A DNA stretch of 64,000 bases from a virus (IMGVR_UViG_3300042261_001452:1-64000); one strand, 5' to 3'; positions 1 to 64,000 are shown, numbered from the stretch's first letter. Translations and numbers: made by a program. Notes: a model not told the origin generated them from the letters alone.

Positions 1-878
1 CTAACATAATCAAATGTTGCTCCAATATCTTTTAAAGATTTGCCATACATTTGCTGCGATCTTGACAATTCAAATAAAGATTGATTATATTTTAACGTTT
101 TATCTCTAATTGCAGTAAGAGATGCTGATTCAAATCCAAGAACGCTAACCACTTTTAATGTATTAGAAACCCAAGTATTTGCCATATTAACATTTTTTTC
201 TAATGCTTTGACACCTTCTAGTGCTTTTTTATTTACATCCTCTTGCGCCTGTTCCTCTGCCTCCAACTGAGCTATAAGCTCTTTTATTGTAGCAATTTTT
301 TCTTCTAAAGCTTGTCGAGTTTTTTCACTTATTGGCAACCCTTTAGCCAATTGTTCATTAATACCTTTTTGCAAATCAACAGCATCCTTCATGTTCTTTG
401 CATAATTTTTCCTTGGGCTATCATTTCTATTTAAAGATTCTGTTTCATTCTTTAATGCTTTAGCTATGTCTTCCTGAGCTTTTTTTTCTGCCTGCTGAAG
501 CTTTTGATACACTTTAAGTTTTTCAACTTGTTTATCCAAAGCAGATCTAAGTTTATCTGATACTTCAGCTCCATTAGCAGTTTTTTCGTTTATTGAGGCT
601 TGTAATGTTATCGCATTTTTTAATGTTATATTGTATTCCCTACTAGCTTTTTCTTTTGCAATTAATGAACTTTCAAAGCCTTTTGCCGTACCTTGGGCCT
701 GAGAAGTTTTCGTTACGAAATCAGCCATTGTTCTATTTAGATCTTGTATGCTTCTTTCAAATGCTCCTTCTTTAGCATGAGCACCAGCCAATGCCTCAAC
801 CAATTTATTAATTGATGGGGTAAGTTTATCTATTGTCTCTGATAAATTAGCAAGATCGTCTTTTTTGGAACTAGCCAT
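1..878 (-). CDS. N-terminal part of probable tape measure protein (runs off left edge)
   Basis: ATG at 878 (MASSKKDDLANLSETIDKL...), open frame towards the window edge, helical Ala/Lys/Glu-rich; downstream of tail tube and chaperone genes. Confidence 0.6.
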   Translation of the reverse strand, partial: MASSKKDDLANLSETIDKLTPSINKLVEALAGAHAKEGAFERSIQDLNRTMADFVTKTSQAQGTAKGFESSLIAKEKASREYNITLKNAITLQASINEKTANGAEVSDKLRSALDKQVEKLKVYQKLQQAEKKAQEDIAKALKNETESLNRNDSPRKNYAKNMKDAVDLQKGINEQLAKGLPISEKTRQALEEKIATIKELIAQLEAEEQAQEDVNKKALEGVKALEKNVNMANTWVSNTLKVVSVLGFESASLTAIRDKTLKYNQSLFELSRSQQMYGKSLKDIGATFDYV

Positions 879-898
879 TTTTTATTACCTATGTTTAA

Positions 899-2014
899 TT
901 ATTTAATCTTAGTATAAAGTGTATATAACACACAAGATAATAAAATTAATGTCTCTGGATTTATCCATGCATTTGGAGATATATTATGTGAAATAGTTTC
1001 CTTTTCATGTGTTTCTTCTGGGATCTCTTCATCAGGAATATCCATTTCATTCTCTTCTTTTTTGGTCTTAAAAAGTTTAGTTGGATTTGTCTTTTCTTGT
1101 ATATCAGGAAGACCAAGTTGCATTCTATAAATATATTTATTAAAATCTTCACGGCTCATCATGTCAGTTTCTGCTAAAACCTTATTTCTAATATAGTTAT
1201 ATACATGATCATAATATATTGGATCTAAAAATGAAATGACTCCTTTTACAATTTCATCCGCTTGCTCTTTTGCAAATCTTAATAAAATTGGCTCATAATC
1301 ATTTTTGAAAACTTCTTGAATTATTCTTATCGGATCTCTTAAAACTGAAGGATCAGCACTGATGCCAGCAATATCCATTATTTTTAATTGATTAAAAGCC
1401 TCAGATATTTCAGCCGCAAATCTTCTAGCTAAATAAGCAGATAAGCTTCTAATTAGATCTGATTTGGTAAGCTTTCTTTTATATCCAGACATTTCTTCAA
1501 ATTGTTGCTCTCTATTTTTTCGACTGTTAAATATTTTATAATCATTTTCTAAAATATCTAAACTCTTTTCTACTTCTTCTTGAGATATAGAAGCAAAGCC
1601 GTTATGTTGAGCTCTTCTAGAATTGCTTAAAATATCTTCATATGGTCTCAATATTTCAAACCCTCGTCCTTGTTGGATTGTATCAAACATATGAATCATA
1701 CTAATATATGACTGCAATCTTTTGTCTTCGGCTACCATATATGCAAATATTACCTTATTAACTCCTAATGGATAATTTTTTCTAATATCTTGTAAAACTA
1801 TAATCGTTTCCCAAGCCTCTTGTCTATTTAATTTTGTTTGTCTACTGTTTTTCAAGACATCTCTAATCCATTTTAACATATTGGATTCAAGATTTTCAGA
1901 AGCCCTAGCAGCAATAACAAACAAATTCTCAACTCTTTTATCCTTTGTATTAAGATAAAGTGTATTGAGATCATTTTTAAGAGAATAAATATTATATCTA
2001 GTCTGTATATTCAT
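899..2014 (-). CDS. hypothetical protein
   Basis: 371-aa ORF, no recognised motif. Confidence 0.6.
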   Translation of the reverse strand: MNIQTRYNIYSLKNDLNTLYLNTKDKRVENLFVIAARASENLESNMLKWIRDVLKNSRQTKLNRQEAWETIIVLQDIRKNYPLGVNKVIFAYMVAEDKRLQSYISMIHMFDTIQQGRGFEILRPYEDILSNSRRAQHNGFASISQEEVEKSLDILENDYKIFNSRKNREQQFEEMSGYKRKLTKSDLIRSLSAYLARRFAAEISEAFNQLKIMDIAGISADPSVLRDPIRIIQEVFKNDYEPILLRFAKEQADEIVKGVISFLDPIYYDHVYNYIRNKVLAETDMMSREDFNKYIYRMQLGLPDIQEKTNPTKLFKTKKEENEMDIPDEEIPEETHEKETISHNISPNAWINPETLILLSCVLYTLYTKIK

Positions 2015-2121
2015 GTTTTATAGAAAATCAATTTTAAAACTTATCAATAGGATAGAGATAATTGTTTCTTATATATAATACTCTATTTTTTGATTGAAAT
2101 CCTCTTTTCTTTCGCCCAAAA

Positions 2122-2162
2122 TAATAAAACCCAATCAATATTAAATTGATTGGGTTTTATTA
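2122..2162. terminator. long inverted repeat / intrinsic terminator
   Basis: taataaaacccaatcaat...attgattgggttttatta stem downstream of 2180..2692. Confidence 0.7.
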
Positions 2163-2179
2163 AATTATTGAATAAAATA

Positions 2180-2692
2180 TTAAATAAGACCCTGTGTGGA
2201 AATAGACTCTCTTACTTTGTTAATTATTCCTTTAACAATTTTAGGATTCATATTTACAAGTTCAGAGACAATCAGCTTTTTCTTAAGAGACCATTTTCTC
2301 ATAATAACAATTAGACGAGTAACTTCCAATTGATACATATCTAGTATGCTCATAGATTCAGGAGACTTATAATTAACTCTTGACATAATTGTTTCAAAAT
2401 CTCCCTGACTTGGATATTTAAGTGTCATTGTAAAAGATTTTACATTGGGATTAAATTTATCAAATGTCTCATCTACACCATCTACCAAAAGATCATTATT
2501 TGAATGATAATAAGAGACTTCTATATCAAAAGTATCGTTTTCTCTAATAAACATATCATCATAATTAATATCTTTACTATCTTGCTTAACTTCTAATTTA
2601 ATAGAGATTGCTTCTGGCTTAACTTCAGCTACTTCTGGCTTAATTTCTATCTCATTAGTTTTAACTTCATTTGCAACATTTGCTTCTTCCAT
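2180..2692 (-). CDS. tail assembly chaperone-like protein
   Basis: Between tube and tape measure; acidic; FI..D..I.V.Y and W-S/D motifs resemble 2961..3386. Confidence 0.5.
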   Translation of the reverse strand: MEEANVANEVKTNEIEIKPEVAEVKPEAISIKLEVKQDSKDINYDDMFIRENDTFDIEVSYYHSNNDLLVDGVDETFDKFNPNVKSFTMTLKYPSQGDFETIMSRVNYKSPESMSILDMYQLEVTRLIVIMRKWSLKKKLIVSELVNMNPKIVKGIINKVRESISTQGLI

Positions 2693-2706
2693 TTTTTTCT
2701 CCTATT

Positions 2707-2970
2707 TTATCTTCCTTTTTCTTTAGTTTTGGCTCTCTCTTCTTCTAGAGCTTGGGCAGTTCTCCTAGCCTCATTTTTCTCTCTTCTTATTATAAAAAAT
2801 TCTAATAGTTTTTTATAAGGAATCTTTGCAATGTCTTGTGGTAGCCAATGGTAGTCTTCAATTAAATCATTTTCTATCAATGCTCTATTAACGGCGGATG
2901 CATCAAGACTTAAAATTTGACGCTTACTTTTGCTTAAAATAATAGCATGCACCCGCCTTGCTAGTTTCCC
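2707..2970 (-). CDS. tail assembly chaperone T segment (via -1 frameshift from 2961..3386)
   Basis: -1 frame GGG AAA CTA GCA AGG CGG GTG is continuous with the 81-aa ORF; motif YHWLPQDIAKIP. Confidence 0.75.
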   Translation of the reverse strand, partial: GKLARRVHAIILSKSKRQILSLDASAVNRALIENDLIEDYHWLPQDIAKIPYKKLLEFFIIRREKNEARRTAQALEEERAKTKEKGR

Positions 2971-3386
2971 TCTTCTTCGTCCGACATTTCAGTAAGAGAG
3001 TCATATTCAACTAGTATAGTTTCTGCAATTTCTTTGGCCAATGATTTGATAGTTTCTGGTGTTATTGGGACAGGGACTACTTTCCCCTTCTCTTCCTTCA
3101 TTGCGTCCCATGAAGCCAATATCTTTTTTAATTTATTTTCTTTATATAGCTTACTATTCCAAACTCTTGATCCACTTGAAATGTCTTTAATTACAGATTC
3201 TTCATTAATTTCGTTATACATTCCCCATGTTAGTTGTTTTGTTTTTACTACTAGACATTTATATTTTGTCTTGTCTTCATCACTAAGATCATTATAATCT
3301 TTTTCATTTTTTGCAATATATACAGAATTTTTAATTCTTCTATAATAAACTTTAATTTCTAAAAAATCCTCAGAATTTATAAACAT
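2961..3386 (-). CDS. tail assembly chaperone G
   Basis: Directly after tail tube; ends in slippery site. Confidence 0.75.
   Translation of the reverse strand: MFINSEDFLEIKVYYRRIKNSVYIAKNEKDYNDLSDEDKTKYKCLVVKTKQLTWGMYNEINEESVIKDISSGSRVWNSKLYKENKLKKILASWDAMKEEKGKVVPVPITPETIKSLAKEIAETILVEYDSLTEMSDEEEGN
2964..2970 (-). other. -1 ribosomal slippery heptamer G GGA AAC
   Basis: X XXY YYZ immediately before TAG, like lambda G/GT. Confidence 0.8.
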
Positions 3387-3456
3387 GATGATTCCTCCTT
3401 TGTATTATTTATACAAAAATATAAAAAGAAAAAGAAAATAATATATTATTAAACAA

Positions 3457-3483
3457 AAATCCCAGATAAAATATCTGGGATTT
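3457..3483 (-). terminator. intrinsic terminator after tail tube gene
   Basis: aaatcccagata...tatctgggattt hairpin with T-run on minus strand. Confidence 0.7.
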
Positions 3484-3508
3484 CTACATTATATATAAAA
3501 ACTATATC

Positions 3509-4381
3509 TTACCAACCTGCGCCGTCTTGCTTGCCAATACCTACGAATGCAATTGATGATGTGATTGGGCCTACCTGAGAGGTTGGTTGAATTCTATGGA
3601 ATCTTACATTTGTTTCAATTTCTGTTGACCCAATTGAGAACTTAATCTTATCTTGAGGACTTGCAGAATAGTCATCCCATTTAGCAAAGCCTTGAGCACC
3701 GTCAATATTGAATGCAGTCATATCTCCAGTAATACTTACTATACCGGGAACCAAGGCAAATGGATATAGGTCTACTGTGCTTCCTTGAGTAGCAGGCATC
3801 GCCCATTGAGGAGTAACATTATTATTTAATGTAAAGCTAAAGTTACTTAAATACTTAATTGGATCTCCACTTCCGCTACCTCCATTGTCTGTAATTGTTA
3901 GACCAAACTTATCCCAAGTAACTAATTTTTTAACATCAAAATCATGAGTTGTTGAGCTGGGTGACCAAGTTGGAGCTTGTGCTGCTACTAGTTCAATTGA
4001 GAATTGGGCAACCTCACCAGCGGCACAAGAAATTGTCATTTGATTAATAAGTACATCTGGGAAAGTAACTTTAGAATTGGTACTTCCTTGAGTACAAAAG
4101 TAAGTAAGGGACATAGCTTTTGAAGTCATTAAACCGCAATCGTCTCTTTCCTTTGCTATATTCCATAAAGTAGTTCCAAAGTCTTCATCAATTGGACCAG
4201 CCATTGATCCATTAATTTCAACTTTGTTGTAATTGAAGGCTTTTTTCCAGTAAGAGCCACCAACTAGATCAGGAACGTTAACATCTTGCTTAGCTGTTAA
4301 GCTACAATCTGTAAAGCGGAAATAGTTGCTATCAATCTCCACAAATCCCATAAAGCCAGCATTTATATCACCAGTTGCCAT
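3509..4381 (-). CDS. major tail tube protein
   Basis: 290 aa, beta-rich; INQMTISCAAGEVAQFSIEL and NFSFTLNNN motifs; position before chaperones. Confidence 0.8.
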   Translation of the reverse strand: MATGDINAGFMGFVEIDSNYFRFTDCSLTAKQDVNVPDLVGGSYWKKAFNYNKVEINGSMAGPIDEDFGTTLWNIAKERDDCGLMTSKAMSLTYFCTQGSTNSKVTFPDVLINQMTISCAAGEVAQFSIELVAAQAPTWSPSSTTHDFDVKKLVTWDKFGLTITDNGGSGSGDPIKYLSNFSFTLNNNVTPQWAMPATQGSTVDLYPFALVPGIVSITGDMTAFNIDGAQGFAKWDDYSASPQDKIKFSIGSTEIETNVRFHRIQPTSQVGPITSSIAFVGIGKQDGAGW

Positions 4382-4438
4382 AATTTAAATCTCCTTTTTT
4401 CCTTAATTCTTTATTTTTATTGCCTCTTCCTGCTTCAA

Positions 4439-4807
4439 TTAACTGCTAAATTTCATAGGTGCTTTTGCTGTTACTTGTGTGCCATATTGCCCAGCCGTAT
4501 GTCCATGAACAAAGTCATAAATATAATCAATTATTGCTGATTTAATATCTGCATATGCATTCGCAGTATCAACAGCACTTTGCTTTTGGCCATTTAATGC
4601 TAAATCAGATAAACTTTCTATAATTACTGGAGAATATGCCAAATTATTTGTATCTCTATTAGTATTTGTAATCTTAATAAAATATCTATTATCTAAGTCA
4701 GCAGTTACATCGTGAGGTAATGTTGCAATAGGAAAAGTTTGAAAATCTACAGTAATTGATTTAGTAGTATTATATACATTGCTATATATTGATAATGTTA
4801 TTGCCAT
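4439..4807 (-). CDS. small virion structural protein (paralogue of 4825..5214)
   Basis: Shared TI..Y....K.ITxD and Y.K..T pattern. Confidence 0.5.
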   Translation of the reverse strand: MAITLSIYSNVYNTTKSITVDFQTFPIATLPHDVTADLDNRYFIKITNTNRDTNNLAYSPVIIESLSDLALNGQKQSAVDTANAYADIKSAIIDYIYDFVHGHTAGQYGTQVTAKAPMKFSS

Positions 4808-4824
4808 TTTAAAATCTCCTATTT

Positions 4825-5214
4825 TTAACCCTCTAAAATCTCTCCCTCTAAAATGGAACTAGAAGAAGTTTCACTTATTTCTGTGGAACTAGAACTACTG
4901 CTTGAACTACTAGAGCTAGAGCTAGAACTAGAACTACTTTCGAAAACTGTGGCTTCTAAGAAATAACTTGTCCATTTATTGCATAAATCTGTAAAATCGC
5001 TAGCTGCTGAATATCCGGGCGGAACATCATTCATGGTTCTTACAACATAATTACCAAATGAAAGCCCAGCAATTGCCAAAGTAGTTGATACTTTTAAATA
5101 AATGTCATTCCATCCTGTAAAAGGAAGATTATCATTTAATATATTGTTACTAATATCAAAAGTAATAGTAAATGTTTTATCTGAAATCCCATTATATGCT
5201 GTAATTGTTGCCAT
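4825..5214 (-). CDS. small virion structural protein with poly-Ser tail
   Basis: Run of about 19 Ser near C-terminus. Confidence 0.55.
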   Translation of the reverse strand: MATITAYNGISDKTFTITFDISNNILNDNLPFTGWNDIYLKVSTTLAIAGLSFGNYVVRTMNDVPPGYSAASDFTDLCNKWTSYFLEATVFESSSSSSSSSSSSSSSSSSTEISETSSSSILEGEILEG

Positions 5215-5263
5215 ATTTTTAACTCCTATTATTATTTCTCTTATCTTATAATTATTCCTTCTT

Positions 5264-6274
5264 TTATTCTGGTAAAAATTTATTAGTCTTTTGAGGGAAA
5301 TAAAAATGATTAATAATTCTACCCCACCAACTTAATTGAGATGCTCTTAAATAAGCACTTCCTTTAGATACCTTTCCATATGTTATGTCCCCAACCCTAG
5401 AATCCCAAACATAATAACGATTAGATTTAAATAATCTTCCAAAATCAGCAATATTAATAGACGTTCCTAATGCCCTATCCATCGTAAGAATCATCTCTGC
5501 GCCAGAAAAACTTATATTTGAAATGTCAAACCCACAACATACTCCATTGTTATTATCTTGAATATTATATCTAGCACCATAATAATCATGCGTTGGAGTA
5601 GTAACTATAATATTTTTTCTATTTTCCGCCGTATCCTTTATACTTAATGTAGTATCGCCAGCAACATAATTTGCCGTCAATAATGTAGAATATTCATCAA
5701 TATTTAAGTGAATATTGTTCATTAATAATTGATAAACACTATCTGAATATCTATCTAAAATTCTACGACCATCTTCGAATTTTATATCTCTTCCATAAAT
5801 AATAATATCCAACTTATATTCTTCTTTTAATCCACCTTGAATATACATCCAATCATTAGTTACAGAAGATGGTTCTACGGCGATAGCTATTTCATCCAAA
5901 GGAATAACCTCTCTATCTCCATAATAAATATTGTTTTCATACAATGGAGTATGTCCAATCGTTTTCTGAATAAAAGTCTTATTAGAAACAAGCCAATCAC
6001 TCTGAATAGGCGTAGTTAATGTAATGGCTGTTGTATTATTTACCTCTTCTATCTTAGAATATTCAAAAGCATGATAATGAGGAGTGCCTTTAATATTGTA
6101 ATTATAATCTATTAAAACTATTTCTCTTGTAGTCTTATAATCTGCAAATTGAAAAGAATTCTCGACATTAATAATAGTATCCCCAGCGCGAATATCAGAA
6201 GTCACATTGGTTTTTGCAATGATATTTTGTTTAATCAATTCTATTATCGCATCTGCAAAGGGTTCTATTGCCAT
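5264..6274 (-). CDS. tail completion/terminator-like protein with beta-domain insertions
   Basis: Neck-region position; IAVEP..YKLDIIIY..VYQLL pattern; two AGDT.I/L insertions. Confidence 0.5.
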   Translation of the reverse strand: MAIEPFADAIIELIKQNIIAKTNVTSDIRAGDTIINVENSFQFADYKTTREIVLIDYNYNIKGTPHYHAFEYSKIEEVNNTTAITLTTPIQSDWLVSNKTFIQKTIGHTPLYENNIYYGDREVIPLDEIAIAVEPSSVTNDWMYIQGGLKEEYKLDIIIYGRDIKFEDGRRILDRYSDSVYQLLMNNIHLNIDEYSTLLTANYVAGDTTLSIKDTAENRKNIIVTTPTHDYYGARYNIQDNNNGVCCGFDISNISFSGAEMILTMDRALGTSINIADFGRLFKSNRYYVWDSRVGDITYGKVSKGSAYLRASQLSWWGRIINHFYFPQKTNKFLPE

Positions 6275-6531
6275 TTTATTTTTCCTAAAGCTTGATCTAT
6301 TCTATTTTCCATATATTGAATAGGATTTTTATTCTTATCAATAACCTCTTCTGATTTTTCTGTTCCTTCTTCTTCTATTCCTTCATTCATAGGAATAATA
6401 ATAGTAACTGGTCTAATAACTGTCTTCAAAGACGGAGAAGTCTCTTCTTTTGAAGCAATATTCATATCCTCCTGAATTTTTTTCATTTCAAGAACGGCTT
6501 GCTCAAGACTATCTATCAATGCCTCAAACAT
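6265..6531 (-). CDS. hypothetical protein
   Basis: 88-aa ORF overlapping neighbours at start/stop. Confidence 0.55.
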   Translation of the reverse strand: MFEALIDSLEQAVLEMKKIQEDMNIASKEETSPSLKTVIRPVTIIIPMNEGIEEEGTEKSEEVIDKNKNPIQYMENRIDQALGKIKWQ

Positions 6532-7232
6532 TATCCTTTCTCCCTGCCAAATTGGAATTGTGAAGTAGGATTGTAATAATTATCAAATAAAGTACCTCTG
6601 ACAAATCTTCTTCCAGTTTGTTCCTGACCAAATAAAAATGCACTTCCATCCATAATATTATCTAAACTATTATGTGCCAATTTTCTTTGTTCTGTTCCAT
6701 AGTTTGATATGTCTGGAGATTGCTCAGCGGAAAATAATCCATCAAAAGCATAAGATACTGCCAATCTTGCAGTAATTAATGGGACAGGATCAGGATATTT
6801 TATTACGGCAGCAGTGACATCATTCTCAACATGGAAAGTCTGTTTTAGCCTATCTACAATAAATGTATGACTGCTTCTTACTTGGGTAATTACTGTTGTC
6901 TCTAAAGCATAATAACTTTGTATCCTTACAATATCACCAACACTAAATTGAGCAGTTGTCCATAATCTAATCTCTACATTATTCCCAGCTATTGCATCTT
7001 CTGCTAAGGCTTCTTCGAATATTTTAATTTGTTTTAATGGAGTTAAATAAAATGGACTTAATCTAGCGTCAACCTCCTGTTGAGCCATAGAAATAAAACC
7101 AAGAGCCTGTTCTGTTGTCAATACTCCATCTTTGTCAGTAAATTTTCCCGGACTAGGAATACCCAAATTAGCATCATTAATTCGAATATTGCTAGGTAAT
7201 AACTGCACCATATCTTCTACTGTAGCATACAT
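6531..7232 (-). CDS. head-tail adaptor (Mu gp36/DUF1320-like)
   Basis: MYATVEDM..AQQEVDARL..Y.TPL..PDPVPLITARLA; start at 7232 has GGAG RBS. Confidence 0.65.
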   Translation of the reverse strand: MYATVEDMVQLLPSNIRINDANLGIPSPGKFTDKDGVLTTEQALGFISMAQQEVDARLSPFYLTPLKQIKIFEEALAEDAIAGNNVEIRLWTTAQFSVGDIVRIQSYYALETTVITQVRSSHTFIVDRLKQTFHVENDVTAAVIKYPDPVPLITARLAVSYAFDGLFSAEQSPDISNYGTEQRKLAHNSLDNIMDGSAFLFGQEQTGRRFVRGTLFDNYYNPTSQFQFGREKG

Positions 7233-7312
7233 AAATTTGCTCCAATCTATTTGGATTATCATTTCTTTTATATTATTCTTATTATTACTTAATATTTCCT
7301 ATTAATAAAAAA

Positions 7313-7347
7313 AATAAAGAATGTTACAAAAAGTAACATCCTTTATT
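7313..7347. terminator. imperfect hairpin after actin-like gene
   Basis: aataaaga atgttac...gtaacat cctttatt. Confidence 0.5.
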
Positions 7348-7368
7348 TAATTAATTTTTTAACTATTA

Positions 7369-8421
7369 TTAACCTGCTTTCTTGGCAGCATCAGATAAGG
7401 CTCTTAAACAGGCTCCTTGAGATACTGAATAGAAAGGAGTTTCAGAATGACGTACCCTATAAATCTTAAATGGAAAATCTTGCTCTTCTATTGTTTTAGT
7501 AAATAAATCACAAAAAGCTTTAGGCATTGATGTTCCGCCAGCGACTACTATTTCAACTTCTCCACTAAGATCTGTATTCCTATTGGCAAATTCTCTAGCA
7601 ATCAAGCTACAAACTCTATTAATATATTCATAATAATATATTTCTAAAGCAGATAATACTCTATCAGATGTGTTATCCTTGCCTAAATCTAGATCCTTTT
7701 CCTTCATTTTTGTAACTTTAGATTTTTGAATTCCTGTAACTTTTGCTACTTGTTCGTCAATTTGATCTCCAGATCCAGTAATTGAAAAAGAATGAACTTC
7801 CATGCCCTTATAACAAAGAGCTAGATTGGTCATTCCCGCTCCTGCACTCAAAACTATCCCACTTAAAGGAGTAGATTTTTCATCCTCTTTCATAACTGGA
7901 TTACAATCATAAGCAACACACATCGCTTCATTTACAGCCTTGGCATCAAATCCTAGCTTCTTAAAGAAATTTAAAAGAATCATCTTATGGAAAGTATTAT
8001 CAAACTTTGCATCTATTGGATTTGCAGGAATACAAAATCTTAAAGGCTCATTATCAATAATAGCATCGCCTACACAAGCTTTGATAATATAAAATAATAA
8101 TTCTGAAGATTCCTTAAGAGATGGATTTAAAATGCCATCTTTCATTGGACGAACTACTTCCCCAGTTCCCAAAGCTCTTACTAATGTTAATGCATCTTCA
8201 CCAACTACATAATATTTATCATCTACTTTAACATAAAGATAAGAACTCTTTGTAATTAAATCCGAAGATTCTTCTGATACCTCTAGAGGGTATAGCATAT
8301 TTCTATGGAATTTACTTACAAATTTTCCATCAACTGTTTGTCTAGTTACAACAATACTACTTGTTCCAACATCTACCCCTATTCCGGGCTTATATTTGCT
8401 TATCAGTTCTTTATTTGCCAT
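7369..8421 (-). CDS. actin-fold (MreB/ParM-like) ATPase
   Basis: GVDVGTS phosphate-1, NEA connect-1, SAGAGMTN phosphate-2, VAGGTS adenosine motif. Confidence 0.8.
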   Translation of the reverse strand: MANKELISKYKPGIGVDVGTSSIVVTRQTVDGKFVSKFHRNMLYPLEVSEESSDLITKSSYLYVKVDDKYYVVGEDALTLVRALGTGEVVRPMKDGILNPSLKESSELLFYIIKACVGDAIIDNEPLRFCIPANPIDAKFDNTFHKMILLNFFKKLGFDAKAVNEAMCVAYDCNPVMKEDEKSTPLSGIVLSAGAGMTNLALCYKGMEVHSFSITGSGDQIDEQVAKVTGIQKSKVTKMKEKDLDLGKDNTSDRVLSALEIYYYEYINRVCSLIAREFANRNTDLSGEVEIVVAGGTSMPKAFCDLFTKTIEEQDFPFKIYRVRHSETPFYSVSQGACLRALSDAAKKAG

Positions 8422-8437
8422 TTTTTATCTCCTTTTT

Positions 8438-8767
8438 TTAGTCTCCTAGATTTTTTAATAAATCAATAGTTTTATCAACATCTTCTGTTTTCTTAGTAAT
8501 CTCTTCCATGTTTCCTAAATCGTTAAAATTAGATTCTTTATTTCCTCTTTGAACTATCATTCTTTCTGAAAGCTTACTCATAACCTTTTCATTGTCATCT
8601 TGTAATCTTGCTTCTACTTTCTTTTCTTCCTCCTTCTTCATATATTTTGATAACTCTTCTGCAAGTTGTTTAACATCAAGAGGTTGTGACGAAGTGGCAG
8701 GGGCAGGAGGTGGAGCATTATCTGTTACAAACTTTACAATATCTCTATTTTTAGTATAATCACCCAT
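8438..8767 (-). CDS. hypothetical protein
   Basis: Likely start MGDY at 8767, TAATG overlap with upstream stop. Confidence 0.55.
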   Translation of the reverse strand: MGDYTKNRDIVKFVTDNAPPPAPATSSQPLDVKQLAEELSKYMKKEEEKKVEARLQDDNEKVMSKLSERMIVQRGNKESNFNDLGNMEEITKKTEDVDKTIDLLKNLGD

Positions 8768-8976
8768 TAATATCTCCCAATAGCTGGCAATGGCAATGGA
8801 CTTTGTTGTTGTTTTTTCTGCCAATTCTTAAAATCTATAATATTTTCATGTTTACAAGATTTATTATGACATAGAAAAACAATTTTTTGTTCTAGAAAAT
8901 CTATCTCTAGCATTAGCTCATCTTCAGCATTCATAAAAATTTGTCTGCATTTTTCACATCTTAATGCCATTTTCAT
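8767..8976 (-). CDS. small zinc-ribbon protein
   Basis: CEKC...CHNKSC; GGAG RBS. Confidence 0.6.
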   Translation of the reverse strand: MKMALRCEKCRQIFMNAEDELMLEIDFLEQKIVFLCHNKSCKHENIIDFKNWQKKQQQSPLPLPAIGRY

Positions 8977-9012
8977 ATTTCATTCTCCCGTCAATATAAT
9001 CATTATACAAAA

Positions 9013-9046
9013 AATAAGCCTAAAATAATATTATTTTAGGCTTATT
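9013..9046. terminator. inverted repeat / terminator
   Basis: aataagcctaaaataa-ta-ttattttaggcttatt. Confidence 0.7.
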
Positions 9047-9071
9047 AAAATAGAATAATATTGTCTATATT

Positions 9072-10541
9072 TTATAGTTTTTTGCCAATTCTTATTATTT
9101 TAAAAGTTTTAGAAGATGCCTCTTGTAATACTTTTCCAAATGTTGCTTCTGGACTATGTGCTGCTGGTGCTGGCCTTGGCTTTAGACGCTTTACTCCCTG
9201 TGGTATTGGCCCTGAAGTTGCTGGAACTGGCGTTGCAGATGGAGTTTTGATCTCTGTTTCTGGAATTGCTTTTCCAAATGTTGCTTCTGGACTATGTGCC
9301 GCTGGAACTGGCGTTGGAGGTGAAGCTTCTGGAATTGTCCCTGGAATTTTCTCATTACTAACTTCTGTACTTGGATCTAATACCTTAGATTTCTCTTCTG
9401 TACTTGGATTTAATACCTTATATCTCTCTTCTACCTTACTGGTAAATTCTTTTAATAATTGTGGATTTCTTTTAATATATTGTATAAGAGTCTGAATATT
9501 TTGTGGCAACACAGTAGACTGTGCATATCTCTTATTTTCTGAGACTTTTGAAGATGCTGTACTTAACTTTAATTGCCTTAACACCTCATTTACTATTTCA
9601 GGAGTCCATTTTTCAATCCCAATATTATTCATCTGTTGTGTCGCAAGCTTCTTCTGCTCTGGAGTAAGATCTTGTTCTGGACGAACTTTTGCAGGCGCTC
9701 CATACTGCTGAGCTAAGTCTGCCTGTTGTTTCTTAGCAATTTCTGCAATAGCAGGAACTGCCTTATAAACTGTTATAACAGATTGATATAAATCATTCAA
9801 ACTATTGGCATATGCTCCTTGAAACTCTTCTGGTAAAGTTTTAACCATTTTTGAAACATCATCATAACTTACTTCCTTCTCAGGGTCTAATAAAGCGATT
9901 TGTTGTAAGGCTTTATAGGCAGTATTAAAACTTCCTCTTTGTCCCTCTAGTTTCTCTTTCTTTTCTAATCGCTCTTTCTTTTCCTGTTCTTTTAATGGAG
10001 TAGCAACTTGTTGACTAAAAGGATCTTTATTGAGTTTTTGCTTTATCCAATCTGTTATTCCAGCTTCTTTCATAATAGAAATATCTTCATTGGTAAATCT
10101 ATCATCTATTGCATGTTTAGCACAAACAATAAGCTTTTTAGAAATTTCTGACTTGCCTTGTTCATCCATTGCAGATGACATCTTTATTAACTCTTTCACA
10201 AGATTGGCTGCTTTCTCATTCATTTTAACATCCCTCCATTCCAATACCTTATATCTAGGTGGTAATCCTTTTAAAGATTGAAATCTTACTTTATATTCAC
10301 TATTTTTATTCCCATAAATATTCAATAAACGCATGAGTTCTCCTATTTCTCCTACAATATTTCTTATGGAGACAGGATCATCAGCCAATTTATCAAGCTC
10401 TTCTGTAACTGGTAAATTCTTTATTCTAAATTGTATCTGTGGCAATGCTTCTTGTTCTACAAAAGAAAACCCTGACATTCTTAATCCATGAATAATAGAT
10501 TTAAGTTCTTCAAGAGTTAGGTTTTGATTAAACTCTGTCAT
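9072..10541 (-). CDS. hypothetical probable head protein with Pro-rich repeats
   Basis: PAAHSPEATFGK x2, KVLxPSTE x2, L.K....D..G helix motif. Confidence 0.6.
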   Translation of the reverse strand: MTEFNQNLTLEELKSIIHGLRMSGFSFVEQEALPQIQFRIKNLPVTEELDKLADDPVSIRNIVGEIGELMRLLNIYGNKNSEYKVRFQSLKGLPPRYKVLEWRDVKMNEKAANLVKELIKMSSAMDEQGKSEISKKLIVCAKHAIDDRFTNEDISIMKEAGITDWIKQKLNKDPFSQQVATPLKEQEKKERLEKKEKLEGQRGSFNTAYKALQQIALLDPEKEVSYDDVSKMVKTLPEEFQGAYANSLNDLYQSVITVYKAVPAIAEIAKKQQADLAQQYGAPAKVRPEQDLTPEQKKLATQQMNNIGIEKWTPEIVNEVLRQLKLSTASSKVSENKRYAQSTVLPQNIQTLIQYIKRNPQLLKEFTSKVEERYKVLNPSTEEKSKVLDPSTEVSNEKIPGTIPEASPPTPVPAAHSPEATFGKAIPETEIKTPSATPVPATSGPIPQGVKRLKPRPAPAAHSPEATFGKVLQEASSKTFKIIRIGKKL

Positions 10542-10949
10542 TTATTTCCCTAAAAAGAAACTCTGAGGAATTCCCGGAGCTTTTGGAGCTTGTACTTCTT
10601 CCTTCTTCTCGACCTTAATAGGTTTTTCCATTGGCTCTACTGATTCCATTTGTCCTGCTGGCTCTTCCTTTCTTCTAATAGTATTTACTTCAGAAGTTAA
10701 TCCACCAGCTACAATATCAAGTAATTTCTTGGAATTCTCTCTTAAAGTAGTATTTAAAGCCTCTATCGCCTCCCTATTTTCAGCAATATCTTGTGCTTCG
10801 GCTGCTGCTTCTACCTTTTCCATGAAGTTTCTAATCTCTTGTATAAGCCCAAGAATAGAATTAATACCATCACCTTTCTTAGTCTTTTTCTTTTCTTCTT
10901 CAGCGCAAATTAAGATCTTATCTCTGCTAAAAAAATCTACTTTACCCAT
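10542..10949 (-). CDS. hypothetical coiled-coil protein
   Basis: 135 aa, GGAG RBS, preceded by AGGA-N17-GAA. Confidence 0.6.
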   Translation of the reverse strand: MGKVDFFSRDKILICAEEEKKKTKKGDGINSILGLIQEIRNFMEKVEAAAEAQDIAENREAIEALNTTLRENSKKLLDIVAGGLTSEVNTIRRKEEPAGQMESVEPMEKPIKVEKKEEVQAPKAPGIPQSFFLGK

Positions 10950-11009
10950 AACTATCTCCTATTATTAGTGTATTCTATTCTTTATTCTAAATATATGAAT
11001 AAATTCCTT

Positions 11010-12332
11010 TCACTTATTCCAATAAGCATCTTGTATTTGTTCCAGCAACATGTCTTTTTTATCTTTTTCTTTCTTGTCTTTTTTTTTCTGTTTTTCTAAG
11101 TTCTGTTCAAACTTATCTATATCATATTCAGGATAAAAAGATGAGACTTCCCTTAACCAAGGATGTTTCTTATAAAATATAGCTCTAGCTTGTGACTCTG
11201 TTTTTGCATATACCCATTCACCAATTAATCTCTCTATTGGCTCAAATTGATCAAAATTATTTAATCTAACTGCCATATAGGGATATTTTAAGGGTTTATT
11301 GTCCTCTTTCATCTTATTTTTAACCCAATCATATCCCGAACTGGTTTTATACCAATTATTAGATTTTGCCTCAACTTCGATACTGGGAGTTGAAGGAATA
11401 GAAGTTAAAAGATCTGGAAATGCTTGTTTTGCTCGTCCTAATGTAGTTCCATGCCAAACAGTATTTGAATCATCTATCTCCATCCCCGGCAAATTCATCT
11501 GCTTGTCTTCATATATTTTATTCATATTTAGCCAACTATGATACATGATACTTTCAGCAGAAATAATTAATCTTCCATCCTCGTCAACGATTTCTCCTTT
11601 ATCATTCTTTTGCCATCCTTCCTCTTCTATCTCTTCATCACTCATTTCCCAAGGATCTTTTCCCATATCTTCATCAATCTTCACAAAAGGAATTAAATAG
11701 ATCGCCTTGACTCTTCCACTTATTATTGGATGCATAACTCTAAATTGTCCAATAACCGCAATTTTTAAATCTTCTGGTATGTTTCCAGCAATTAAAGACT
11801 GAACTATCTGTAAAATTCTATCCTGATTCTCACGCAAATAATTGCTTATTGCTACTGGAGGAATGGTTTGGTGTTCTTGGATTAAATCCGTTCCATCTGT
11901 TTGCCAACCCATATTATCATCTTCTAAATCATTAAATATTAAATCTATTTTTTCTTTATCTTCAATATTTAAATTAAGAATATTTTGTAATTCTGTCTTT
12001 TTATCTATTAAATAATATTTTAAACTTTCATCTGCTTCTGCATCAACATCTGCTTTCATTGGTAAATCTTGTTTATAAATTTCAATTAATACTGGAGGAT
12101 CATCTTTAGTTGCCTTATTTTCAGCATATAAAGCAGCTAACTCAGGAGTAAATGCAAAGTGAACTCCTGAATATTTCTCCTCTAATTCTTTTTGATTTTG
12201 CCTTTGATGAACTTTACCATATGGAGTCCATGCGATATCTTGATGCTGTCTTAATCTAGCAGGATTTAATTCATTCTCCCATGCTCTAGGATCAAGAGCT
12301 TTCGTAACTTTATATAAATTAAACTTACTCAT
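11010..12332 (-). CDS. ADP-ribosyltransferase-like protein, apparently circularly permuted
   Basis: GVHFAFTPELAALYA...VLIEI near N-terminus and WHGTT near residue 295. Confidence 0.5.
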   Translation of the reverse strand: MSKFNLYKVTKALDPRAWENELNPARLRQHQDIAWTPYGKVHQRQNQKELEEKYSGVHFAFTPELAALYAENKATKDDPPVLIEIYKQDLPMKADVDAEADESLKYYLIDKKTELQNILNLNIEDKEKIDLIFNDLEDDNMGWQTDGTDLIQEHQTIPPVAISNYLRENQDRILQIVQSLIAGNIPEDLKIAVIGQFRVMHPIISGRVKAIYLIPFVKIDEDMGKDPWEMSDEEIEEEGWQKNDKGEIVDEDGRLIISAESIMYHSWLNMNKIYEDKQMNLPGMEIDDSNTVWHGTTLGRAKQAFPDLLTSIPSTPSIEVEAKSNNWYKTSSGYDWVKNKMKEDNKPLKYPYMAVRLNNFDQFEPIERLIGEWVYAKTESQARAIFYKKHPWLREVSSFYPEYDIDKFEQNLEKQKKKDKKEKDKKDMLLEQIQDAYWNK

Positions 12333-13417
12333 AATGCTAACATCTTTTTTAAGTCTTCTATTTCCTCATCTAATTGATCCATAAGTATCCAATTTACCTT
12401 TTCGTTCCTTAATAGCTTTTCTATTATTGAGGCATTATTTTGATATAACTGAATATCTTCTGGAAGCCAATTGTGATATCCTTTTTTAATTTTTTCTACA
12501 AAAGCTTCAATATTATTCTTTTCAGTTCTAGACATTCCTTTTTTTACAGCAGTTTTATACCAATTATTAGAAGAAGCAAATTCAAACAAATCTTCTAGTG
12601 TTATTTTTTTACCACATTCAGGATATATTTCGTAATCATCTAGAGAAACTATATCAAGACAAATATCTCCATGACTATGAACATACCTCTTATAAAGGCG
12701 ATGTACTATTTCTATGTTTTTTCTTAATGCCTCTTTAGTACATTGAATTGAAAAGACATTATTCCAAGTTGAAAATCTAATAGCTCCAAATTTAAAGGCT
12801 ATTCTGTATAGTTCTAAGTCATGCATGCTCATATTGGACAAATTCTTCTTAAATTCTTCAGATACTCCAAACTGTCCAATATTTTCATAGACATATTCAG
12901 AGTGTAACATTAAACCTAGCAATTCTACTCTTCCATCTGGCATTATCCAACCATTGGCGGGATAATTTTTAGCTACTTTTATTATGTTTTTATTAGAGGC
13001 AAATTCAAATATCTCATCTAGGCTATTAAATCTTTCAGATCTATTAGAGGTAGCATTTTCAACTATAATTAATGCTCCTTTTGGGGCTGATTCATTATAA
13101 ATTTTCTGAATAGTATTAAAATGATTATATATTGCTTCTAAATTCCCTTGAATGGCAAAAAAGTTATGCATTAGCATTTTTAATATACTAACTCTGACTG
13201 CTCCTTTATCAAAAGCTAATTTACAAATATCTTTTGCTTGAGAAGCTTCTTCTTTATCTATATTAAAATCTTTAAGTTGTTTAATAACAAAAGAAGAATG
13301 AGAGCATCCTCCTAAATTTATTACCTTTCCATTTGGCATTATCCAAAAGCCTAAAGAAATTATATCAAGATTAGCTTTCTTGGATATAGTATTCTTATTT
13401 AATTTGAAAATTCTCAT
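12329..13417 (-). CDS. protein with two tandem WIMPxG..H..GA.R domains
   Basis: GFWIMPNG..H..AFDKGAVR and GWIMPDG..H..AFKFGAIR, each ending L..xFEFAS. Confidence 0.65.
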   Translation of the reverse strand: MRIFKLNKNTISKKANLDIISLGFWIMPNGKVINLGGCSHSSFVIKQLKDFNIDKEEASQAKDICKLAFDKGAVRVSILKMLMHNFFAIQGNLEAIYNHFNTIQKIYNESAPKGALIIVENATSNRSERFNSLDEIFEFASNKNIIKVAKNYPANGWIMPDGRVELLGLMLHSEYVYENIGQFGVSEEFKKNLSNMSMHDLELYRIAFKFGAIRFSTWNNVFSIQCTKEALRKNIEIVHRLYKRYVHSHGDICLDIVSLDDYEIYPECGKKITLEDLFEFASSNNWYKTAVKKGMSRTEKNNIEAFVEKIKKGYHNWLPEDIQLYQNNASIIEKLLRNEKVNWILMDQLDEEIEDLKKMLAL

Positions 13418-13563
13418 CTTTATTTATTCAACAAAAACCAATTTGCCCCCTGTTTTATACGCCTAGATCTTTATGAAATATTTTAAAAATAATTTTTGAA
13501 ATATTTTTATTTCATGGTATAATATACTCAGGTCGAACCAAAATATAAAAAAAGGAGCAAAAA

Positions 13564-14748
13564 ATGAAAGAGATATCAAAAGAAACAATAGAAAAAATAT
13601 CACAAACCAAATTAGAATCAAATAGAAAAGAAACATTATTTAATATAATTAAAAATGATATCCCAAAACAAGTAGATAATAATCTGGCTATACCTTCTCA
13701 CAGAACACGTCAACATATATCTTTTGATGAGTTTAAAACTCTTATACAAGAAGGAAAAACCTTCAAAGAGCTATGTCAAACATATTCAAAACATCTAATG
13801 TTATTTTATAATTATCTATCAAGAGGACAAGTATCAATAAGCAAAGAACAATTTGAAGAACAATATAATAAAGGAATCTCTCTTGATGAAATAGCAAGAT
13901 CAAGTAATACACCAAGAGAACATATTACTTATCTTAGAGAATATTATGGAATTAAAAGAAAGGGAGCCAATTTTATTAAAAGACTACAAAAAGAAGTTCC
14001 CTTAAGCCAAGAAGCAAAAGATATTATTATTGGATCTATATTGGGAGATGGATGTATTACTCCTTTAGGATATTTCTCTGAAAAACATTCTGAAAAACAA
14101 GTAGAATATCTTGAATGGAAGGCTGAGTTTTTAAAGCCAATTTTAACATCTAAATCATTTTCTTGCTATAAAGAGTTTGATAAGAGATATGGAAATGGAT
14201 CAATGAATTATTCCTTTTGTCTAAGAACAATTGCACATAGTTTTCTTTATGAAATAAGAGAAAAATTCTATAAGGAAATAAATAATGAATGGGTTAAGAT
14301 AATCCCAGAAGATATTGGAAGTATAATAAATGAAAGAATTTTAGCCATATGGTTTATGGATGATGGGCATACAGATTGGGGATATAGAAATGGAGAAAAA
14401 GAATATGAAAATCAACTACCACAATGCAAAATATCTTCTGAATCTTTTTCTCTAGAAGACAATATCAAACTTCAAAAAGTACTTGCTGAAAAATATTCTA
14501 TAAATTCCAACATTCGTTTTAGAGATACAAAAAACTTTCAAAAGCCATATTTGAGGATAGATTGTAAAACTTCCCCTTTATTTATGGAAATTATAAAAAA
14601 ATTCATCACACCCGAACTCTTATATAAAATAGACGAAAAAGAATATATTGATCACAAAAAAAGAATATATGATAAAGAAAAAATAACTAATTTATTTATG
14701 GAAAAACATGGCATTTCTCAAATAAAAGAATATGGAAAAGATGCATAA
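13564..14748 (+). mobile_element. free-standing LAGLIDADG homing endonuclease gene
   Basis: IIGSILGDG and LAIWFMDDG; opposite strand; own TATAAT and AAGGAG RBS. Confidence 0.85.
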
Positions 14749-14767
14749 ATCGTTGATAATCAACTAG

Positions 14768-16255
14768 TTACCCCTTGTATAAGTACCTAAACCAGCGCGA
14801 GCGGCCCCCAGGAAGTGAATACTCTGGACTAATAAATGCGACCATACCGGGTAATTTTCTAGTCTTAGTATTTTTAGCTTGTTCAGCAAACAAATCATTA
14901 TAAGTCTTATATAGATCTTGCCATATGGCATAGGCTTTATCAGCTTCTTCTGGTCTACCATAGATAATTCTTCTTTCTTGGAAAGACCAACCGAAAATTA
15001 ATCTTCTCATGGCGGTTGCAGCAGCATATAATATTATTGGACCCCACCAAGCTCTAGGACAAGAACTTAATGTTGAATATGTCTCACTTGCCGGAGGTAA
15101 ACCATTCATCATATTTAGTCCTAACTGTAAGAATGACAATAATTCCTGTTTGCTAAAATATGAGAACGAATATGACACATTGGGAACATCTTCTGGAGAT
15201 AATAATCTATCGAAATATAATTTCCCATCATAATCGGCATGCCATCCGTCATCAATAATTCTTTTTCCTAGTCTTACTATTGGACTTGGATCTTGACGCC
15301 AATTTCCATAGGCAAAACCAAAGACTGTTGACATTCTAGATACTTTTTTTGCAACACTTATAAATTTTATAGCCTTAGATGACTCACTATTGCCCTTAAA
15401 AAATACTAATGTTCCTGAATCTGGAGGATCACTTATTCCAACACAAGTTAATATTGTTTGTTCTTGATAAGGTGTTGTAGTTGTAGTAGTAAATTCTTCT
15501 GATGAAGTAGAGGCATTTAGGGTAGAGCTACTTGAACTACTTGAAGAGGATTGATATTCGGTAGAAAGAGAAGAATCGCTTGAAGTACTTGAAGAGGATT
15601 GATATTCGGTAGAAGTGGATGATCCTGAATTTGAAGAGATGGAGGATTCCTCTGAGGAACTAGATTCAATAGTTGAAGTAATGGTTTGGAAGACAGTAAA
15701 TCTTTTACTATTTACTACAAATATATCCCCTTCTGAGGCATTATAATAGTTATAAGTATCTAGGGTAAAATAGTAATAATTTTCCATTGCCTTTGGACGA
15801 TTTTCTTGTTGTATTCTATGTCCTTGTTCAAAATATACTGGAATATGTTGAGCTTCATAGATAAAGTCATTTTCTAGGTCATTAAGTAATTGTGCTGCGG
15901 CAGCAGAGGTTTTGCAATCTATTCCTTTGCTTAAGAAATTAATATATGATTCTAAGCTTCTGACTGTAATGATCATTGTCATTTCAGAAGCTCCAGAACT
16001 ATTATCCCATTGATAAGTCCATCTATCGTAATAATTCCCTAATGGCAAATTAGCAGGAACAAACCAGTCCACATAAAATATTCCGGGTTGTTCCATAACT
16101 GCATTAAGGGCGCATATTACAGTGACTCCATCTCTATCTAATATTTCCACCATTGGCTGTCCAATAGGATTAGATAAGATGCCATCTTTATTGAAGTGGC
16201 AATATAATCTTGCTATTTCATTTTGTAATGCAGTTGTTCTGGTTTGAATTGACAT
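14768..16255 (-). CDS. neck/head-completion-like structural protein with Ser/Thr-rich insertion
   Basis: N-terminal Ig-like segment (GIFYVDW..GNYYDRW), central poly-Ser, C-terminal adaptor-like helices. Confidence 0.5.
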   Translation of the reverse strand: MSIQTRTTALQNEIARLYCHFNKDGILSNPIGQPMVEILDRDGVTVICALNAVMEQPGIFYVDWFVPANLPLGNYYDRWTYQWDNSSGASEMTMIITVRSLESYINFLSKGIDCKTSAAAAQLLNDLENDFIYEAQHIPVYFEQGHRIQQENRPKAMENYYYFTLDTYNYYNASEGDIFVVNSKRFTVFQTITSTIESSSSEESSISSNSGSSTSTEYQSSSSTSSDSSLSTEYQSSSSSSSSSTLNASTSSEEFTTTTTTPYQEQTILTCVGISDPPDSGTLVFFKGNSESSKAIKFISVAKKVSRMSTVFGFAYGNWRQDPSPIVRLGKRIIDDGWHADYDGKLYFDRLLSPEDVPNVSYSFSYFSKQELLSFLQLGLNMMNGLPPASETYSTLSSCPRAWWGPIILYAAATAMRRLIFGWSFQERRIIYGRPEEADKAYAIWQDLYKTYNDLFAEQAKNTKTRKLPGMVAFISPEYSLPGGRSRWFRYLYKG

Positions 16256-16258
16256 AAT

Positions 16259-16483
16259 TTATCTTTTTATAAAATATCTATCGGCAGAGATTCCATTGAG
16301 CTCTTCAGATTCAACGATAATTGTTCCATCTCCTTCTAGAATTGAAAGAACATCTGCAACGAAATCGATATTATATTTCCCTTTTAGATTTTTAATTAAA
16401 TCATCTGCTGGCAGTCCATATCTTGCCATACTTACTAATTCAACAACATTTTCCTTTAAGATATTAATTTGTTCGTTATCCAT
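16259..16483 (-). CDS. small hypothetical, possibly winged helix
   Basis: 74 aa, VLSILEGDGTI. Confidence 0.5.
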   Translation of the reverse strand: MDNEQINILKENVVELVSMARYGLPADDLIKNLKGKYNIDFVADVLSILEGDGTIIVESEELNGISADRYFIKR

Positions 16484-16486
16484 GTA

Positions 16487-16711
16487 TTAATCCTTCTTTT
16501 TTCTCCAATCTGTTGTTCCTTTTACTTTATCAACAATAGAAGCGCAATATGCTCCGGGATTATCTTTATCTTTATTTTTTTCGATACATTCATCTATAAA
16601 GCCATGTTTTTTTGGAGAATGCTTATATTTTTTCTTTTTAGCTTCTGTATTTAGCCAACCAGTTTTTGATCCAATTAATTCCCACTGGGCTTTTGATAAT
16701 TTAATTCTCAT
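16487..16711 (-). CDS. small protein with KLSKxQW..GxKxGW leader
   Basis: MRIKLSKAQWELIGSKTGW then C..NPGAYC domain. Confidence 0.65.
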   Translation of the reverse strand: MRIKLSKAQWELIGSKTGWLNTEAKKKKYKHSPKKHGFIDECIEKNKDKDNPGAYCASIVDKVKGTTDWRKKKD

Positions 16712-16725
16712 CTCTGATCTCTTTT

Positions 16726-17382
16726 TTAAACTTCATCTAAATTAGAAGGTTTTTCTCCAGAAGACTCTCTTTCATTTAGTCTTTCAAAATATCTTTGGGA
16801 AGTTAATTCAGTCTTAGCAATATCATCCCAATGTTCAGGAGCATTATTTTCTACTGATATAGCATAATCTGCCGCTGCTTCATCTGACATATCATATTTT
16901 ATAGCTGCCTCATAATAAACGCCAAAATCATGTGAATTCCTTTCCATTATAAAACGAGCATTAACATTTTCAGGGATTGGAAATAGTCTCATAAGTTGTT
17001 TAATAAAAGCTCTTACTTCCATTCTATTTAAGTCTATGTCATCATGGCCTACTTGAGCGCATTTTTCATCTGCTGGAGTTGGGCCAATAGATATAGTATC
17101 AAATTCAGAAAGTAGTTGTGCTTTCTTAATCCATCCTGTTTTATGACCTATTTGCGCCCATTGAGCAGAGGAAAGTTTTAGAGTCATTGTAGAGCTATCT
17201 GCTTTCTTACTTTTCTTATTTTTCTTATTTTTCTTTGCAATATCTCTATCATATTTAGTTCCTTTGCATTCTGGAAATAATTGCGTATCTAAATGTCCTT
17301 TAGGTTTTGGCCATTTAGTATCTCTATCTTCTTTTTGACATTCACATGAATTGCAACTAGTTTTTACTTTTTTATAAAACAT
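16726..17382 (-). CDS. hypothetical with internal KLSxxQW..GW.KKAQ motif
   Basis: MTLKLSSAQWAQIGHKTGWIKKAQ precedes a CAQVG..HDFGVYYE..PEHWD domain. Confidence 0.65.
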   Translation of the reverse strand: MFYKKVKTSCNSCECQKEDRDTKWPKPKGHLDTQLFPECKGTKYDRDIAKKNKKNKKSKKADSSTMTLKLSSAQWAQIGHKTGWIKKAQLLSEFDTISIGPTPADEKCAQVGHDDIDLNRMEVRAFIKQLMRLFPIPENVNARFIMERNSHDFGVYYEAAIKYDMSDEAAADYAISVENNAPEHWDDIAKTELTSQRYFERLNERESSGEKPSNLDEV

Positions 17383-17397
17383 ATTTATCTCCTTATA

Positions 17398-18138
17398 TTA
17401 TTCTAGATTTTCATAAGCTATTTGATAAGAAATAATTAGGCCAGATGCAGTATTTGATTCTACATGTATAGCCTGATTAACGGAAAGAACATGAATATCG
17501 TCATGATAATGTTCTGTTACTGTACTTCCAGTCGCATCAATAATCCAAGCCTCATTATTTAGACCATAAACATTTGAATTACTTGCGATAGAAGAGGTAT
17601 AAGATGTATTTGCTGTTAGCCCATAAATATATCCAGCAATACTTTGTTTTAATGGTAATGGCTGGGTATTGTCAAAATCCACATATCTTATCGTTCCAGA
17701 ATTTGGAGTAATTGTAAATGTTCCAAGTGTAGAACTATAGACTACGGTAAAAGTACGTCCCGCTCCTGAGAAAACCGTATCGGCATTTAGAGCATTTTGC
17801 AATAGGGTAGCTAGGCGAACACCAGTATAGAATCCCGGAGTTAAAAAGATTTGTCTTCTCCCTAGACCAGAAGCTTCTATAAAGAGAAAATCATTACGAC
17901 CTGAAACAATTGTTGCTCCATTAGCGACAGATACTGAATAACTTCTACTTGTGGCAGCACTAAAATTTAAAGAAATTGAATCAATCTGCCAATCGGTATT
18001 ATTATATATATAATCACTAATAGCAGAAGATGTTACACTAGCAGATGCAGATTTAACAGAAACTTCTCTTTGAGCTAATACTCTATCAATGGCATGTGGT
18101 TTCTTAGGGGTTCTATTTGTAAAGTATGGAATAGGCAT
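17398..18138 (-). CDS. beta-rich virion structural protein
   Basis: Thr/Ser-rich; GFYT..LA..LQNALNA..FTV.Y motif. Confidence 0.55.
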   Translation of the reverse strand: MPIPYFTNRTPKKPHAIDRVLAQREVSVKSASASVTSSAISDYIYNNTDWQIDSISLNFSAATSRSYSVSVANGATIVSGRNDFLFIEASGLGRRQIFLTPGFYTGVRLATLLQNALNADTVFSGAGRTFTVVYSSTLGTFTITPNSGTIRYVDFDNTQPLPLKQSIAGYIYGLTANTSYTSSIASNSNVYGLNNEAWIIDATGSTVTEHYHDDIHVLSVNQAIHVESNTASGLIISYQIAYENLE

Positions 18139-18212
18139 ATTTTCTCCTTTTTAAGTATTACTTATCGTAACTTTAATTCAAGAATAATATTCCTATTCCC
18201 TTTATATTTTTC

Positions 18213-19286
18213 TTATCTTTCTATTTTTTTAATAACCTTATTTTGCAATCCGGGACTTGATGGAGGTCTATTGGATAAATTAGATGATCCTCCCCCATGA
18301 ACTGATTTTCTGACGCCACCTGATAAGGTTGTAGTTCCAGAAAGAACAGGTCTTCCTACTTCTGATGCCAATTTTTCTTGTTCAGAAGGACCATCTAAAT
18401 CACTTTCTCCTAAGTCCATAACCATTCCAGAGTCATTTGCATTTTCATATCCATTTTCTATATCTCTTTCGGCAGCATCTTTATTACTAAAGGTTTTAAG
18501 TCCATAGGATTCACTTTCTTTAAGTTTTTTATGATAATTAGGGACATCATCTGGAGATATTATTTTAATAAGGCCAGATTTAAAAGAAGAAATTAATTCT
18601 CTACTAAGCAATATTCTTTTCGCAGATATATTAGAAAGATCAAATGGAATATTGAGTTCAAGACTAATTCCTAAATCATTTATAGTCAAGCTAGCACATT
18701 TATCATTAACTATAAATGCTTTTTTATCAATGGCTTCTTCTTTTTCTTTAAGCTCCATAGCTAAAGCTTTTTGTCTTATATTGGTGATAGTATCTAAGTT
18801 AATTTTGCTATTTTTAGTTTCGCTAGCTTTTTTAGCTTCTGCTAACAATTCTTCAACTGTGGATACGAATTTCTGATAGCTTGGATTATTTAAAGATGTT
18901 CCGAATTGTTTTGGTGCTTCTCTATTTATTTGGTCTTTAGATTTTATAGCCGTGGCAACCTTTTTCTCATTGACAGGGGCTTCTGTTACGGCTAATCTAC
19001 CAACAAATCCTCCACTTTCGCCTCCTTCTCCGCTAAAAATAGAGCCAACTGATTCTCCTCCGGTATTTTCAATATTAGAATCTACAGGAGTCAACATAAT
19101 ACTTGTTTCCTTATTAATAAAATCATTAGGAATTAAAATAGTATCTTCTGATACAATAACCAATTTAGCTTCTCCTTTTCCATCTACTAAATTATTACAA
19201 ACCAAAGTTATTTTGGTTTCTCCATCCTTTACTAGCGATCTTAATTTCTTGCTCAAGGATACATTACACATTATTGTCATAATCAT
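18213..19286 (-). CDS. hypothetical protein
   Basis: 357-aa ORF. Confidence 0.6.
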   Translation of the reverse strand: MIMTIMCNVSLSKKLRSLVKDGETKITLVCNNLVDGKGEAKLVIVSEDTILIPNDFINKETSIMLTPVDSNIENTGGESVGSIFSGEGGESGGFVGRLAVTEAPVNEKKVATAIKSKDQINREAPKQFGTSLNNPSYQKFVSTVEELLAEAKKASETKNSKINLDTITNIRQKALAMELKEKEEAIDKKAFIVNDKCASLTINDLGISLELNIPFDLSNISAKRILLSRELISSFKSGLIKIISPDDVPNYHKKLKESESYGLKTFSNKDAAERDIENGYENANDSGMVMDLGESDLDGPSEQEKLASEVGRPVLSGTTTLSGGVRKSVHGGGSSNLSNRPPSSPGLQNKVIKKIER

Positions 19287-19299
19287 ATTTTTTTCTCCG

Positions 19300-20766
19300 T
19301 TATTGTAGTTTTAACACTCTTTCATAAACTTTATCTGCTGCTTTCGCCCATGTATATTCAGATCTAATTATATTAGTTAATTTTTCTCCTTTGAGAGTGG
19401 CTTCTTCTCTATTTTCATAGACATATCTCATATGTTTTCTAGTTTGTTTTATTGCATCTGGTCCAAAGTTAGGGAATAATTGATCTTCATAAAATCCACA
19501 ATGACAAGCTAATCTTCTTAAATGGCCATTAGTAGAAACTTTTACAAACCCTTCTGGCTCAACTAGAAATGAATTATCATTAGTTAAAAAGTCAGTATGG
19601 GCAGTACAATTAGTCGCAATTACTGGTAGGCCACAAGATGCTGCTTCTACAACACCTAAAGAGAAGCCTTCGCCTCTAGACATTAATACGAAAGACTGGC
19701 AAGAGTTATATACTTTTGGCATATCTTTTTCAGGTATTATTTTATCATATAAAGAAACATGTGGCAGAGCATCATCTGATTTATCTACTCCTCCACGAAT
19801 AAATTCAAAATCCTTATATATTCTTTCTTTATCTGGGTCTACTTCATTTCTACTAACCATTAATAAAGTCACATCATCTTTACTATCAAATTCTTCTAGA
19901 TAGGCTCTAAGAAGAATATCAAATCCTTTTCTATATCCCCATTTAAATACACTTAGAAAAGTAAAACTATTTCTATCTATTCCGAAGTTATAAGAGGTAT
20001 TATTTTTCTTATATCTTTCCGCATCTACTCCTAGTGGCATGACATAAATAGGAGGTCTAATTTTATTTTTTAGAAACTGATTTTTACCATAATTAGTTGG
20101 AACCCATATTTCATCAAACAGATTAAGTTTTTCTATATAATCTTTATGTAAGGTCTCTGATGTTTCCATCATTGTGTAGAGAATCTTTTTACCGGCATGA
20201 TACATACTTATGGGGACTGTAGCTCCGAAGACTTTTGGGGCATCCGGTCTTAATATTATTCTTTCCATTCTTTTTAGTTCATTCAGAGTAGTTTCGCTGA
20301 CTTCTATAGTTGATTTCTGAATATCTGGCTTTATATCTATGGCTCTATTAGCTAGTTCAAATAACATTGCTCTATTCATTCTAGAAAATCCAGAATAAGA
20401 GGTAAAATGCCCGTACCAATAAAGCTGAGGATGTTTATTTACTAAAATTGTTTCTGGGTCCATTATTTCTACTCCGTATTTATTTATTTCTTGTTCTGTT
20501 AATTCTTCTTGGTTATTTCTATCTTCTTTATGGTGATAAACAGTAGCTCTTTTCTCTACTAAGTCATTATCTTGTTCTTGTTCTAATGTAGGATCATCTA
20601 AGAGCATTCTTTCCCATTGGGCAATAAAATCTGGAGAGTTATTAATTCTTTCCAGATCTTTTTGGCGCTTTTTTTCCGCTTGTTTTTGAAATTCTTCGGC
20701 ATATTTCGATTTTATAATGCGTAAAGAAGCTAGCTCATAAGCTGATTTTAATTCTTTGTTATCCAT
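19300..20766 (-). CDS. glycosyltransferase family 4 (GT-B)
   Basis: RKGFDILL and SRGEGFSLGVVEAASCGLPVIAT (E-x7-E). Confidence 0.9.
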   Translation of the reverse strand: MDNKELKSAYELASLRIIKSKYAEEFQKQAEKKRQKDLERINNSPDFIAQWERMLLDDPTLEQEQDNDLVEKRATVYHHKEDRNNQEELTEQEINKYGVEIMDPETILVNKHPQLYWYGHFTSYSGFSRMNRAMLFELANRAIDIKPDIQKSTIEVSETTLNELKRMERIILRPDAPKVFGATVPISMYHAGKKILYTMMETSETLHKDYIEKLNLFDEIWVPTNYGKNQFLKNKIRPPIYVMPLGVDAERYKKNNTSYNFGIDRNSFTFLSVFKWGYRKGFDILLRAYLEEFDSKDDVTLLMVSRNEVDPDKERIYKDFEFIRGGVDKSDDALPHVSLYDKIIPEKDMPKVYNSCQSFVLMSRGEGFSLGVVEAASCGLPVIATNCTAHTDFLTNDNSFLVEPEGFVKVSTNGHLRRLACHCGFYEDQLFPNFGPDAIKQTRKHMRYVYENREEATLKGEKLTNIIRSEYTWAKAADKVYERVLKLQ

Positions 20767-20791
20767 AATCGTTTATATTATACATTTTGCA

Positions 20792-20816
20792 AGGAAAGAT
20801 AAAAAAATATGTAGAA
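20792..20816 (+). promoter_or_regulatory. AGGA-N18-GAA promoter, 9 nt before ATG
   Basis: Orientation follows plus-strand gene. Confidence 0.6.
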
Positions 20817-20825
20817 TTAATATAC

Positions 20826-21311
20826 ATGGCAACTTCATCTAATATATCAACATTAAATTCCCAAGTAGTAGTTTTAGCTCCATCTTCGATTGTATTAAAT
20901 GGAGATGATATTGATAATGTTCTTAATTTATCCAAAATAAATAATATCGATTTTGGGCCATTATCTCCGGGAGAAACTTCTTCTACTGCTATAATGTATT
21001 TAAATATAGCAAATGCAACTCAGATTGGCAATATTTCTATTGGATTAACAAATATAGGTTCATTAACTTTTTCTGAATGCACTTTTGGAGTAGACACATT
21101 AGACTACTTGGATTATAATTATGTCCCTCAAAATTTATTCTTAGGTATTAATTCTTCTAGAGATCCAGTTAGTTTTTATAATATATCAGTTCCAAATAGT
21201 AAATTAAATACTAGTCAATATGTTTATTTAAATATTAAAGTAACAAATAGAATTAAATTTAAAGTTGCTGGAACAGTAAGATATAAATGGTTCTTTAATT
21301 ATGGGATATAG
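20826..21311 (+). CDS. beta-rich hypothetical structural protein
   Basis: ATG at 20826, 9 nt after promoter GAA; IDFGPLSPG motif. Confidence 0.55.
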   Translation: MATSSNISTLNSQVVVLAPSSIVLNGDDIDNVLNLSKINNIDFGPLSPGETSSTAIMYLNIANATQIGNISIGLTNIGSLTFSECTFGVDTLDYLDYNYVPQNLFLGINSSRDPVSFYNISVPNSKLNTSQYVYLNIKVTNRIKFKVAGTVRYKWFFNYGI

Positions 21312-21314
21312 CCA

Positions 21315-22904
21315 TTATTTAATTCTAATATTTGTATCTTCTTTCTCTTTGACAATAGTCTCTTTTTCTTCGACATATTTGAAACTAGGTAAATAACGAT
21401 AATAGACTTCTAGCATTAAGGCACATAGGCAAGTGTCTTGAACTGTTCCACCAGTATGCTCTCCACTTGATGGGCTTTTCCAGTAACCTATATCTACTTT
21501 TTTCCCATCTATATCTTCGATAGCATCCTTTTCAATAATTTGTGTTTTACATAATTCTGGAGAAAATTGCTTATTCCATGCTATAAAAGAATCTGCATTA
21601 TGTTGAAACTTAGCCTGCGTTATATAATACCAATAATATAATGGACTATTTCCATTATAAGGTTGATTATTATAATTGGCAAAGCTAAAGGTACAAGCTT
21701 CTAGGAATTTCATAGTCTTTTTAACCTCAGATGCCTGTGGATTTCCTAAGATTTGAAGACAAAGCACTCCTGCTCCACTTAATCCAGTTTTTCCTTGCTC
21801 TATATATCCAAATCCACCATCTGCACTAGCATTTAATTTGAATCCTGCAATTGCTTTTTTAATTGCAGGATCTAATCCCGGTAAATCATATTCAAATTGT
21901 GCTATATTTGCAGCTTTCAAAGCCTGACAGCACCACCCCATATAGGAAGTATCATCTCTATCGCTTGGAATTAATTTATAACCAAAGTTACCATTAGCAT
22001 TTTGACCCTTAATTATTTCCGAGACAGCTTTAATAGCAGCTTGTTTGATATCTGGATGCTGAATTAGGCTATAGGCTTCACAAAGGGCATACGCTGCAAT
22101 AGGCTGAGAATAATCATTTCCATCTTTGCCATTAAAATGTCCATTGGCATTTTGATTAGTTATTAGCCATTCAATAGCCTTTTTAACAGTTAGGCCAAAT
22201 TCTTTAGAAGTAGCTGGAATTTCGCCATGAGCCAAGAACGTTAATAAAGCTAAGGCTGTCATTGCTGGTGGAGCATTTTGTTTATCTCCTTTCCAAGAGC
22301 CATCTGACTGTTGTTCCTTTTTAAGCCATCTTAATGCTTTTAAAACTGCTTCTTCTGTTGATGTACTGCTAGCTCCTCCATTGCCTCCCCATTTTTTTAA
22401 CGCTCCATTTCTTCCACTTGATGTTCTACTATGATTTAACCCTTTTAAGACTAGTCTGGATTTTACCGTAATATCAATTTCAAATCCTTTGTTTAGATTG
22501 TCAGAGCTACTAGTTCCTATTCCTGTTCCTTCTGTTAAATCTCCCGCTCCCCCTATAGGTTGGTCTGTGGGGGTAAGAGAAAAACCACCAGATTCTTCTT
22601 GGGATATTTCTTTTATTTCTTCTTGTTTTTGTTGAATTGGTTTTTCTATTGGAATATCCTTATCTAAGTCTTCTGGCTTGGCATTTGCAACAATTTCAAC
22701 AGGATTAGTATCTACATAATTGCTAGAAGAGCTTGTGGCAAAGGTAACTAATACGCCAATAGCTATAACATGGAATACTAATGATCCTGCTGGACCCCAT
22801 AGATGGATTAGAAATTGCCTCCAATGTTTCCTTATATTGTTGAAAAAACTCAGTTTTGGTTCTTCCCATGAAGCCCTTCCACTTTCTAGATCGAAATTTT
22901 TCAT
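21315..22904 (-). CDS. membrane-anchored prenyltransferase/squalene-oxidase-repeat (alpha/alpha barrel) protein
   Basis: N-terminal TM (GSLVFHVIAIGVL), ALRWLKKEQQSDGSW and similar repeats, C-terminal LEVYYRYLP. Confidence 0.8.
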   Translation of the reverse strand: MKNFDLESGRASWEEPKLSFFNNIRKHWRQFLIHLWGPAGSLVFHVIAIGVLVTFATSSSSNYVDTNPVEIVANAKPEDLDKDIPIEKPIQQKQEEIKEISQEESGGFSLTPTDQPIGGAGDLTEGTGIGTSSSDNLNKGFEIDITVKSRLVLKGLNHSRTSSGRNGALKKWGGNGGASSTSTEEAVLKALRWLKKEQQSDGSWKGDKQNAPPAMTALALLTFLAHGEIPATSKEFGLTVKKAIEWLITNQNANGHFNGKDGNDYSQPIAAYALCEAYSLIQHPDIKQAAIKAVSEIIKGQNANGNFGYKLIPSDRDDTSYMGWCCQALKAANIAQFEYDLPGLDPAIKKAIAGFKLNASADGGFGYIEQGKTGLSGAGVLCLQILGNPQASEVKKTMKFLEACTFSFANYNNQPYNGNSPLYYWYYITQAKFQHNADSFIAWNKQFSPELCKTQIIEKDAIEDIDGKKVDIGYWKSPSSGEHTGGTVQDTCLCALMLEVYYRYLPSFKYVEEKETIVKEKEDTNIRIK

Positions 22905-22976
22905 GATTTTCTCCTCCTAATTGCCATTATATCACAAAATAGAAGAATATCTTGAAAAAAAATTATTATGAAATAA

Positions 22977-23441
22977 TTATTTTAGAAGTACTTTTCTAAA
23001 TTTGCAAAACTCATCTAAATGTTCAACTTCATCGCCAAGAATTTTTTCAATTAACATTTCGGTTGCTCTATCATTAGCTTGTTCGCACAAATCTAGGATT
23101 TCAGTATATAATTTTATTGCTTTTTTCTCAGCAAGAATATCTTGTTTTAAAGCTTCGTCAATATCTGAGGTAAAGGGAGCTAATGGTTCAATTTCCGTAG
23201 TTGGAGTACCACCCAATGAGCAAATTCTCATACAAAGAGAATGAGCATGCCCATTTTCTTCATCCATATGGGCCTTAAAATGTTCAATTGTATCTACGAA
23301 TTTCCCTTTGACATTATTATAATGTTGTTGATATTGCATTGAAGCTTGATATTCGGAGGCTAGGGCTTTATTTAAGAGGTCAACTAGATCAGTATTATTA
23401 GTATCATCATCAAAAAGCTTATTTGAATTGGTAAGTGACAT
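22977..23441 (-). CDS. ferritin/bacterioferritin-like di-iron protein
   Basis: ASEYQA..Y, EENGH, AEKKAIKLY, DEVEH ferroxidase pattern. Confidence 0.85.
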   Translation of the reverse strand: MSLTNSNKLFDDDTNNTDLVDLLNKALASEYQASMQYQQHYNNVKGKFVDTIEHFKAHMDEENGHAHSLCMRICSLGGTPTTEIEPLAPFTSDIDEALKQDILAEKKAIKLYTEILDLCEQANDRATEMLIEKILGDEVEHLDEFCKFRKVLLK

Positions 23442-23450
23442 TTATATCTC

Positions 23451-24215
23451 CTATCTTATTGAATTTGAAATTCTTATTACGTCATCTGCATATTCTAGTG
23501 AATGTTCAGATTTCCAACCATTTGGCCCACCACCTTGATGCATTGCAATAAGTTGTCTTAAGGTAGGTGCCTTGCCAGTATCTTCCATAAATTCTCTTAC
23601 CCATTTTGTAAGATATGCTCTAACAACTTTTTTTGCAATATTTGAATTGTGGCGTACTTGATTTACAGTATATTTGGCATTCATTTCTTTATTAGCATCT
23701 GTCAAATAACTTTGTTGTATTTGATAATCGCCATAAGACCATTTCTTATTTATATCTAATTTTTTAATTCCCTTTTTACCAGTAGTTTCTTTATATGCAA
23801 TTGCCGAAAGAATTTTATCGCTAAGTAATTCATTTATAACTTCTTTGGCAGAGGAATATTCTTTTGCAGATAGCGTAGCTTTAGGGCTTTGTTGAGTTGG
23901 AACTTGTTCTTTAGGCTGAAGTTTATTAGAAAGCCAACTATCCGGGATTTCAGGAACATTAAATGAGTTATCTGGAGTACGATTATATGCAAGATAGTTT
24001 TTTTCTGCTTCTGATAGATTATTCATTTTTCTTTGAATATCTTCTTTTTTAACATTCATTTTCTGAGCGGCTTCAAGGGGGGAATAGCCCATCATTACTA
24101 AAAGAATTGCAGATAAGATAGCTTTGCTCCAATCTCCACCCCCTTCTTTATACCAATCATCACAACTGGCGAGTATGAGATCATCAATTAGTTTATCTGA
24201 CTTAATATTATGCAT
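23451..24215 (-). CDS. protein with C-terminal lysozyme-like domain
   Basis: AIAYKET..SYGDYQIQQSYLTDAN..HQGGGPNG. Confidence 0.65.
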   Translation of the reverse strand: MHNIKSDKLIDDLILASCDDWYKEGGGDWSKAILSAILLVMMGYSPLEAAQKMNVKKEDIQRKMNNLSEAEKNYLAYNRTPDNSFNVPEIPDSWLSNKLQPKEQVPTQQSPKATLSAKEYSSAKEVINELLSDKILSAIAYKETTGKKGIKKLDINKKWSYGDYQIQQSYLTDANKEMNAKYTVNQVRHNSNIAKKVVRAYLTKWVREFMEDTGKAPTLRQLIAMHQGGGPNGWKSEHSLEYADDVIRISNSIR

Positions 24216-24310
24216 ATTTTATATTTCTTTTTTTAAAAAATATATCCCTTCTTATATTGGGTAGGATTTTTTATAATATTCGTAGAAAAAGATATAAAGG
24301 AGAAAAAAAT

Positions 24311-24682
24311 ATGAAACTTACATTTTCTAAGAAAGAATGGGACTCTTTAGGTGCTTCCAAGATAAAACTAGCTCAAAAAACAGAACAAAAGACAGAACAA
24401 AAGACTGAGAAACAACAACCTCAATTACAGCAAGTTGGTAATACTTATTATGCCAATTATAAACTAGAGAAAGAGACTGGAGATACTGTCATTACGGTAA
24501 CTGATGAGGTTGGTAGAATTTTTGCAAGTGTAAGAACTGGCCCTGATGCTAGAGAAAATGCAAGAGATATTATCAGTGATTATGAAATGATGAGAAACAT
24601 AGATGACTTATTTGGCCTAAAACATTTCCTAGTTCGTTTTGGCATAATTAGAAGAAAAGATCAGCTCGTCAAGGCAAAATGA
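24311..24682 (+). CDS. hypothetical with KLTFSKKEW leader and KTEQ repeats
   Basis: AAGGAG RBS before ATG 24311; MKLTFSKKEWDSLG..KLAQ. Confidence 0.6.
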   Translation: MKLTFSKKEWDSLGASKIKLAQKTEQKTEQKTEKQQPQLQQVGNTYYANYKLEKETGDTVITVTDEVGRIFASVRTGPDARENARDIISDYEMMRNIDDLFGLKHFLVRFGIIRRKDQLVKAK

Positions 24683-25383
24683 AAATCTTTAAAATATCTC
24701 AAAAAGTAACTGAAAAACTATTTGACCTTTATGATGTAGTATGGAATGCTAATTCTATCGAAGAACTTAAAAATGAATTAGTTAAAAATAATATTAATTT
24801 TAATGAGTTAAATCTTAAAGGAAATATTGTGCTTACTATTAATCATAATGGTAAGAAACAAGTTATTGATGATAGTCTAAATATAAAAGAAGCAACTGAA
24901 TGGATTTGGAGCATTTTAGATCATCAGTTAGATCAATATATTGGAGAAGATAACGAAGATTTTAATGAAAAATTTTGGAAAAATGTTTGTACGCCATATG
25001 GCAATAATGAACTATATCATGCTACTCGCAGTAAAAATGTTGACGAAATAAAGGCTCGTGGATTATTAAAGATGAATAAGTCCAGAGGAATTAATAATAA
25101 ATCAACAGGAAATGCTGTTTTTACAAGTTTAACAGATACAGATATTGATTCTTATGGAGAAATTATTATTAAAATAGATATGTGCCAAATGAAGAAAGAT
25201 GGATACATGCCTGAAGTTAGTATGGAAAAACCAATTGAAGAGGCAAATTTAAGAAATCAGTTAGCATGGAAAATAGGAATAAAAGAATTTAATGCAATTG
25301 ATGAATATTCTTCTGAGGGATTATTTGAAACAACTGTTGTTATTTATGGAAATATACCTCCAAAATATCTTTATTTTGCATAA
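24679..25383 (+). CDS. ADP-ribosyltransferase/Tpt1-like protein
   Basis: LYHAT...I...GL...AVFTS...YG.IIIKID...GNIPPKYL. Confidence 0.65.
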   Translation: MKIFKISQKVTEKLFDLYDVVWNANSIEELKNELVKNNINFNELNLKGNIVLTINHNGKKQVIDDSLNIKEATEWIWSILDHQLDQYIGEDNEDFNEKFWKNVCTPYGNNELYHATRSKNVDEIKARGLLKMNKSRGINNKSTGNAVFTSLTDTDIDSYGEIIIKIDMCQMKKDGYMPEVSMEKPIEEANLRNQLAWKIGIKEFNAIDEYSSEGLFETTVVIYGNIPPKYLYFA

Positions 25384-25384
25384 T

Positions 25385-26029
25385 TTAGATATTAATTCTT
25401 ATTCCGCTTTTCCAACCATTATAGGCACTATTCTTATCTATTACCATCACAACTTTTTCATTAAAGTCATATTTTTTAATCTTCTTTCTTCCCCACTTCC
25501 CATATGTCTCATCAGTTAATTGGAAAAAAGCCTTCCCATTTTTATTAACAAATAATCTTACCCCGCCATGATCTAAAACTAGTTTAATTAATTTGTTTGG
25601 ATGGGAAGATAAATTCGCATGCATCGCAAAAGTATCAATGTCTAAAAGAGAAATAAATAAGTCCATATTCTTCTTTGCAATAGTACAATGATTAGGCCCA
25701 CTAACTAAGATGCCTTTTGAAACTATCCAATAATTGCCTAATAACTTTTCAGATTTTACTTCCTTATTTACCTCTCCTATAATATCTTGTCCAGTAATCT
25801 TTTTCCATAAAAATCTAATGTTTTCAGCAATTATCTTTAATTCTCCCAAAGATAAATCATTTTCTACCTGCCTTGGAGTAGGTAAATTATAAATAAGCTT
25901 TCTTAATTGCTCTTCTCCCACTTTATAACTCTTGGAATATAACTTAAGAGATTCAACGTAGGCTGCTAAATCTTTTGCAGATGGCATCTCCCCATTCTTT
26001 ATCGCAGCTAAACTTATTATATTATTCAC
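25385..26029 (-). CDS. hypothetical protein
   Basis: GNYWI..G..H..GGVRL resembles the repeats of 12329..13417. Confidence 0.55.
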   Translation of the reverse strand: MNNIISLAAIKNGEMPSAKDLAAYVESLKLYSKSYKVGEEQLRKLIYNLPTPRQVENDLSLGELKIIAENIRFLWKKITGQDIIGEVNKEVKSEKLLGNYWIVSKGILVSGPNHCTIAKKNMDLFISLLDIDTFAMHANLSSHPNKLIKLVLDHGGVRLFVNKNGKAFFQLTDETYGKWGRKKIKKYDFNEKVVMVIDKNSAYNGWKSGIRINI

Positions 26030-28025
26030 TAATATTCTCCAATAATTTAGGCTTTATTATTCTCTCCTTTGGAATCATATCAATTACCTTTTGATAATTC
26101 TCAGGTGATAAATGATACACCCTAGAGGCAACCTCTTTAATAACTTCATCTTTTGTTCCAGTTTCTAACATTAAAAGTAATCCCAAAACAGATGCATTCA
26201 ATATTATATCAAAGAAATTCTCTTCGGCCTTATTAAATAATATCAGTAACGTTTTATTGTTTCTAAGCTTTGGATTTATCAATAATATTTTAAAAAGAAA
26301 TAAAGCCATATTCTTTACTACATCCTCATCAGCTTCGTAATTTTCTAATAGATCTTCTACTATTGTTAAAGCTTCTATTTCTTTATTCTCTTTTAACAGT
26401 GTTTTAATAGTAAATATCTTTTTGTTTAATAAATGCTTAGAACAAATGGTTCCCGAAGGTTTTCTTTTCTTTGTCTGAGCGGTTTTGAATTTACCAAATT
26501 TATCTTTAAGCAATAAAATAGCTTCTTCTTTAGTGATATCTGGATTATCATCTTTTAAACCTTTTACAAACTCTGTAATTTCATTCATGTGTGGACCGGG
26601 CTTAATATTAAGAGCTTGCATGATCTCATTTCCATTAAGAATAGGCGCAACCTTTTCCTTACTACCAATTGATAAAGAACTTACAGCAGACTCTAATTGT
26701 TGTTTTAAATTATTATATTCCGCTATTGTATCCTCACTAACGGTTTTATCTTTAGAATATGCATCAGCAGTAGAAAGATTTAAAATATCCATCCATTGAA
26801 GAGAGGCTTCTCCCATATTTCTAATAAATTTTCTAAATGCCTTAGCTCCACTATCGTCCCTTGTAAAGGAATGAAGCTTCATATGATTCTTAACTATATC
26901 AGAAACTTCTTTTATATAAGGATCTAATTTTAAAAACTTTAATATATGCTTAACAATTTCTGCACTCTCATCTTCATGTCCAATATAACTCGTATATCCT
27001 TTTTCATGCCCCGGATATTTATCTGTTCCAATCCTTTTTGTTTGTATTTCTGAATATAATTTCCCTATATCATGAGTTAAAGCCGCTAATATCATTACCA
27101 CTCTTCTCTCTCCCTCATATTCAGGATGATTTTTTAATAGATTATTAATTACTTGAAAGGTATGTCCCCATAAAGATAGCTTATGATTAGGATTATTTTG
27201 ATCCATATCTAAATCAGCCATTTTGCCTTCATATTTAGTTCCAACTAAAGATTCTTTCAATAGCTCTTGAAGCAATCCAGTATCTTTAAGGAGAGATATA
27301 CCTATTTCTGAATTTGGATTTTTAAATATCTTTTGTAGCTCTTGCCCAATTCTTTCTTTAGATATTTTCTTTTTAATATCTTCTATTAATTCAGGATTCT
27401 TCATGGCTTCATATGTTTCAGAATGAATTGTAAAGCCAAGTTGAGAGGCAAATCTTATACATCTAAATATTCTTAATGGATCTTCCTTAAATGTCATTAA
27501 TGGATCTAATGGAGTCCTGACAGTCTTTGCTATAATATCTTTTATGCCTTTCCCCGTAAAGTCTTCTACTAAATTAGTATTTAAGTTATAAAAAAGAGAA
27601 TTCATTGTAAAATCTCTTCTTAAAGCATCTTCTTCTGGAGTTGCTGCCATAACCTCTGGAACTCTAGAATCATCCTTATAAATCTCTGTTCTCGCTTGAG
27701 CAAAATCTACTTCAATAACTTTTCCACTAGAAGGCAATGGAATATAGGCTTTAGCTGTTGTAATATTTTTTGACTTCTCTGGATTAGATTTAATAATATG
27801 AGCAGGATTAGCTGATAAATAATTACTAACTAGATTGGCTATTTGTTCTCCACTTAAATTATCTACCATAATATCAATGTCAGAAGCTTCTTTCCCTAAA
27901 AGCTTATTTCGTATCCATCCTCCAGCAATTCTTAAAGTAGTATTAGGAGCTTTTTCTCTAATAATTGTTTTTAGAATATTAAAAAGCTCTTTTTCTTCTG
28001 AGGTGATATTGATATTTGAATTCAT
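26022..28025 (-). CDS. CCA-adding tRNA nucleotidyltransferase / poly(A) polymerase with HD domain
   Basis: AGGWIR, DID, RRDFTMN, EDPLR, HDIGK; extra domain after FKTAQ. Confidence 0.9.
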   Translation of the reverse strand: MNSNINITSEEKELFNILKTIIREKAPNTTLRIAGGWIRNKLLGKEASDIDIMVDNLSGEQIANLVSNYLSANPAHIIKSNPEKSKNITTAKAYIPLPSSGKVIEVDFAQARTEIYKDDSRVPEVMAATPEEDALRRDFTMNSLFYNLNTNLVEDFTGKGIKDIIAKTVRTPLDPLMTFKEDPLRIFRCIRFASQLGFTIHSETYEAMKNPELIEDIKKKISKERIGQELQKIFKNPNSEIGISLLKDTGLLQELLKESLVGTKYEGKMADLDMDQNNPNHKLSLWGHTFQVINNLLKNHPEYEGERRVVMILAALTHDIGKLYSEIQTKRIGTDKYPGHEKGYTSYIGHEDESAEIVKHILKFLKLDPYIKEVSDIVKNHMKLHSFTRDDSGAKAFRKFIRNMGEASLQWMDILNLSTADAYSKDKTVSEDTIAEYNNLKQQLESAVSSLSIGSKEKVAPILNGNEIMQALNIKPGPHMNEITEFVKGLKDDNPDITKEEAILLLKDKFGKFKTAQTKKRKPSGTICSKHLLNKKIFTIKTLLKENKEIEALTIVEDLLENYEADEDVVKNMALFLFKILLINPKLRNNKTLLILFNKAEENFFDIILNASVLGLLLMLETGTKDEVIKEVASRVYHLSPENYQKVIDMIPKERIIKPKLLENISE

Positions 28026-28031
28026 ATTCTT

Positions 28032-28409
28032 TTAGAATTTTATTGGCGAATTAGATAAAGCAAAATCCGCTAAATCATCGGGAATAACTTTCGGTTTATG
28101 AGGAGAACAATCTTTCCACCCACGCCAAAAAGCTCTCCCAATTGGAAACTTCTTTATCTCGGGATTCAGCATCATCCATTCTCCTTTTATATGTTCTTCT
28201 TTTGATTCCCAACCACGAAAATATGCATCTTCAATTTTTTGTTTAAAATTAGGATCATTTTTATCAATCTTAGAAGTAACAGATTGTTCTTTTTTTTGTT
28301 TAAAATTAGGATCATTTTTATCAGTCTTAGAAGTAACAGATTGTTCTTTGAACCAACCTGCCTTTTTACCCATTTCTTCCCACTGACTCTTACTTAGCTT
28401 TATTTTCAT
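28032..28409 (-). CDS. small protein with KLSKSQW..GW leader
   Basis: MKIKLSKSQWEEMGKKAGW; AYFRGW / AFWRGW. Confidence 0.65.
   Translation of the reverse strand: MKIKLSKSQWEEMGKKAGWFKEQSVTSKTDKNDPNFKQKKEQSVTSKIDKNDPNFKQKIEDAYFRGWESKEEHIKGEWMMLNPEIKKFPIGRAFWRGWKDCSPHKPKVIPDDLADFALSNSPIKF
28235..28348 (-). repeat. 57-bp tandem duplication
   Basis: KEQSVTSKxDKNDPNFKQK twice. Confidence 0.8.
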
Positions 28410-28621
28410 ATCTTCTCTTCCTTTTTAATTTGTCTTATTTGAATTTTACCACCACAGTTTTTACATTTTTTAAATCCATATTGATCTTTAATTACTTTAG
28501 GATTTACTTCTCCGCAATATTGACAATATCTTTCTATATTCTTCTTTAGAAAGTCTTTCAATAATTCACTGGGAGACGTTTCCTCTTCTTGATTATCTTG
28601 CGATATTCTAAATATTCTCAT
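28406..28621 (-). CDS. small zinc-ribbon protein
   Basis: Start MRIFRISQ; CQYC...CKNC. Confidence 0.6.
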   Translation of the reverse strand: MRIFRISQDNQEEETSPSELLKDFLKKNIERYCQYCGEVNPKVIKDQYGFKKCKNCGGKIQIRQIKKEEKI

Positions 28622-28680
28622 ATAAAATAATTCAAGAAACATTATTTTATTCCTTTAGTTTTATCGCTATTGGCAAATTT

Positions 28681-28893
28681 TTATTCGATAATTGGAATCG
28701 CTGGAGTTAGACCATCTTTAAAATTTTTGTTTAAATGTATTTCTAACATTTTTTCTTTTATGACTTTAGCATTTTGACCGATATAAAACCAATAGATAAG
28801 AGTTAATCTTTTAGGATTTTCACCACATTGATTAACATAACTGGATGATTTGGTTAATTCATCAGATGTAATGCTAACTATTGGAGGTATCAT
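28681..28893 (-). CDS. hypothetical protein
   Basis: 70 aa with GAGGAG RBS. Confidence 0.5.
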   Translation of the reverse strand: MIPPIVSITSDELTKSSSYVNQCGENPKRLTLIYWFYIGQNAKVIKEKMLEIHLNKNFKDGLTPAIPIIE

Positions 28894-28960
28894 ATTTTAC
28901 TCCTCAAATGTGGATAAAGATAGATGTTCCTATTTCTTTCAAAAAATAGAAAAACAAAAA

Positions 28961-28980
28961 AGAGGGTTTTTCAACCCTCT
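28961..28980 (-). terminator. intrinsic terminator after capsid gene
   Basis: agagggtt-tttc-aaccctct hairpin plus T-run on minus strand. Confidence 0.75.
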
Positions 28981-29010
28981 TCCTTGTTTAATTTGAAACT
29001 TTATTCAATC

Positions 29011-29877
29011 TTAGGAACCAGCAGTAACTGTAATCTTGGCAACTGCATAGTTGTTGATGATTACAATACCAATATCCTCATAGATTACCCAGCCCAAACG
29101 AAGCTTCTTTGGATCGTCAGCGGGAAGTACGGTGATGTCCTGACGAACAGGGAATGCACCAACGTATTCTGCGGGGGCTAGTAGGAATACTGTATCTGAT
29201 GGACACTTAGACGATACGTGAATATCGGCTGTGAAAATGTGACCAAATAGACCAGTTGTAAGAACTTCCTTCTGAGTGGCCTCATCATAAACAGTCTTAC
29301 CCCAGTTACGAATATCAATGTAACGAAGAGCGTGTGTTACGACCTTGCCAACAGTTAGATCATGCTGCTCAATTGTACCGAAAGCTGAATTAAGAGCCTG
29401 AACGGTTAGAGCGCCACCAGTAGAAACTACGGTATTAGCCGCAGTAACAGCAGCGTTAATAGCGTTGAAGATGTTAAGATCTTCTTCCTTCTGGATGGCT
29501 TCCTTAGCCTTAATCTGAGCGCGATCTACAATATAGAAACGGCGAGCCTTAACTTCCGATAGACGGATGGTGGGGTTCGTAGCAATTTCGAATGTAGGAA
29601 CTAGGATTTCCTCACCTTCGGTGAATCCATCTGGTACTGCGCCTCTACGAGAAATTACGAATGCGGTCTGTCTTACGTCCTTCTCATAACGGGCATAAGC
29701 GCCTTGTGGTAGTTCATCTACCATTAATAGTTTACGACCTACTGCTTGGTATTCTAGAGCGCGGCGGATAGGTTCTACCATTGCTTGTGCAAGGGCGACT
29801 CTTCCATCGGGTGTCTCTAGAGCCTGTGCAATTAGGGCTTCTCTCTCTGCATTTACTGCTCTCTTATCAATAGCCAT
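29011..29877 (-). CDS. major capsid protein (compact HK97/encapsulin-like fold)
   Basis: GRKLLMVDELPQG, VPTFEIATNP, AIQKEED, GWVIYEDIG; follows protease and decoration genes. Confidence 0.9.
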   Translation of the reverse strand: MAIDKRAVNAEREALIAQALETPDGRVALAQAMVEPIRRALEYQAVGRKLLMVDELPQGAYARYEKDVRQTAFVISRRGAVPDGFTEGEEILVPTFEIATNPTIRLSEVKARRFYIVDRAQIKAKEAIQKEEDLNIFNAINAAVTAANTVVSTGGALTVQALNSAFGTIEQHDLTVGKVVTHALRYIDIRNWGKTVYDEATQKEVLTTGLFGHIFTADIHVSSKCPSDTVFLLAPAEYVGAFPVRQDITVLPADDPKKLRLGWVIYEDIGIVIINNYAVAKITVTAGS

Positions 29878-29935
29878 TTTATTTCTCCTTTTTTTGTAAC
29901 TTATAGGGGTGTTAAGTAGCCTATAAACTTATTTA

Positions 29936-30466
29936 TTAGATTAACAACTTAATTTCGATGTAGTTGTTAGCAGTACCACTAGGGGACTGACCAGCAAGAG
30001 CTGCATCGCCGTTAATGTTTACGCCGGGAACTCCAGAAGGATAGCTTCCAGCAGTCTTGGTTAGAACTGCAACAACAGTTGAAGTGCTATGGGTATCTAC
30101 TGTATCAAGAACGCCATTAACACCATATAGGCGGGCCATAATGCTAGCACTTGCTACGTTAGCAGCAAATTGATCTGTAGCAAACTCACCACCGCTATGA
30201 TATACTGTCATCTTGCCGCTTGCCTTGGTCTCATCATAGTAATCGGAAGCGCGACCCTGCCAGCCAGAAGAAACTCCGGGCATTGAAGAAACAGAGGTGC
30301 TCTTTGAGTCACCAGCTAGACCATATGGCTGAATGTTTGTGCTGCTCTGTAGAACGACATTGCCGTTTGAATCTAGAGAAACAACTTGACCTTCTAGAAT
30401 CGAGGTCTGACCTGTAGCAACTGTTTTCTCAGCAGCAACTACGAAAAAATTTGGAATTATTGCCAT
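29936..30466 (-). CDS. capsid decoration/cement protein
   Basis: 176 aa Gly/Ser-rich; ASGKMTVY..GGEFATDQF; between protease and MCP. Confidence 0.75.
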   Translation of the reverse strand: MAIIPNFFVVAAEKTVATGQTSILEGQVVSLDSNGNVVLQSSTNIQPYGLAGDSKSTSVSSMPGVSSGWQGRASDYYDETKASGKMTVYHSGGEFATDQFAANVASASIMARLYGVNGVLDTVDTHSTSTVVAVLTKTAGSYPSGVPGVNINGDAALAGQSPSGTANNYIEIKLLI

Positions 30467-30637
30467 TTTTTTATCTCCTTTTAAGATTATGTTTTTTGTA
30501 CTTTCGTTTACCTATTGGCTGCTCTATTTTCTTTCTCATCTATATCAATCAATTTAATTCTTTGTTACCGTCCTTACTGCTCCATTTTTATTCCACTTTA
30601 TATTCTCAGAGAATTATTGCCAATTTATGTATATTTG

Positions 30638-30661
30638 TTCTAAAAATATTAAGAAATTCCT
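30638..30661 (-). promoter_or_regulatory. AGGA-N17-GAA promoter of decoration/capsid operon
   Basis: One of ~15 intergenic copies of the motif. Confidence 0.6.
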
Positions 30662-30738
30662 TCTATAAAAAATAAATATTTCACTAAATGTCAAAACAAT
30701 CAATTTTATTGGTGTTTTTAATGTTTTTAGAAACAAAA

Positions 30739-30768
30739 AGGGCTTGGGAATTTTATTTCCCAAGCCCT
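30739..30768 (-). terminator. intrinsic terminator after protease gene
   Basis: agggcttgggaa...ttcccaagccct. Confidence 0.75.
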
Positions 30769-30815
30769 AATATGTAATTATTGATTATTTTTTTATATTT
30801 ATTTACTCAATATAT

Positions 30816-33800
30816 TTATTCGCCTTGATAGCCATATATTGTAAGCTTCTGATCAAAATCTTTACTTCCGATTGTGAATGCACTAGCTAGCTTATCCTTA
30901 AGACCTTTACTTTCTGATTTGCTTTCTAGCATGATTGCAGGAATAGCATGACCAGCTTCATTGGTATCTGAGACTGTTGATGCGACTCTAGCGGCTGTCT
31001 TAACAGGGAAGAGTTTATCAGCTACTGAAGCGATCTTATCAATTTCAAATGTTGATAGAGCCTTAATTGCACTCTCATAGGCGTCCATATCATTGGCTAG
31101 TCTGTTATTAGCAATTAGCCATGCTGCAATCTTAGTAGCCTGTTGCTCTCTAGCCTTAGCTATCTTAGAAACCTGATCCTCTCTTTGCTGGCGAACAACC
31201 TTTAACATTTCGTCATTAATTTCGGGCATATCCTTTTGAATTTCCTTTTCATTACCCATATAAGCATTATTCATTGGTACATCTGGTCCCTTTAGAGGCT
31301 TATTAATTAGAGAATCAGCATCCTTTTCTTGACCCATATAGGCTTCTTGACGAGGAACATCTGGTCCCTTATTTGGTGTATTGATAGCAGAATCGGCATC
31401 CTTTTCCTTGCCCATATAGGCATCTTTACGAGGAACATCGGCATCCTTTTCTACTGTATCAACTACTTTCATCTGCTTGGCTTCTTTTGTAACATTCTTG
31501 TCTCCAGCGATAACAGTTCCCTTGATTTCATTATTAATGGCTGGCATACCCTTTTGAGTATTGACTTCATCGCCCATTAGAGAATTACCGACTGGTACAT
31601 CTGGTCCTTTTAGTGGCTTATTAATTAGAGAATTAGCAGATTGTTCCTGTCCCATATAGGCATCCTTACGAGGAACATTTGGGCTATTCATTTTCTTATT
31701 AATTAGAGAATCAGCTTCCTTTTCTTTGCCCATATAGGCATCTTTACGAGGAACGCCAGCTTCAACATTATTTTCAATTGTCTTTACTAATGTTGGAGTC
31801 TTGGCAATCTTTACGATTTCCTCTCCTACCTTTAATACTCTGTGACTTGCCATAGCTTCAACCTCCTTTGCTGTATTATCAGCTTTTGCCTTGCATTCTT
31901 CGCAATCGGCTTTATTACATTCGCATTCCTTTTTGCAAATTTCCTTGACTTCATTTTTTTCTTCTTTTTTCTCTTCTTTCTTCTCTTCTGACTTTACAGG
32001 AGCCTTATCAGTCTTAGCTTCTTTAACAATTTCTACTTCAACTTCGGCTTCCTTTAGAGCAGGAAGATCAGAGCCAATATCCTTTTCTAGCTCAGCTTCT
32101 TTAGCAGCTACAACTTTCTTTTGTGCGGCGGCTACAGCTTCCTGATCAATCTTTTGAAGAGTGATTAGGTCGTATTTAGTAAGTCTATCTTCTTTACCAG
32201 CTACTACATCCTTTCCAAAAGCATGGACATAGATATTGTCTGCATGTTCAGAAGCTTTTGCTTTCTTAATGCAACCACAAATGTCACTTGCTTCCTTTAG
32301 ATTATAGCCTTGCTTTTTCTGATCAGCAATGCATTCATCCATTGGGTCTTTTTGTAGAGAAGCTTCTGCTAGTCTTATCATATCCTTTACTTTTGTAAAA
32401 GCTAGTCTTTGGAGACTCTTACATACGCAATCTGCTAGAGCCTTACCCTTGCAAGGCCCGAAAGTCGCAACAGTATTTCCACCATAGCTTCTTGCCATTC
32501 TTTCAATACAATTTGCCATTGGGAAAGAATCCTTATTCTGAGTAGCGGCCTTTAGCATTTTGGTCATCTTTAGTGAAGATGCAAACTTAGCAGCCTTTTC
32601 TTCGCAACCTTGACACTTAGTATCATGTCTAAGATCCCACTTGACTCTTAGATAGCTTTCTTTTGGATTTGCAGCAGCAATTAGAATATCTTTTACTACT
32701 TCAGTCTTGCAAGAAGGACAAGTGAATTCTGTATGACCATCATCTTCCTTAGAGGCTGTGCAATTCTTTTTACCACAGGCAGGACAGACATGACCATGCG
32801 CCTTTACATTGCTACCAATTCTACGGATTGAACCCTTATCAATTCTCGTCTGGGCAGCTACAGGTAGGGCTGGAACTTCTGCTGGAGCTTCTGGAGCCTC
32901 AGCACCTTCTGGTTCACCTTTCCCCGGAGTCTTACCTACGCTTACGGTAGGCTTAATAATCTTAAACTCAACTTCTTTCTTTAGAAGAGCCTCATATTCT
33001 GCACCACACTTCTGACAAGTACCCTTAATATTTCCTTTGTCATTTGTAACATCAACATCAGATGTTCCGCATTCTGGACAGATTGTCCAAGGCATTTGTT
33101 GCTCGCCTACAGTTGGGATGTCTTCTGCAATTTCCTTCCCTTCTGCTGGGGCATCCATTGTAAGTGATTGGATTGCGTCGCCTTGTGGAGCAGCGCCCGG
33201 AAGAGCCTGTTCAGGAGCGCCAGAAGCAGCTACGCCACCGGGAGTACCGGGAACACCACCACCCATAGGAGACTGAGCTATTTTCTTAAGAGCTACTTTC
33301 TTTGAGGCCATAGTAGGAGCCATTGCGGGAGCGGCACCTGTGGGAGCAGCAGCGGGAGCGGCAGGTGGTAGGGCAGATAGAGCATCTACTCCTTCTCCTG
33401 TCATATCGCCTTCTGGAACAATCTCTTCTGTTTCGGGCTGAGTTGTATCGCCAACAGGAATTTCTACTTCTTGATCGCCTTCATCTGTTTGGACTGCAAT
33501 CTGAATAGTATCACCACTAATAGTAACATTGGTTACAGCAGCTAGCTTAATATTCTGAGAGGCAAGTGCTCCTTTAGCAAAAGATCTTATATCCTTTTTA
33601 AAAGTTGCGCTTTCTTTCGTACTTCCAAGTTCAGAAAAATTTGTTTCAATAACAGTATCAGCGCCATTTAACCCTTTTGGATTAAGAATGTTATTGGCTT
33701 GTCTTTTTTGACCTTTTTCAAGAGCAGCTAGAATTTCTTTTCTTTCTGTCTCTCTCTGTTTCTTTGAGTCAACAGCTTTATCAACTGTAGAAGCTAGAAG

Positions 33801-36344
33801 AGCATTTCTTAGTTCTTCCTTACGAGAAGTTTTCTTTACTTCCTTTGTAGAAGCAAGTTTCTCTTCGACCTTCTTAGTGATTACTGGAACTGCTGTTTCT
33901 TCAGAGACAACTTCAAGAGCATCAATTAGAACATCAGGATTAATTGTGGAATCTGTAGCAATTTTTCTTAGTCCACCAACAAGAATTTCGGCAATTTGCT
34001 GTTTTCCAGCACTTGCAACCTTTAGATTCTTATTGTTCCAGAATGCAATTCTCTTGGCATAATTAATATCTTCCTTATCTTCAGTCTGCTCAAGAATAGA
34101 AGTTGCTAGGTAATAACGATTCTTTACTGAATCTACCATAGAAGAGGCAACTAGTTGAACTTCCTCAGGGGTGCAACCGGCAGTAATTATTGTATTTGCA
34201 GCAGCTTCAACAACAGCAGCCATGTGATCAGCGGCACTCTTAAACTGTTTAGGATCACGACTAGCTGATCTTGCCCAAGGAGCAGAGATATCATCAAGTT
34301 GTTTTTCAGTTATAACGTCTTTTTCAGACTTTGCACGATAATCAGCTAACTGAGCCTGAGTAATCTGATTTGCATCAGTATTTTCTCTTACAGCCTCTAG
34401 TTGCTTTTCGCTAATAACTTCTGGAGTAGCATTTTCTCTCTTGGAGTCAAGTTGCTTTTCTGTAACAACTTCCTGCTCTCCCTTACGTTTAGCTTCTAGC
34501 TGGGCTTGAGTTACTTGTTCTGCATCAACGCCTGTTCTGGCATGATATAGATCTTTCTGCTCAAGTTGTTTTTCGGTAATTACTTCTGGAGCCTTATTCA
34601 CAGAGGTAGCTCCTGCACTCTTATTTATTTCGGTTGCCATATTTTCTCCTTCTTTTTGCTTTTTGGTTAGACTTGCAAATGTTTCTAATAACTTAATAGA
34701 AGCTTCTCTTGGTGAATTTTTAATTGTTGTTTTGTCATCTTCCGTCAAATCCTCATATGTCCAAACAATCCTATCTTCTTCAGAATTTAGTTTATTCTCT
34801 GCGACAATTATGAAAGAATCATCTTTCTTACTTATCGTCAGGCGATTTTCATTATCCTGAATAGAAGGCATTTCTTTTATATACTCGAAAAAGTCTTGTT
34901 TTTCCTTCCAAGAATTTGACAAAATTTGCATTACTCTCTCTTTCTGCTCATTTTTAGCAGCTAAAGTTCTTCTTTTAGACATATTAGACATATCTAAATC
35001 TCCCATTTTGTTCAGTTTTTCATTTAAATTTGCTACTTTTAAGAACATTTCTTCCTGTGATAGCTTATTGTTATTATTACTTATACTGCAAGAACAATTA
35101 TTTTCTGCAACTTTTTGAATTATATTATCTTCTTGAGAGGCTTTTGGTCTAATAGGTGCCGTAATAGGTAGTTTAGGTAATTTTAATGCGGAAGACTTAG
35201 CAGGAGCAGAAGCAGGTGTTTCTACTGTTGCAGGAGTTGCTTCTGGTGTTTCTTCGGCACTAATAGGTGTTGGAACAGCCCCACCAGCAGCAGGAGTATT
35301 AGGAGTAGGTACAGGAGCAGGAGCGGGAGCAGCAGGAGCTTGTCCTTCTTCTACATTGCCTGCTGTTCCGGGGACTCCACTATCTTGAAGATTGCCATAA
35401 CCAGCACCAACTAGTTCATCTACCCATGTTTGTAAATTAGAAAGAATCTCTACAAGATCAGTAGAAAACTCCATTTCTACTTGTTTTCTATTCTTAATTA
35501 AATTAATAGCGATATTTTCTAGTGTTTGTAAAACTTGCTCTAAGTCTTTAATTTCTTGTTGACCAGCAGTTTTATTTAAAGAAGCTGTCTTAACTAGATA
35601 ATCTCTTACTGTATTTTCAAGGTTAGCAGCTTTTGTTAGAAAATCATCATTATGAATAATTCCTTGAATATGGCATGTTGGGCAAGCAGGATCTACTACT
35701 GCACTTAATTCAATAAACTTAAGGCCATAATTATACTCATAAACTGGATGATCTTTAAATGTCTTAAATTCTCCAGTTATTACATCTCTTGCTTTTCCAC
35801 TGAATTTTCTACCTTTCTTTTCTTTAATATGAGAACAATATTGCTCTGTTTTTTCGGCCTTATTATGACAAATATTACATACAGAATATTCAACGCTGCA
35901 ACCCATCGAAACACCACTCACGTATTCTTCTTCAATACCTCTGCAAATATCTGGATAAGCATCTCTATCTACGAAAGCTACTGTATAAACTGATTTATCT
36001 GAGGGATTCCATCTTGCAAAAATTACTTTTCCTCTAGCATTTTCAATATTTTGATTATTATGATTTGTAAATATTGGTACTCCTTCAAAGGTCTTATAAG
36101 CTTTTACAAGTTCTTCTTCTGAGAAATAATCTCCATTAGAATTCATCTTATTGGCTTCAATAGCTTTTGCTTCGAAAAATAAGGCATTTGGATGCTTTTT
36201 AATCTCAGCAGAAACAATCTTAGATACCTCACTAGAAGGATCAATATTAATGCGACCAGAAGCAGCAGTCCGCATCATATAATTAGAACCATTATTTTCT
36301 ATTGGAGTAACATTAGAAAATGATAAAGCTATTTTTCTTAACAT
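30816..36344 (-). CDS. prohead protease fused to long scaffold/core polyprotein
   Basis: NSNGDYF, FTNH, VSMGC..CNIC..CSH, FIELSAVVDPA; then repeats, Zn ribbons and many KxA sites. Confidence 0.85.
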   Translation of the reverse strand: MLRKIALSFSNVTPIENNGSNYMMRTAASGRINIDPSSEVSKIVSAEIKKHPNALFFEAKAIEANKMNSNGDYFSEEELVKAYKTFEGVPIFTNHNNQNIENARGKVIFARWNPSDKSVYTVAFVDRDAYPDICRGIEEEYVSGVSMGCSVEYSVCNICHNKAEKTEQYCSHIKEKKGRKFSGKARDVITGEFKTFKDHPVYEYNYGLKFIELSAVVDPACPTCHIQGIIHNDDFLTKAANLENTVRDYLVKTASLNKTAGQQEIKDLEQVLQTLENIAINLIKNRKQVEMEFSTDLVEILSNLQTWVDELVGAGYGNLQDSGVPGTAGNVEEGQAPAAPAPAPVPTPNTPAAGGAVPTPISAEETPEATPATVETPASAPAKSSALKLPKLPITAPIRPKASQEDNIIQKVAENNCSCSISNNNNKLSQEEMFLKVANLNEKLNKMGDLDMSNMSKRRTLAAKNEQKERVMQILSNSWKEKQDFFEYIKEMPSIQDNENRLTISKKDDSFIIVAENKLNSEEDRIVWTYEDLTEDDKTTIKNSPREASIKLLETFASLTKKQKEGENMATEINKSAGATSVNKAPEVITEKQLEQKDLYHARTGVDAEQVTQAQLEAKRKGEQEVVTEKQLDSKRENATPEVISEKQLEAVRENTDANQITQAQLADYRAKSEKDVITEKQLDDISAPWARSASRDPKQFKSAADHMAAVVEAAANTIITAGCTPEEVQLVASSMVDSVKNRYYLATSILEQTEDKEDINYAKRIAFWNNKNLKVASAGKQQIAEILVGGLRKIATDSTINPDVLIDALEVVSEETAVPVITKKVEEKLASTKEVKKTSRKEELRNALLASTVDKAVDSKKQRETERKEILAALEKGQKRQANNILNPKGLNGADTVIETNFSELGSTKESATFKKDIRSFAKGALASQNIKLAAVTNVTISGDTIQIAVQTDEGDQEVEIPVGDTTQPETEEIVPEGDMTGEGVDALSALPPAAPAAAPTGAAPAMAPTMASKKVALKKIAQSPMGGGVPGTPGGVAASGAPEQALPGAAPQGDAIQSLTMDAPAEGKEIAEDIPTVGEQQMPWTICPECGTSDVDVTNDKGNIKGTCQKCGAEYEALLKKEVEFKIIKPTVSVGKTPGKGEPEGAEAPEAPAEVPALPVAAQTRIDKGSIRRIGSNVKAHGHVCPACGKKNCTASKEDDGHTEFTCPSCKTEVVKDILIAAANPKESYLRVKWDLRHDTKCQGCEEKAAKFASSLKMTKMLKAATQNKDSFPMANCIERMARSYGGNTVATFGPCKGKALADCVCKSLQRLAFTKVKDMIRLAEASLQKDPMDECIADQKKQGYNLKEASDICGCIKKAKASEHADNIYVHAFGKDVVAGKEDRLTKYDLITLQKIDQEAVAAAQKKVVAAKEAELEKDIGSDLPALKEAEVEVEIVKEAKTDKAPVKSEEKKEEKKEEKNEVKEICKKECECNKADCEECKAKADNTAKEVEAMASHRVLKVGEEIVKIAKTPTLVKTIENNVEAGVPRKDAYMGKEKEADSLINKKMNSPNVPRKDAYMGQEQSANSLINKPLKGPDVPVGNSLMGDEVNTQKGMPAINNEIKGTVIAGDKNVTKEAKQMKVVDTVEKDADVPRKDAYMGKEKDADSAINTPNKGPDVPRQEAYMGQEKDADSLINKPLKGPDVPMNNAYMGNEKEIQKDMPEINDEMLKVVRQQREDQVSKIAKAREQQATKIAAWLIANNRLANDMDAYESAIKALSTFEIDKIASVADKLFPVKTAARVASTVSDTNEAGHAIPAIMLESKSESKGLKDKLASAFTIGSKDFDQKLTIYGYQGE
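31230..31760 (-). repeat. ~26-aa VPRKDAYMGxEKxADSLINK repeats
   Basis: About six copies in two blocks, visible in DNA. Confidence 0.8.
34295..34590 (-). repeat. ~16-aa xVITEKQL / xQxTQAQL repeats
   Basis: About six copies. Confidence 0.75.
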
Positions 36345-36360
36345 GTTTTTTTCCTAATTT

Positions 36361-38943
36361 TTATCTATTTATATATTTTCTAATTATTTTATGAATTTCC
36401 TCTGCGGCACCAAACTTTCCATTGTCATCTAAATCACTAGCTATTTTTACTAGGTTTTTAATAGTATAGCTAAGAACATCCTCCTCTTCTATCTCTGGAG
36501 TAGGTGCTGGTTTTTTCTTTTTAGGATTTTTAGGATTTTTAGGAATTATTGGTTCATCCATCTGTAAATCCATCTCATCTAATTCTAGTTCTGGTTCTGT
36601 AATAGAAGGAGTTGGAATAGATCTTCTAGGAGGTCTTTTAACTTGAGGAACATCTTGTGTAATATCTGTAATCTCCATCTCATCTAATTCAGGATCTGGA
36701 GTTTCTTGATTCTTACGAAGATTTGGATTAACAGGTTTATTTTGTTCTTCAGGCATTTCTAAATCGTCCATAAGATCTGGAACAATTGCATCCTCATCCA
36801 TCGTTGAATTTTCCCCTGTTTTATCTTCTGCTTCAGCTCTATCTTCTGCTTCAGCCTTATCTTCAATAGTAGGAATATCCATTCGTGGGGCCTTACTAAT
36901 ACTACCATACATCTTTCCGATATATTGCTCAACTAAGGCACGATTAACCTTTTCAGCTTCAACAAGGGATATAGGAGTAGGAGCCTTATCTCTTTTTTCT
37001 TTTGCATCTATAGCCATTTTTGATAATACAGTAGAATTTAATTGAAGGTCCATATTTTCCGTAAGAGAACCAAAAGTATTTTCATCAATAGCTCTATTTA
37101 TTCTACCTCTTGTAGCAGGAATAATATTTTCAGCTTCTGTTCCAGCCCAAGTAATATTTGCCCATAGGAGAAGTTCTTTTGGATCACGAAGGCCTTTTTC
37201 TTGCTTTGTTTTTTCCTCGATAAGAGATCTTTTCGTAGCAATTGCCTTTTGCAATGCTCCAGAATAGGTATATTTCTCTGTCTTTTTCCCCTTTTTCTTT
37301 GCTTTTGCTTTATTTTCTGCAAGTTCAGATTTAATTAAGTCTAAATGATCCTTTACACTCTCTGGGGTAAATTCTCCCTTGCCTTTGACTTGAGGATGTT
37401 TTCTAATTATTAATTGGCAATAACTAGCAATGCTTTCTGGAGTAATATCAGATTCTTTAACTTGTTGCCCACCAGCGGCTTTAGAGGCAATTAATTCTTT
37501 AATAGCTGTTAATACTAAAATTTTAGTATCAAGATCTCTTTCTTTATCTTCTGGAACTTTAAGAGCAGTATATGTAACTTGTCCTGCTTTTCCGGGATAT
37601 CTAAATTCAGTAACTGTACATTTAGATGGAAGCAAAGAAGCAGTTGCTAAATCGCCTTTTTTAATAAGATCTGCTTTCATATTGCTTATTGTCCTAGTAA
37701 GAATTTTCATTCCTACATAATCAATATCTTCTTCAAGACTTCTAGCAAATTGTTCTCTAGTCATACTCATTTGGGCAGCAGCTTTATCCATCGCTTGTTC
37801 AAAAATTGCTTGTGCTTGTGGCCCTTTATGTCTAAAGCATGTTTCTAGAAGTTTCAAAATACCTCTTGCGCTAAGAGCGACTTCGGCAGGTCCATCTAGA
37901 GGAGCAACTTGTTCGCCAACAGCACGGCCATTAGAACCTAAGAAATTTTGAATACCTGTAATTTCTATAGACTCCCATTTCTTTTGAGATTCTTCTCCTT
38001 CTGCTCCAAGTTCTCCAAAAGTAGGAGCATTTAATGGCATTGCCTTGGTAGTATATTGAAGATCATCGCCATTTTTACAAATTGATGCTTCTAATTCTTT
38101 ACGCAAGGCTTCTGCTTCTGCATTGTATTCTGTAGGATTAAAGTTAGGGATTGCAGTTGGATCTCCGCGCCTTTGTTTTTCCATTTCTTGGGCGATTTGC
38201 TCATCATTCATATATGGAATGTTAAAGTTTGAAATTACTGCTTCAAATATTTTATTAACAAACTTACTTAAATGAGACTTAACTAATTCAGGTGTTAATT
38301 GACCATATTTTTTAACAAATCCACCATATAAATTAAGCATATCTGCCCTATATCTTAAAAGTGCATCTCTTGTTTTTTCTTCGGTACTTTTTCTAGTATA
38401 AGTAGGCTGTTTAATTTTCGCATACCCGATTTCTTTTGGTGTTTCAATAGAGGCAATTTCTGGATAATCTTCTTGAATAGCCTTTAAAAGAGCATCAGGA
38501 GTTGCTGGAATCCCTTTGCTTGCGATATATTTTCTGGCAAGTGCTCTTTCGTCTTTTGGACATCTATACGGTCCTAATGCTAATGCCCAAAGACCTTCTC
38601 CACTTCTAAAACCTATAAGAACACAATATAGTTTCTGAGCCTGTTTTATTGAAATATTATATTTGGTCATATAATAAGAAATACGTTCAAAATATTCGCG
38701 TTTAATATTAGCTAGAGTTCTATTATAATAACTCATTTGTGCTCTTTCTTCTCTAGTTGGAAGACTTGGATCTATAGGCATGCTATTTTCTATTAACTTA
38801 TTCCATTCTCTAGCCCTACCATCCATAATATCTGTTAGATTATAAAACCAATCGGGTTGCTCTTTATAATGGCGAGCCTTTCGACCAGCAATTCCCATTG
38901 CTTCCTTTAATAAATAATCTCTTAATAAATTAAATGTGACCAT
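36361..38943 (-). CDS. large hypothetical probable internal head protein
   Basis: MVTFNL..KEA leader; C-terminal LVKIASDLDDNG..AAEEI helix. Confidence 0.6.
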   Translation of the reverse strand: MVTFNLLRDYLLKEAMGIAGRKARHYKEQPDWFYNLTDIMDGRAREWNKLIENSMPIDPSLPTREERAQMSYYNRTLANIKREYFERISYYMTKYNISIKQAQKLYCVLIGFRSGEGLWALALGPYRCPKDERALARKYIASKGIPATPDALLKAIQEDYPEIASIETPKEIGYAKIKQPTYTRKSTEEKTRDALLRYRADMLNLYGGFVKKYGQLTPELVKSHLSKFVNKIFEAVISNFNIPYMNDEQIAQEMEKQRRGDPTAIPNFNPTEYNAEAEALRKELEASICKNGDDLQYTTKAMPLNAPTFGELGAEGEESQKKWESIEITGIQNFLGSNGRAVGEQVAPLDGPAEVALSARGILKLLETCFRHKGPQAQAIFEQAMDKAAAQMSMTREQFARSLEEDIDYVGMKILTRTISNMKADLIKKGDLATASLLPSKCTVTEFRYPGKAGQVTYTALKVPEDKERDLDTKILVLTAIKELIASKAAGGQQVKESDITPESIASYCQLIIRKHPQVKGKGEFTPESVKDHLDLIKSELAENKAKAKKKGKKTEKYTYSGALQKAIATKRSLIEEKTKQEKGLRDPKELLLWANITWAGTEAENIIPATRGRINRAIDENTFGSLTENMDLQLNSTVLSKMAIDAKEKRDKAPTPISLVEAEKVNRALVEQYIGKMYGSISKAPRMDIPTIEDKAEAEDRAEAEDKTGENSTMDEDAIVPDLMDDLEMPEEQNKPVNPNLRKNQETPDPELDEMEITDITQDVPQVKRPPRRSIPTPSITEPELELDEMDLQMDEPIIPKNPKNPKKKKPAPTPEIEEEDVLSYTIKNLVKIASDLDDNGKFGAAEEIHKIIRKYINR

Positions 38944-38947
38944 ATTT

Positions 38948-39436
38948 TTACTCCTTATAAGAACCCTTTGAATCTTTTGAATCTTTTGAATCTTTTGAAT
39001 CTAAAGCTGCATCTCTATCAGGTTCTTCTTCCTTATATTCCTCTTTCCATTTCTTTATTCTCGATTTAATATCGTATAATTGGGCAGATGTATAGGGCTT
39101 CATTTTGGCAGGAATTGGAACCCCCCATGTTTCAAAAGCATATTTAGCAGCACTATCCATGCTATCAAAATATTTACCACTGGCAGAATAAGTAGCTGGT
39201 AATTTTCTTACTCCAGCAAAGAATTTCTCTTTAGGAGCATGAATATTTGCTGGACCAATAATACAATAATATTCATCTCCTTCTGAGGACATTCCCTCAA
39301 AACGAAAATAACTTCCAGATCCTATTACAGCAGCAAATTGCTTCTTTAAGAAAGATGTTTTAACAGTATATTTCTCTTTCCAAATTATCTTTTTCTCTAC
39401 TAACTTTTCTCTGGCATATATAAGTATATTTGACAT
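38948..39436 (-). CDS. hypothetical protein with DSK repeats
   Basis: Likely start MSNILIYA; 9-bp repeats near 3' end. Confidence 0.55.
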   Translation of the reverse strand: MSNILIYAREKLVEKKIIWKEKYTVKTSFLKKQFAAVIGSGSYFRFEGMSSEGDEYYCIIGPANIHAPKEKFFAGVRKLPATYSASGKYFDSMDSAAKYAFETWGVPIPAKMKPYTSAQLYDIKSRIKKWKEEYKEEEPDRDAALDSKDSKDSKDSKGSYKE

Positions 39437-39509
39437 TTTTCTATTTAATCCGATACTCAATTGAAAATACCTTTTTTAATTCAAGAAAATATAATTATAT
39501 TCCTTCCTT

Positions 39510-42500
39510 TCAAGAATTAGCAGGCGAATTATTTTGATTCTTTTCTGCCTGAGCAACTTGATTTTGGAAATACATTTGTTTTTGCATTACAGTCTTAACA
39601 ATCTTTTGTATTACTTGAGGCATTCTTTTATCTACATCTGTATCCCAAAATCTTACTGTAGTCCAGCCTTGTTGAGCCAATAACTTATCTCTTTCTTGAT
39701 CTTTAGCCTTTTGCTTAGGAGCAGTATGGAAGATTTCTCCATCTACTTCTACTGCAACCTTAAGTTGAGGGAAAGCAAAGTCAATAACATATTCTTCCCC
39801 ATTAGCTTGCACTCTATATTGAGGAACAATTACTAAATTTCCTAATAGTCCATCATTTTGAGCTTGTTTAAGAGGGCCTATTAATTTTCTTTCTGCTCCA
39901 GTAAAGGCAATTCTTCCCTTTTCATCTCTTATTTGTCCATCTGTGCCTTTTTCATATGAAATTTCACTTGCCTTTGTTTCATGTCTTTGTTGTCTCATTT
40001 GATCACTAAGAAATTTGGCTCTTGTCTTTTGTTTTAGAATTTTTCCACCAAATTGACCCGGATCAGCTACTTCAGCAGTAACAGAAGATGCCTTTGAAAT
40101 TGGAGGCCCACCTACACCACCGCCAACAGGTTCAGATGGTGCGCCCATATCTCCACCGGGGGCTATTGGGGGTTCTCCGCCTCCGCCTCCGCCTCCTCCA
40201 CCGCCACCACCAAGCATTGCGCCTAATCCTCCTAATCCACCGCCCCCTCCACCGGAACCGCCTGCTTCTCCTTGTTGACCTTGACCCAATGCCATCATTT
40301 GTAGTGAGTCATATTTCTTTCTCTCAATTTCCTGATCTGGATCAAAATCAAAGGCTTCCAATACTGTTTGAGCACTTAATAATCCTTTCTCATATAATTG
40401 AATTACAAATTGTCTATATTGTTGTTGATCTCTTAAATGCATTGAATTCCATTTAATTTTAGGAACAATATATTCTATCTCTTCCCCTTCATCATCCTCG
40501 TCAATAAATCCTTGTCTTTTAGCTTCTGGAATATAAATTGATTCCATCAGCCAAGAAGTAATACTCTCTCTAAATGTAGTTAATCTTTGAATCATTGCTT
40601 CAATACCAACTGCTGCTGCGCTATTCCCATGAACGCCAAATAAGCCATTTCTTTCAGTAATTATAAAATGGTTTGGAACTTCGACACACCAAACCTTACC
40701 TACATAATCTTCATCAAAAATAACTTGTTTGCTAGTTTGTGACTCAGTAGCCATATCTCTAGAAGTTAGCGTTGGAAATCTTCCAATATTTTCTTTGTCA
40801 GACCAGCTTATCGTATATTGCGTTTGTAGATTTGGACTATCAAACATAATCTTAGTAAATCTTGGACTATATCCTAATTTAAGCAATATTTCTATTACGT
40901 CATCTCGTAATTGTGTTGAAACGGTTGTATAGCTATAACATTTTTTATCTGTTGGCTTTTTCTTTGTTGCATCTCTTTCGCTGCCATCTCCATCTACCAA
41001 CGCCTCTAGTAAAATAGCTAGATTTTTAGAATCCATATTTTTTAATTCATATGGAAGACACTTCGTATTTGCTTTATCTCCAGTATTATTTGCTAAATAT
41101 TGAACAAGTTCTCTATTCATAGAATTTGAAATAATAAAAGCATCAAGATTAGATGGAAGAGTATGAAAAATATTATTAGCCTCTAAAGTATTTTTCATTT
41201 TAGCATATGTAATTCTATTAGCTGTAGAACTTTGAGCGATTCCTATTGAATAAATGTTGCCAGTATTTGCATCTTTTATTTTCCATCCTTCACTAACATA
41301 CCATCCAACAATTTTTAAGAAATCAGGAGTCTTTATCCCAAAATATTCTCCTTTATCTTCCGTTGTTCCATTCCATTTATCAACACAAGCTCTAAATCTA
41401 TAGCGATTTTTAACTTTTGAAGCATCCATTACTTGCCAATTGCCATATTCTTCTTTTTTAAATGAAATTTTTCTAGGAGCGCAGAGCATCTTATGGTTTG
41501 GAGTAACTAACATATCGATTCTCTTGGTCAAAAAATGTTTCATCGGAGCATCTTTTCCATCAACAGAATTATAATTATATTCCCACTTTTTGATAGCCTT
41601 TTGATATTCTAATGCTCCTGTTTCCTTATTAAAAGTAGCTATTAGATCTTTTTCAATATCTAATTCTGACCTATACTTTAATCCATTGTTAGTTAATATT
41701 CTGGAATCATCTGACAGGCAAAAATTAGGGCCTTCGCCGTTTAATAATGCATTATTAATCATCATACCATCAAGTATTTCTTGATTAATAAATTCAAACT
41801 CATTATTTAATGTTAAGATTTTTCCAGAAGCGCCAACGAAGTCGATATCAAATGCATGGTGAGTAATAATTGCAAGATTAGGATCATTGGCTGTTGCAGC
41901 TACGCTTGCCTGAACTGCTGCAATATCGGCTGGGCCAGCAGGACGTTCATCACTACCTACTTTAACTAATTTAATAGGAACTATTAATCTTTCAGCAACA
42001 ATCCATTGAGCAACCATTAATTTTGTCTTATAAGAAAGAGTAGGAAATAATCTTCTTACCATACCAATTCCATATTTTTCATATCCACATTCGCCATATT
42101 TAAGGTGAGAAACATTGCGATTATCAAGTCTAATAGGTTGGCCACTAGCAATTAATTTAATTACTTCAGGTGATAATTTTTCATATCCGGGAATTTTCCT
42201 TGATACCATATTTATTAGTTCTTCATCTGGTCTTAAGGCAATTATTGGCTCTGGATTAAGTGGATTGGTTAGTACCTCTACATAGTCTGGATTTAAAATA
42301 ATTAGTCTTTTTACAGTTCCACCATTATGTTCGCAAATATCAGTTCCAATTCTTCCAGACCCATTACATTCTGGGCAAGATATTTCTACCATTGGGAAAC
42401 AATCTCCAAGAAGATGAACTTCATGGCTAATTAATCGGCACCAGTACGGTAGTTTTAATCTTATTTTAAGTTTATCAAAGTGTTTTTTAATCTTTTGATC

Positions 42501-43877
42501 TCTGCATTCATGCTCCCAATTACTCATTGGAAATAAAGAATAAAAGTCAATAGAAGAACCAACTTTAGGTTCATTTTGATAAAAGAATCTACAGTTAGAA
42601 ACTTTAAAACCTGATAGAGTATAAGATCTTTCAGGATCTATTTGCATATCATAGCCAACTCCAGAATATAGGAATTTCTTTATTTCCTTGATTGGCTGGC
42701 AAAAGTATTTTATTCCATTTTGCTCTTTAAAGAATTTAAGTTCTTGTTTTTCTTGTTTTGAATTTATCGAAATATTTTCTGGAATTCTTTCAGTCTGCAT
42801 ATATTTTTTAAATTTGCCAATATCTGCATATGAAACAGAAATCAAGTGCATGCTATCCTTGCAAGTTATATTTGCCTTTATTCCACAGCGGATCAACATC
42901 CACCAAATTTGGTCTGAAATATCTTTAGAATAACTAGTTGCATTTAGAGTATTTTCTTTGAAATCATAATATCCATCACAATCAAAATATCCCGCCAAGA
43001 CATTAAGAATTTCTTTTTCTGATAGATTAAAAATATTCTTAGTAAATTTCTTTTTGCTGGTTTGTCCAACAATATAGTTTCTAAACTGAGAATGAGTAAT
43101 GGTAGTCTTATTCTTTTTTATTAAAATAGATGTGAAAGTAGGTAGGTCATAGACAGATGAAATACTAGCTATTTTTGAAATACATAATCCTAATAGCCAT
43201 GCTTTACTATTTCCAATTGTCTCTTGGTTATTAAACGGAACACAAGGAGTTAATAGATAGTCATTAAAAGAGACATCCTTCGCTTGTTTTTTCACAATCG
43301 AATTAACTTTCTTGTCAAAAACAAATATATTGTGTTCTTCTGTTACTGAAAAATGATTACAGTGTTCGATTGCAGAAAACTTATATGATTCTTTATCTTT
43401 ACAAATTCTTTCTCCCCATTTTACAGGCTTTCTAATATTTCCATCTCCTGAAAGGATAGAAGGAGAAATAGGATCTTCATATAATATTCCATTAGTGATA
43501 GAGTCTTCGGAGATATTTCCAGATACTTCAAAGCTTTCAATATTTTGATAAGTATAGTCTTCTGCTAGAATTTGCCCACTTATTACCATCCATTGATAAA
43601 TTTCAAGTCTCTTACTTGGAATTTGCCAGTTAATATTTGTATGAACTGGAGAGAAGAAAGAAGGTTGACCATAAATAGTTCCACCACCTCCAGCAGAAGC
43701 AGTTCTCATATTTCCCCCAACATTTATGAATGCTGAAGGTGCATAATTGCTTCTAGGAATAGGTTTATAACCCGGATTCTCTGGAACGATAGTATTTTGA
43801 ACTCTTAATGGATCTCTATTTCTTAAGGCTTGAAATGTTTCAGATAAATTAGTAGTTTGAATGAGTGGGTCCGCCAT
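39510..43877 (-). CDS. portal protein with two inteins and C-terminal DUF559-like endonuclease
   Basis: Exteins QW|CRFFYQNEP, LNPDYVEV, PIKLVKVG, LLNGEGPNF|SAA; C-terminal IDFA..VAVEVDGEIFH..DQERD..GW..RFW. Confidence 0.85.
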   Translation of the reverse strand: MADPLIQTTNLSETFQALRNRDPLRVQNTIVPENPGYKPIPRSNYAPSAFINVGGNMRTASAGGGGTIYGQPSFFSPVHTNINWQIPSKRLEIYQWMVISGQILAEDYTYQNIESFEVSGNISEDSITNGILYEDPISPSILSGDGNIRKPVKWGERICKDKESYKFSAIEHCNHFSVTEEHNIFVFDKKVNSIVKKQAKDVSFNDYLLTPCVPFNNQETIGNSKAWLLGLCISKIASISSVYDLPTFTSILIKKNKTTITHSQFRNYIVGQTSKKKFTKNIFNLSEKEILNVLAGYFDCDGYYDFKENTLNATSYSKDISDQIWWMLIRCGIKANITCKDSMHLISVSYADIGKFKKYMQTERIPENISINSKQEKQELKFFKEQNGIKYFCQPIKEIKKFLYSGVGYDMQIDPERSYTLSGFKVSNCRFFYQNEPKVGSSIDFYSLFPMSNWEHECRDQKIKKHFDKLKIRLKLPYWCRLISHEVHLLGDCFPMVEISCPECNGSGRIGTDICEHNGGTVKRLIILNPDYVEVLTNPLNPEPIIALRPDEELINMVSRKIPGYEKLSPEVIKLIASGQPIRLDNRNVSHLKYGECGYEKYGIGMVRRLFPTLSYKTKLMVAQWIVAERLIVPIKLVKVGSDERPAGPADIAAVQASVAATANDPNLAIITHHAFDIDFVGASGKILTLNNEFEFINQEILDGMMINNALLNGEGPNFCLSDDSRILTNNGLKYRSELDIEKDLIATFNKETGALEYQKAIKKWEYNYNSVDGKDAPMKHFLTKRIDMLVTPNHKMLCAPRKISFKKEEYGNWQVMDASKVKNRYRFRACVDKWNGTTEDKGEYFGIKTPDFLKIVGWYVSEGWKIKDANTGNIYSIGIAQSSTANRITYAKMKNTLEANNIFHTLPSNLDAFIISNSMNRELVQYLANNTGDKANTKCLPYELKNMDSKNLAILLEALVDGDGSERDATKKKPTDKKCYSYTTVSTQLRDDVIEILLKLGYSPRFTKIMFDSPNLQTQYTISWSDKENIGRFPTLTSRDMATESQTSKQVIFDEDYVGKVWCVEVPNHFIITERNGLFGVHGNSAAAVGIEAMIQRLTTFRESITSWLMESIYIPEAKRQGFIDEDDEGEEIEYIVPKIKWNSMHLRDQQQYRQFVIQLYEKGLLSAQTVLEAFDFDPDQEIERKKYDSLQMMALGQGQQGEAGGSGGGGGGLGGLGAMLGGGGGGGGGGGGEPPIAPGGDMGAPSEPVGGGVGGPPISKASSVTAEVADPGQFGGKILKQKTRAKFLSDQMRQQRHETKASEISYEKGTDGQIRDEKGRIAFTGAERKLIGPLKQAQNDGLLGNLVIVPQYRVQANGEEYVIDFAFPQLKVAVEVDGEIFHTAPKQKAKDQERDKLLAQQGWTTVRFWDTDVDKRMPQVIQKIVKTVMQKQMYFQNQVAQAEKNQNNSPANS
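40623..41720 (-). mobile_element. intein 2 (366 aa) with LAGLIDADG endonuclease
   Basis: CLSDDSRIL, VTPNH, VGWYVSEG, LEALVDGDG, VWCVEVPN, HGN|S. Confidence 0.9.
42594..43589 (-). mobile_element. intein 1 (332 aa, Met1, SN/C) with degenerate LAGLIDADG
   Basis: Block A-like MVISGQILAEDY..IE, block B VTEEH, block F YDMQI, end KVSN|C; LAGYFDCDG. Confidence 0.8.
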
Positions 43878-43940
43878 ACATAGATCTCCTCTATAATTTA
43901 TTTCTATTATACAATTTATCTTACTTGTATTATCACTTTA

Positions 43941-45536
43941 TTATATATTCTTTTCTGAAACATTATCCTCTGAGACATCAGTTACATTAAAGTTTTCTTC
44001 TGGATTTATAGCTACAGCAGGAGTTGCAGGATTATTTGCAATATTTGTTTCATTTAATCCCAATGAATCTGCCGCTTCTTGAATTCTATTTCCATCCCCA
44101 ATAGGTTCAGCCACAATACGTTGCCAATTAGGAACCTTTAAAACTTTATCTTCAAATTGAACTCTTAATTCTGATTTAGAAGAAGATGTATCAAATCCTT
44201 TTGCGATACTAATGGTTGAATTAGGAGGAATTACAAAAGGCTCATTATTCTCTGTTAATGCCTTGACTGTCTCAGGAACAAACCAAGTGTCAGAAACACT
44301 AATGGAAGTTCCTAAGGTGGTGGCTGTAGCAAAGCTATACATTAGTCCTTCGTGTCTATCTCTTAGTTTCTTAGCTTCCTTATAAACTTGAGCAACCTTT
44401 AAGATAGTAGTATTATAATGTTTTGCAGTTGCTTCTAGCATTGTTGAAAAATCAATGCCTGCCTCTGACATATCTAAAACATCCTTAAAGATATTATAAA
44501 CATTATCATTATGTCTATTTTCTTGACTTACATGAGAAGCTATTTTAATTGTCTTATTAGCAGAAGCATTTACAGTAATATCAGAAGTTTTATTGCCTCT
44601 TGCTTCTTCTAATCTTCTTTCAGTAGAATATTGATGAGGTCTTGGGAGTCTTGTTCTCTCGCCGGGGATTAATCCCATTTGATTTCCACCATCTCTAGGA
44701 GCATCGGGATTATCAGGTGTTCCAGCATCAGGGAATACATAGAATCTATCGTTAATATATCCACCAACCCATTTGCCTTCTTTATTCATATATTCGGTTG
44801 TAAATTTATCCATGACATACATACGCCAAATAGCTTCACCACTATATACTCTAGTTGGATCTTCATCAAACTTAATATCATCAGTATAATAATGGGTAAA
44901 ATTATAGAATTTATCTCTGTCAATTCTCCAAGGAGTTCCCTCATTAAATCCATCTACTGTTCTATTCCATTTGTTTCTCATTCCTCTTACCCATCCATTT
45001 CTTTGTCTTGAGGTGCTTTGAGCCATTTTTACATTTGTATCAACATTATTGCCTTTTTGCATAGCAATTTCCATTTCATTTGATAAGTCAATTAAATGAG
45101 CATTACCATGATCACTAATAACAAAGACATTAGGATAAAATTCATCTTCTATCATTTTTTTACATAGTTGTAATCTTGTTCCAGTTACATATAGTCTTCC
45201 GTATTGATACCAATGAATATCATCTTGGGTGGAAATATCTCCTGCATTATGATCATATTCATCATCTCCTGCCTCTTGATCATATTCATCTGAGCCAAGT
45301 TCTTGAGCAACCTTAACTGTTTTCTTAAGACTATTTGCCAATACCCCAAAAAGAATAGTAGAAACCTTATCAGCTTCTTCATCTTCTTTTGTTTCAAATA
45401 TTTGTCTACAAGTATCTTTAACTCTCTGTTGATCGATTGGATTAACAATATTGACAAGCATAGAAGCTGCCTCATCTTTAGTCTTTCTGGATTTTATCCA
45501 ACCCTTTAGATCATCTGGACTAGTAAAAAATTCCAT
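43941..45536 (-). CDS. hypothetical modular head protein
   Basis: Segments bounded by VKVAQ, VKMAQ, IKIAS. Confidence 0.6.
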   Translation of the reverse strand: MEFFTSPDDLKGWIKSRKTKDEAASMLVNIVNPIDQQRVKDTCRQIFETKEDEEADKVSTILFGVLANSLKKTVKVAQELGSDEYDQEAGDDEYDHNAGDISTQDDIHWYQYGRLYVTGTRLQLCKKMIEDEFYPNVFVISDHGNAHLIDLSNEMEIAMQKGNNVDTNVKMAQSTSRQRNGWVRGMRNKWNRTVDGFNEGTPWRIDRDKFYNFTHYYTDDIKFDEDPTRVYSGEAIWRMYVMDKFTTEYMNKEGKWVGGYINDRFYVFPDAGTPDNPDAPRDGGNQMGLIPGERTRLPRPHQYSTERRLEEARGNKTSDITVNASANKTIKIASHVSQENRHNDNVYNIFKDVLDMSEAGIDFSTMLEATAKHYNTTILKVAQVYKEAKKLRDRHEGLMYSFATATTLGTSISVSDTWFVPETVKALTENNEPFVIPPNSTISIAKGFDTSSSKSELRVQFEDKVLKVPNWQRIVAEPIGDGNRIQEAADSLGLNETNIANNPATPAVAINPEENFNVTDVSEDNVSEKNI

Positions 45537-45537
45537 C

Positions 45538-46527
45538 TTATTTCCCCTTTAGTTTTTTTTCTAGTTCTTTAGCCAATATACTAGAAACAGTTCTTGTTGC
45601 CTCTCTACTCATTTGCATAGGATCATCTTCTAATCTTTCTCTTTGAATAGATTTCTTATACTGTTGGCTTTGTTCCTTTAACATTTCGCCAGCAGTCTTA
45701 TCGGGAATCATATTCTTATCAAATCTTGAAGATATTCTTTCTGACATTGGTGAATTTAATCCATTTTGAGCATTTAATGATTCTGTTGGAAATACTAATC
45801 CCTTAGGAATAATATCTCGATGAATCATATTATTGATCATTTCAGTCTCTTGGCTTAGACGTTCTTTTTGTCTTGCTTGTTCTCTTTCAGCTTTTTCCAT
45901 CTTAAGTCTAATGCTAGTATCTTGTTCGCTACTTTCTACTAAGTTTTTAATAGCATCTGGATTAGTTATGCTATTCTGATTTTTAGCAGGATTAGTATCT
46001 GAATTAAGATTATAATTTTCTCCTCCTCTAACTGGAACAATAGCTTTATTTACTAGACTTGGAGCTTCTTTCATCTTGGCTTCTTTTGAAATTATCTGCC
46101 ATTTTTGCTTTGGCTCCTCAGAAGCGAACTTTTTATCTAAATTAAAAGGATCGCCTAATGCATTCTTAAGTTGATCTACTTTACCATTATCCTTTGATGC
46201 TATTTTAATCATAGTTTCTCCCATATTTGCTGTTTTTGTAGTAATATTAGCACATCTAAAATTCTTTTGAGATAGCCCACAAGCAAGGGCATACTCTTTA
46301 AGATGATTTATTACTTCTTTATCCCAAGATGAATTATACCAATAAGATTCATTTTTAGATGCACAAATTTCTATTTTGTCACATTCTTTAGCAATAACTT
46401 CTTCTGTTATAGAACTAGCCAAGGTTGTATTAACCATTGGAGAAATATTTTCTATTTCAAGACTAGCTGTAGCATTAATTGGCCATGCTGGTGCTTTTTG
46501 TTCATTAGCCATTTTAAATATTGTCAT
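45538..46527 (-). CDS. hypothetical protein
   Basis: MTIFKMA leader; TKTAN, IKIAS. Confidence 0.6.
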   Translation of the reverse strand: MTIFKMANEQKAPAWPINATASLEIENISPMVNTTLASSITEEVIAKECDKIEICASKNESYWYNSSWDKEVINHLKEYALACGLSQKNFRCANITTKTANMGETMIKIASKDNGKVDQLKNALGDPFNLDKKFASEEPKQKWQIISKEAKMKEAPSLVNKAIVPVRGGENYNLNSDTNPAKNQNSITNPDAIKNLVESSEQDTSIRLKMEKAEREQARQKERLSQETEMINNMIHRDIIPKGLVFPTESLNAQNGLNSPMSERISSRFDKNMIPDKTAGEMLKEQSQQYKKSIQRERLEDDPMQMSREATRTVSSILAKELEKKLKGK

Positions 46528-46530
46528 ATT

Positions 46531-49500
46531 TTATTTCCTTTGCTTATTTTGTATTTGCTCTGATTCTGTCATATCAAATAATTCTACTGGGGCAACCATG
46601 CATTGTCCATTCCAGAACATTCCTACACCTACATCTTCTAGTTTATCAAAGGCTTTTGAATCCTTAGCTTTTTTATCAGCATCTAGTCTTCTTATTATCT
46701 CTCTAAACTCCTCAGCCTTCTCAGGTGACAATTGTTGATTATTTTTTAATTCATTATCAAGTTTCTTTAGGCCCTTATCAGCTATTGTATTATTATAAGC
46801 AACAACCAACTTATCATCTTGTATAATTCCTTTATTCTTTAAGAAGCTATATAGATAATCAGTTGATGTCGTTGCCCGAGCTACATTATCAGTGGATTGA
46901 TTCTGTAAATTGGGTTTATTTTCCTGCTTTTTAACCTTTGTCTTATCAGTCTCTTCTCCCTTTTTAGGTTTTTCTGGAGTCTTAGCTGGAGGAGTTATTT
47001 TTTCTTGAGTGGTTTCTGCGGTTGGCTCTTCTTGATCCTCCTTCATTCCTTCATCCTTAAGATCTTGCATTGTCTTAGTTTTCTTAACAGGAACTCTTTC
47101 AAGTTTTGTCTTTGTGGGATCGTTAGGATCAGGGACTTCTATAGTAACCACTCCATATTGATCTTCCTCTTCCTCTTCTTTTTTCAGAGGGGCTTTACCA
47201 TCAACAAGTTCTTGTAACTCTTTTGGCAAACGATAAACTTTTCTCATTACTGGATTTTTAGGATCTTTTTGAACTACTGTTGGATCTGGAACCATAACTT
47301 CTTCCAATGGTTTAGAAGCTAATAGTTCTGAAGTTTCTTTATGAATCTTTGTAGCATAGTCTCCAACACCTAGTTTATCCTTGCCTTCTCTATCTACTAG
47401 TGATTCATTGATTGCCCCTAATAGGTTTTCAGTTGTAAAAGGAAGTCCCATCATAGGAGTTTTTACTCCTCTCTTTAAGCTATCTTGCCATTGTGCATAA
47501 GAATCATATTCCTTGAACATCATTTCTACTAAGTTTACAATTGAACGAACACCTAAGTGTTTACCTACTAGAGCTTTAGCAATTGCATCAACATCTACTT
47601 TGTTTTCTCTTAGGATATTTCTAATAACATCCCATCTTTGCTTAGGAGTATTGCCAAAGCTAGGTTGTGATAGCCAAGGATGATTAGGTCTAGCTTGTTC
47701 TTCATCATCAATGCATTCATTTAAGAATCTAACAAATTCTGAAGGATCATCTGGAGGTAGAACTTCCATTTGTCCCATCTGTCCTCTATTTTTTAGAGCG
47801 TTATCGAGATTTGCGACATTATTAGTGGTCATAATGACGAAGATATTTCTATTGATTAATAATTCTTGATTATCTCTTTCAAAGAATTGTAAGAATTTCT
47901 TTACTTGTTCTTTTGTTGTTTCATGAGTTTCTTGAGCGGCACCACCACCTCCGCCTCCACTAGTGCCTTGAGATAACATTCTGTCAATTTCGTCAAAGAT
48001 ATATATGCAGTTTCTAGAATCTGCAATATGTTCAATTAATAGATCGGTAAGTCTTCCTGTTTCTCCTAGCCATTTATTCTTTGTCTGTTCAACATTTACA
48101 GAATATAAAGAAATAGGCTCGCCAACTGTTTGAATAATATCTGCTAGAGCTTCCCCCCAAACAGTTTTACCAACTCCCGGTTTACCATATAGAATTGTAA
48201 AGTGAGGAATAGCAGTTTGCAGGAAAATAGAAGCCTGAGCTTTTAAATCTTTCCACATTCTATTGCTAGCAACAATTTCTTGACTATACATCTCTTTTGT
48301 TGCTTTATCTTTTGCAGAATCCCTTAATCTAGTTAATTCTTTAATCTTTTTAGCTATCTTGCTCATTTCTTCCCCATTTTCACTCAAAATGAGAAGTTTT
48401 GTCTTAATTTCCTCCATCTTTTCACCCCATCCACCTTTCTTATTATAGATGAATGATTTAAATTTAACTCTTGGAGTTTTGGCAACAATACCCATCGTCT
48501 GGCCTTTGCGCTCATTTGTTTCTTTAACTAGATTTTCTTTGGCGGTATCTGCATCAAAATAAATGCCCATTCTTTGACCTTGTTCATCATAAAGGGTTTC
48601 ATTTAATCCATGAAGATTTTCACTTATAGTTTTATTTACTAGATCAATTGCATCTTTTTGACTTAATCCAATAATTGCATTAACTAAAGCATTTACCACA
48701 TCTTTAGATTGAGAATCTATTGTCCCTTTACTTCTTTCTTTTTCAAATTCTGTCTTTGCCTTTTCGAGTTCACTAACAAGAGTATTTGGATCATCTTCAT
48801 ACTCTTCTTCCAACTCTTCTTGTTTTCTATAAAGTCTTGCATCAACCATTTTATTAATAAATGGCCCCATCATATGCCTAACAATAATTCTTGCCTCTTC
48901 ATCGGTAACTGGGAATGCTGCTAAGTCTGCATATTTGGCACCTTCAATTTTAATCTTTTCATTGGATATAAAAACAATTCTTCTTCCATCTGGAATTGAT
49001 TTGCCTTCAATAGCTTTAAGATCTCTCGCGGCACAAGTATCAAAGAAGTCACTAAATCTTTTTTGATCTTGTAGCTGATATCTATAGCCTTGGCCTTCAT
49101 CTTTCTTGTCGGATCTATTGCTATCAAATGGTTGAATGACAGCACATCTATCCATATTTTGAAGAACCATTGTCTTGCCATGAGAACTTGCTTTAGCATT
49201 AAACTTTCTCATTTCTTCTTGTATGTTGCTTTGTTTAGCTAGAATTAGTCTAATTGTCTGAGAAGGATCTTCTTGCCCTTGCGGATTTTTAATTTTAGCT
49301 GTTAAAATTCCTAAAATATTATTTTTAATGCCAATTAACTCTTCGTCTGTAGTTTGATATTCTTCTAATTTTGTACTTAGTATTTCTAGACTTCTATTAA
49401 AATCTGCTATGATAGATTCTTGACTTTGAGATCTATTTGCTCTATCTATTTGTCCACGAAAATCTTTATAAGATTCATTAAGCCATTTTAATGGATTCCA

Positions 49501-50748
49501 AGTTGCAAATCCACCTTCTCTAATATCTTCTAAACTAAAATTCTTATATAGTCCAGTTCTGCCGAATAAGGCTCTTACTGTTAAGGAATTTGCTGGTAAA
49601 AATTTTGTCTGTCCTGCTTCTTCTTCTGGCAATTGTGAAGCAGCAAAGGCTTCTTGAAGATTAACGCTTCTTCCAGACCTAAGCATATTATAATAATTAA
49701 TACAGACTCCTCTTTCTCTTCTATACTGCTGAAGAATGGTTGACTTTACATTTTCATGTAGCTTTTCCTCTATTTTATTTAAAATGGATATAGCCTCTAG
49801 ATCAGCAGGAGAATTCATAACCGCCTCTTCATCCATATTAAGCAATCTTAATCTATCATTATAAATTGCTAATTCTTCTTTGGTTAAGTCACGAAGAATC
49901 TCTTCCTGTGACTCATATAATTTATTATTTCTTTTATCTTCTAATATTTTTTGGATTTTTTTCTGTCTTGCCTGAAGACTCTTATTAATTTTGGCATATC
50001 TTTCTTTAACTTCTTTAACATTAACAGGATTGCCATCATCGTCAAATGAGGTGACATTCTTGGCACGTTCAGTATTAGCTGCTATAGCATTGTTAATTCT
50101 TTCTAGTTCTATTTCTATTCCTTTATATTCTCTATCTAGCAAGAGTCTTTTATGGGCCTCTCTCATTTTCATAGCAGTTGTCGATTCTTCCATTATCTCT
50201 TTAAGGTTCTTTTCAAATTCTATAATAGATTCTTTTATTTTTTTGCTATTTCCCGTTTGAGATCCATCTGGACTAAAAATTTGGTCAATAATAGAAAGAT
50301 CAAATCCCTTCTCTTCTAACCAACTAGGAGTAACAACTCTTTCTTGTCCATAGAGAAGAGAATCAATATTATTGACCACGTTTGGATAATCCGTTGTTAA
50401 TCTTTTACCTAGAAGATCATCAGTTGTAACATCTTGGAAGTAATCTTCTGGAAGACTAGCATTTGTTGCGTCTGGATAATAAACTTCATTGTTTGATGGA
50501 GGAATAGCATAACGCATAAGCATTTCAACTAATGGCATATAAGGATCAGTACCAATTACAAAATTTACCATGCCTGTTGATCTTAGTTTAGAATATAATC
50601 TTTCATATTTGGGCAACTTACAAATAGCATCTAACATTTTATAATTGGCAACATCTTTTGTTCCCAAAACATCATTAAAATGTCCTAAGGCTGCTTGTTT
50701 CTTTAGTTTATTATTATGAATTTTCTTTATAGCTATTATTTTAAACAT
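46531..50748 (-). CDS. large AAA+ ATPase
   Basis: GKPGVGKT, NKWLGE pore loop, IFDEIDR, MTTN. Confidence 0.85.
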   Translation of the reverse strand: MFKIIAIKKIHNNKLKKQAALGHFNDVLGTKDVANYKMLDAICKLPKYERLYSKLRSTGMVNFVIGTDPYMPLVEMLMRYAIPPSNNEVYYPDATNASLPEDYFQDVTTDDLLGKRLTTDYPNVVNNIDSLLYGQERVVTPSWLEEKGFDLSIIDQIFSPDGSQTGNSKKIKESIIEFEKNLKEIMEESTTAMKMREAHKRLLLDREYKGIEIELERINNAIAANTERAKNVTSFDDDGNPVNVKEVKERYAKINKSLQARQKKIQKILEDKRNNKLYESQEEILRDLTKEELAIYNDRLRLLNMDEEAVMNSPADLEAISILNKIEEKLHENVKSTILQQYRRERGVCINYYNMLRSGRSVNLQEAFAASQLPEEEAGQTKFLPANSLTVRALFGRTGLYKNFSLEDIREGGFATWNPLKWLNESYKDFRGQIDRANRSQSQESIIADFNRSLEILSTKLEEYQTTDEELIGIKNNILGILTAKIKNPQGQEDPSQTIRLILAKQSNIQEEMRKFNAKASSHGKTMVLQNMDRCAVIQPFDSNRSDKKDEGQGYRYQLQDQKRFSDFFDTCAARDLKAIEGKSIPDGRRIVFISNEKIKIEGAKYADLAAFPVTDEEARIIVRHMMGPFINKMVDARLYRKQEELEEEYEDDPNTLVSELEKAKTEFEKERSKGTIDSQSKDVVNALVNAIIGLSQKDAIDLVNKTISENLHGLNETLYDEQGQRMGIYFDADTAKENLVKETNERKGQTMGIVAKTPRVKFKSFIYNKKGGWGEKMEEIKTKLLILSENGEEMSKIAKKIKELTRLRDSAKDKATKEMYSQEIVASNRMWKDLKAQASIFLQTAIPHFTILYGKPGVGKTVWGEALADIIQTVGEPISLYSVNVEQTKNKWLGETGRLTDLLIEHIADSRNCIYIFDEIDRMLSQGTSGGGGGGAAQETHETTKEQVKKFLQFFERDNQELLINRNIFVIMTTNNVANLDNALKNRGQMGQMEVLPPDDPSEFVRFLNECIDDEEQARPNHPWLSQPSFGNTPKQRWDVIRNILRENKVDVDAIAKALVGKHLGVRSIVNLVEMMFKEYDSYAQWQDSLKRGVKTPMMGLPFTTENLLGAINESLVDREGKDKLGVGDYATKIHKETSELLASKPLEEVMVPDPTVVQKDPKNPVMRKVYRLPKELQELVDGKAPLKKEEEEEDQYGVVTIEVPDPNDPTKTKLERVPVKKTKTMQDLKDEGMKEDQEEPTAETTQEKITPPAKTPEKPKKGEETDKTKVKKQENKPNLQNQSTDNVARATTSTDYLYSFLKNKGIIQDDKLVVAYNNTIADKGLKKLDNELKNNQQLSPEKAEEFREIIRRLDADKKAKDSKAFDKLEDVGVGMFWNGQCMVAPVELFDMTESEQIQNKQRK

Positions 50749-50827
50749 AATTATCTTCCTAAATTTTTATATTGATAAAATTTAACTTCTTTTATTATTT
50801 CTTGAAATAAATCCAAAACTCCTACCT

Positions 50828-52771
50828 TTATCCCTCTATAAATCCTCTTTCTTTTACGGGAAAAGGAAGTTCAAGTTGTTCTTCTTTATTTTCTTCCTCT
50901 TCTGTAAAGAATTGTCTATCTCCTAACACTAATTCTCCTGTTCCATTTTTTCTTACAGAGCCTTGACTATTCTCAAGGATCTTTATAAAATTTTCAGAAT
51001 TCCACTTGATTCCTTCCCCTGTTTTTACAAAGAAATAATCATATGTAGCCATTTCCACTAATAATGTCTCAACATCTCTAACTGTAAACCCCTTAATTGT
51101 CGCTATATGTGCTATTCTATCTAAATCTAATTTATTAATCTTTTCTTGAAATGTTTCTGCCGAACTATAGCCTATAATCTTAATGCCTCTATTATTCATT
51201 CTTCTGGCAGAGGTCAATAATGTCTCTTTTAAAGATTTGGCATCAAAGTTGTCAATATTTATTACTAAATCTGCTCTTCCAGATCTTAATAATGGGCCTG
51301 TTATATTTTCTTTATGGTTAGTTGTTAATACTATAAAGATATTATTTTTAACTAACCCATTCTCTTCTTGAATATTTTGTAACCAATTCATGAATTCAGA
51401 TTCAACCTGCTTATGAGATTCATGCATTCCTTGTCCAGCTTGATTTGTAGCACCAATGGCTCTATCATATTCATCTATCCTTACGATTAAATGAGAGGCA
51501 TTAGCAATTTTTTTCAAACTTTCTCTCATTCTTTCTGCTCCTTCTCCAACCCATTTTGAGTGTACGGCACCTATATTAAAGTCCCATACATCAAATCCTA
51601 ATAATCCTGCCAAATGAATCGGAAAACTACTTTTACCTACTCCACCCTTTCCATAAAGAACTAAAACATGTGGTATTCTAGTTTGTAAGGCTTCTATTGT
51701 TTCAGAATAATAATCATCTTTACAAGATTTTAAGGCTTGATCTTGGGCTTGTTTCAAATCCCTAATTTCATTAAAATCTCTCAATATCTTTTTAACATCA
51801 TATGTAAAACTACTAGTCTCTGGACAAATATAATCTTCCCATGGTCTAGGTATTAATTGCGTGAGTCCAAATCCATCTTCCATAAAATTCTTATTAATTT
51901 TATCTCTTAATACTTTTACTAATGCATTTCCGTTAATAATTGTTTCATCTACTTTATCTTTTGACCTAGAAAAAGCATATCCTAAAATATCACCTGCATT
52001 AAGATAAGTTAGACCAGAAACTTTTCTTAAAATTTGTTCTCTATGAGAATGATTCATAAGAACTTTATATTTGTAGTTATTAAATAAAAAGATATAACTA
52101 TCCAATAAATGATCTGCACCAAATTTATCAACTGGAGGAAGTTCAATAGTTCTTATCTTAAAAGGAAATTGCAATTTTATATTTGATATCAATAATAATC
52201 TACAAGACTTTCTATTTGTGACATTTCTAAAATCATCAAAAATCCATAAGGCTCTTTGATCTATTCTTCCGGGTTCTTTACAAAAATCTAGACTATAATC
52301 AATATTTCTTATTACCAGATATTTATCTTTAAAATCATTTAGTAAAACTTCTTTCCTAGAAACAAATCCATCTGGTTTTCTCAATCTTTTACCAGTTTGA
52401 TAATCTATTTTAAAGGTTGGCATTCCATTAGAATCAATTTCAGTTTCAAAATTACCATAAATAAGTTCATCTAAAGATGTTGTACTATTGCTTGCTCCGG
52501 GCGAACCTTTTTGAAGTTCGACAGCATCTATTTTAGTAGTATTACGAAATAACTCTTGTTTTTTAAAACAATCATCCAAGAAAAAATCAACAAGGCAAGG
52601 ATCTTCATAATTTACAACTAAATTGGTTATTCCTGTTAAAGATAGCTTAATGGCTCCCAAAAGTTCTTTTTTAGTTTCTTGAAAACGCTCGCTATTTTGA
52701 ATAAGTGAAATAAAATCAATATTCTTTTTGATTTTTTGATTATTTTCTTCAATATTAATATCTTCTGCCAT
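50828..52771 (-). CDS. AAA+ ATPase (Ycf46-like)
   Basis: GKGGVGKS, SKWVGE, IDEYDR, LTTN, LLRSGRAD. Confidence 0.85.
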   Translation of the reverse strand: MAEDINIEENNQKIKKNIDFISLIQNSERFQETKKELLGAIKLSLTGITNLVVNYEDPCLVDFFLDDCFKKQELFRNTTKIDAVELQKGSPGASNSTTSLDELIYGNFETEIDSNGMPTFKIDYQTGKRLRKPDGFVSRKEVLLNDFKDKYLVIRNIDYSLDFCKEPGRIDQRALWIFDDFRNVTNRKSCRLLLISNIKLQFPFKIRTIELPPVDKFGADHLLDSYIFLFNNYKYKVLMNHSHREQILRKVSGLTYLNAGDILGYAFSRSKDKVDETIINGNALVKVLRDKINKNFMEDGFGLTQLIPRPWEDYICPETSSFTYDVKKILRDFNEIRDLKQAQDQALKSCKDDYYSETIEALQTRIPHVLVLYGKGGVGKSSFPIHLAGLLGFDVWDFNIGAVHSKWVGEGAERMRESLKKIANASHLIVRIDEYDRAIGATNQAGQGMHESHKQVESEFMNWLQNIQEENGLVKNNIFIVLTTNHKENITGPLLRSGRADLVINIDNFDAKSLKETLLTSARRMNNRGIKIIGYSSAETFQEKINKLDLDRIAHIATIKGFTVRDVETLLVEMATYDYFFVKTGEGIKWNSENFIKILENSQGSVRKNGTGELVLGDRQFFTEEEENKEEQLELPFPVKERGFIEG

Positions 52772-52784
52772 TTTATTATTATAC

Positions 52785-52820
52785 AAAAAAAGAAGGACGA
52801 CAAAAATCGTCCTTCTTTTT
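52785..52820. terminator. bidirectional-type terminator
   Basis: aaaaaagaaggacga...tcgtccttctttttt. Confidence 0.75.
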
Positions 52821-52863
52821 AAGTTTGTTTATTATATGAGTTATAATATTTAGATTTTATATC

Positions 52864-53679
52864 TTACTTCTCATAATCTGTAACAAGAAGCTTACAGAAG
52901 TCTGGAATATAACCTAGATCATTCTTCCAGTATTCATAAATCTTTTTCTTGACAGAAGGACTAAGCTTGGCAACTCTAACCATTCCATCACTATCAGTAG
53001 AAGCACTCTTCATCTCTACTTTCTTAGAAGCCTTGCCGCTTTCTTGAATGATTTCATCTTCCTTTTTGCCTTCGCCTTCATCTTCCTTATCTTCATCACC
53101 TTCTTCTTCGTCAGTGACTTCTAGCTCAATTGCTTCTTCCTCTTCATTATCTTCATCTGTATCAGTGATTTCAACTTCAATCTCTTCGCCATTGTCTTTA
53201 TTTTCATCTTCAACAATGACTTCTGTATCTGCATCAACTGGCTCAGCTTCGTCTTCAATTTCGATTTCTACTTCTTCAGGAACAACTTTGTCACCACCAA
53301 CTACTTCCTTAACTTCCTGAACAGCCTGCTCGACCTTCTCTACTGCCTGTCCTATTTTGCCAGCTAGATCTTCAGCTTTCTTGGCTTTATCAACAAGATC
53401 AGCAACGGCCTTTTGGGCATCAGTACCAACTTCCTTGCTAATCTCGCCAACTTGAGCCATGGGTTCCTGACAAGGAGCGCAAATCTCAGTAGTTTCTCCC
53501 TCTTCAACTGTAGCCTCTATCTGAGCTTTCTTATCACTTAGATAAGATTTTGCAGCAGCAAATAGAGCGTCTTTATCTGTTTTGTCTTGTTGGGTGCCTG
53601 TAGAAGCAGTCTTAGTTAGGACTTTGCCCTTAGGACTCCAATTAAATTCTGAATTACCAACTGGTGTAATAATAGCCAT
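52864..53679 (-). CDS. highly acidic scaffold-like protein
   Basis: Glu/Asp-rich; KTAS, KKAQ, KSAS sites; GGAG RBS. Confidence 0.6.
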   Translation of the reverse strand: MAIITPVGNSEFNWSPKGKVLTKTASTGTQQDKTDKDALFAAAKSYLSDKKAQIEATVEEGETTEICAPCQEPMAQVGEISKEVGTDAQKAVADLVDKAKKAEDLAGKIGQAVEKVEQAVQEVKEVVGGDKVVPEEVEIEIEDEAEPVDADTEVIVEDENKDNGEEIEVEITDTDEDNEEEEAIELEVTDEEEGDEDKEDEGEGKKEDEIIQESGKASKKVEMKSASTDSDGMVRVAKLSPSVKKKIYEYWKNDLGYIPDFCKLLVTDYEK

Positions 53680-53773
53680 TTTTATATCTCCTTATTTGTT
53701 CTTATGCACTCTATTATGTGCCTTGATATTGTTATACTCAAAAACTAATAAATATTCCTTCTTACATTTTTAT

Positions 53774-53995
53774 TTATTTTTTATCCCCATGAGCGGCATG
53801 ATTCAACGTCCAGTCTTTCCCACTATCTTTCTGAAATTCTTCTAGGCAAGAAAACCAAGCCTCTTGAGGATTCATCCCATCATTTAGCTTACTTCGATAA
53901 GCATTCATCCAAGAACGAGAAAGCCCTAACATCAAGCCTCTTCCATCATCATTAAAAGCTTTTTTAACAAATTTATTTAAATTAAAAGTCGTCAT
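53774..53995 (-). CDS. small hypothetical protein
   Basis: MTTFNLNKFVKKA leader. Confidence 0.6.
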   Translation of the reverse strand: MTTFNLNKFVKKAFNDDGRGLMLGLSRSWMNAYRSKLNDGMNPQEAWFSCLEEFQKDSGKDWTLNHAAHGDKK

Positions 53996-54045
53996 AATTA
54001 TTTATTTCCTATATTTTAAAAAAAATCCTTCTGTTTTTTATATTT

Positions 54046-55008
54046 CTACATTAATCTATCTACTTCCTGTCTACTTCTTTCACGAAATTCATTTAACTTA
54101 TTAGGATCTATTTCTTGATCATTATAATCTAAAACTATTAAATTGACAATATTATCTAATAAAAAGCTCTTAGGTTGATTCCCTTTAATCGTCCATCCAT
54201 CCCCACCAGATATATTTGAAGATATATCAAAAGCCACTAAAAATTCTCCGTTAGGCCCACTTTTAATGACATAACCTTCTCCGGGTAAAGGCATAACTTT
54301 TCTAGGGGGTAATATATGTCCATTTAATGTCCAATAAATAATTTCCATTTTAAGGTTGAATTCATCAGCAAAACGAATTTTTCCTCTTAAATCTCTTAAC
54401 CAATCAACCTTATCTGCCATTTCTTCATCATGTTTTTCTAGGTAAAGGCTTTGAGGATATTGCCCTCCTTCTGGCTGTTGTTCTGGAGGAGTTAATTCTT
54501 TTGGCTGTTCTTCTACTTTCTCTGGAATTGTCTTAGTTTCTTCTACCTTAGGAGTTTCTTTTGGCTTAACTTCTTCCTTTTTGGGTTCTTCTTTCTTTTT
54601 AAATGGTCTTGATAATAAATCTTTAATTGTCTTAATAAATCCGCCTTGGGCAGTTATTTCTCTTTTATTTCTATGAGTAACGCCTTCTCCAACTATTGAA
54701 AATCCAATATTTACATTATTCTCTCTAAACCAATTCTTATTGACTTCCAATGCATATTTACAAGGTTTATTAGAACGAATTGATCTTGTGCTTAAAGGAG
54801 CCATACTTTCTATTTGAGTAATTGTTCCTTTTTCATCTATAAAGGCAATATCTAATGGAATATAAGTATTCTTCATCCAAAAACTTAAAACATTAGATTC
54901 TGGAAATTTAAATAGCATTCCATTATTTTGAGCTAATTTTTTCCTTCCCATTAATCCAAGTTCCCTCTTGGAAGGAGTATCAGCTAATTCTATTTTTAGT
55001 TTTTTCAT
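54046..55008 (-). CDS. DUF192-domain protein with C-terminal WYL-like domain
   Basis: LADTP..RELGLM.R..GMLF..FWMKNTYIPLDIAFI; C-terminal I.Y..R.V.P..AFD..KSF.LD.I; ATGA overlap. Confidence 0.7.
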   Translation of the reverse strand: MKKLKIELADTPSKRELGLMGRKKLAQNNGMLFKFPESNVLSFWMKNTYIPLDIAFIDEKGTITQIESMAPLSTRSIRSNKPCKYALEVNKNWFRENNVNIGFSIVGEGVTHRNKREITAQGGFIKTIKDLLSRPFKKKEEPKKEEVKPKETPKVEETKTIPEKVEEQPKELTPPEQQPEGGQYPQSLYLEKHDEEMADKVDWLRDLRGKIRFADEFNLKMEIIYWTLNGHILPPRKVMPLPGEGYVIKSGPNGEFLVAFDISSNISGGDGWTIKGNQPKSFLLDNIVNLIVLDYNDQEIDPNKLNEFRERSRQEVDRLM

Positions 55009-55241
55009 TTTTCTCTTGCTGCCTTTTCCAAAGTAAAAACATCTTGCCAAGAAATTCCACTTGTATCTAAGCCTTCAGTTAATTCCTGATAAGCATCTTC
55101 GTCTTCACAAGTGAAATATAAATTTCTAGATCCTGCTTTATTTGCCAAGTTAACACCATAAGGTACTTCTAGACTATATTGCCCATTAATAACCTTTTGG
55201 TATTGTGATTTAGAAAGAATAGCTATTATATCTTTTGCCAT
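55005..55241 (-). CDS. hypothetical protein
   Basis: 78 aa, coupled to neighbours. Confidence 0.55.
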   Translation of the reverse strand: MAKDIIAILSKSQYQKVINGQYSLEVPYGVNLANKAGSRNLYFTCEDEDAYQELTEGLDTSGISWQDVFTLEKAAREK

Positions 55242-55242
55242 A

Positions 55243-55704
55243 TTAATCTAATCTGATATTATTGTTATTATTAGCAGCATATGTAGGAGTTCTGTATCCT
55301 GTTTTTCCTTTAATGCTTATACTTGCTAAAATTTCAGTATATTTCTTACTCTTCTGATCTTTTAAGAACTTATTATTCTCTCCTAGTGCCATCGTAGTAA
55401 TAATAGTTTTTGCTCTATTAGTAAAACTAAGTTTTTGTTTGTCTTCAGAAATCAGCCCTCTCTGCTTTAATCTTTGAATGTCATCTTTTGATATTTTTGA
55501 ATTTTCTTTTAGCTTATATATTTCATCGCCAACTTTTTCAGTTTCATTCCAAATCTCTACAAGAAGATCGGCATCATTATTAGAGGCTAAAACCTCTAAT
55601 CCATTTTTTTTAACAGGACCAATATTCTTTAAAAAAGAATAATCTATTCCAGAATACCCTGTCTCATTATTCTCATCTTTAGTCTTTCCTATTGGCAATG
55701 GCAT
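55243..55704 (-). CDS. hypothetical, possible winged helix
   Basis: LKQRGLI..LSFTNRAK. Confidence 0.5.
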   Translation of the reverse strand: MPLPIGKTKDENNETGYSGIDYSFLKNIGPVKKNGLEVLASNNDADLLVEIWNETEKVGDEIYKLKENSKISKDDIQRLKQRGLISEDKQKLSFTNRAKTIITTMALGENNKFLKDQKSKKYTEILASISIKGKTGYRTPTYAANNNNNIRLD

Positions 55705-55705
55705 T

Positions 55706-58700
55706 TTAGTCTCCTATTAGTTTTTCTAATCTAAATTTCTTCAAAATATCCCTTAATTCCTCTCCATCTTTACAATTAAATAAAGTAGATATATTTTCAT
55801 TTATGTAAATTCTATACTTTTCATCAAATAATAAATTTGAATTTGATATAATTGCAACCATAAGATCTTCTGAAATATTATATCCCTCAATATTATATTT
55901 AATCGCTCTTACAATAATCATCGGATTGAGTTTAACTACTTCATTAGCATCTAAAACAGTCTCTAATGTATTATTATTTATATCTTCTACCGCTCTCCCA
56001 AGAATATCAATAATATTATTATCACATATATTAAGAGCCAATGTATTTATTGTAAAATCTCTATTGCATGCTGACCTGACTAAGCTATTTTTTAAATGTT
56101 CTTCATTTAATTCTTCAGTAAGCTTATTTAATTTTGGATAATGAGCAGATTTACTAAAATCTAGCTGTATTCCTTTATATACAAACGAAAGGCCAAAACG
56201 AGCACTTTCATAAATGTCTTCCCCACTAACGCCAAGTTTTTCCATTAAGGCATAGCCTATCTTTTGGCAAACATCTGGATTATTTGCGATAAATTCTAGT
56301 TTATTAATATTAAAGTCCTTATTAAGATAAATTCTTCTAGGCAAATCACCAATAATATAAAAATTGCTATATTCTAACTCCTTACATATATGCTTAATAT
56401 TAGATACAATAGACTTAATATTACTCTCTCTTTTCTCCTTAATACCAATAATCTTCTCTACTATATTCTTTAGCTCTTCTTTTACTTCATTATTTTGAAA
56501 ATAAGATTCACAATCATCTATTAAAGTATCTCTTAATTCTTCTGAAAAAAGCCAAATTGCACAAACATCTTCCCAATCTCCAATTGTTTTTGGAGGAATA
56601 TCATATGTATTGACTCTTATTCCATCCTTGGGCATCATTTTAATTATAAAGTCAGAGAATCCTTTATTTGTAACTATTCTACTTGCCTTGATTTTATTAT
56701 TTAGAATACTATATTCTATAGTTCTTAAAATCTTTAAAATATCAATAATTTCTTTATCTAATTGTCCTTTTTGTGCAAATCTTAAAGCTGGAGTTGTATG
56801 AGAATAATCTCTTGTCATATCATCAAATAACTGAGGACGGAATCTAGGCTCAATCCATCTATAATAAAACCCTTTGACATCATATTCTGGGTTATATCTT
56901 GGCTGCTTGCGAATTTCTTTATCACTCCATGCAAAATCTTCATCTCTATCATCCCAAGCCATTACTCTATCGCTTAATCCGGGAATAGTGCTTCCATCTG
57001 AAATATCAAGATTATTAAACCATCCAAATAGGAATCTATCTCCAGCTTTTCTCGCTTCTTTCTTAAAAGGATCATAAGAAAAAGCTTTAATATTCTCTAT
57101 CTTTAGATTTTCTGTAATAGGAATCATTAATGGCTTAGGTCTTTTATTCTCTAAAAGCATTTCGAGAGAAGTATAGCCTATAGATTCATCTCTGCTAGGC
57201 TCCAATAATTCTTCCATGATTAATTTTACATTTGGCCTAGAATCCATTCTAGTTTGTTTTCTTAATTGTTCTTCAATACTATTGTCTCTTTGAGATATAT
57301 CAGGAGCAAGATATTGTCTATTATCTCTTGCAATCTCTAACCTTCTATCGGTTGGGTCGCCTGAGCGTTGAGTTAGAATCATCGACCAATCAGGCAAAGA
57401 AGATAAATTAGATTGAGAAAGATATCTTCCTTGAATATCTGAGCCAGTAGGCTGTCCACTTAAAACAGACCCAGACATATGAGGACGAAATTGGGCTTGT
57501 TTATACCAAGAGTTACTTTGAGCATGAATTGTTTCGTGACCTACAGAAAGAGGCGTATAATATTTTTCTAAATTAGAACTCTGAAGCCGTTTCATATATT
57601 CTGAATTTACATAGTTGGTTTGCGCCCATGCTCTAAATTTAGCTTCTTCTGCTTCTGCTGGTCCTTCACTTGTAGCTCCCTTAGAGTGAGTAGCTTCATG
57701 TACAATTGTTGCAGCTAAATGATATATCCCAAGAACATTTGTTAAAATTTGCTTGATTTCACTAGGCAAATTAGGATCTTGGTTTCTTAACCCATCAATA
57801 ATATTATTAACATTTTGATTGGTGGCACTAATTATTCCGCTCATATTAAGACCAATAGCTGTTCCTCCACCACTTTCTATTTGTCTCCATAGTGAATCTA
57901 TATCTTCTTCTACCTTGGCTTGATCAATAGCATCATCTTTAGGATAGGCAAACAACATATTATTTTCATCTTTAATGATATAGCCTTTTTGTTCTAACTT
58001 CTTCTTAAGAAGATTAGTTTTAATAGCTCTATCTAAGGCTGGAACATAAACGCCAAAAGCCCCGCCTTTAGAGAAATTAAACACAAATGCTATATTTCTG
58101 AGAAAATCTCCAGAATATTTATTTACTAGTTGAATAGCTTCATTTGTTCCACCAAAGACTCCTGCAATTTGAGAGGCATCAACAGATGACGTTCCTATAA
58201 ATCTTTCAGCATGCTCGGGAATATTGCCAGAAAAATATCCATCGAAATCTGTTGGTTTTTCTATCTTCATTTGAGCATTTTTCTTTATCCCTTCATACCA
58301 ATTAGAAGCAATATTCTCATCAAACAAGTTTCTCATTCTCTTTAGTTTCTTAATTCTTTCCATTTCTGGGGAAATCGTTGAAGATGGAGTCTTTTCTTCC
58401 TCGTCTGTATCCTCTTGTGAAGCTTGTTCTGATTGTGGTAATGGCTTTACTTCTGGAGTTTGTGGAATTTTATCTTCTGCTTCCTGAGAAGGCATATCAT
58501 AATTTTTAGGTCTATTTAGTTCAAAATTCCAGTTGTTCTTTGTAGCATCAACTGGAATATAATTTATATTTTCTGATCCCACATACTTTTTCTCAGATTT
58601 TGCTGATTCAATAGCTTTTCTTAAAATAACTCTTACCTCATCTATGTTTTCTCTATATGTTTCTTGCAATGGTTGAACCTTAGATTGATTTTCACTTTCA

Positions 58701-59413
58701 AGATCAATGTATTCAAAGGCAGGAATAAATGCTGAGCTAGAAAACTCACTAAGTCCCCTACGTCTAACAATAAATAAATTCATTACCGATGCATGATAAA
58801 TTCGACTCTTCATTCTTGTTAATCTGACTAGGCCCATTATATCATATGATCCATATTTAGTTGTCTGTTCGTCATAAATGGCTTCTCGCTCAGCAATTGT
58901 GTCTGCTAGTCTTTCTTTTTCAGATTTATTTCTTTCTTTCTCTATTCTTACTTCTTCTATATATTCCTCATAATCATTAACTGTCAATGCAGATCTTGAT
59001 CCCCATGGAATTCTAAAAATAGCTAAAATTCTTCTAACTGCCTCATTATAAGGTAATTGTTTTTTACTCTTATCATACTCTACAGTAAATATAGGTTTAT
59101 TATCAAGAATGCTAAAAAGCGTGACTGTAAAAGAATTGTATTTGTCTTGACTTTTACCATATACCATTTTTAACATGTATTCTGGTCTATTTTTTACCCT
59201 ATTTGGAAGATTAATGTTCCCAATGCAGGTTTTAAAGGCAGAATCATCAGTATAAGAGAATTCTTCTTTGTTTTGCCAAATAATTCCCGGACTTTTTGAT
59301 ATTTTAAAGAAAAAATTTCTCTGAACACTATTAATATCTTTTATAGTAGCTACGTTACTTATAAAATTGAATTCTGATTGCTCAGAAGATTGTGCTTTTT
59401 TATACCAATTCAT
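55706..59413 (-). CDS. multidomain polyprotein: HExxH metallopeptidase-like plus degenerate CCA/poly(A) polymerase-like domain
   Basis: MNWYKKAQ start; IVHEATH..SE; C-terminal NRDFTIN and NPMIIVRAIKY without DxD. Confidence 0.7.
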   Translation of the reverse strand: MNWYKKAQSSEQSEFNFISNVATIKDINSVQRNFFFKISKSPGIIWQNKEEFSYTDDSAFKTCIGNINLPNRVKNRPEYMLKMVYGKSQDKYNSFTVTLFSILDNKPIFTVEYDKSKKQLPYNEAVRRILAIFRIPWGSRSALTVNDYEEYIEEVRIEKERNKSEKERLADTIAEREAIYDEQTTKYGSYDIMGLVRLTRMKSRIYHASVMNLFIVRRRGLSEFSSSAFIPAFEYIDLESENQSKVQPLQETYRENIDEVRVILRKAIESAKSEKKYVGSENINYIPVDATKNNWNFELNRPKNYDMPSQEAEDKIPQTPEVKPLPQSEQASQEDTDEEEKTPSSTISPEMERIKKLKRMRNLFDENIASNWYEGIKKNAQMKIEKPTDFDGYFSGNIPEHAERFIGTSSVDASQIAGVFGGTNEAIQLVNKYSGDFLRNIAFVFNFSKGGAFGVYVPALDRAIKTNLLKKKLEQKGYIIKDENNMLFAYPKDDAIDQAKVEEDIDSLWRQIESGGGTAIGLNMSGIISATNQNVNNIIDGLRNQDPNLPSEIKQILTNVLGIYHLAATIVHEATHSKGATSEGPAEAEEAKFRAWAQTNYVNSEYMKRLQSSNLEKYYTPLSVGHETIHAQSNSWYKQAQFRPHMSGSVLSGQPTGSDIQGRYLSQSNLSSLPDWSMILTQRSGDPTDRRLEIARDNRQYLAPDISQRDNSIEEQLRKQTRMDSRPNVKLIMEELLEPSRDESIGYTSLEMLLENKRPKPLMIPITENLKIENIKAFSYDPFKKEARKAGDRFLFGWFNNLDISDGSTIPGLSDRVMAWDDRDEDFAWSDKEIRKQPRYNPEYDVKGFYYRWIEPRFRPQLFDDMTRDYSHTTPALRFAQKGQLDKEIIDILKILRTIEYSILNNKIKASRIVTNKGFSDFIIKMMPKDGIRVNTYDIPPKTIGDWEDVCAIWLFSEELRDTLIDDCESYFQNNEVKEELKNIVEKIIGIKEKRESNIKSIVSNIKHICKELEYSNFYIIGDLPRRIYLNKDFNINKLEFIANNPDVCQKIGYALMEKLGVSGEDIYESARFGLSFVYKGIQLDFSKSAHYPKLNKLTEELNEEHLKNSLVRSACNRDFTINTLALNICDNNIIDILGRAVEDINNNTLETVLDANEVVKLNPMIIVRAIKYNIEGYNISEDLMVAIISNSNLLFDEKYRIYINENISTLFNCKDGEELRDILKKFRLEKLIGD

Positions 59414-59457
59414 AATAGTATTATACTTCAAAAAAATGAACAAAAAACCTTTAAACA

Positions 59458-59490
59458 AAAAGCCAACGAAGAATTATCTCGTTGGCCTTT
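59458..59490. terminator. hairpin terminator
   Basis: gccaacga...tcgttggc flanked by A/T runs. Confidence 0.6.
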
Positions 59491-59511
59491 TATTTTTCAA
59501 ACTATTCTTTT

Positions 59512-59859
59512 TTAAACGCCAAAGCCTTTATCTAAGGCTCTTTGAGTGCTTTGTGGATCAAGATCTTCAAGAGTTCTAAGACCCTTTGACTTTTCTTTCT
59601 GTGGAGTCTTAGCAGTAGGAGCCTGTACTCTACTTAAATGTTTAGTAGCTTCTTCTAGTCCTTCTGCTGTTAGTCCTGAATCTAGCTTATCCTCACCTTC
59701 GGCTAGCATATCTATTAGTGTTTGGTCTAACCCATCAGAACAACTAGATCCTTCAGAGTGTCCAAGAATATGATAGGCTGCACTGCCACTTTCCATATCA
59801 AGAGTAATTTGGATTGTTCTTTTTCCCTTTCCTGCTGCGGCTAATTTAAATATTTTCAT
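59512..59859 (-). CDS. DUF2997-like protein
   Basis: IQITLD..G....I.G..G.SC pattern; adjacent to DUF1257-like gene. Confidence 0.45.
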   Translation of the reverse strand: MKIFKLAAAGKGKRTIQITLDMESGSAAYHILGHSEGSSCSDGLDQTLIDMLAEGEDKLDSGLTAEGLEEATKHLSRVQAPTAKTPQKEKSKGLRTLEDLDPQSTQRALDKGFGV

Positions 59860-59876
59860 TTTATTAATCCTCTTTC

Positions 59877-60329
59877 TTAGTTTAGAATTTTTCCTTTTAC
59901 TGATCCCATTGCCTCATCAGGAACTTCTAGAGTTATAATAACCTTATTGCCCGCTTTAGTTATTTTTGGGGTAGCACCTAGTTTTGCAGCTAATGCCTTT
60001 AAATTTCTTTCTTTAATCTTGGTTTTAACGACATTTGGAATATTTAATCCGCCTTTTGTTTTCATATAGTCGGAGTCTGCAATCATAGTCCAATTACCAT
60101 CATCATCCTGTGCAAAACCGATTGATCTCCATGATCCTTTTAAAACAACCTTACATTTTCGTCCATTAACTAATGTTTCGCCACTAGGATCAATAACTAA
60201 ATGCTTGCGCCATTCAGATCCTATCATGCTTTTCCAATGCTGCATTACATCACCTTGTCCTACCAAAATATCTACCAAAACGTTAACGGAACATTTACAT
60301 TTCATATTTGTAGTCATCCAAGTACTCAT
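59877..60329 (-). CDS. DUF1257 (Ycf35)-like protein
   Basis: MS.W.T start, IGFAQDDDGNWTMIAD, A.KLG..IIITL. Confidence 0.55.
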   Translation of the reverse strand: MSTWMTTNMKCKCSVNVLVDILVGQGDVMQHWKSMIGSEWRKHLVIDPSGETLVNGRKCKVVLKGSWRSIGFAQDDDGNWTMIADSDYMKTKGGLNIPNVVKTKIKERNLKALAAKLGATPKITKAGNKVIITLEVPDEAMGSVKGKILN

Positions 60330-60343
60330 TTTCTTCTCCTATT

Positions 60344-61414
60344 TTATTTAATATCTTTTAAAAATTGTTCTAAATAGATAGATGATAATCCTGCATTTAG
60401 GCCATACTCACCAACATCTGAAACAATTGCCGTCAACATTCCTATTACTTTCCCATTATTTATATTAACTATTGGACACCCACTATTGCCGGGGAAAGCT
60501 GATAAATCAACAAATATATAGTCTGGAGCATTTGTATAATTGTAAATTCGTCTATTTAAACTTCCAATTGTTCCAAATGTCACATTATTCTCAAATCCAT
60601 GCGGACTTCCTACTGCCATTATATCTAACCCAATAGTAATGCTTTGCCGATTATCTAATTCAAAAGGCTCTACATCTATATCTGCCCTTAATAATGCAAT
60701 ATCTAATGTTGGATTAACTTTTTCAATAACTGCTGGATATTTTTGATTATTTTGCATTAAGAATATTTGAATATTATTAGATATTCCAACGTTTTCCATT
60801 TCTTTTCTAGCAGCATTATTATTTTTATCATATCTTGAAATGACATGAGCGCAAGTTAAGAATAATCCAGGACCAATACAAAATGCAGATCCAATTTCTC
60901 TAACTCCTTTTAGTGCATTAATACTTTCAACCATAAAAGTCTTTTCAAGAGCTTCTGCAATAACTATAGCCTTATTATTCTGGGCAATTCTAGTTAATGA
61001 TATTGAAGATATCCCTTTGTCTTTTAAGTTTGATATATATTTCTGAGCAGAATAATAAGAAGAAAAAGTTTTTGCTCCACCGGGAACTTTAACTCTCCAT
61101 TTTTCCATATTTAATTGACCTATAGGAAGCATACCCTCTAAGATAGACATATCCATTTGTTCTCTTTTATATTGTCCACCATCTTCCTTATAAGATTTGC
61201 CTACATCTTCGCCCCATGTTTGCGGAGACATTTCAGACCAATCTCCTCCACCACTTGGTATACGATATTTTTTACCCTCTAAAGCATCTTGCAAGGTAAA
61301 AACATTGTTAGCTGGAATAACTGATTTATCCGTAATCGGACTTAATCCAGTTCCCGGACTAATTATTTCAGGCATAAAGGTTCTTGATTCTTTTATTATG
61401 GGTTTCTTTTCCAT
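60344..61414 (-). CDS. trypsin-like (HtrA-type) serine protease with N-terminal extension
   Basis: LTCAHV, DIALL, GSPHG, PGNSGCP catalytic triad motifs. Confidence 0.85.
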   Translation of the reverse strand: MEKKPIIKESRTFMPEIISPGTGLSPITDKSVIPANNVFTLQDALEGKKYRIPSGGGDWSEMSPQTWGEDVGKSYKEDGGQYKREQMDMSILEGMLPIGQLNMEKWRVKVPGGAKTFSSYYSAQKYISNLKDKGISSISLTRIAQNNKAIVIAEALEKTFMVESINALKGVREIGSAFCIGPGLFLTCAHVISRYDKNNNAARKEMENVGISNNIQIFLMQNNQKYPAVIEKVNPTLDIALLRADIDVEPFELDNRQSITIGLDIMAVGSPHGFENNVTFGTIGSLNRRIYNYTNAPDYIFVDLSAFPGNSGCPIVNINNGKVIGMLTAIVSDVGEYGLNAGLSSIYLEQFLKDIK

Positions 61415-61423
61415 AATACTATT

Positions 61424-61447
61424 TTCAAAATTTTATAAGATATTCCT
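61424..61447 (-). promoter_or_regulatory. AGGA-N17-GAA promoter, 9 nt before ATG
   Basis: Upstream of serine protease gene. Confidence 0.6.
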
Positions 61448-62224
61448 CTAGTACTCGCCTGTTTTATCGCCACTAATATCTTCTATATCTGGATTATTAT
61501 TTAAATTTATAAAAGCACCTTTTACATTATCGCTAATCTTATTGTTTATTTCAGTGTCTATAAATGCCTCTCTATCAGAATTATCATCTACAGAATTAAT
61601 AAACTTAATATTCTTCCCTTTAGCTCTTGCTTTGGCAGAAACTTCTGATTCTAGAAGGATAGAATTTCTCATATTTACTTTGGTTGCTTCTTTTCCAGTT
61701 CCAACAGTAGCTTCTAATCCCATTCTTTCATTCATTTGCAAATTAGATTCGTCAACTTCTATTTCCTCTTCATTTTCGTAATCTTCTTCTTCTAATCTCT
61801 TTAATGCCTCAATTGAAGCTCTTGTTGCATCTGTTTCTGGGATATCGCCAGTCATATTTCTTAACATTTTCCCATGTCTAGGACCATTAAGAGTCATAGC
61901 TGTAACTTCGCTATTGTCAGTTTTATCTTCTTTTCTAGCAATTGCCTTAACAAACTTCTTAACTGAAGTATTATTTTTATTCTCTATTGGGGTATTTCCA
62001 TTCTCTATTATAGGATTAATTTTTATTTCTTCCATTCTTTGGGTTTTAGCCTCTAAGGACTGTGAATCTATCAAAAGGCCAGCATTCTTAAGACTAATAA
62101 TTTCTCGCATTTGTTCATCATCTGTAATTTCTATATTAGATAATTTGGTTTTACCTACCAAAGAACGCTTTAAACTATTTAACACAATAGTAGAATCAGT
62201 CAATCCCTGTATGGAAATAATCAT
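61448..62224 (-). CDS. hypothetical protein
   Basis: 258 aa, AAGGAG RBS. Confidence 0.6.
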   Translation of the reverse strand: MIISIQGLTDSTIVLNSLKRSLVGKTKLSNIEITDDEQMREIISLKNAGLLIDSQSLEAKTQRMEEIKINPIIENGNTPIENKNNTSVKKFVKAIARKEDKTDNSEVTAMTLNGPRHGKMLRNMTGDIPETDATRASIEALKRLEEEDYENEEEIEVDESNLQMNERMGLEATVGTGKEATKVNMRNSILLESEVSAKARAKGKNIKFINSVDDNSDREAFIDTEINNKISDNVKGAFINLNNNPDIEDISGDKTGEY

Positions 62225-62467
62225 GTTTTTACTCCTTTGTTTTTCTTCTATTATACAAGAATTAATAAAGTGCGTCTAAAGAAATATGCTTTTTATCCAT
62301 TTCTTTTCTAATCTTAGCTAAAAACTTAGATTTTTCACCCTGAGAAAATTGAGCAGCACCTAATAGACTCATTATTTCTCTATTGGCAGCAGGGAGATCA
62401 ACATCCTTAAATTTACTAATAAAAGAATTAAAAGCCTTATTTACTTTATTTTCAGATGTTTTAGGGT

Positions 62468-63820
62468 CTACTTTTTTTTTATATCTGCAATAACAATTGG
62501 GAAGTCATAATCTGATTTAGCAGTATGAACTTCTGGCATATCTTTAGACTTCAAAGGGTTCTTTTCAATTGTCTCTGGCAATTCAGAAAATTCTATATTT
62601 TCTGGAATTTCAGTCTCATCAACTTCTTCTGGAGAAACTTCTGTTATTGGAATATCTTCTTCTTCGTCTGCTGTTTCATTTCCAGCATACATGAATTTAA
62701 TGACCTTATTTACTTTGTCTAAAGAGAAGGCACTAGCTGGAATTTCAACTCCCTTTTCATCAGCAATATAATTTGCAGCATCTGCTAAAAGTTGATCAAT
62801 ATAATCTTCATCGTTTAAATTTGTTGCAATAGAAGGATTTAACTTAACAGTACCAAACTGATGAACTGTCCCATCTATATCTTTCGTATTTAATGTGATA
62901 TTAGTAAAAGGATTTTGAATTTCATTTCCTTCTGCTTTATCTTCTGTAAATCCTAGCATTCTAAAATTGATATCAGAATGATTAAGATTATTTCTTGATT
63001 TAGAAATTGAAAAATCTTCTTCTGAAATTTGTCCAGTCAAGAAAGGATATATTTCTAGTACCTTTTCCATTGCAGATTGTTTAACTTCTGAAACATTGGC
63101 AAAATCATCATTATCATATGACATTTTTACGAATATTGTGGGAGTTCCATCTGGAGTTATAGATTTAACATTTTTAATCATAGAAATCTTTGAAGGATCT
63201 ACTCCAAAAGTAGTAGGCATAGCGGCATCTAATCCTTCTCCTCTTTCATTCTCTTCATCTTCATAAATATCAACAAATGGATCTTCTGGGAGATCAAGCA
63301 CATCTTCGCCTTCATCATCTTCTTTTTGCAAAGCATTAAATCTTTTACCCATTGTGCCATCATCAAAATTTAATCCTCCATACTGAGCTGTCTTAATAGT
63401 ATTTTTTGAAGAAGCTGCTTTCAAACTCTCCCACCATCTCATTTTCTTGCTAATTTCAGATGCTGGCTTATATTTTTCATCTTCTACCTTATTGCCAGCT
63501 AATCTCTTTTCCTCTAGCTTATTAATATTCCCTTGATAGACTTTAGGATTACGGAATTTAGATCCAAACTCCGACGCTGTTGTTTCCAATTGTCTTTCTA
63601 TAAGAGAATCAGCGGAACCCTTTCTAACAGAATCTAGTAATTTTTCAATAGTAACATCTTTTTCTTCTACTCTATCCCTTTCTAATTGTTTTTGAGTAAT
63701 TGTTTCAGGAGCATCTTGTCTCATTTTGTTTTCCTTAAAACGCATATTAATATGAGTATCACCTAAATTTTTCTGTTCTTTTTTTGCCTTCTCAGCCTTA
63801 ATTTTGATAAAATTAGCCAT
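62468..63820 (-). CDS. hypothetical head protein with T/IxxQL repeats; possible frameshift extension to 62262
   Basis: TITQKQLE, TIEKLLD, LIERQLE; IKTAQ; ends ATA AAA AAA AAG TAG. Confidence 0.65.
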   Translation of the reverse strand: MANFIKIKAEKAKKEQKNLGDTHINMRFKENKMRQDAPETITQKQLERDRVEEKDVTIEKLLDSVRKGSADSLIERQLETTASEFGSKFRNPKVYQGNINKLEEKRLAGNKVEDEKYKPASEISKKMRWWESLKAASSKNTIKTAQYGGLNFDDGTMGKRFNALQKEDDEGEDVLDLPEDPFVDIYEDEENERGEGLDAAMPTTFGVDPSKISMIKNVKSITPDGTPTIFVKMSYDNDDFANVSEVKQSAMEKVLEIYPFLTGQISEEDFSISKSRNNLNHSDINFRMLGFTEDKAEGNEIQNPFTNITLNTKDIDGTVHQFGTVKLNPSIATNLNDEDYIDQLLADAANYIADEKGVEIPASAFSLDKVNKVIKFMYAGNETADEEEDIPITEVSPEEVDETEIPENIEFSELPETIEKNPLKSKDMPEVHTAKSDYDFPIVIADIKKK

Positions 63821-63890
63821 GTTTTACTCCGCTTGTTATATATTTCTGTTATATTTCTTATTAATTATGTGAAATTCCTTCCTATCTGCT

Positions 63891-64000
63891 TTATCTCCAT
63901 CCTACCCACATTGTTGTTGGTTCTGGTAATCCCATTTCAATACTCTCAGATGCCATAGCAACTGCTCCAGCCAATGAGTCTGCCAAGTCATCAGTCTTTA
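63891..64000 (-). CDS. C-terminus of terminase large subunit (partial)
   Basis: KTDDLADSLAGAVAMA, typical last nuclease motif; upstream of head genes. Confidence 0.65.
   Translation of the reverse strand, partial: KTDDLADSLAGAVAMASESIEMGLPEPTTMWVGWR

Follow-up and report, generated by a model that had tools for sequence, protein, structure and literature searches.

RESULTS

Genes of the locus

The window analyzed here is a 64,000-nucleotide stretch of an 86,639-bp (86.6-kb) viral contig (IMGVR_UViG_3300042261_001452) and is part of a phage-G-like megaphage genome. The contig is one fragment of a ~450-kb phage related to Bacillus phage G (Donellivirus gee), the sole cultured relative. A polyprotein with a protease domain is encoded between the portal and major capsid protein genes (Table 1), as expected for an HK97/XkdF-type prohead protease. 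The capsid protein is 56% identical to phage G gp27, with a PDB match to 6wkk, and the portal is 31 to 38% identical to that of phage G in three aligned pieces.

Table 1. Features of the window that carry leaders, internal motifs, or head functions
Feature	Coordinates	Strand	Observations
362-aa protein	12329..13417	-	Starts MRIFKLN; internal NNWYKTAV at residue 286
Leader family B	16487..16711	-	MRIKLSKAQWELIGSKTGW
218-aa protein	16726..17382	-	Internal B unit between KKA and IKKAQ
Leader family B variant	24311..24682	+	MKLTFSKKEWDSLGASKIKLA, then Q; site scores 11.6 bits
234-aa protein	24679..25383	+	Starts MKIFKIS; weak Tpt1/KptA / ART-like match below Pfam cutoff
CCA-adding/HD enzyme	26022..28025	-	FKTAQ (nt 26475-26489) in linker before 150-aa C-terminal domain
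Longer leader family B	28032..28409	-	MKIKLSKSQWEEMGKKAGW
Zinc-ribbon-like protein, 71 aa	28406..28621	-	Starts MRIFRIS
Major capsid protein	29011..29877	-	phrog_2522, E 1.7e-73; starts MAIDKRA
Protease-scaffold polyprotein, 1842 aa	30816..36344	-	Starts MLRKIA
Prohead protease domain, residues ~47-234	35643..36206	-	phrog_18299, E 2.4e-15
Head-module protein, 860 aa	36361..38943	-	Starts MVTFNL..KEAMG
Portal	39510..43877	-	Contains intein and C-terminal DUF559 domain
Head-module protein, 531 aa	43941..45536	-	VKVAQ, VKMAQ, IKIAS, LKVAQ; 4 sites vs 0.6 expected
329-aa protein	45538..46527	-	Starts MTIFKMA; 5 sites vs 1.0 expected
271-aa protein	52864..53679	-	LTKTAS at residue 23 and 2 more; 3 sites vs 0.4 expected
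73-aa protein	53774..53995	-	Starts MTTFNLNKFVKKA
Multi-module protein, 1235 aa	55706..59413	-	Starts MNWYKKAQ; PolyA_pol head domain at C-terminus
115-aa protein	59512..59859	-	Starts MKIFKLA
Trypsin-like protease	60344..61414	-	TRIAQ (nt 60980-60994) ~30 residues ahead of Trypsin_2 domain
450-aa protein	62468..63820	-	IKTAQ at residue 143; 3 sites vs 0.6 expected

The protease appears to be of the HK97/XkdF type, fused to a scaffold-like polyprotein. This family assignment is based on PHROGs, in which phrog_18299 is annotated "head maturation protease," on weak matches to PF14550 (Peptidase_S78_2) in 8 of 28 orthologues (best E value of 5.6e-4; PF04586 is matched by one), and on 44% identity to residues 102 to 235 of phage G gp19. 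The window's own domain had no Pfam match at an E value of ≤1. Twenty-two orthologues all retain His95 and Ser146-Met-Gly, in the order expected for a prohead serine protease, and His95 and Ser146 are the putative catalytic residues. Inteins break the SMG region in 7 of 28 orthologues. The protease of phage G, gp19, is a separate 300-aa protein, whereas here it is fused into a polyprotein whose orthologues span 1,700 to 2,450 aa and contain zinc ribbons and repeats.

A K-x-A motif is enriched in the head module

The preliminary description of this sequence had pointed to basic N-terminal leaders and internal motifs ending in K/R-x-A, and all of the N-termini and motifs that it quoted are present. 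The enrichment over shuffled composition that it proposed to test was also borne out. The pattern [KR]xA[QSN] occurs 59 times in the 45 ORFs within positions 9072 to 63820, against 25.7 ± 4.9 expected (0 of 300 shuffles reached 59), and is not enriched in the other 44 ORFs of the contig (8 versus 10.5 expected); the reversed motif is not enriched in the same contig shuffle test (25 versus 25.9 expected). A 98%-complete, 476-kb relative shows enrichment in its head region only (50 versus 14.0 expected), the rest of that genome having 85 motifs versus 74.5 expected.

The 1842-aa polyprotein has 15 sites where 4.8 are expected, and those at residues 25-28, 238-241, 252-255, 258-261, 775-778, 1021-1024, and 1818-1821 are conserved. 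Across 71 orthologous polyproteins, 1,010 motifs were counted versus 225 expected, with no enrichment of the reversed motif (194 versus 229 expected); three of these 71 giants (L012, L076, and L078) had no enrichment. K.A is the most overrepresented gapped pair (2,222 versus 1,006 expected). In an alignment of 22 orthologues with identities of only 24 to 61%, 23 sites each recur in 8 or more sequences, and their flanks are poorly conserved. Of 57 orthologues, 54 have a site no more than 45 aa past the protease domain. Of 68, 51 carry one between residues 9 and 60, and 43 carry one among the final 45 aa, as against 8 after shuffling. These sequence comparisons support a conserved short linear motif that is tied to the head module and the protease-scaffold polyprotein.

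Phage G shares K-x-A-S after the protease domain and before the portal core. Its gp19 carries KVAS at 248 and KIAS at 274, just past the protease domain and close to the end of the protein, so that a junction within the polyprotein here is a gene end in phage G. A candidate portal propeptide site, R58-T-A-S61 (nt 43695-43706), lies just ahead of the conserved core, and a motif occupies the same aligned place in 8 of 12 portals. Enrichment is weaker in phage G than here (15 motifs versus 4.8 expected in the 20-kb bin of the head module).

Outside the polyprotein, the alignments support placement of the motif at module junctions of multidomain proteins. The 1235-aa protein has sites at KNAQ/MKIEK (residue 378), SWYKQAQ (638), and LRFAQ (878), which are kept in 3 of 3 orthologues; the corresponding figures are 4 of 4 for the linker of the CCA enzyme and 1 of 1 for the trypsin-like protease. 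CCA orthologues that lack the C-terminal domain begin with MNWYK[TF]A (2 of 2).

Short leaders mark the starts of unrelated proteins

The pattern M[KRT][IT][FYI][KRN][ILM][ASNC] has 11 matches in a six-frame translation of the whole contig, all of them 0 to 18 codons downstream of a stop and opening ORFs of 71 to 362 codons. Composition-preserving shuffles gave 0.15 ± 0.38 matches, with a maximum of 2, and the leader is found on 11 of 89 start methionines versus 0 of 572 internal ones. This pattern was fitted after the data had been seen, but it is backed by the same peak in an independent data set, the relatives' loci, in which 82 of 854 unique ATG-start ORFs have K/R at residue 5 and A at residue 7 (11.4 expected per position). 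The tagged proteins had been described as unrelated, and once the tags were trimmed, 22 of them indeed had no mutual similarity by BLASTP (E value of ≤0.01). Tagged genes are spread over 12 to 81 kb of the contig, beyond the head module. Besides the head proteins, about a dozen enzymes with no relation to each other bear the Lys-x-Ala motif.

Leaders take the form M-K/R-I-F/Y-K/R-I/L-A or M-N-W-Y-K-x-A, some being lengthened by a ~25-residue unit, KLSKxQWxxxGKKAGW, and they end in [KR]-x-A, not L/I-x-E. In the 860-aa head-module protein, FNL..[KR]EAM is retained in orthologues. On a matrix built from polyprotein sites, leaders score moderately (8.0 bits for MKIFKLAAAG and 6.8 bits for MNWYKKAQ). 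The preference for Q, S, or N after Ala applies to the internal sites; in N-terminal leaders this residue varies. Given that variability, leader and internal site may be read differently.

Phage G has a leader of its own, MKRLx[KR]xA (MKRLxKKA), at five ORF starts versus 0.13 expected (gp38, gp251, gp346, gp347, and gp675, of which gp251 is a YHGS homologue), while MKIxKxA is found there once only. Its capsid protein has no leader, and the deposited chain has 280 of 282 residues. A particle proteomics study reports gp346 in particles, but this detection is unspecific because over half of the nucleic-acid enzymes are reported there as well (PMC12484599).

Leader type and protease type

Two cargo-like families, YHGS (61 homologues) and DUF5662 (119 homologues), include members that lack a leader, members with a KxA leader (43 of 119 for DUF5662), and members with an [LI]xE leader. 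In the [LI]xE lineages, neighboring genes carry the same leader. Peptidase_S77 (PF03420), the T4-type protease, was found in 3 of 5 records of these lineages and, in the same search, in none of five phage-G-like genomes with a completeness of 97% or more. This pattern supports the view that the leaders at the N-terminus differ by lineage and behave as counterparts of the T4 capsid-targeting sequence.

DISCUSSION

With moderate confidence, we favor the reading that the K-x-A motif is the recognition and cut site of the head-maturation protease and doubles as a capsid-address leader. The protease would recognize hydrophobic-hydrophobic-[Lys/Arg]-x-Ala and cut beside the motif, probably after Ala and before Ser, Gln, Gly, or Asn; a cut after the basic residue would fit the conserved Lys/Arg as well. 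Such cuts would free the protease domain, divide up the polyprotein, with one of them setting off a tail ~20 residues from the C-terminus, trim the portal N-terminus, and separate the modules of the CCA enzyme, the trypsin-like protease, and the 1235-aa nucleotidyltransferase. The seven-residue leader would mark small, unrelated enzymes for uptake by the prohead, inside which it would be removed. Cleavage, the position of the cut, packaging, and delivery into the host are all inferred here from sequence.

An unlikely alternative is that the motif serves for docking and is left uncut, with hydrophobic-K-x-A-S/Q peptides binding a head component (the capsid-protein N-arm pocket, scaffold, portal, or DNA) and leaders tethering their proteins. 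Leaders do look like the beginning of the capsid protein, MAIDK[KR]A, whose K5 persists in more distant relatives, and like that of the protease, 53 of whose 68 orthologues open with M-x(1-4)-[KR]-x-[AS]; the MAIDKRA of the capsid protein need not be cut. The unconstrained residue after Ala in leaders also suits docking. However, sites bracket the protease domain and occupy variable linkers at module junctions, and such junctions coincide with gene ends or starts in relatives (phage G gp19, the 794-aa orthologue in G001, and the CCA enzyme with or without its C-domain), a pattern typical of polyprotein processing. The equivalent leader in [LI]xE lineages, moreover, ends in the cut motif of the T4-type protease.

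We consider it improbable that the sites are cut by another enzyme, either the phage's trypsin-like protease, after Lys/Arg, or a host protease. Staphylococcus phage 80alpha uses the host protease Prp. The invariant basic residue would suit trypsin-like P1 specificity, and the trypsin-like gene lies in the motif-rich region with R-I-A-Q ahead of its own catalytic domain. Yet Trypsin_2 turned up in no more than 3 of 5 genomes, is far from the head genes in two, and is absent from phage G and from L014, a 548-kb relative (100% complete) in which the polyprotein remains motif rich (9 versus 2.4 expected). Furthermore, conservation of the Ala two residues downstream equals that of Lys, and the reversed motif shows no enrichment.

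Slightly less probable still is that the leaders have nothing to do with the capsid, being a feature of translation starts or mRNA in an AT-rich genome, or a tag for two AAA+ ATPases or for degradation, with the internal motif a separate matter. Leader codons are A/T rich, two PF00004 AAA ATPases are encoded in the head module, and many tagged genes of the contig lie outside that module. Against this, synonymous variation in the leader codons indicates that selection acts on the peptide, which persists as MKIYRLA in relatives whose G+C content is 43%; NWYKxA is found inside proteins too, at conserved junctions; 8 of 18 tagged ORFs in the near-complete 476-kb relative lie within 17 kb adjoining the capsid gene; and leader type tracks protease type across lineages. 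Chance yield of such tetrapeptides from Lys- and Ala-rich proteins has a negligible likelihood, for although the proteins are Lys rich and some single sites are not significant alone (3 versus 0.8 expected in the CCA enzyme), chance is rejected by each of the controls (shuffles, reversed motif, internal Met, and whole genome).

The favored reading, a cut site that doubles as an address, has parallels in known systems. T4 gp21 cuts at L/I-x-E. In T4, internal proteins IPI to IPIII and Alt are described as carrying a capsid-targeting sequence that is processed by the prohead protease gp21 (PMC3012670). The likeness lies in a short N-terminal leader shared by otherwise unrelated proteins (PMC3012670), one that contains a motif recurring in scaffold and head proteins, and in the T4-like [LI]xE leaders that YHGS and DUF5662 carry in lineages with a gp21-type protease. 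The differences are the motif (K-x-A versus L/I-x-E), the leader length (7 versus 10 residues), and the protease (S78/XkdF type versus S77); packaging in the present case is predicted from sequence.

The herpesvirus UL26 assemblin-scaffold protein likewise has an N-terminal protease fused to scaffold, with one site immediately following the protease domain and a second some tens of residues short of the C-terminus (the R- and M-sites), a layout judged here solely by motif positions (the 54 of 57 and 43 of 68 orthologues above). Ala at P1 and Ser/Thr at P1', predicted here, is also shared; the pseudorabies virus sites are given as YLQA-T and VQA-S (PMC4498786), to which YLVKTA-S and DKLA-S of the polyproteins are comparable. 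Our sites differ in a basic residue at P3, and the polyprotein in its length, its many more sites, and its zinc ribbons and repeats. No sequence homology to assemblin was detected, a profile search of PDB sequences giving no relevant match. In phiKZ and SPN3US, head processing is attributed to gp175 and gp245, respectively, at A/S/G-x-E (PMC10052503). Many head and ejection proteins there are described as having propeptides, with several copies of the three-residue motif inside, and the portal as having an N-terminal propeptide and the protease as processing itself (PMC10052503). These phages differ in motif and protease lineage, and their propeptides are mostly 111 to 254 residues, versus seven-residue leaders here.

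A capsid-targeting and maturation code for an injected enzyme cargo had been proposed in the preliminary description. The conserved, head-linked motif at module junctions and the T4-like behavior of the leaders lend partial support to that proposal, but the cargo must be revised. The AAA+ ATPase, a 1405-aa protein, has no N-terminal tag and no [KR]xA[QSN] at all, and the tagged ARTs come down to one Pfam match below threshold, in the 234-aa protein, a weak assignment. If the motif is indeed a cut-and-address signal, the head-loaded proteins of this phage could be predicted from sequence.

More tentatively, and as a possibility that we think somewhat short of probable, jumbo phages may use swappable address labels, whereby cargo families acquire the leader that matches the resident prohead protease. 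YHGS, DUF5662, CCA-adding enzyme, and GNAT families would move between unrelated phage lineages, with [LI]xE paired with T4-type S77 proteases and [KR]xA with phage-G-type S78 proteases. The leader of the phage G clade would copy the first residues of the capsid protein and protease; by imitating the handle with which the shell itself assembles, cargo would gain entry to the prohead. If this is true, the proteins injected by a megaphage would be readable from sequence and could be readdressed by changing seven residues.

Source contig and head module

The window opens a single contig of 86,639 bp, in which G+C amounts to 33% and almost every gene lies on the minus strand. ORF calling was mechanical, taking the longest ORF greedily, and six starts were then adjusted by eye; neither Rfam nor tRNA scanning of the window gave a match. 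The nearest cultured relative is Bacillus phage G, whose capsid protein gp27 (PDB 6wkk) and protease gp19 are 56% and 44% identical to their counterparts here and whose portal gp14 matches the window portal at 31 to 38% identity over three aligned pieces. At least 80 relatives, 61 to 93% identical in the capsid protein, are found in IMG/VR. Since complete relatives measure 476 to 548 kb (one with terminal repeats) and relatives' contigs of 58 to 94 kb are rated 14 to 20% complete, we regard the contig as a fragment of a megaphage of ∼450 kb. The IMG/VR label "provirus" on four relatives' records (G001, G002, G006, and G012; 255 to 494 kb) looks doubtful, because G001 has an even G+C content of 37 to 43% and phage-like coding along its whole length.

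The portal gene encodes 1,455 aa, of which residues 52-96, 429-720, and 1086-1187 match gp14; the intein occupies the first gap between these pieces and a second insert of ∼365 residues the next. Over its final ∼5 kb, the contig has short ORFs of a differing, G+C-richer composition and few plausible genes; this stretch could represent the end of a genome, foreign DNA, or a join made in assembly.

Features of the contig (positions beyond 64,000 lie outside the window; motif counts are for [KR]xA[QSN], observed versus expected)
Feature	Position	Strand	Remarks
LAGLIDADG_2 homing endonuclease	13564-14748	+	Free-standing; E 7.5e-30; strand opposite to almost all genes
Auxiliary genes	19300-24215 and 54046-55008	-	GT4 glycosyltransferase, prenyltransferase/terpene-cyclase-like protein, ferritin-like protein, destabilase-like lysozyme, DUF192 protein
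Major capsid protein	29011-29877	-	phrog_2522, E 1.7e-73
1,842-aa polyprotein	30816-36344	-	Between capsid and portal genes; residues 47-234 match PHROG "head maturation protease"; 15 versus 4.8
Portal	39510-43877	-	LAGLIDADG intein inside; fused DUF559/REase domain at C-terminus
Main motif contributor	43941-45536		4 versus 0.6
Main motif contributor	45538-46527		5 versus 1.0
AAA ATPase (PF00004)	46531-50748	-	1,405 aa; inside head module
AAA ATPase (PF00004)	50828-52786	-	652 aa; inside head module
Main motif contributor	52864-53679		3 versus 0.4
Main motif contributor	62468-63820		3 versus 0.6
GNAT acetyltransferase	75150-75590	-	146 aa, tagged MKIIRIC; Acetyltransf_7 and Acetyltransf_1 matches above Pfam cut-offs; L082:11350-11790
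DUF5662 protein	75577-76176
Adjacent ORFs (L082)	76196-78061 and 78258-79121	-	Identical 25 nt upstream
YHGS family protein	79312-79785
End region	81000-86639

Leaders and internal motif in the contig

The preliminary description held that unrelated ORFs begin with short basic leaders, and every N-terminus that it quoted was found in the sequence. A regular expression for these leaders gave 11 matches in a six-frame translation of the whole contig, each at an ORF start (0.15 ± 0.38 in shuffled DNA), and it matched 11 of 89 start methionines versus none of 572 internal ones. Codon choice differs between leader copies, which indicates that selection acts on the peptide. Pairwise BLASTP of 22 tagged proteins, with tags trimmed, showed no similarity. 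A second, longer leader, MKIKLSKxQWxxxGKxAGW, starts four ORFs, and a variant starts a fifth. The peptide NWYKxA has four copies in the contig, two at ORF starts and two within proteins.

The first ∼45 residues of the adjacent ORFs in the contig part beyond the window (L082) are nearly identical (MEERKENWYRVEKK...), and the longer ORF contains an internal NWYKGAS; their resemblance suggests a recent partial duplication.

The proposed excess of [KR]xA[QSN] over shuffled expectation between 9072 and 63820 was borne out, with 59 occurrences in 45 ORFs versus 25.7 ± 4.9 expected; the remaining 44 ORFs hold 8 versus 10.5 expected, and the reversed motif is not enriched. A weight matrix built from relatives' polyprotein sites alone finds 14 contig sites of at least 11 bits, versus 2.95 in shuffles. 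The restriction of P1' (the residue after Ala) to Q, S, or N applies to internal sites and fails at N-terminal leaders, where that residue is free; the leaders reach moderate scores with the internal-site matrix. An AAA+ ATPase had also been counted among the tagged proteins, wrongly, as the 1,405-aa AAA+ protein has no [KR]xA[QSN].

Genome-wide association of the motif with head genes

Comparisons within two genomes answer the control suggested by the preliminary description. In a near-complete relative (98% complete, 476 kb, 607 ORFs called), [KR]xA[SQ] is enriched solely in the three 20-kb bins around the head genes, with 50 occurrences versus 14.0 expected and 14 for the reversed motif; the other 416 kb holds 85 versus 74.5. 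Of the 18 ORFs in this genome with a loosely defined tag, eight fall within 17 kb adjoining the capsid gene, and another is the protease. The head-module bin of phage G is likewise the most enriched of its genome (15 versus 4.8; remainder, 90 versus 75.9).

Protease-scaffold polyprotein

The 1,842-aa ORF fuses a prohead protease domain to a scaffold-like part, and nearly all relatives have an ORF of 1,700 to 2,450 aa upstream of their capsid gene. The motif occurs 1,010 times in 71 orthologous polyproteins versus 225 expected (reversed motif, 194 versus 229), a count that, like the others over orthologues, runs across kin and so is not one of independent events; three of the 71 (L012, L076, and L078) show no excess. 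K.A is the most over-represented of all gapped residue pairs in the polyproteins (2,222 versus 1,006), K.AS is the top triplet outside conserved domains (526 versus 76), and the site context reads hydrophobic-hydrophobic-K-[V/T/L]-A-[S/Q].

When 22 of the 68 unique polyproteins, 24 to 61% identical to the window copy, were aligned, the motif stood at 23 aligned positions in at least 8 of the 22, in mostly poorly conserved surroundings. A site ahead of the protease domain is present in all 22, three further sites lie just behind the domain, and K-x-A-Q at residues 1021-1024 is found in 21, its Ala and Gln being invariant; another aligned position lies ∼21 residues before the polyprotein end. 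Among the 68 unique orthologues, a site follows the protease domain by at most 45 residues in 54 of 57, the final 45 residues contain one in 43 of 68 (8 of 68 in shuffles), and 53 of 68 start with M-x(1-4)-[KR]-x-[AS].

His95 and Ser146-Met-Gly are invariant in the 22-orthologue alignment. Inteins (Hint domains) are inserted at or beside Ser-Met-Gly in 7 of 28 orthologues (L015, L016, L021, L023, L033, L034, and L039), which points to that serine as an essential site. Pfam Peptidase_S78_2 (XkdF type) gave weak matches in 8 of 28 orthologues and none for the window copy, and a profile of the protease domain found only chance matches among PDB sequences. ITE[KA]QL-type repeats, kept across orthologues, follow one another over residues ∼590-700; the polyprotein also has several CxxC zinc-ribbon units, one of which (residues 1186-1222) matches Pfam Zn_Ribbon_TF. 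In phage G, the protease stands alone as a protein of 300 aa, with KVAS at residue 248 and KIAS at residue 274, and the junction within the polyprotein corresponds to the end of that gene.

Conserved motifs at module junctions

Ten relatives' records were searched directly for the portal. The window portal carries R-T-A-S ∼15 residues ahead of its conserved core, and [KR]xA[QS] stands at the equivalent aligned place in 8 of 12 portals, phage G among them, within an otherwise variable N-terminus for which a search against viral contigs found no relative. In the CCA/HD enzyme, the linker ahead of a 150-aa C-terminal domain contains FKTAQ; all four orthologues with this domain have a motif in the otherwise unalignable linker (KQAS, RQAS, KTAS), and both orthologues that lack it start with MNWYK[TF]A. 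TRIAQ precedes the Trypsin_2 domain of the trypsin-like protein, with SRVAQ as its counterpart in a relative. Residues 382 onward of a 1,235-aa protein match a 794-aa orthologue that starts, with MKIIKVSQ, exactly behind the window KNAQ; SWYKQAQ and LRFAQ, the other two internal sites of the longer protein, correspond to NNWYKEA and KRFAS.

Leaders across relatives and other lineages

A survey of 80 relatives' loci (1,254 ORFs, 1,169 unique) found M-x(2,3)-[KR]-x-A starts on 152 ORFs: 10 capsid proteins, 52 polyproteins, and 90 others (79 unique, spread over 37 loci). Variants include MKIYKIA, MKIIKTAKY, and MNWYKKAQ, the last on 8 of 19 ORFs of one locus, and MKIYRLA is found in a relative with 43% G+C. 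Some leaders are composite, running from the tag through GKxT and a KLSxKEWxxxGKKAGW unit to a further K-x-A.

Two cargo-like families extend the comparison to lineages with T4-type proteases, whose leaders are of an [LI]xE type (E-type). The YHGS family has 61 homologues, the close ones starting with M[KR]I[YF][KR][IL][AS] or MNWYKVS and the distant ones either leaderless or with E-type leaders such as MKTFKQFLES and MRLHEIAS; neither a PDB profile search nor the protein atlas gave it a function. Of 119 DUF5662 homologues, 43 have a K-x-A leader, many are leaderless, and others begin with MNFKEFLxE-type sequences. At IMG/VR loci of E-type homologues, neighboring genes carry the same E-type leader (at least 10 in L145). 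Peptidase_S77, the T4-type protease, was detected in three of five E-type records, the two negative ones being 39% and 74% complete, and in none of five phage-G-like genomes at least 97% complete. N-terminal leaders appear to be modular and to follow protease type. In another phage lineage (L139 and L140), the start MKETIAQ[FL]LK[VI] is repeated on at least six neighboring genes.

The phage G version

Phage G has a single copy of the MKIxKxA form. MKRLx[KR]xA starts five of its ATG ORFs (gp38, gp251, gp346, gp347, and gp675) versus 0.13 expected, all five coinciding with annotated starts, and gp13 and gp351 have GTG-start or near variants. The YHGS member of phage G is gp251, which reads MKRLIRKAS..LYHGTS. 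The phage G capsid protein lacks the MAIDKRA leader, and its deposited chain (PDB 6wkk) comprises 280 of 282 residues, so MAIDKRA of the window capsid protein may or may not be cleaved. Passages of PMC12484599 place gp346 in phage G particles by proteomics; they also report more than half of the nucleic-acid enzymes there, so this lends weak support to leader-borne packaging.

Interpretation and alternatives

The evidence is explained most simply if the prohead protease, probably of the S78 type, recognizes hydrophobic-[KR]-x-A. Prohead proteases work inside the prohead, as in T4 and HK97, so the enzymes with conserved sites or leaders are likely packaged there; by analogy, they may then be delivered into the host. 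The seven-residue leader would be either the address itself or merely a trimmed end. In T4, the capsid-targeting leader ends in the gp21 cut motif. By means of this leader, unrelated proteins are brought into the scaffolding core (passages of PMC3012670). The polyprotein also matches the layout of the many-motif propeptides of SPN3US (excerpts of PMC10052503). In motif positions only, it shares the layout of the herpesvirus protease-scaffold polyprotein (protease first, motif directly after, motif near the C-terminus); small-residue/Ser chemistry is common to both, the pseudorabies virus sites being YLQA-T and VQA-S (passages of PMC4498786).

It is possible that the motif serves for docking without cleavage; the pattern of junctions and gene boundaries agrees better with cleavage. 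The trypsin-like protease as general cutting agent is rejected, since phage G lacks it, as does a complete relative whose polyprotein is rich in the motif. Against a translation-start artefact stand the synonymous variation, persistence at 43% G+C, the internal copies, and the link with protease type. Signal peptides are rejected because the leaders show no hydrophobic stretch, and chance or AT bias is excluded by the shuffles and the reversed-motif, internal-Met, and whole-genome controls.

The principle is already known from T4 and phiKZ-like phages. Outside the phage G structure paper and supplementary tables, our literature search found no account of the K-x-A motif, phage G processing sites, or phage-G-like leaders, nor of this protease lineage, polyprotein context, phage-G clade, or leader-protease co-variation. 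To our knowledge, phage-G-like megaphages (∼450 to 550 kb) are widespread in metagenomes and their head construction and cargo are almost wholly uncharted. If true, a processing and address code readable from sequence would predict the mature forms of head proteins, explain the "giant" genes of 1,700 to 2,450 aa as polyproteins, and list candidate virion-delivered enzymes, namely, the GNAT acetyltransferase, nucleotidyltransferases, an ART-like protein, YHGS, and DUF5662. Phage G, culturable and with its own version of the leader, offers a route to checking the idea, and the link of leader type to protease family across lineages would be a general, testable rule.
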